NCBI GenBank assembly: GCA_963771885.1 | Contig: CAVYVF010000006.1 | Span: 1 to 26,835, forward strand | Direction of reading: 5' to 3' | Length of the DNA stretch: 26,835 bases | Source of the DNA: Candidatus Bathyarchaeota archaeon | Lineage (GTDB): Archaea > Thermoproteota > Bathyarchaeia > TCS64 | Shown here: piece by piece, positions 1 to 26,835 of the stretch | Layout of the letters: each line of letters starts with the position of its first letter | How positions within the stretch are numbered: the stretch's first letter is position 1 | Translations under genes and position numbers: made by a program | The notes under the pieces: generated by a model | What the model saw: only the letters and a program-made list of their open reading frames with translations | What the model was told of the DNA's origin: nothing | Databases searched by the model: none

Positions 1-56
1 CGCTTTCACTTATTTCTAAATATTTTGTTATTGGAATTAGCTCTCTAATGAGTTAT

Positions 57-809
57 TTAGGATAGATTCGGGAAGGCGCCTACTATGGGTTTACCTTGAT
101 TCCAGTAGTAGTTGAAAAGGTCTAGACACCACTTTAGGAACTTTGGGTCTTCGCTTACGAAGTTCTCGCCATCCATCTTACCATCAAGAGTAAGCAATCC
201 CAACATGGCTTTCTTATCCGTAATCACCATACCCACATGCACCTTCGGAAGCAGTCTCCTATCAACACCCGCTGCGGGTCGAAAACCGGGGGGTGGAACT
301 ATGGTCTCGGGAAAAATTGAGCGAAACTCCACTCCAAGCTTCAACTTCTCAGCTACTATTGGAGGAGAGTGAGCATTAATCTGGTCCCCCATCGAATAGA
401 CATACTCCTCCGCCTGCTCAGCCATCTCACCCTCCAGGACATAGTTCGTGATGAAGTCCCTCTGGAGAGAACTCGCGTTGAGCTCGCCTAATCTATTAAT
501 GAATTGATATGGCAAGACGGAGACATCGTGGTTCAGGAAATATTGCCTATTTCTCGAGAGGAACTCATAAGAGCTGAGAAGCTTGAGTGAGATGCCGCCA
601 TATGGCGTGAGCGCATAGTCGCCGTCCGGATTCCTCGTTACTAGCGACATCTGGACTAGCCGAGCCACGTTTCTGGAGGCTTCCTGAACCGACAAGCCCA
701 GGGTCTTAGCTACTCGAGTGAGATTTTTAGGACCTTTCTCAAGGTCTTGGAGGATCTTCAACCTGTCATCGTTGGACAGCTCAAAAAGGAGATCGGTTAA
801 TGCCTCCAT
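57..809 (-). CDS. ArsR-like winged-helix transcriptional regulator with C-terminal DUF1724-like domain (archaeal type), copy 1
   Basis: N-terminal LFELSNDDRLKIL...LSVQEASRNVARL...YALTPYG wHTH; C-terminal FLKWCLDLFNYYW typical of this family; paralogous to 8606-9405. Confidence 0.85.
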   Translation of the reverse strand: MEALTDLLFELSNDDRLKILQDLEKGPKNLTRVAKTLGLSVQEASRNVARLVQMSLVTRNPDGDYALTPYGGISLKLLSSYEFLSRNRQYFLNHDVSVLPYQFINRLGELNASSLQRDFITNYVLEGEMAEQAEEYVYSMGDQINAHSPPIVAEKLKLGVEFRSIFPETIVPPPGFRPAAGVDRRLLPKVHVGMVITDKKAMLGLLTLDGKMDGENFVSEDPKFLKWCLDLFNYYWNQGKPIVGAFPNLS

Positions 810-870
810 ACCAAAGTCTGGGAATACCAGTACTCCGATTCTTATTTTAACTTACTTTACACGGGCTAAA

Positions 871-1137
871 TCACGATCCTGTTGTAGATTGGAGTATACC
901 TCGCAACTCTCCCTCAACGAGGTCTATCCTGAATACTCCCTTATTGCCTGAGATCTGAAGCATGACACCTTCGACGAGCTCAATCTCCAATGCTTCACCA
1001 AGGTCTCCCTCTATGAGCACCGTGTCTCTAGGCGCGTCGTGTACCTCAATCTTATTCAGATATTTTTTAGAGGTCATCTCAATAGAGAACGGGTGTCTGT
1101 TCGGGGAACTCGCTGAAGCAACATGATCTGTTTTCAT
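871..1137 (-). CDS. Small beta-strand-rich hypothetical protein, copy A
   Basis: 88 aa; 30/68 ungapped identities (hand count) to the ORF at 8240-8497, which supports both as real genes. Confidence 0.8.
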   Translation of the reverse strand: MKTDHVASASSPNRHPFSIEMTSKKYLNKIEVHDAPRDTVLIEGDLGEALEIELVEGVMLQISGNKGVFRIDLVEGELRGILQSTTGS

Positions 1138-1180
1138 ATCATCGTTTAGAAGAGGAGTAATTTTTTAGTAAAAAGAGGCT

Positions 1181-1218
1181 CGAAGGTTCGCCTATGATTT
1201 TTCATACAATAACCTTCG
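1181..1218. promoter_or_regulatory. 38-bp hyphenated palindrome, probable operator between divergent genes
   Basis: CGAAGGTT-cgcc-TATGA-tttt-TCATA-caat-AACCTTCG; both arm pairs share one centre (1199/1200). Confidence 0.65.
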
Positions 1219-1251
1219 GCCGTATTATCAACCTAACCTGTACTCCGTGGA

Positions 1252-1974
1252 TTGAGAAAGGTGAAGACTTTGGAAAAAATGAATGAAGTAGTGTTGAATC
1301 AACCCCCACGCAGAACTGCGAAGATGGCAGGACTTTATTATCTTATTTTCATATTGACAACCGTAATAGCCTCCTATCTTCGCTCGAGATTCATCGTGCC
1401 GGGGGACGCGGCGGCCACAGCCGCGAACATACTGGGTTCCGAGTTGTTTCTCCGCGCCGGATTCATAATCGAGCTGGTAGCAGCGGTGTTTTTCCTTCTA
1501 ACCGCTTGGGCCCTATACGTATTGCTAAAACCAGTAAACAAAAACATCGCCCTACTTTTCCTACTGCTAAACTTGGGCGGCGTCGTGGTAGAATGTCTAA
1601 ATACTCTGAATCTATACGCTGCCCTCCAGTTCCTCGGCGGCGCGAATTACTTGGACGCTTTCCAAACAGGTCAGCTGCAAGCCATGGCGATGTCATTCCT
1701 CAGCTTGTACAAGGACGGGTTTGTGATGACTCAGATATTCTTCAGCGCCTGGCTGCTGCCCCTCGGTTACCTCGTTTACAAGTCCCGCTTTCTTCCCCAG
1801 TTCTTGGGCTTGCTGCTCATCCTCGACTTCTTCGGCAATATGAGCTGGTTTTTACAGTATTTCCTGCTCCCCGGCTACGGGGTGCTGGCCTTACCCGGGA
1901 ATGCTATCGGCTTCATCGCCGAGATCTCTCTTACCCTGTGGTTACTCTTCAAGGGCGTAAAGGAACAGACATAG
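1252..1974 (+). CDS. DUF4386-like integral membrane protein
   Basis: AKMAGLYYL, PGDAAATAANI, LYVLLKPVN, LGYLVYKSRFLP, LWLLFKG match the family pattern; true start may be 1270 or 1279. Confidence 0.8.
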   Translation: MRKVKTLEKMNEVVLNQPPRRTAKMAGLYYLIFILTTVIASYLRSRFIVPGDAAATAANILGSELFLRAGFIIELVAAVFFLLTAWALYVLLKPVNKNIALLFLLLNLGGVVVECLNTLNLYAALQFLGGANYLDAFQTGQLQAMAMSFLSLYKDGFVMTQIFFSAWLLPLGYLVYKSRFLPQFLGLLLILDFFGNMSWFLQYFLLPGYGVLALPGNAIGFIAEISLTLWLLFKGVKEQT

Positions 1975-2001
1975 ATAGACAGTTGCAGTGGTGATAAAAC
2001 G

Positions 2002-2439
2002 ATGGCTCAGATTAGAGAAATCGAGAGGAAAGCGTTAGCACTGGCGGTCGTAGGAGGGGCAGCCTTCTGGATCACCAATTTTCTTATCTCCCTCACGCCC
2101 ATCGCGGCTGAGTATAGAGTGGGGCTCTCAATTTCATATATTCCGATGCTTCTCGAAGCCGCGGTCGGTGGTTTATTAATCGGGTTTGGCGTTAGCTATT
2201 TCCTACTCCGGTCTTATGATAAGATTCCAACAAAGAATCCGATTCAAAAAGCCGTGATACTGAGCCTAATTGCCCTCGTCGTCCTCACAATCATTCTCGA
2301 AGTCCCCTCAAAGTTCCTCACAAACACATATGACGCCCTGCATTTCTTCCTCATCGGCTTATTGTTTAATATGCTAAGGATTCCCGCTCTCGGATTAGCC
2401 GTCGGCTACCAGTACAGAAGGCGGCACGCAAACAGCTAA
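2002..2439 (+). CDS. Hypothetical membrane protein, about 4 TM segments
   Basis: ATG with upstream GGTGA RBS; four hydrophobic segments; follows the DUF4386-like gene closely. Confidence 0.7.
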   Translation: MAQIREIERKALALAVVGGAAFWITNFLISLTPIAAEYRVGLSISYIPMLLEAAVGGLLIGFGVSYFLLRSYDKIPTKNPIQKAVILSLIALVVLTIILEVPSKFLTNTYDALHFFLIGLLFNMLRIPALGLAVGYQYRRRHANS

Positions 2440-2458
2440 CTCAAATGAGTGAAATCTA

Positions 2459-2686
2459 ATGACTGCAGACAATAAAGAGCAGAAAAAAGGCGGACCACCC
2501 TTTATCAAGTCTATCCTCAGAGAGGCGAATAGACCCCTGACGACGAAGGAGCTTCAGCAAGAAGTACATAAACGTGTGGACTTCTGCCTGTTCGACGGTG
2601 TTGTTGCTCTTAACTTGATGAGAATCAGCAGAGCAATTCAAGGGATGCGAACTGAGAGCGGCTGGATCTGGTGGATTGAGGATTAG
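2459..2686 (+). CDS. Small putative winged-helix protein
   Basis: IKSILREANRPLTTKELQQEV helix pattern with a C-terminal beta-wing-like GWIWWI; 19 nt after the previous gene. Confidence 0.55.
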   Translation: MTADNKEQKKGGPPFIKSILREANRPLTTKELQQEVHKRVDFCLFDGVVALNLMRISRAIQGMRTESGWIWWIED

Positions 2687-3202
2687 CGCGCGAGAAGTAT
2701 AATCGTTGGCGCTCCAAGGAGTAGATTTCATCGAGTTCATATTGATTCATTGATTAACTTGATTTTCTACAATCTTGTAATGCCAGTCTAAACCATGATA
2801 TGAAGCTCTTCCTCTGCGCTTATCATCTGGTTCGGAGAAATCTTTTTTTAGTTCCTTTTTAGTAAAGAGTCAATTAAATAGTTTAGTTTTTTTAGGGTCT
2901 CCTGGCGGTTTTTGCGTATCTTTAATTTACTCGTTTTTCGGTTGTGTGGAGTGGTGTAGGTTTGAAGTACGCTGACTCGCGCGGTATTATTCTCGGTTTG
3001 CTTAGCGGTGGATCTGCGATGGGTGTTAGGGAGCTGGTTAGGGCGTCGGGTGGTTTGAATTTTAAGCAGGTTGAGAACATGGTTTTCAGGTGCTGCGCGC
3101 GCGTCGCGCCTTAAAGCCAAGGTAGCAATGCGTTTAATCGCCACAGCATTAATTGTCTTAGGTTTAATAACGAAGCTTCCTACCGGGATAAATTGTTAAT
3201 AA

Positions 3203-4068
3203 ATGTCGAGAGACAAAGGATTAAACGACGGCGTAATCTCAGACACGTCTCAGGCCAAGAAGATTTCGACAGGCATGCGCCTTATATTGCTAGCAGCCAG
3301 CATACTTGTTCTATCAGCAGGACTCGATCTCACTCTCCTCACCGAGCAGACTGCCACATACTTCGCCTGGACCATCCAGTCCTCAATGACAGCCGCTTTC
3401 CTCGGCGCGGGCTATCTCGCCAGCTTCCTCCTCGAGTTTCTCGCCTATCGGGAGAAGACATGGGCCAACGCCCGCATAGCTGTTCCTTCAGTACTCATAT
3501 TCACAACTCTCACTTTGATTAGCAACCATATTACACCTCGATAAATTCCACCTCAACAGCCCACATATTTCAGCTATGGTAGCCGCTTACCTTTGGTTAG
3601 CCATTTACATCGCAGTCCCAATTGCCTTGCTGATACTCCTCATCCATCAAATCAGGATCCAAGGCTCGACACCGAAACGACAAAGCACATTATACATCCT
3701 GATGCGCCTCGTACTCGCTAGCCCAAGGAACAATAATGCTGGTTACAGGCATAATCTTATTCATATCTCCAGCGACAGCCTCCACCTTCTGGCCCTGGGC
3801 GCTCACCCCACTGACGAGCCGCGCAATTGGAGCCTGGCTCCTTGGAATCGGCGTTATAGCATTGCATATGACGTGGGAAAACGACCATCAGCGCAACAGG
3901 ATTGCATACATAAGTTATGCTTTGCTAGGGATACTTCAGGTAACATCTTTGGTACGCTATGCAGGAGAGGTCAACTGGTCCACGGCTGGTAGCTGGATTT
4001 ATCTTGCTCTTCATCATCAGCATTATCCCAACGGGATTATATCGGATGGAAAGCGTCAAGGCAGCTGA
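3203..4068 (+). CDS. Multi-pass membrane protein of unknown function, split by frameshifts (ORF pieces 3203-3544, 3576-3992, 3736-4068)
   Basis: Internally duplicated motif YFAWTIQSSMTAAFLGAGY / FWPWALTPLTSRAIGAW continues across frames. Confidence 0.7.
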
Positions 4069-4175
4069 CAAATTAAGTAAATGAGATTTATATGACTTGA
4101 TGCTTCAGGCTGGTTCAGGTTGCGCGCACATGTTAATAAAAACCTGAGATTTTTACTAAGAAAAGAGATGTGGGA

Positions 4176-4505
4176 TTAAGCTGTGAGCTTCTGGAGCCGA
4201 GTATTCACGATATTCAGATGCTCTTCCAGCTCTTCTTTAGCTTCTTTGAGGATCTCGATCTCTTCCTCGATAGATATACCCGCAATTAGCATCTTAATCT
4301 TCTCGTCGTAATCCCCACACCCGCAACCACACTCGTCGTGGTCATGGTCATTATGATCATCATCGTCATCGTTGTGGTGGTGAGGATCATGCTCCTCATG
4401 CTCATGATCATCGTGGTCATGGTGATGATGCTCATGCTCCTCATGATCATCTGGGTGGCTAGACTCGGTTACTTTCATTTCTTCGATTTTCTTTTCTTCA
4501 CTCAT
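4176..4505 (-). CDS. His/Asp/Glu-rich putative metal-binding protein with CGCGC motif and C-terminal coiled coil (DUF5320-like tail)
   Basis: ATG at 4505 preceded by GGAGG; 17 His in about 40 residues, then CGCGC; divergent from the CsoR/RcnR-family gene. Confidence 0.75.
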   Translation of the reverse strand: MSEEKKIEEMKVTESSHPDDHEEHEHHHHDHDDHEHEEHDPHHHNDDDDDHNDHDHDECGCGCGDYDEKIKMLIAGISIEEEIEILKEAKEELEEHLNIVNTRLQKLTA

Positions 4506-4619
4506 GTTTGTTTTCCTCCAAACAGCACTATGCGAGGCATCGATCTGGCTTAAGGACTCATAGACACGTATGCTCGGAGTCCAAACCAGAGACAACTGTA
4601 ATCCGATGCAATATTAATA

Positions 4620-4638
4620 TATCCCCTCCCCCCGGATA
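4620..4638. promoter_or_regulatory. Probable CsoR/RcnR-type operator
   Basis: TATCC-CCTCCCCCC-GGATA: inverted repeat flanking a C tract, between an AT-rich TATA-like box and the repressor ATG at 4646. Confidence 0.7.
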
Positions 4639-4645
4639 GGATGAT

Positions 4646-4915
4646 ATGTCCGCGATTCACAAGCAGAGAAAGAACATCCGAGACCGCCTAGTAAGGGCGG
4701 AGGGACACCTCCGGGGCATCATCAAGATGATTGACGAGGATAAGGAGTGCCCAGACATCCTATTACAAATAGCAGCAGTAAAAGCCGCCCTCGAGAAAAC
4801 GAGCGTAATTCTACTCGAGGACCACATCGAGCACTGCCTGCTCGAGGCAGTCAAGTCAGGGAATGTCGAACCCCAACTAGAGGAGCTGAAGGCAGCGCTC
4901 CAGAAACTGATCTAG
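4646..4915 (+). CDS. CsoR/RcnR-family metal-sensing transcriptional repressor
   Basis: RLVRAEGHLRGIIKMI, C35, QIAAVKAAL, H60xxxC64. Confidence 0.93.
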   Translation: MSAIHKQRKNIRDRLVRAEGHLRGIIKMIDEDKECPDILLQIAAVKAALEKTSVILLEDHIEHCLLEAVKSGNVEPQLEELKAALQKLI

Positions 4916-4923
4916 GTGATAAC

Positions 4924-6750
4924 ATGGTAGCAAACTGGAAAAAAGTGATACTCGCAATCAGCGTAACGTTGGCTGCGATTAGCTGGCTGAGCCAGACTTT
5001 CAACATCTTACCCGCTGAGACTTACACACTCATCGGCATGATAGCCGCTGGCCTCGGCGCCATATTCATCGGCCACAGCGCATTCGGAGCGTTACGCGAG
5101 GGGAACTTCGGCATCGACATCCTAGCCACCTTCGCAGTAGTCGCCTCAATCTATGTCGGAGAATACGTCGCCGCAGCAGTTGTTGTCCTGATGCTGGGCG
5201 AGGCGAGATCCTGGAGGAATACACGAGCGGCAGGGCATCCGTAGCTATCCAGAAGCTGGTCGCGGAGTCCCCAAAGACGGCGATTGGTAAAAGAGAGGGC
5301 AAGGAACTGGAGGTTCCCATCTCCGACGTCAAACTGGGCGAGATTGTCATTGTGAAACCCGGGGGTAAGATCCCGGTCGATAGGCTAGTAAAGTCTGGAA
5401 AAGCCTCAGTCAACCAGGCCTCAATCACCGGCGAGTCGATGCCGGTTGGCGAGGAGAAGGCGAGAGTGTATTCGGAGGCACAATAATCGAGCTCGGCAGC
5501 CTCGACATTGAGGTAACCGCCATCGGTGAGCAGAGCACTTATGGCAAGATTATTAAAATGGTCGAGGAGGCGGAGGAGCATAAGGCACCCATCGAACGCA
5601 CAGCGGATAGATACGCGAAGTACTTCACGCCAATCATCCTCGGCCTCGGCGTAATAGTCTACATAGTAACTGGCAGCCTCCTCAGGGTAGCTTCCCTCTG
5701 GGTCATAGCATGCCCATGCAGCCTGACCCTCGCCACGCCCATGGCTGTAGTTGCGAGCATCGGCAACTCAGCTCGTAAGGGCATACTGATACGTAACGGC
5801 GAGAGTCTGGAGAGGCTGGCCAGCATCGACGTTCTCGCCCTTGATAAAACTGGTACCATTACTACTGGGCGACCCGAGTTGTCGCCATAAAAACTTTCAA
5901 CACGGATCCGAGTGTCGTCCCGGCGTCGCCGCGACCGCGGAGAAGCGTTCGGAGCATCCTCTTGCTCAGGCTATTTCAAGAAAGCAGAAGAGGAGAAGGC
6001 TAAGGTGGAAGATCCTCAGAGCCTTGTGATGGAGCCAGGTCTCGGTGTAAGAGCCGAAACAAAGACCGGAGTCATCCTCGTTGGCAACGATAAGCTCCTT
6101 GCTAAGAACGGCGTTAAACTCACCGAGGAGGTCTTAGACTATTCAAAGTCTGTCGCTGCTAATCGGACACTCATCTATGTAGCCAGGGGTGGACGTCTGA
6201 TCGGAGCCTTAGAGGTGGCGGATACTGTCCGGGGCGACCTCGCTGATACCTTCAAGGAAGCTAAGAGGTACGTGAAGAAGACAATCATGTTGACCGGAGA
6301 CAACGAGTCTGTGGCGAAGACTATTGGTAAGCAGGTCGGCGTCGATGAGGTGTTCTTCGGCTTCTTCCGAGCAGAAGGTTGAGAAGATCAAGGAGCTTAA
6401 GGCGCAGGGATACAAGGTCGCTATGATTGGCGACGGGTGAACGATGCCCCAGCTCTGGCAACGAGTGACGTTGGGATAGCGATGGGTCTTAGAGGCACCG
6501 ATGTTGCTATTGAGACCGCGGGAATCGTATTGGCTACGGATGATTTGAAGAGGATACCTAAGCTCCTGAGGATAGGCAGCTCGACGATGGCGGTCATCAA
6601 GCAGAACCTTTCTTCGCGATGGCCGTGAACGTATTGGGATTGGGCTTGAGCGTCACGGGCATCATTCCACCTCTTGTCGCCTCGATCATTCACGAGAGTA
6701 ATGCTATGATAGTGATGCTAAACTCACTACGGCTACTCAGGGTTGATTAA
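4924..6750 (+). CDS. Heavy-metal-translocating P1B-type ATPase, multiply frameshifted
   Basis: TGES, CPC (IACPCSLTLATP), DKTGT, SEHPLA, MLTGDN, GDG/NDAPALA and C-terminal HESNAMIVMLNSLRLL, spread over several frames. Confidence 0.92.
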
Positions 6751-6888
6751 CTGGAACTTCAGAGAGTGCTCATGGAATTGGTAATTTGTACCCTATAGTC
6801 GCGCGCGCCTTTAATATTTTTCCAGTGCAACCTTTTTCCCCATTAGTTCCGTTCAGGTTCCGGTTGAGGCTCACGTTGGTCTAGAGCG

Positions 6889-7803
6889 CTAACGCATAAT
6901 TATATTATTTTCTAGTAGGAACCTTATAATTTCATCACGCATCGCGTCCATGCGCCCCACCAAGAAGTGGCCACCGCTTTCAAAGGGAACAAACTTGGCA
7001 TTAGGCACATGTTGAGCAGTATATTGACCATATTCGAAGTTAACTAAGCCATCATCCTTGCCATGGAAGACGATTGTTGGAGTCATTATTGTTTCCAAAG
7101 GCAGATTTACTTCATCTTGACCACGAACGAAATCATTCATGACCCCCGCTTGACGCGCACTAATAGGCTGCATGGCTCGAAGCATGCCATCAACGTACTG
7201 CTCGTCTTCGTTCGTCATGTTAGCCTGAACCTCCAGGGAAACCCCCATAAACCTAAGAAATTGAGGCCTAAAACTTGTAGCGAAAGCCCAGTAGCCCAAG
7301 TCTGAGCTCATAACAACCTGTTGCATCATCAGGTTTTCAGAGCTGAGGGGTGGGGTGTTGTGACTGACTGCCATGGACATTACCAGTGCTGAGCATCTAT
7401 CAGGGTGGCGAAGGGCAAACTGTAGTGCTGCTGGTCCACCGAATGAAAAGCCCATGACGATGACCTTCGAAACATTTAAAGCATCAAGGAGGTCGGCGAA
7501 GGCATCAGCTTGCGCGGCAAAGGAAGCATCCTGCGGCATCGGTGTGCGTAGATATCCGAAGCGTGAGGGAACAATTAAGCGGAAGCTCTCATTGCCAAGC
7601 ATCTGCCTGACACTTTCAACCTGAGTGTATCCCAATGCGCCGCCATGTGAAACCAGAACAGGGTAACCTTCGCCTACATCAGCATACTCGATTAAGCCAT
7701 GAGGTGTTTCGATTAGTTTGCTGCCAGACAGGGTTTGTTGTTTGACACTGTTAATGTATAATTGGTATCTGAGTTCAATCGGCATCAAAGCAAGAACTGC
7801 CAA
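6889..7803 (-). CDS. Alpha/beta-fold hydrolase, membrane-anchored; possibly fused to 7893-8243
   Basis: HGG oxyanion motif, GFSFGG nucleophile elbow, HGKDD acid, GGH catalytic His. Confidence 0.9.
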   Translation of the reverse strand: MAVLALMPIELRYQLYINSVKQQTLSGSKLIETPHGLIEYADVGEGYPVLVSHGGALGYTQVESVRQMLGNESFRLIVPSRFGYLRTPMPQDASFAAQADAFADLLDALNVSKVIVMGFSFGGPAALQFALRHPDRCSALVMSMAVSHNTPPLSSENLMMQQVVMSSDLGYWAFATSFRPQFLRFMGVSLEVQANMTNEDEQYVDGMLRAMQPISARQAGVMNDFVRGQDEVNLPLETIMTPTIVFHGKDDGLVNFEYGQYTAQHVPNAKFVPFESGGHFLVGRMDAMRDEIIRFLLENNIIMR

Positions 7804-7892
7804 TGCTACAACAGCCGTTAGAGCGACTACCGCACGGCTTTTTCTTGATAGTATCCTTAATCGACTTCTGATTGGGTGGATAAGGCGGTTAT

Positions 7893-8243
7893 TTAGCTTT
7901 CCAGGTTAACGAAAGGGCTGCGCCAAATATGCCTAAAGCAAAGCCAGCTAGGAAACCACCTCCCGCATATGATACTAATCGATGCAAGGATCCCGATAGC
8001 TACTCCTAAGACCCTATTATGTGGTGGTTGTCGAAGCAGCAAAGCAGCGCATAGTGCCATTATCAGCCCTGGGCCAAAGTGGAAGAACAAGTCATAGGCG
8101 TCGAACCTCATGGCAAACTGTGACTGGTTGTAAGCCCAAAAAATGCCCTCAGCAATCACCAATACCGCTGCTGAAGCAGTTAGAATAAAAGCTAAAACGG
8201 GAATATTTTCTTTATCCAAAGAAGAAAATGTTTTAGCATTCAC
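7893..8243 (-). CDS. Small membrane domain (DUF6114-like C-terminal pattern), frameshifted
   Basis: Hydrophobic segments; after a one-base shift reads GGFLAGFALGIFGAALSLTWK; GTG start overlaps the stop of the upstream gene. Confidence 0.55.
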   Translation of the reverse strand: MNAKTFSSLDKENIPVLAFILTASAAVLVIAEGIFWAYNQSQFAMRFDAYDLFFHFGPGLIMALCAALLLRQPPHNRVLGVAIGILASISIICGRWFPSWLCFRHIWRSPFVNLES

Positions 8244-8497
8244 TGCTTTTTTCCCTCCATTCTTCCTGCGCGGAGAAACATCTCAAGTTCTTCTTTACTT
8301 ATGTCAAGTCTTAGAGTCCCCTTAATGCCTCTGACCTCGAGGGTTACATCCTCTAGTAAATAGACTCCCTCAAGCTCACCTAGTTCACCTTGAATAAGAA
8401 CCGGCTCAGCCGACTTGTCAGAGAGGCTGATGTGGTTTAGAGAGTATCTCGACTTCATTTCTATTGAGAATGTGTGCTCCTCGACTCTTCGCTCCAT
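8240..8497 (-). CDS. Small beta-strand-rich hypothetical protein, copy B
   Basis: HTFSIEMKS...VLIQGELGE...GTLRLD, paralogue of 871-1137; ATG at 8497 chosen by alignment with copy A. Confidence 0.8.
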   Translation of the reverse strand: MERRVEEHTFSIEMKSRYSLNHISLSDKSAEPVLIQGELGELEGVYLLEDVTLEVRGIKGTLRLDISKEELEMFLRAGRMEGKKQ

Positions 8498-8605
8498 ATC
8501 CGGTCGAATAGAAAACGAGGTAAAGCTGTCTTTATTCTCTCTCAGGAGGAAGGTTTGAAATCTTAGAGTCAATTATGTTTATTCTTATTCAGTTATTGAA
8601 GGTGT

Positions 8606-9405
8606 ATGTGGTTGAAGGACTCTCTAGACCTACTCTTCGAGCTGTCAAATGAGGATCGACTCCATATCCTAACAACTCTCCAGTCGAAGTCCTTGAAGCT
8701 AACCGAGCTCTCCACCGAGGTTACACTCCCAAATCAGGAGGTTTCGAGGCAGCTTGCAAGACTCTCCGCCCTTGACCTCTGCTTTCGTGATGGCAAGGGA
8801 CTATACAACCTGACTCCTTATGCTGAGCAGGTCCTCAAACTGATCCCAGGATTCGAGTTTCTGTCGAAACATAGGTCTTACTTCAGGACACACACCGCTG
8901 GTGGCCTCCCCCTGAGTTTCAGCTTCGGATAGGTGAGCTTGTTTCGTGTGTTCCGATCAGTGATGTTGTAACTAGCCTGGCTGATATGCAGCAGATGATT
9001 GGTGAAGCTAAGGAGAAAATCTGGAGCATCGTAGAGCAACCTAACATAACCAACGCAAGGTTGACAGAAGACGCCGTTCGTAGGGGCGTTGAGAACAAGA
9101 TCATTCTGCCAGCCAACATTTTACCGTCAGAGCTGTACATTCATTATTTACAGGGGATGGGCGTGGATCATCCTCTTAGGTCGGCGAAGTCGGAGAGGAA
9201 GTTTCTCGACAGTTTACCGATCTCTCTGGTGATGTCTGAGCGAGAAGCTCCGTGGGTCCTCTTCCCGATGCTCGATGGAAAGCTGGATTACTCTGGCTTC
9301 AAAGCTAAGGGTGGGGAGGCTCTAAAGTGGTGTGGGGACGTCTTCTTGCACTATTGGAGGCTTGCCTCAACAGAATCGCCTGAGAGTCTCCAGGAATTTG
9401 TTTGA
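8606..9405 (+). CDS. ArsR-like wHTH / DUF1724-like regulator, copy 2, with one frameshift near 8910-8920
   Basis: DLLFELSNEDRLHIL, QEVSRQLARL, LDGKLDY, LKWCGDVFLHYW; break at a C5 run, with FQLRIGEL in the other frame. Confidence 0.85.
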
Positions 9406-9460
9406 CTCATTCAATTTTTCCCATTAAATGTTTGAGGGACTAAAGCGTTTGAAGAAGCGT

Positions 9461-9476
9461 TTATGAATCCTCATAA
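9461..9476. promoter_or_regulatory. Palindrome TTATGA-N4-TCATAA, probable operator upstream of the flavodoxin-like operon
   Basis: Same TATGA-N4-TCATA core as 1193-1206, with partly symmetric flanks. Confidence 0.55.
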
Positions 9477-9523
9477 GCGAGTCTGCTTTTCCAGAGCATC
9501 TTCCTGAGAGTCATTAAATCAAA

Positions 9524-10018
9524 ATGCATACAGGATTAATGCAGTTAAACTCGAGGAATCTTGAATTGGAAAATAAACAGCAAGAGAGTAAGGGACCGAT
9601 GGTTCTCGTAGCGTACTACTCACAAGGCGGTAACACTCGTGCAGTTGCCGAGAGGATTTCAAAGTGCCTCGGATCGGATCTTGATGAGATCAAGTGGGAA
9701 ACCGGGGCGAGTAATCGAGCGGTTTTCGGGGTGGATCCAAGCGGATACGACCTTGTCGTGGTTGGGACGCCTGTTAACGGTTTTTCGCCTTCGAAGCCTG
9801 TTGCCGACTACTTACTTAGAAACCGCGGAAAATTCCGTGGACTAGCTACTTATTTGACTTACAGTCTCTGGCCTGCGGGTTCTCTGAAGAAGATGGGTGA
9901 GTTGGCTTCGATGAACCCAGTGGCATCCGCCGCGTTCAAGTCTAGGGACATTAAGCTAGATCAAATCAATGATAAACTTGACGCTTACCTCAAGTTATTA
10001 CAGAAGGCAATCGTTTGA
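9524..10018 (+). CDS. Flavodoxin-like protein
   Basis: LVAYYSQGGNTRAVAERI phosphate-binding loop and YDLVVVGTPV; start uncertain (9524-9599). Confidence 0.85.
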   Translation: MHTGLMQLNSRNLELENKQQESKGPMVLVAYYSQGGNTRAVAERISKCLGSDLDEIKWETGASNRAVFGVDPSGYDLVVVGTPVNGFSPSKPVADYLLRNRGKFRGLATYLTYSLWPAGSLKKMGELASMNPVASAAFKSRDIKLDQINDKLDAYLKLLQKAIV

Positions 10019-10021
10019 GGT

Positions 10022-10585
10022 ATGATTGAGTTGAATCTTATTCAATTTGTTGGAGTTGGGGTGGGACTTGTTATCGGCTTAGTAATCTTCTCGTTCTTAG
10101 TGATCAACTTCGATATAGCCTCCATTTTAGCCACGGGTAGTGAGACTCTTTCGCCGGCTGGGACACCCGTAGGGCGGGCGTTGGTGGTGTACAGTCCCGG
10201 TCTATCCGGGGCTGCGAGGGAATCAGCTACCAAGATCGCGGGGGATCTCAATGGAAAAGGTTACTTCGTGGTGCTTGCTGGGGTCAGGAGCTCAGCTGCT
10301 GGTTCCGGAGTAGAGTACGACGTCGTGATTGTAGGTGGTCCGGTGTATTTCGGAAAGCTGAGCAGTTCAACCGGCGATTACCTTGGGAGCCTTGCATTGA
10401 AGAGTGGTGCCCGGCTGGGGATCTTCGGGACGACGGGCACCGGTCAGTTTATGGAGGTTGACTTCAAATCAGTCAGCGAACAAATATCCGCTTTGAGAAT
10501 CGGGGGAAACACGATGATTAAGCTGATACTTACTGGAGAAGTTGACGCTGACTGCGCCGCTCTAGTATCCTCAGTGCTGGGGTAA
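10022..10585 (+). CDS. Membrane-anchored flavodoxin-like protein
   Basis: N-terminal TM helix; ALVVYSPGLSG and YDVVIVGGPVYFG. Confidence 0.75.
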   Translation: MIELNLIQFVGVGVGLVIGLVIFSFLVINFDIASILATGSETLSPAGTPVGRALVVYSPGLSGAARESATKIAGDLNGKGYFVVLAGVRSSAAGSGVEYDVVIVGGPVYFGKLSSSTGDYLGSLALKSGARLGIFGTTGTGQFMEVDFKSVSEQISALRIGGNTMIKLILTGEVDADCAALVSSVLG

Positions 10586-10608
10586 GTGAACACACATAGT
10601 TTGGGGGA

Positions 10609-11154
10609 ATGTTCTTGGCAGGTTCAAGTAGAAGCGTTAATGGCGAGCCTATCGGCTTATTGGCTGAGGTTTGTGTTGGACTAGCATTTGGCGCTCCATC
10701 GTTTCTGACCTCGGCTCGGGTTGTGATGACTAGTGTTTTGTTCACGACTCTCGTCGAGGGTGGTTGGGGCTTCCCCGTCTTTGCTTTAGCGTGTCTCACC
10801 GACATTTTCGATGGTGCGCTCGCTAGATGGCTGAACGCTGAGAGTAAGTTCGGCGGTCTGTTCGACGCCTCCGCCGACTTCCTGCTGGTCTTCTCGACTT
10901 CGGTATTCTTCGTTTGGAAGGGCATCGTGTCCATCTGGTTTGTAGTCTTGATAGTTGCCGCTTTCGCGGGATACGTCTTCGGTAAAGACGCACCTGGTCA
11001 TGATCCTTTGGGGAAGCATATTGGTACTGTGATTTTTGTGGCTCTTGGGACTGTGCTGGTGTTCCCTGTGTTGTTCGTGGCTTCTTTGGCGACGTTTGTA
11101 TCTTCATGTTATATTGTGGCGTCGATGATTCTTCGCGCGCGCGAAGAGATTTGA
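10609..11154 (+). CDS. CDP-alcohol phosphatidyltransferase family protein
   Basis: Signature DIFDGALAR-x7-GGLFDASAD. Confidence 0.88.
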   Translation: MFLAGSSRSVNGEPIGLLAEVCVGLAFGAPSFLTSARVVMTSVLFTTLVEGGWGFPVFALACLTDIFDGALARWLNAESKFGGLFDASADFLLVFSTSVFFVWKGIVSIWFVVLIVAAFAGYVFGKDAPGHDPLGKHIGTVIFVALGTVLVFPVLFVASLATFVSSCYIVASMILRAREEI

Positions 11155-11196
11155 ACCCACCCGACCGTGGTGTGCGTTGGTTTTATGGCCGCGGGG

Positions 11197-11204
11197 TTTT
11201 TTTT
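11197..11204 (+). terminator. Oligo-T (T8) putative archaeal terminator
   Basis: T8 run about 40 nt after the stop of the three-gene operon. Confidence 0.4.
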
Positions 11205-11372
11205 GGGGAGTTCGTCTTGTCTTCAGTGAGTTTGCGGTGGTTGTTCGAGGCGTCTTAAGAGAGGATTTTCTAAACAGCCTAGGGTGTATCCTATAGAAAA
11301 TTCATATTAGTTGTTAGTAATAATCGCCCTTAAATCATATATATTATTGATACATATCACAAACCGGTATAA

Positions 11373-11498
11373 ATGAGCAAAACAAGCACAGCCTTCGCCC
11401 TGATCGGCGCATGCATAACCATATTCCTAATGATTACCTTCTGGAACACCCTGAGCCAGTTCATGAACGAGGGGCTGCTAAAGGCATTCAGCGGATAG
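11373..11498 (+). CDS. 41-aa small membrane protein, below the ORF-track cutoff
   Basis: MSKTSTAFALIGACITIFLMITFWNTLSQFMNEGLLKAFSG; AT-rich TATA-like region upstream; coding-like composition. Confidence 0.55.
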   Translation: MSKTSTAFALIGACITIFLMITFWNTLSQFMNEGLLKAFSG

Positions 11499-11613
11499 AA
11501 CCGCACGCGCGCGCATTACTAATAAGATAACTTTCTCGATGTTAGCCCTTCACAACGCCTATTTCCCAGTTGAATTTCCCAATCGCGTTCGCACGCGCGA
11601 TAATATTTCATGT

Positions 11614-12162
11614 CTATAGCTTGACGTGCCACATTTTTCTGCTTCTTCGTGCGTGTTCATAGTCGGGGTACTCCAAGGTCCTCTCATGCCGACCGGTAAG
11701 CTCCTCAACATTGATCACAACACAGTGCGCAACACTGAACGTTCGGTAGCTCTTGGTGAACTGCAACCCACCCTCAGACGGGGGCTTACGGTAGAACTCC
11801 TTATACTTTGAGTGAAGCAAACTGAAGAAGTGGAGTTTATTCTCCTCATCGTTCTCGATATGTGCTTTTCCGAAAGCGAGGACACTATCATAGTCCAGGT
11901 GGCAGAGGGCATCATAGTGGTAGCTCACCTCCCCCATGAACTTGTCGACCTCAAAGCAACAGCTAGGGTTCTTCTTCAATACGTCCACCTTCTTTCCGTT
12001 CAAAGCACAGTGAAAGATGATTTTCTTATCCTCATATGCGAAGTTGACAGGGATCACATATGGTTTGTTTTCATCGCTGAGTGCTAGTCGCCCAACCTCG
12101 GCTCTTCTCAGCAGTTCCTCCATCTCCGCCAATCCGTCTTCAGTTGTTTCATCTACCTTCAT
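11614..12162 (-). CDS. Pyridoxamine 5'-phosphate oxidase-like flavin-binding protein (NimA/FMN split-barrel family)
   Basis: VGRLAL, PYVIPVNFAY, FHCALNGKK, NPSCCFEVD, YDSVLAFG; start 12162 (ORF track gives 12207). Confidence 0.88.
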   Translation of the reverse strand: MKVDETTEDGLAEMEELLRRAEVGRLALSDENKPYVIPVNFAYEDKKIIFHCALNGKKVDVLKKNPSCCFEVDKFMGEVSYHYDALCHLDYDSVLAFGKAHIENDEENKLHFFSLLHSKYKEFYRKPPSEGGLQFTKSYRTFSVAHCVVINVEELTGRHERTLEYPDYEHARRSRKMWHVKL

Positions 12163-12475
12163 ATTACCAACTCTTGCATGTCCACTGGTGTTTGACGTGT
12201 TAAGCATTTATCGACATATTAACTCCCCAAGGTTTATGGCGGCACACCTATGGGTCACTTGAAAATGCATGAACGCACTCGAAGTCATCTATTGTGACCT
12301 CCCTGAGAAATCTTCTGTAGAATATGAGTACGCCAACTAGGCGCGCGCCTATACATTACGCGCGAGCACTTCTTTAATCAAAATGTATCCATTTTTTTAG
12401 AAGTTTTATATACTGCATCCTCAATCAGGTGTGAACTTTAATATTATTTAAAAACACGCCTATTGAGAGAACAAT

Positions 12476-14020
12476 ATGACAAAAGAGACGAAGCCCACAG
12501 GAGCAAATAATAGACTAATACTGGCACTCATCATAATCATAGCCATGGCAGGCGCCTCATACTACGCATACCAGACACTAAACCCCCCAATCAAGCCAAC
12601 AAACTGGCCAACCCAAACCTGGACCACCGCCACAGCGGAGGCAAGCGGCTTCGACTCACATAAACTAGCCGAAGCCATCACCTCAATGAAAGCTACCCTC
12701 AACATACACAGCCTCACCATCACAGGCAGCGACGGCGGACTCTTCCTCGACGCCTACTTCTACCCCTACGACGGCTCCACCTACCACGACTATGCCTCCG
12801 TCACAAAAAGCGTGACGACGACCCTCATCGGAATAGCGGCCGACCAGGGAAAACTCGACTTGGATAAACCGATCCTATTCTACTTCCCCGACGCGACGGT
12901 GGCAAACCGCGACGCCCGCAAGGAGAAGGTCACCGTGCGCCAGCTAGCAGGAATGACCTCCGGATTCACATGCGTCGACTACCCCACTGAGGCGACGCTC
13001 GAAGAGATGATGCTGACCCCAAACTGGGTACAGTATGCACTAGATCGCCCAATGGCAGCCGAGCCGGGCACACGCTTCGCCTACGACAGCCTCGGAATGC
13101 ACCTGCTCTCCGCCATCCTCGAGAAAGCCACCGGGGTGACGGAGCTAGAGTACGCTCAACAGGTTCTGTTCACCCCTCTGGGAATAACCGAGGTTTGCTG
13201 GCCATCCGACCCGCAGGGCCACACTAAGGGTTGGGGGGACCTCTGCCTTCACCCACGCGACGCCGCCAAAGTTGGCCTACTCTTTAGCCATGGAGGCGAA
13301 TGGGGTGGCAAACAAGTGGTGTCACAGCGGTGGGTATCCGAGGCGACTAAGAAGCAGGTCTCGACGAATCGCGGCTCAGACTACGGTTATGGTTGGTGGG
13401 TGTCGTCATCCAGTGAAGCTATTCCCTACTTTAGCGCTGAGGGCAGGGGTGGTCAATATATCAGGGTCTACCCGACGCTGAGCATTGTCATTTCGGCGAC
13501 TGGGGGCGGCGTCAGCATGGGCGACATAGGTCCTAAGCTAGCGGAGGCGATAACAGATAATGGAAAGGCTCTGCCAGCCAACCTGATTGGGGCTGAGAGG
13601 CTAAGAGGCGCAGTGGTTGAGGTCGGTGTTAAACCTCAACCGGCGTCTGTAGCTGAGTTACCCGGTTTGGCGGGCGTCGTGTCAGGTAAAACCTACGTCT
13701 TCGACTCGAATATTCTGGGGTTGAAATCTATGGTACTTGAGTTTGACGCTGGCTCTGAGGCGTTCTTTAAACTGGAAAAAGTGGGGGAACTGGAGCCACG
13801 CTTCGGGGTCATTGGCCTCGACGGGGTCTACAGGATGAGCAGTAGCGGTCAGCCTGCGGCTGCTAAGGGAAGCTGGTCGAGTCCCAACGTCTTTGCCTTG
13901 GATTATAACGAGGGTCCAGGTCTAAACTATCTTCAAATAAGATTCATCTTTGAGGATGACGTGGTTCGGTTTAATATTCAGGGATTCGGTGAGATTATCG
14001 GAAGAATCTCGGATATATAA
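12476..14020 (+). CDS. Secreted or anchored serine hydrolase, beta-lactamase/penicillin-binding-protein-like fold
   Basis: N-terminal TM; SxxK (ASVTKS), PGTRFAYDS, YGYGWW, GRGGQYI; extra C-terminal domain. Confidence 0.9.
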   Translation: MTKETKPTGANNRLILALIIIIAMAGASYYAYQTLNPPIKPTNWPTQTWTTATAEASGFDSHKLAEAITSMKATLNIHSLTITGSDGGLFLDAYFYPYDGSTYHDYASVTKSVTTTLIGIAADQGKLDLDKPILFYFPDATVANRDARKEKVTVRQLAGMTSGFTCVDYPTEATLEEMMLTPNWVQYALDRPMAAEPGTRFAYDSLGMHLLSAILEKATGVTELEYAQQVLFTPLGITEVCWPSDPQGHTKGWGDLCLHPRDAAKVGLLFSHGGEWGGKQVVSQRWVSEATKKQVSTNRGSDYGYGWWVSSSSEAIPYFSAEGRGGQYIRVYPTLSIVISATGGGVSMGDIGPKLAEAITDNGKALPANLIGAERLRGAVVEVGVKPQPASVAELPGLAGVVSGKTYVFDSNILGLKSMVLEFDAGSEAFFKLEKVGELEPRFGVIGLDGVYRMSSSGQPAAAKGSWSSPNVFALDYNEGPGLNYLQIRFIFEDDVVRFNIQGFGEIIGRISDI

Positions 14021-14113
14021 CACAGCACACGTTATTCGCGCTCGTAACATATGGTATAAATTACCATAGTGATCTCCCCACGTGCAAGCGAATTTGCGCG
14101 CGTTTTCCTGATC

Positions 14114-14449
14114 TTAACGAATACGTTTCGCTTCCTCGAGAGATTCCCGAAGAGACACGAACTTCACCGTCATGTCTTTTAAACAATCCGCGTCGGATGC
14201 CTTGAGAGTTGATAGAACTCTCGCCTCTGGGAAGAAGGTGCATAGTTCCCCCGTCAGTGATTCTATCCTATGGCTCGCTGCCGAAGACTCGTCAGATTGT
14301 TTCCCTAGTCTAGATTTCACGGAGTTTGTTCGCTCATAGGCTTCGAGGCTCTGTCTGAACTGCCTAATATCTCCTTCAAGTCCGATCAAAATCTTGCATA
14401 GCTTCGTGCTTGAGTTTGTATCTGGCAGAGTCATCACAATTACCTCCAC
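14114..14449 (-). CDS. Hypothetical helical protein
   Basis: 111-aa ORF filling an otherwise empty gap; start may be 14434; no recognised motif. Confidence 0.45.
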   Translation of the reverse strand: MEVIVMTLPDTNSSTKLCKILIGLEGDIRQFRQSLEAYERTNSVKSRLGKQSDESSAASHRIESLTGELCTFFPEARVLSTLKASDADCLKDMTVKFVSLRESLEEAKRIR

Positions 14450-14581
14450 TGGTCTTAATTATTAAAATTTGTATTAAAAATACCTGTACGATTAATGGAC
14501 CTAAACATTAGCTATTTTTTTCATGTGATTGGAGAGTATCAATTGTCGCACGCGTAATATCGACCCCTATACACATACTTA

Positions 14582-14842
14582 CTACAATATCCGAAAATAG
14601 ATTAGTAAAGCAAGTTGAACAAGGAGAAAAAGGGGAACAACAAAAAACTTCAGCTTGCGAATCTTATGCCTAAAAAACATCATGCCCAACAAGGCGCCGA
14701 AGGGACCCAAAGCCGCCTGCACCAACAAGCTAGACTCAGATACTCTTCCCTTGCCCCTCACAGCCCGAAACTTATCAAAACCATAGAGACAAAGAGAGAT
14801 ATAATTAACTAAAATTATCGCCGCTAACAGTGCCTGATTCAC
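14582..14842 (-). CDS. DUF1294-family membrane protein
   Basis: LYGFDKFRA, RVSESSL, GALLGMMFFRHKIRKLKF. Confidence 0.88.
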   Translation of the reverse strand: MNQALLAAIILVNYISLCLYGFDKFRAVRGKGRVSESSLLVQAALGPFGALLGMMFFRHKIRKLKFFVVPLFLLVQLALLIYFRIL

Positions 14843-15255
14843 GTCAGCTCCCCACCTACTTAATGCGAATTAGATAAAAGCACAGTGTAAGGGCGGGGCC
14901 TACTCGGCCCCATACCCAAACGAGTGGCTTCAAGATTGGCAGAGATCCGAAGCAAATCAAATAGTGTCTTTCCACTCTATAAGATAAATGGATGCTGAAA
15001 CCATAACAACCATATGAAAAGAAATTCATAATCCCAGACTAGGAAGAATAACAGAAATACAAAGAACAGAAAAAGGTTAACCAACACAATCCTATACACT
15101 GAAAATTGAATAGAACGAATCAAATGAACAAAGAAGAAACGAGTATAACACCCCTAAACCGAGGAAAAACGGGGGTATATCGATAAAGCCAACCATCGGA
15201 CACTCTAACCCGTCGAAGGTCCATACTCCCATCGAGCCGTCGACACCAGCATCAG

Positions 15256-15274
15256 AGGGGTCGAAGAGACCCCT
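15256..15274. terminator. 7-bp stem hairpin just downstream of the DUF4332 gene
   Basis: AGGGGTC-gaaga-GACCCCT, 17 nt past the stop, preceded by T runs on the minus strand. Confidence 0.4.
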
Positions 15275-15291
15275 TAAAATCACTAAAAAAA

Positions 15292-15696
15292 TTAGTACTC
15301 GACTACCCTTCCGAGTTTCTTCGCCTGCTCAACCCAATCCTTCACCGCGCTCATCGGAGGAGGACGGTTAACGAGGTTCTTCTTCTCGTTAACCTCAAGG
15401 ATCTTGGCATGTAAGTTCTCCGGCACCCTCTTCGCCAACTCCGCAATGGTGTCCACACCTGCCTCCTCAAGCAGATCCGAGTACTCTTGACCGACTCCCT
15501 TAATCCTGTAAAGGTCAGCGAGGTTAACCCACTCCAAGATAAGCTTCTTGTCTATACCCGTCTTGGCAGCGAGCTCCTCCCTCGCCTTTGCAGCCGCACC
15601 CGCCTTCAGCAGGTCGTCCGTCGTCTTGATACCAATTTCACCCAGCTTCTTCGCATACGTCGGGCCGATTCCCTCAATATCTAAAATCTTCGCCAA
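15292..15696 (-). CDS. DUF4332-family helix-hairpin-helix protein
   Basis: DIEGIGPTYAKKL, LEWVNLADLYRIKGVGQEYSDLLEEAGVDT. Confidence 0.9.
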   Translation of the reverse strand: MAKILDIEGIGPTYAKKLGEIGIKTTDDLLKAGAAAKAREELAAKTGIDKKLILEWVNLADLYRIKGVGQEYSDLLEEAGVDTIAELAKRVPENLHAKILEVNEKKNLVNRPPPMSAVKDWVEQAKKLGRVVEY

Positions 15697-15763
15697 TACA
15701 TCACCAAAGTGATGTAAGGTATGATTTATTTTAAATCATTTGCCCACGAAAAAAGGGGTGAAT

Positions 15764-16171
15764 CTATTTGAGTTTCGTCTTCGACAGCTGCTTGCTCAGC
15801 CAGAAGACAACCAGCGCGATTATGATGAAGTCGATAAGGGCGCCAGCGAAGTCTCCTAGGAGGAACTTTATGGGCCCTACCTGGAATACAGCGGTTCTCC
15901 ACTCCCCACCCGGGATGATGACCGCGATTATGGGCATCAGCAGATCGCTTACAAGTGCGGAGATGAGTCTGCCCGCGGCGCCTCCTATGATGAAGGCGAT
16001 GGCAAGGCCGACTACGCCAAATTTGTTCAGAAAGTCCATGAACTCCTCGCTGAACGACTTCTTCGCCGGCGGAGGTGTCGGCGGGGCTGGTTTAGGGGTC
16101 AGTAGTTCCTTGATTTGTGTTAAAGTCTCAAGCATCTTCTCCTGGTTAGCTTTATCAGACATTTTACTCAT
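15764..16171 (-). CDS. mscL: Large-conductance mechanosensitive channel with atypical termini
   Basis: EFMDFLNKFGVVGLAIAFIIGGA, LVSDLLMPII, GDFAGALIDFIIIALVVF; start among 16186, 16171 and 16162. Confidence 0.9.
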   Translation of the reverse strand: MSKMSDKANQEKMLETLTQIKELLTPKPAPPTPPPAKKSFSEEFMDFLNKFGVVGLAIAFIIGGAAGRLISALVSDLLMPIIAVIIPGGEWRTAVFQVGPIKFLLGDFAGALIDFIIIALVVFWLSKQLSKTKLK

Positions 16172-16238
16172 TATAGAGAAACGCATCTGATATTAAACCA
16201 CTACAATAAGAATTCTTCATACTCCCCACAACTACAAA

Positions 16239-16547
16239 CTAGGATAATAGCAGAGACATCTTTCTCTGCATCTTATCCTCGTTAGGCTCAGCATCGCTTA
16301 GCAGTAGTCGAATATTCTCAACAGTGCAGTCTTCGAGCTCTCCATAATTGATTATGCCCGCCTTGTCCATCTTGAATAGGTCGAGTAGCATTCGGTAGGC
16401 TTTCAGCCTCAGCCGTAGCCTCATCGCCTCCTCCCTCGGCGAAGCCGGGTAGGTCAGTGGCTCGAAGTTCACCGCCTCTCTGTTTCTCTTTACGAGTCTG
16501 TTCAGATACTCTAACTCCCTCTCAGTCAAGCATCTCGTCATGAACAA
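16239..16547 (-). CDS. Hypothetical protein
   Basis: About 100-aa ORF co-oriented with its neighbours; LTERELEYL start; no motif recognised. Confidence 0.55.
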   Translation of the reverse strand: MFMTRCLTERELEYLNRLVKRNREAVNFEPLTYPASPREEAMRLRLRLKAYRMLLDLFKMDKAGIINYGELEDCTVENIRLLLSDAEPNEDKMQRKMSLLLS

Positions 16548-16630
16548 GAGTCAGCAATTGGAATTACTAATAATTACTCATTAGAATGTCAAAATCGTGT
16601 CACCCTAAAAATTGTGGCGCTTGTGGGAGA

Positions 16631-16987
16631 TTATCCTAGCATCGGGGCGAGGAAGGCGAATCCTAGGAAGCCTAAAATTATCGCTACTATGGCGAATATC
16701 ACTACGGTTACAACCGCTACGGCCAGTGCCTTGAGCCAGCTGCACTCGTAGTACTTTTTGATCAGGAAGAGAAGGACCACGATCTGAACGACCGCCCCGA
16801 TGAAGCCGCCAATAATAGCGCCAATAACTCCACCCGCTATGCTGCCGAGGATGACGATTACTATCGCGTCTGTGAACTTGGCCTTTGATGGTCCGACCAG
16901 TAGCCTGCCTGCGATCCAAAGCACAGGTGCTGTGACTACGATTCCAACAACTATACTGATCAAGGTTGATACTAAGTCAAACGCCAT
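16631..16987 (-). CDS. Hypothetical membrane protein, about 4 TM segments
   Basis: Highly hydrophobic 118 aa; SWLKALAVAVV pattern; GGTG-like RBS. Confidence 0.75.
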   Translation of the reverse strand: MAFDLVSTLISIVVGIVVTAPVLWIAGRLLVGPSKAKFTDAIVIVILGSIAGGVIGAIIGGFIGAVVQIVVLLFLIKKYYECSWLKALAVAVVTVVIFAIVAIILGFLGFAFLAPMLG

Positions 16988-17141
16988 TCATTACACCGAA
17001 CTAGACATGGTATAACGTGTGTATAATAGTTGTCAGTACACTAAACTTAGATATCGTTTATGGAAATAGGGTTATACATTTACTTCGGTAAGCGTTCTGA
17101 GTGAGTGCCAATTACTATCGACGACGTCACTTGTGAGTAGA

Positions 17142-17834
17142 TTAATGTAAAGCATATTCAACAGCTGCCGTAATATGGTTCAGGTTACCATCGAAGATAG
17201 GTAACCTTGAGTCTTGTTGTCCTACGCCGAGTGGGAGTTCCGTACACCCTAAGATAACCCCTTCAGCCCCCATACCACCCAGTCTATCAATTACTCCCAC
17301 CAGCTTCGTATGCGATGCTTCCCTGATCCGGTTATAAACGAGTTCGTCTGAGATGATTCTCTGAACATCGATTCTGTCCTCTAGGCTTGGTACCACGGTC
17401 TCGACGCCAAACTTTTCCAAAAGCCTGTCCCTATAAAAACTCCCCTCCATCGTTATCCGAGTCGCCATTAAACCGACCTTTTTGAGGCCCATCGCTATAA
17501 TTTTCTCACCCGTCGGGTCCACAATGTGAATAAATGGCACACTTAGGTGTGGCTCCACCTTTGGAGTGGCAATGTGTACGGTGTTGCACGCGATTATAAT
17601 GAAGTCGGCGCCACCAGCCTCAAGTCGCATTGCGGCATCAAGCAGCTTTTCCGCCACCCTATCCCATTTTCCCTGATTGAACAGTGGGTAGAATTCATGC
17701 ATATCCAGAGTATACATGATGCTTATGGCGTTGTGGCTACCGCCTAGCCTCTCGTTCATGAGCTGGTTGATCTTCTGGTAGTATTGCGTTGAGGCCGCTG
17801 CGCTTAGACCCCCAATTATCCCAATGGTCTTCAA
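17142..17834 (-). CDS. Aspartate/glutamate racemase family protein (PLP-independent, RacX/YgeA-like)
   Basis: KTIGIIGGLS, IACNTVH and LGCTELP with both catalytic Cys present; TTG start at 17834 inferred. Confidence 0.92.
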   Translation of the reverse strand: MKTIGIIGGLSAAASTQYYQKINQLMNERLGGSHNAISIMYTLDMHEFYPLFNQGKWDRVAEKLLDAAMRLEAGGADFIIIACNTVHIATPKVEPHLSVPFIHIVDPTGEKIIAMGLKKVGLMATRITMEGSFYRDRLLEKFGVETVVPSLEDRIDVQRIISDELVYNRIREASHTKLVGVIDRLGGMGAEGVILGCTELPLGVGQQDSRLPIFDGNLNHITAAVEYALH

Positions 17835-17978
17835 CAGAGAACCAATAATTGGCTCAGCAACCTCATATTTAATAAAACTGCACGCGCGCGGCGTGGACGC
17901 GCGAATCACAATATTAAAAACTTAACCTCATAATAAACAAATATATACCTTCATAACGATTCGATCAATCTGACCCTT

Positions 17979-18461
17979 ATGATCGGATCTGAACTACTAT
18001 ATTCGCTATCCCTATGGTTCATTCGAGCCCTAATCTCAAGTATAATCTGCTTAATCATCGGATATCTCGGAATTAGAGGCATCTCGATCATCACAACCCA
18101 AGTAAACGAGTTCAAAACCATTAAAGGCCATCCACTAGCCACGAGCCTATTCTTAGGCGGCTTCTTCATCTACGCAGGTCTAGTCATCTATGGATCTATG
18201 GTCAACCCCTTCTTCCTATCCCAAAACATCTCAATCGGCTCTTACTTTAACGTAACAAGGCTCGCCGTCGTCATTCTAAGCTTCCTGGTGAGCTTCATAT
18301 TCGGAGGAGTCCTCCACTACATATTTAGCAAACTCCACCTCTTCAACGTGGACTTGGACGACATAAACAAAGATCCAACCGCGGTAGGCATTTTCCTCTT
18401 CTGCTACCAAATATTCCTTGGATTAATTATCTTCTCAAGCCTAAATGTACCACTCGGCTAG
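17979..18461 (+). CDS. Membrane protein with internal repeat (DUF350-like)
   Basis: Four TM segments; repeated units IKGHPLATSLFLGG / INKDPTAVGIFLFC. Confidence 0.65.
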   Translation: MIGSELLYSLSLWFIRALISSIICLIIGYLGIRGISIITTQVNEFKTIKGHPLATSLFLGGFFIYAGLVIYGSMVNPFFLSQNISIGSYFNVTRLAVVILSFLVSFIFGGVLHYIFSKLHLFNVDLDDINKDPTAVGIFLFCYQIFLGLIIFSSLNVPLG

Positions 18462-18471
18462 ATTGATAAAA

Positions 18472-19302
18472 ATGTCACCCAAAAAAGCTCTGATAAGTAT
18501 ACTACTCATCGTAGCTATGATTGCCCCTACCGTTCAGGGAATCCCTAGTGGTGGTGGTTTACCACCGAGCTTTACATACAATTCAGGAGAATGGTATGAC
18601 GCTTGGGGAATCACACGCACATATGCCGAAGGAAGCCACGGCTACCTCCCACTACTACTCGCAGAGACAATTGGTGATAACAGTGAACAAGCCTATAGTA
18701 TTGGTCAAAGGATGCAAGATACCTACTCCGATGAGAATACGCTGGCGACTAAGATTCTGAATTATGTCCAGACCTGGGTTGAATACGGGTATGATAGCGA
18801 TAATGTGTTCATGAATGGTGTAGCGCAAGAGGAGTGGGCTTGGAACGCTGATGAATTAGCGCACAGCTTCGACACGTCAACGGGCCAGGTGGCGGTGGGG
18901 GACTGCGAAGACATGTCTTTCCTCAGCGCAACAATCTATGAAGGCGCAGGGTTCGAAACAGCTATCATCGACGCACCCGGACACGTAGCCTTACTCATCT
19001 GGTTACCCGATTTCCAGAACGCTAACCATTACTGGGATCTAGATGATGGCCGAGGAGCTGGCTGGATCTGGGTCGAGGCAACCGGCTCATCGAACCCTCT
19101 GGGCTGGACGCCCCCGGAATTCTCAGATGGTGAATGGACCGCATATACGCATGTTGACGATACCTTCTATTCTCAGCAACCCTATCAGGGTTCTACAGAT
19201 GGAACGGGAACCGATGGTTCAGGGTCTACTGGATTCGATTTGAACCTCGTGATACTCATCATTGTAATACTATTCATATTGTTCACAAAGTCCAGAAGGT
19301 AG
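18472..19302 (+). CDS. Secreted transglutaminase-like (Cys-His-acid triad) protein with C-terminal membrane anchor
   Basis: Signal peptide; GDCEDMS, PGHVAL, WIWVEAT; G/S/T linker, TM helix, KSRR tail. Confidence 0.8.
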   Translation: MSPKKALISILLIVAMIAPTVQGIPSGGGLPPSFTYNSGEWYDAWGITRTYAEGSHGYLPLLLAETIGDNSEQAYSIGQRMQDTYSDENTLATKILNYVQTWVEYGYDSDNVFMNGVAQEEWAWNADELAHSFDTSTGQVAVGDCEDMSFLSATIYEGAGFETAIIDAPGHVALLIWLPDFQNANHYWDLDDGRGAGWIWVEATGSSNPLGWTPPEFSDGEWTAYTHVDDTFYSQQPYQGSTDGTGTDGSGSTGFDLNLVILIIVILFILFTKSRR

Positions 19303-19374
19303 CCACCAATATGTGCACATAGATGGAACTCTTATAGAGGTAGATTTGAAAGGATCAACATCAGTCTTTGAAAC

Positions 19375-20554
19375 ATGGACACCGTAGCCGCGGAGTCTGA
19401 ATCTGAGAGCCTCCAAAATCAATAAGGATCTAGTCTTCGGAAATACCAAGTTCTCACTGAAAATCCTCAAAGAGTTGCAGACAGAAGACAAAGACACAAA
19501 CATATTCATATCCCCTATCAGCATCTCGATGGCTCTAGCCATGCTCTATAACGGAGCTGAAAGTCACACCAAAGAAGCGATTGCTGAAGCTTTACAGCTA
19601 AAGGGAATACATCCCGCTGATATTAATGAGGGGTTTCAAGACCTCATGGATTCACTGGACAACCTGGGCACCCATGTCAGCTTGAGTATAGCAAACTCTA
19701 TCTGGGTCAGACAAACATTCGAATCTAATATTAAAGACGGATTCAAGAGCGACCTCGCCACATATTTCAGAAGCGAGATTCTTCCCCGTCGATTTAATGA
19801 CTCCGCTACCATAAACGAGATCAATGCTTGGGTTAAAACAAAGACGGGCGACAAGATAGAAAAAATAATTGAATACCTTTCTCGAGATACAATGATGTTC
19901 ATCATCAACGCGATATATTTCAAGGGAGAGTGGCTCCAAAAATTCGAAGAAACTAAGACTCGACAGAGGAATTTCCATCTCGAAAACGGAAAAACCATAC
20001 AGAAAAAAATGATGAACACAGTCAAAAAGTTCCATTATTGTCATGAAGACAGTATACAGGCTGCACGATTGCCGTATGGTCGAGACAAGATAGCGATGTA
20101 TATACTATTACCCGATGAAGGCGCGAATCTAAATTCTCTCGTAAACGACATCGACCCGGATAAACTAGAAGCCATTTTCTTAAAGATGAAAAAAACTGAA
20201 CTAGAGTTACAATTACCGAAGTTAAAGCTAGAATACGGAAAGAAGCAGTTGAATGACGCCCTAATCCGACTAGGAATGGGCGTAGCCTTCGATAGAGAAT
20301 CCGCCAATTTCAAGGCAATTGCCACACTCGACTCCGAGAACCTATTCGTATCTTTCGTAGACCATAAGGCCGTTGTTGAAGTTAACGAGATGGGAACAGA
20401 AGCAGCGGCAGTTACGAATATAGGAATCAAGCTATCGAGTATGTCGATCACAACCCGGAGATTTATCGTGAATAAGCCCTATTTGTTTCTGATACGTGAT
20501 GACCGTTCTGGTTTAATTTTGTTTATAGGAAAGATCGTAGAACCACTCCAATAA
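19375..20554 (+). CDS. Serpin (serine protease inhibitor); N-terminus probably frameshifted
   Basis: NIFISPISISMAL, NAIYFKGEW, EVNEMGTEAAAVT hinge, FIVNKPYLFLIRD...ILFIGKI; frame open from 19388, out-of-frame ATG at 19375. Confidence 0.93.
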
Positions 20555-20734
20555 CTATTCACACACTCCTAGATGGGAAGCTTTAACTCAATAATATCTC
20601 AAACGAGCATAATACACTGGCATCGAGTTGCATGGTAGTAATTAGATGGTTTAAGACAATTTTTTGTTTGCGCGCACGAAATTAGAAAGTTCTTTATGTC
20701 CTGTTAAATATATGGCTCTAATGGTGAAAACAAA

Positions 20735-21133
20735 GTGTCGGATATCCTTGGGAAACTTAAGTCAGGTGCTTCGAAAGCAGCCTTTGACGCGGACAAGTTG
20801 ATGAAAGTAAGGAAGATCGAAGGGGACATTACTCAGCTTAAAAAACAGATAGATAACTTCCAAGAGAGGCTTGGTGAAATCACTTACCTTAGCTATGTTA
20901 ACAAGGAGCCGCAGAGCCAAGAAGCTATAGACTATTGTGAAAAGTTAACCGCTCTCGAGCAACAAGTAGTTGCTAAGCAGGAAGAGATAAAAACTATCCA
21001 GGCCGAAATTTACGGACAGGCGGCACCAGCCAGCGCTCCGGTCGTCACGAATTTCCAAAAATGTCCCAACTGTGGAAAGATGAACGCCGCTAATACAAAG
21101 TTCTGCGCCGAATGCGGTACAAAACTAGGTTAA
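20735..21133 (+). CDS. Coiled-coil protein with C-terminal zinc ribbon
   Basis: CPNCG...FCAECGTKL; GGTGA RBS upstream. Confidence 0.85.
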   Translation: MSDILGKLKSGASKAAFDADKLMKVRKIEGDITQLKKQIDNFQERLGEITYLSYVNKEPQSQEAIDYCEKLTALEQQVVAKQEEIKTIQAEIYGQAAPASAPVVTNFQKCPNCGKMNAANTKFCAECGTKLG

Positions 21134-21333
21134 ATGGATACAATTGAGCGCGCATCCCCGTTTTCTGATCCTCATAGCTCATGAAGAAGGAAAGAAAGAC
21201 TGGTTAAGCCTCTACCTGATAAAAACCTCGTAGAGAAGCCAGACCCGCGAGCGGCCACGGATGAGCGGCAGACGCGCTCGCATAATATAAAAGCAGTTAT
21301 TTAGACTCCAATACACAAGTCCATAGACCTCCA

Positions 21334-23277
21334 ATGAGGGCAAAGACTCAATGCGCCCGAGATTGCCCCGATTCCTGCTACATGGATGCAGAGGTGATAA
21401 AAGGTAAACTATTCTCAGTCACCGGAGGAAGAGACAACCCCATAACAAACGGAATGGTCTGCCCCCGAGGAGCAGGAGACGTAACACGAGTCTACAGTGA
21501 AAAACGCGTTCTATACCCACGATTAAGAACAGGTAAAAAACCGAACAATGAATATCTTAAGGTAACATGGAACCAAGCCTACGACAAAATTACCTCAACC
21601 TTGAAGGATTCACTAGAAAAATATGGTCCCGATAAGATTTTACTATTGGACTATGCAGGCAACGCAGCTCTAATAACTTCTCAGTACTCGATGCGCCTCT
21701 GGGCGGCAATGGGAGCAACCCACACCGATCACTCAATATGCAGCTTATCCGGGCACGAGGCCCTCAAGCTACACTACGGACTCAGCTACGGGGTTACTGC
21801 TGAAAAACTATCGAGTATGAGACTCGTTATACTCTGGGGACACAATGCGAAAGTTAGCAGCATGCATCAGTGGGCCCAAATAAATAAGGCACGGGAAAAT
21901 GGGGCAAAACTTGTTGTTATTGACCCCCGATGCAGTGAATCAGCGGCTCAGGCAGATTTATGGATTAAGCCCAAACCCGGGTCCGATGTAACGCTCGCTT
22001 ATGGCATCGCCAATTGTATGATAAAAAAAGGCTACGTTGACCTTGACTTCATAAAACAGTATACAATCGGCTACGATAATTATCGAAATGAAGCTCTAAA
22101 CTGGTCAAAAAGCAAAGTTGAATCCATCACAGGTGTTGAATGGAGCGAGGTCGAGACCCTAGCGACTCTACTCGGAGAAAATAAGCCAAGCGTCATCTTC
22201 ATGGGGATAGGTCTTCAGAAGAGCAGCAATGGTGCTGAGGCGATCAGAGGCATCTCACTTCTGCCAAACCTAGTCGGACAACATCGAGGATTCTACTATA
22301 CAAACAGCCGAGCCCGATTCATCGACTATGATTATCTCAACAACCCTAATCATAATTTTATTTGGAAAACCGTTAGTCAAACAAACTTAGCCTCACAGAT
22401 TCAAGACGGAGATTTCAAATTCATCTACGTAACTGGCACCAATCCCCTCGTTACGTTACCCAACCAAAAGTCTCTACGTGAGGGACTATGCAGAAGCGAC
22501 GTCTATTTGGTAGTTCACGATACGCATATGACCGAGACTTGTGATTACGCTGACGCCGTTCTCCCTGCGCCGACCTTCCTAGAAAAGGAGGACGTCTCAA
22601 TATCCGATTGTCACCCTTACACCCGTTTCGGACAGCGGTGTATCGAGCCCTTGGGTGAGAGCCGCACCGAAGTATCCGTCACGAGAGAAATAGCCCTCCG
22701 CGTTGGAATAGGTGGCCCATGGCTCATGGAGGAGCCGAGGGAAGCAATAAGGAAAACTATGAAGGACTCATTCGAAAATGGAACTGTTGAAGAGTTTCTC
22801 CAAGGCAAAGATTTGAAGATGAGGGAGAGAAACCGAGATGAATATCAGACTCCAAGTGGAAAAGTCGAGTTCACATCAACGACCGCCATCGACCCGACCA
22901 CTCCACTTCCTATACAGCTCCCACTCCTTGACGAGGATTCCTTAACCCTGCTAAATAGCTCCCTTCCGCACTGGACTCACAGTCAATTCAGAGATGTTTA
23001 CGGGGAAATACCTTCAATTGTTTGGGTGAACAAACTTGACGCAGATGCGAGAGGAATTAGCGACGGTGATGCCGTTATTTTAAGTAATTCTGGTGGTGAG
23101 ATAGAGGTTAAAGCACTGGTTGGTGCCAAGGTCAGGCGAGGGGTGCTATGGTCTCCTCGACCAATAATCGATGCCATAGGTAGACCCCAAAATACGTTAA
23201 CTTTAGGAAAACCTCAGCATATAGGTGGGGGTCCTAGTTTTAACTCGACAAGAGTTATCTTAAATAAGAAAAAATGA
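21334..23277 (+). CDS. Molybdopterin-dependent oxidoreductase (DMSO reductase superfamily) with N-terminal 4Fe-4S motif
   Basis: CARDCPDSC...CPRG, VIDPR, PGSD, ADAVLPAPTFLE, TPSGKVEF; intact 647 aa. Confidence 0.92.
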   Translation: MRAKTQCARDCPDSCYMDAEVIKGKLFSVTGGRDNPITNGMVCPRGAGDVTRVYSEKRVLYPRLRTGKKPNNEYLKVTWNQAYDKITSTLKDSLEKYGPDKILLLDYAGNAALITSQYSMRLWAAMGATHTDHSICSLSGHEALKLHYGLSYGVTAEKLSSMRLVILWGHNAKVSSMHQWAQINKARENGAKLVVIDPRCSESAAQADLWIKPKPGSDVTLAYGIANCMIKKGYVDLDFIKQYTIGYDNYRNEALNWSKSKVESITGVEWSEVETLATLLGENKPSVIFMGIGLQKSSNGAEAIRGISLLPNLVGQHRGFYYTNSRARFIDYDYLNNPNHNFIWKTVSQTNLASQIQDGDFKFIYVTGTNPLVTLPNQKSLREGLCRSDVYLVVHDTHMTETCDYADAVLPAPTFLEKEDVSISDCHPYTRFGQRCIEPLGESRTEVSVTREIALRVGIGGPWLMEEPREAIRKTMKDSFENGTVEEFLQGKDLKMRERNRDEYQTPSGKVEFTSTTAIDPTTPLPIQLPLLDEDSLTLLNSSLPHWTHSQFRDVYGEIPSIVWVNKLDADARGISDGDAVILSNSGGEIEVKALVGAKVRRGVLWSPRPIIDAIGRPQNTLTLGKPQHIGGGPSFNSTRVILNKKK

Positions 23278-23647
23278 TTACATCGCCCACGCGACAAACA
23301 CTCAATCTCTAACCCTAATCCCCCAAAGCTGATCCTAATGCCATCAATGTAAACTGGGTTTCTCGGCACCGAAGTCACGTTATCAAACGAGTATATCACA
23401 GACCCGAGCACCCTAATGTTCTCGGACGGCATACCACCGACCTACACATACATCTTCAGGCGCGCGTGCAGCCTAGTAAGAGGCGATTTCCAATATTTTT
23501 ACAATTTAACACCTAGTTTGTGTACAATTGTAATCATACTTGATTAATCATTAAAAACCAGAAGAAAATCCGCCGAACGGACGAGGCGACGGACATGTTC
23601 CCAAAAACCAGCAGAGAAACAAAAGCGCCAACGGGAGGATACCTACG

Positions 23648-24997
23648 GTGGCGCTAAGAGACCTACCCGGACCTAAAATAGTCGAGCCCGTTACCCGGAC
23701 CAAACGTCCAGGAATTCATAAGACAAGCCGGGCCACTATTCCCCCGATACTCCCAACCCTTAATGGATGAAGCAGAAGGAATCTACATCAAAGATATCGA
23801 CGGCAACGTCTTCGTCGACTTCATCTCAGGAAGATGCGTCGTAAACATCGGCTACAGCCACCCGACTTTCGTAAAAGCACTGCAGGAACAAGTCCCAAAG
23901 GGAACAAACGGATTAACCACAAAAATCCTATATATGATCCAGAAACTCAGCCAGGTCACCCCCGGGAACTATACCAAAGCAGTAATCTGCGGCGTATCAG
24001 GATCCGAGATGAACGACCTCGCCATCAAAGTCGCACGCCGAGTAACAAAGCGAAGCGACATCATCACTTTCGCAGGATCCTACCACGGAGTATCCTACGG
24101 CGCCCTAAGCCTCTCCTCATATAAACGCGACATGATCAAAGGCTTCGGACCAAAGCTACCCGGAATCCACAACATGATGTACCCCTACTGCTACAGATGC
24201 CCATTCAAGATGGAGCACCCAAGCTGCGACCTCGCATGCCTACATCTGATGACTGACCAGGCATTCAAAAGCTATGTAGTACCCGAGGAGGTAGCCGCGG
24301 TATTCGCGGAGCCCATACAGGGAGACGCGGGTTGGCATATCCCACCCCCAAACTGGCACTCGACACTGCGAAAAATCTGCGATGAACATGGAATACTACT
24401 CGTCTCCGAGGAAGTACAAACAGGCTTCGGGAGAACCGGCAAGTGGTGTGGAATAGACCACTGGCAGGTAACACCCGATATCACGCTGCTTGGAAAAAGC
24501 ATCGCATGCGGCGTACCCAACGCCGCAGCCGTAATTAAAGCAGAACTATTCGATAGGACAGACCCATTCGACCTTATCTTACTCATGAACACATACAGCT
24601 ACAACCCCCTATCCTGCGTAGCCACCCTAGCGAACATCGACATCATCGAGAAGGAGAAACTTGTAGTAGAGATCCGCCCAACTGGGCGAATACGCCTACA
24701 AGAGGCTCACGACATGGTTGACGACCACAGAATCCTAGGCGACGTACGTGGAAAGGGACTCATGCTCGGGGTAGAGGTAGTGAAAGACAAGGCCAGCAAA
24801 ACACCCGGCGTAGCTCGAGGCCAACAAGAATCCTCCAAGAGGCCTTCAATAGAGGCCTCTACATGATCCAGATGGGTGCCATGGACACCGCAGTCCTCCG
24901 CATAGCTCCACCCCTAATAATAACTAAGGAGCAACTGGACGCCTGCTTGGAGATTCTCGACGACTCAGTCTCTGAGGCTGAACACGCCTTACCGTGA
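23648..24997 (+). CDS. Class-III PLP-dependent enzyme (aminotransferase fold; probable amino-acid racemase), frameshifted
   Basis: DIDGNVFVDF, SGSE, GSYHG, EPIQGDAG, EVQTGFGRTG, LGKS, GDVRGKGLMLGVE, LRIAPPLII; GTG at 23648 after GGGAGG. Confidence 0.88.
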
Positions 24998-26181
24998 TCC
25001 TCGTTGGGTCAACTGACAGCCACTGAAACGTAAATGCACCTACCACTCCGAGAAAACCCATGAAAATCCCAAAGAACGTGTAACTGTAAACCGGAATAAT
25101 CAATCCCCCCACAACGGAGGCCACCATCGCGCCCATGTTGATTGCCGCAGAGTGAGTAGACATCATCGCCCCCATGTGTCCTGGAAGCTGCTCCACAGTC
25201 AGACTCGTCGAGACGGTCCCCATAACCCCACCCGTGAGACACCCTAGAAGCGAAAAGAAGATGGACCACCAAACATCTGGCGACACCACAGCACCAATCG
25301 TGAAGATGCTGCAAGTCAGAGCAGAGACCACCGTCAACGGCTTCCTACCGAATCTCCTCGTCAGTGGATCAGTCGCAATGCATCCAACTATGTAGGACAA
25401 TGGGGTAAAGATCATAACTAAAGAAACGAACGAGGTGGAGACGCCGTATGCCTGTCGCCAAAATGACGCACCATACACCAGAAACACGTTAAAGGTCGCC
25501 ATCCCCAAAGTTGTCCCAACAATGCAGGCTAGAGCAGATTCTTGCCCCAACGGCCTTAAGCCCATCCATCACCATACCCAGGGAATTAGCTGAGCCCACG
25601 GGGTTCGCCCCTCGGGGCACCCTCCAATAGACCAGCAGCAAGGTCAAAACGGTAACGGGAATCATCACCCAAAACATAGCAGCCCGCCAACCATAACTAG
25701 TCGTGAGTAGATTCGTGCCGGTGCCCCAAACAGGAACATGAGAGAGGTGACAACCAGTGTCACCCCAATCGCCCCGGTTCGTTTTTTCTCGGGTAGCAGC
25801 TCCCCAATCAACGCATTCGGCATCGATATCACGACCGCCGTCGCGACCCCCGAAAGCCCCAGAACAAGTAGCATCAGAGGAAAACTATCAACGACATAGA
25901 TCGCTATCAGTCACAATGACGTAGAGCCCTAAGCCCATACACAGAGATCGCGGTGATCAAACCTCCTGCTAGGCCCCCATAATAAGTGAGAAAAAGATAG
26001 CGACGACCGCGAACGCAGTCGTAAGTTGACCCGCCATCCCAATCGAGACCCCAAAAGTGCTAGCGATCTCAATCAAAACAAGGCCTAAGACAACTATCGG
26101 GATGTTGGTGACGCCTCTTGATAAGGCAAGGGAAAGAACCCCCACCCTATCCAACCCAGCAATCTTCTCGACTTCCCCCAA
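24924..26181 (-). CDS. MFS transporter, multiply frameshifted (pieces 25969-26181, 25665-25874, 25489-25677, 24924-25565)
   Basis: IASTFGVSIGMAGQLTT; motif-A-like DPLTRRFGRKPL; many TM segments; 3' end uncertain because it overlaps the convergent gene. Confidence 0.8.
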
Positions 26182-26370
26182 TAACCACTCACCTCAACCA
26201 GACCAATAATCCTGAATTTACCCAACTAATGACAAGGATGTTTACAATTGTAATCAGCACAGAAGCACACGTGAGTTATATCTTGCAAGGCAATACTATT
26301 CAAAATCAAAGATAATGCCGTATTGAAAGTTTTTTAAATAAAAATAATTGGAAATTGAGATGTTGAGTTG

Positions 26371-26664
26371 TCATTTATTGTATTTTAGGTAACTGCTAAC
26401 CATCTGATTCGAGTCGTTAATGGGATAGATTTTTATAGGTAGCTCAGGAAGTAGTAACTGGCATAATTTGCCAGCTCCTGCGGCGTGATCCGTTTCCAGC
26501 ACAGTAAAGCCCTTAGTTTCTAATCCTATGTGACATGGACCAAATACGGTTTTTAATCCATGTCCGAATAGGTTCTCCATCCCGGCTTCGTTTCTCTTCT
26601 TGAACTTGTTGATGACCTTGGGTATATCCTCGGGTTTCATCTCCCAGAAAGCGATGTACCTCAT
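26371..26664 (-). CDS. DUF3303/GYD-like small protein
   Basis: MRYIAFWE...KGFTVLETD...IKIYPI pattern; GAGGTGA RBS; apparent compensating frameshifts mid-gene. Confidence 0.6.
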   Translation of the reverse strand: MRYIAFWEMKPEDIPKVINKFKKRNEAGMENLFGHGLKTVFGPCHIGLETKGFTVLETDHAAGAGKLCQLLLPELPIKIYPINDSNQMVSSYLKYNK

Positions 26665-26835
26665 CCCTCACCTCTCCACCTTTTTTTTTTCACGCCTTCC
26701 TCAATTGATGTTCCCACGGGGAAGGCTAATGTTGTTTCCACGCCATTACCTAATAGTGTTTGTGGACAATAATTCATAATTATTGGAATTGTTTTCATGA
26801 TTATTATTCCTTATATTTATTGCTCAAACTGAGGT

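Follow-up and report, generated by a model that had tools for sequence, protein, structure and literature searches.

Alternating CG runs mark the joints of rearranged gene blocks in a Bathyarchaeia genome

Introduction

Short tracts in which C and G strictly alternate punctuate a 26,835-nucleotide stretch of a Candidatus Bathyarchaeota genome (the window; the genome is called G000 below). What are these runs, and why do they lie between genes? The initial annotation saw them as boundaries between gene modules and proposed a cis signal, such as an insulator, terminator, supercoiling sink or methylation target. In a search from which subscription literature was largely excluded, we found no paper on GCGCGC in Bathyarchaeia and none on alternating non-templated filler at archaeal deletion junctions; the main text of a survey of Z-DNA (10.64898/2025.12.30.697008) makes no reference to Bathyarchaeia. 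According to the introduction of PMC12019639, it is an open question how DNA ends are joined in most archaea in the absence of Ku.

Results

Composition, length and position of the runs

The window holds exactly 16 pure CG-alternating runs of at least 6 nt, so the list first drawn up was correct and complete. Under a hand-curated gene mask, 15 of them lie in non-coding DNA (4,630 bp, 40.5% GC; first-order Markov expectation 0.7) and one in coding DNA (22,205 bp; 6.4 expected; binomial p 5e-11). That one, 10 nt at 11134-11143, lies among the final codons of a CDP-alcohol phosphatidyltransferase gene (10609-11154), as expected from the claim that runs lie outside genes or at their very ends. The further claim that coding bodies are free of runs holds for this window but not genome-wide, since 717 runs of at least 6 nt fall inside genes, where synonymous shuffling gives 875. 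Contigs assembled from public sequencing runs of other samples span the runs at 11594 and 14096, and at 11592 they reveal a variant that differs in length by 2 nt. The runs are therefore not an assembly artefact. Among the raw reads of a public run, X6, 4 partial reads were recovered.

The enrichment extends genome-wide, as the initial annotation had anticipated: GCGCGC (5.0x) and CGCGCG (4.3x) are the two most over-represented non-coding hexamers, whereas CCGCGG (1.1x) and GGGCCC (0.35x) are not comparably enriched. On the 19 small contigs, the density of runs of 8 nt or more is 43x higher in non-coding than in coding DNA; on the 4 large ones it is 8x higher. Their length is capped at 10-11 nt. 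The non-coding DNA of G000 has 87 runs of 8 nt, 48 of 9 nt, 23 of 10 nt and none of 11-14 nt, and the single-contig genome G021 has no run of 12 nt or more in 800 kb. In G021, 35 of 42 8-mers begin with G. The low-GC, Ku-positive genomes G001 and G010 showed no evident (AT)n counterpart in 45 kb and 8 kb.

The flanks carry no motif. Flanking palindromes and target duplications were at chance level in G000 (251 runs), G021 (56) and G039 (16), and the palindromes were no longer than in shuffled flank pairs, contrary to the impression that some runs extend into longer ones. No flanking consensus or flank word was significant; TTCAGG, thought at first to precede some runs, was seen twice in 510 flanks, where 2.6 occurrences are expected. 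Runs occur in gaps of every orientation (tandem, convergent and divergent), with convergent gaps somewhat richer than tandem ones (9/41 versus 17/153, for gaps of 100-200 bp on large contigs), and no fixed distance between run and gene was found. Run-to-start distances fell below 40 nt in 5 of 131 cases and run-to-stop distances in 44 of 147, which agrees with the reported absence of runs from compact promoters. The simplest reading of the scarcity near starts is that joints which would break promoters are selected against.

Runs lie at the joints of lost, gained or moved blocks

Comparison with strain-variant contigs shows that the runs mark joints of blocks that were lost, gained or moved between strains. 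Of 68 homology-block ends, 16 had a run of at least 6 nt no more than 3 nt away (null 2.7, maximum 9 in 300 draws); the remaining 52 had no such run at that distance. A run or a decayed run was present at five of eight large-indel joints. At C10:22657-22666, a 10-nt (GC)5 seals a 2,078-bp deletion through an open reading frame that is intact in C20, and this (GC)5 is found in neither parent end. It is the one joint for which both parents and the polarity are known. At most other joints, the partner is unseen and may have brought the run with it.

For the 27 runs that have a close homologue (415 of 442 have none, including 6 of the 16 in the window), our own tally gave 9 absent from the homologue, 5 shared at a joint and 13 collinear. 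Beside the C10 joint, a visible homologue without the run was found in eight further G000 cases and in two from the Ku-negative G021, one of these at 99% identity. In most testable joints a parent lacks the run, and runs are gained or lost between copies that are 85-99% identical. Of the metagenome loci that carry one gene of the window, most were short and distant.

Runs also sit at cuts inside genes; a protein-level test for truncation gave 5 of 144 against 1.4 expected, a weak result that equals the null maximum. Older runs are reused as crossover points too: one deletion, in C3, ends within a pre-existing run. One-gene modules move at runs together with their upstream DNA (blocks 12359-14024 and 20673-21145). 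The runs are thus module boundaries in a stronger sense than was originally meant, as the modules differ between strains at the runs. A terminator or insulator role is unsupported, because runs occur in all gap types, at no fixed distance from genes and inside cut genes, and are missing from 9 of 27 homologues.

Arrangement of the window

In the left part of the window, the run at 2686-2692 (7 nt) has no close homologue for comparison. It is followed by runs at 2978-2983 (6 nt), 3095-3103 (9 nt), 4122-4127 (6 nt) and, in a convergent gap, 6800-6808 (9 nt). A 35-nt match in X1, one of the public sequencing runs, starts at 4128, too short to serve as evidence. The 9-nt run at 11506-11514 lies within 21 nt (11507-11527) that are missing from the collinear copy on C5; this difference may be a gain here or a loss in C5. 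The 6-nt run at 11594-11599 is common to C5, and 2-4 nt length variants adjoin it in C5, X1 and X4.

Block 11279-12348 ends on the right in the 8-nt run 12341-12348. In C5, position 12348 is joined straight to the block after 14548, and the same joint recurs in X3, a public sequencing run of another study. The right side of that joint is the degenerate run at 14547-14554, noticed early on and real, which coincides with the start of block 14548-15361. Between these points, the 6-nt run 12359-12364 starts block 12359-14024, which contains a beta-lactamase-fold gene; in C2 and C3 this block follows another neighbour, again with a run at its start. The 7-nt run 14096-14102, in a convergent gap, is present in contigs from the public runs X1 and X4.

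Further right, an 8-nt run (17883-17890) stands 7 nt left of a 6-nt run (17898-17903) at the start of block A (17895-20677), which is common to C5, where the run has decayed. The 6-nt run 20670-20675 is the joint between blocks A and B (20673-21145), and another of 6 nt (21148-21153) lies 3 nt beyond the end of block B. Block C (21273-23362), which holds a molybdopterin oxidoreductase gene, starts at a degenerate run (21273-21281) that the initial annotation had not listed. In C5, block A is followed by block C and block B is elsewhere, each again at a run. Finally, a minus-strand gene remnant at 23361-23459 corresponds to residues 232-264 of a 303-aa protein intact on C2. Its cut end is 1 nt from the 7-nt run 23460-23466, and the intact C2 homologue has no run here.

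Distribution across the class and candidate enzymes

The trait is bimodal, being strong in 26 of 91 scorable genomes, from six families, and absent from 58. It does not follow non-homologous end joining (NHEJ) genes, and Ku/LigD was rejected as its source: Ku was found in 7 of 26 positive genomes and in 20 of the 58 negatives (p 0.62). Nine of the 26 positives carry a LigD polymerase, and 17, G021 among them, show neither Ku nor LigD.

PolX, PolY, reverse transcriptase, gyrase, C5 methylase and tyrosine recombinase are each absent from at least one positive genome. PolX was dismissed as the writer of the runs, being present in negatives and not found in the positive G039, and so was PolY, which was not found in G000. 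Addition by a reverse transcriptase or telomerase-like enzyme was likewise set aside, as a search confined to the family PF00078 found it in none of five genomes, four of them positive. Gyrase A was found in none of five genomes and the runs stop at 10-11 nt, which speaks indirectly against a supercoiling sink or Z-DNA element. The C5 methyltransferase family PF00145 was not found in the positives G000, G039 and G081, and was detected only in a negative genome; as far as C5 methylation goes, the suggestion of a methylation target is not supported. Tyrosine recombinase PF00589 was not found in G000 (92% complete), G021 or G081. The number of ligases does not sort five genomes, and a scan of G000 proteins for motifs of nucleotidyltransferases, ligases and recombinases brought up no candidate that stood out.

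A PolB2-like gene occurs in 19 of 26 positives and 26 of 58 negatives (p 0.02, a value that ignores kinship and a threshold that mixes two PolB groups). Neither needed nor enough for the trait, it is a weak lead. The primase subunit gene priS was found in 28 of 30 genomes, and genes for both PriS and PriL are present in G000. No trait-linked PriS residue was seen by eye in a tree and alignment of 28 sequences, and PriX was found in none of 151 genomes.

Discussion

We consider it likely that the runs are filler left by Ku-independent rejoining at the joints of deleted, inserted or moved blocks. In the scheme we propose, a polymerase would add G and C to both 3' ends, and the tailed ends would pair on 2-4 G:C pairs. 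The self-complementarity of (GC)n would let every tailed end pair with every other in this way. Each end would then serve as template for the other, and the two would presumably slip in steps of two nucleotides until a stable overlap of about 8-10 bp is reached, after which the gap would be filled and ligated. Existing runs would be reused as short crossover points, so that modules shuffle at old seams, and joints falling in genes or promoters would be purged, leaving the survivors between modules.

The replicative primase PriSL may be regarded as the leading, still tentative, candidate for the enzyme, with an unknown, patchily distributed factor as the next. The accessible portions of PMC3333859 and PMC12019639 describe PriSL as annealing ends on 2-4 G:C pairs, as having terminal transferase activity, as leaving C insertions at breaks in Saccharolobus next to G/C, and as more active in template switching in its PriX-less form. 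End joining by Saccharolobus PriSL, as those texts present it, is Ku-independent and archaeal like the process proposed here, and G000 has PriS and PriL; but about 85% of its scars are indels of 1-2 nt, unlike the stereotyped 8-10 nt alternating filler, length cap and kilobase shuffling seen here. The near-universal occurrence of PriS (28/30) counts against PriSL for a patchy trait. Somewhat more doubtful is a bolder version, in which a dedicated, patchily inherited Bathyarchaeia enzyme would write a self-complementary (GC)4-5 linker on any DNA end, a universal adaptor for splicing, deleting and reordering accessory genes without recombinase, Ku or homology, the linkers later serving as shuffling hubs.

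Ku/LigD NHEJ of bacteria and Methanocella also joins unrelated ends and can add bases, and G000 has its full cluster (LigD polymerase, Ku and ligase-phosphoesterase), but the signature does not follow those genes across the class. Fillers of eukaryotic end joining (TdT, Pol mu, Pol theta) are N-nucleotides or templated, and vary or copy nearby DNA. They resemble the runs in being new bases from neither parent, and differ from the fixed, self-complementary dinucleotide repeat found here, with PolX missing in a positive genome and present in negatives.

An alternative, which we think improbable, is that the runs pre-exist as fragile or sticky spots, through Z-DNA-type breakage or G:C-rich microhomology, and are enriched by reuse and by survival between genes with no new synthesis. 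The five runs shared at joints, the different neighbours that blocks A, B and C meet at runs and the C3 deletion terminating inside an existing run are in keeping with it. According to the accessible text of PMC3240628, illegitimate recombination joints usually have 3-10 bp of microhomology, and the homology-facilitated form yields deletions and insertions of about 1 kb; this fits the reuse of old runs, but such recombination uses existing microhomology and writes no filler. The C10 run is found in neither parent, nine homologues lack the run, the other G/C hexamers are not comparably enriched and gyrase A was not found in five of five genomes; pre-existing hotspots would also leave the origin of the runs and their bimodal spread unexplained.

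Integron cassettes (attC/IntI) are one-gene accessory modules, and the modules here likewise change order and neighbours between strains, whole and with upstream DNA. An integron-like site-specific system with the run as crossover core is nevertheless quite unlikely. No integrase was found: tyrosine recombinase was not detected in three positive genomes, with serine and IS110-type enzymes covered by at most one motif scan. The runs lack a flanking consensus and an inverted repeat, their spacing is not fixed, attC-like arms were not encountered, flank complementarity is at chance, genes lie in both orientations, and joints fall inside genes. Still less plausible are footprints or target sites of a transposon with CG-repeat ends, as target-site duplication is not above chance, the flanks share no element end and the C10 joint is a plain deletion plus filler. 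A cis signal (terminator, insulator, chromatin-protein or methylation site) would suit the strong non-coding enrichment, the closeness to stops rather than starts and the somewhat richer convergent gaps, but is the least credible reading, given runs gained and lost between near-identical copies, runs at cuts inside genes with no fixed position, absence of the trait from 58 of 91 scorable class members and no C5 methylase in three positives. Some runs may have acquired secondary use as a cis signal.

If the runs are filler from Ku-independent rejoining, then their fixed sequence and capped length make a scar that is recognisable directly in genome sequence. This scar sorts a large uncultured class into members that use it and members that do not, so that comparative genomics should be able to find the enzyme, which could then be tested in vitro. 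Should that enzyme make any two ends compatible, it would be useful in cloning. The scar also marks where genes came and went.

Results

The initial annotation had described 16 pure alternating C/G tracts of at least 6 nt (CG runs) in the window, and all 16 were recovered where it had placed them. Of these, 15 fall beyond the curated coding mask (0.7 expected) and one is inside it (6.4 expected; gene calls come from our own caller and are approximate). The proposed genome-wide enrichment against a Markov background was confirmed: 68 runs of at least 8 nt occur in the 1,496 spacers between genes that measure 20-400 bp, where Markov models of first, second and third order predict 3, 10 and 16. 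Inside genes, runs of at least 8 nt are mildly depleted (38 versus 76 in synonymous shuffles). Two accompanying features, a TTCAGG before the runs and longer palindromes around them, did not hold up genome-wide.

The window makes up all of contig C6. The assembly to which it belongs (G000; 2.46 Mb in 23 contigs, 92% complete, 6.7% contaminated) comprises four large contigs of 55-58% GC and 19 small ones of 44-55% GC. The small contigs often duplicate stretches of one another or of large contigs, with 85-98% identity; in our reading they are strains or closely related species that were assembled together, and this makes an internal comparison possible. Within the large contigs, low-GC and high-GC regions have similar run densities per non-coding base (4.6 versus 3.4 per 10 kb), so that islands seem richer in runs mainly because they hold more non-coding DNA. 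A T run of about 450 nt at C1:86304-86749, probably an assembly artefact, was excluded from break-end counts. Contig C18, possibly chimeric, is folded back on itself near position 5240 and carries two PolX fragments in opposite orientations.

The window carries accessory genes, several of them frameshifted: a hydrolase, a beta-lactamase fold, an MscL channel (15764-16186), a racemase, a serpin (19292-20554, apparently frameshifted near its start), a molybdopterin oxidoreductase and others, as an archaeal accessory region. Positions 4176-6750 encode a metal-sensing repressor, a small His/Asp-rich protein and a frameshifted third gene, which from its motifs we take to be heavy-metal P-type ATPase-like. 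Frameshifts are common in the window (3203-4068, 4924-6750, 8606-9405 and 23595-26200) and in core genes of the assembly, including both PolB genes; they are likely to be long-read errors.

Runs stand at both ends of blocks common to the window and other contigs. In contig C5, position 12348 is fused straight to the block after 14548, and 2.2 kb is missing relative to the window. Block B (20673-21145) follows block A (17895-20677) in the window. In C5, block A is joined to block C (21273-23362) and block B is found at another place; each of these joints has a run or a decayed run. The block 12359-14024 opens at a run in the window and in C2/C3, behind different neighbours. Over the whole genome, 16 of the 68 block ends have a run of 6 nt or longer no more than 3 nt away, where control positions of the same coding state, drawn from within 1 kb, predict 2.7; the other 52 have none at that distance. 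The 12348 joint also occurs in a contig from public dataset X3, of a different study, and a 2-nt variant at 11592 was seen in datasets X1 and X4, so that the pattern is not an assembly fault.

A homologue of at least 85% identity that reaches the run edge, as the test required, was available for 27 of the 442 runs that are 7 nt or longer. Thirteen of the 27 were collinear, five were common to both copies at a joint, and nine had no run in the homologue. The clearest new run is a 10-nt (GC)5 at C10:22657-22666, supplied by neither end in C20: C10 has lost 2,078 bp and retains only the tail of an ORF that is intact through the break in C20. A gene remnant in the window is cut off 1 nt from the run at 23460; C2 has the gene intact, with no run. 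In the single-contig genome G021, where 5 of 122 runs were testable, two homologues, one of them 99% identical, lacked the run, and at one joint the run was shared. As runs are missing in some homologues and shared in others, they appear to be both written at joints and reused. Both parents and the polarity are known for one case only, and a protein-level test gave a weak signal (5 of 144 versus 1.4 expected).

Non-coding runs in G000 number 172, 101, 87, 48 and 23 at lengths of 6, 7, 8, 9 and 10 nt, and none at 11-14 nt. In G021 (800 kb), G comes first in 35 of 42 8-mers and no run reaches 12 nt. Phase varies by lineage: GCGCGCGC exceeds CGCGCGCG two- to fourfold in several genomes of families f16 and f11, and CGCGCGCG leads in G007, G023 and G071, where GCGCGCGC is rarer. 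In G112, G086, G080 and G163, GCGCGCGC is 2.5- to 3.8-fold ahead. Flanks show a mild excess of A directly after the run (44-50%) and nothing else. Transitions predominate in one-mismatch copies (248 versus 153), which fits ageing of runs. Runs shun the 40 nt ahead of starts, not the 40 nt past stops.

To score the spread of the trait across the class, we divided the number of 8-mers in each whole genome by its number of 6-mers, a proxy checked on sequence in three positives (G000, G021 and G039, the last in regions picked for having runs) and in small samples of three negatives (G018, G001 and G010). The set comprised 151 genomes with a completeness of 90% or more, from which 60 were left out for having fewer than 200 six-mers. 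The ratio was below 0.10 in 58 of the 91 scored, at least 0.15 in 26 and between these values in 7. The 26 positives span six families; family f23 was negative in 23 of 23.

G000 possesses a full Ku/LigD end-joining cluster at C23:379234-382788 (locus L166:7235-10789), with a LigD polymerase, Ku, and a ligase fused to a phosphoesterase. Seven of 26 positives have Ku, versus 20 of 58 negatives, and a LigD polymerase was detected in 9 of the 26 positives. Neither was found in 17 of the 26, including G021, so that Ku/LigD is rejected as a required source of runs. Related genomes are not independent of each other and absence from an assembly is no proof, but gaps can hardly account for 17 such genomes spread over several families. 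Class-wide, the search detected Ku in 38 of the 151 genomes, although a 2025 paper places it in very few archaea (PMC12019639).

PolX, PolY, reverse transcriptase, tyrosine recombinase, gyrase and C5 methylase were rejected as sources, each not being found in at least one positive genome. Searches of the whole genomes G000, G021 and G081 found no tyrosine recombinase and hence no XerA. A PolB2-like gene shows a weak link to the trait, uncorrected for kinship. G039 encodes a third family-B polymerase (L247:973-2775; about 600 aa, motifs intact-looking) that is shorter than its other two and gave no match to the PolB2-like query at E 1e-40. At G000:C23:532639-535246, a nuclease gene, presumably FEN1-like, stands directly before the gene of a third ATP-dependent DNA ligase (525 aa); ligases of similar size occur in G021 and in the negative G156.

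Discussion

CG runs lie at joints and can be new sequence there; their length has a cap, and they do not require Ku/LigD. We propose that G and C would be added onto both 3' ends, and that the tailed ends would pair through self-complementarity and extend on each other, slipping in steps of two until the overlap is held by 8-10 G:C pairs; fill-in and ligation would follow. As only an alternating repeat can self-pair in several registers and G:C holds best, such a process would explain both the sequence and the cap.

Two papers describe activities of this kind for Saccharolobus PriSL, namely terminal transfer, annealing on 2-4 G:C pairs and template switching, together with an in vivo role in break repair with C insertions (PMC3333859, PMC12019639). 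PriSL thus has the activities that the mechanism would need; however, most of the scars reported for it are 1-2 nt long, and an enzyme that is universal does not explain a patchy trait. For these reasons we regard PriSL, our leading candidate, as less likely than not to be the writer of the runs. No trait-linked residue was seen when PriS was inspected by eye, and PriX was not found. A dedicated linker-writing enzyme seems to us possible, though less likely than not. Our literature search, in sources available in part, found no published account of this CG-run signature. We class the runs as a variant of end-joining filler.
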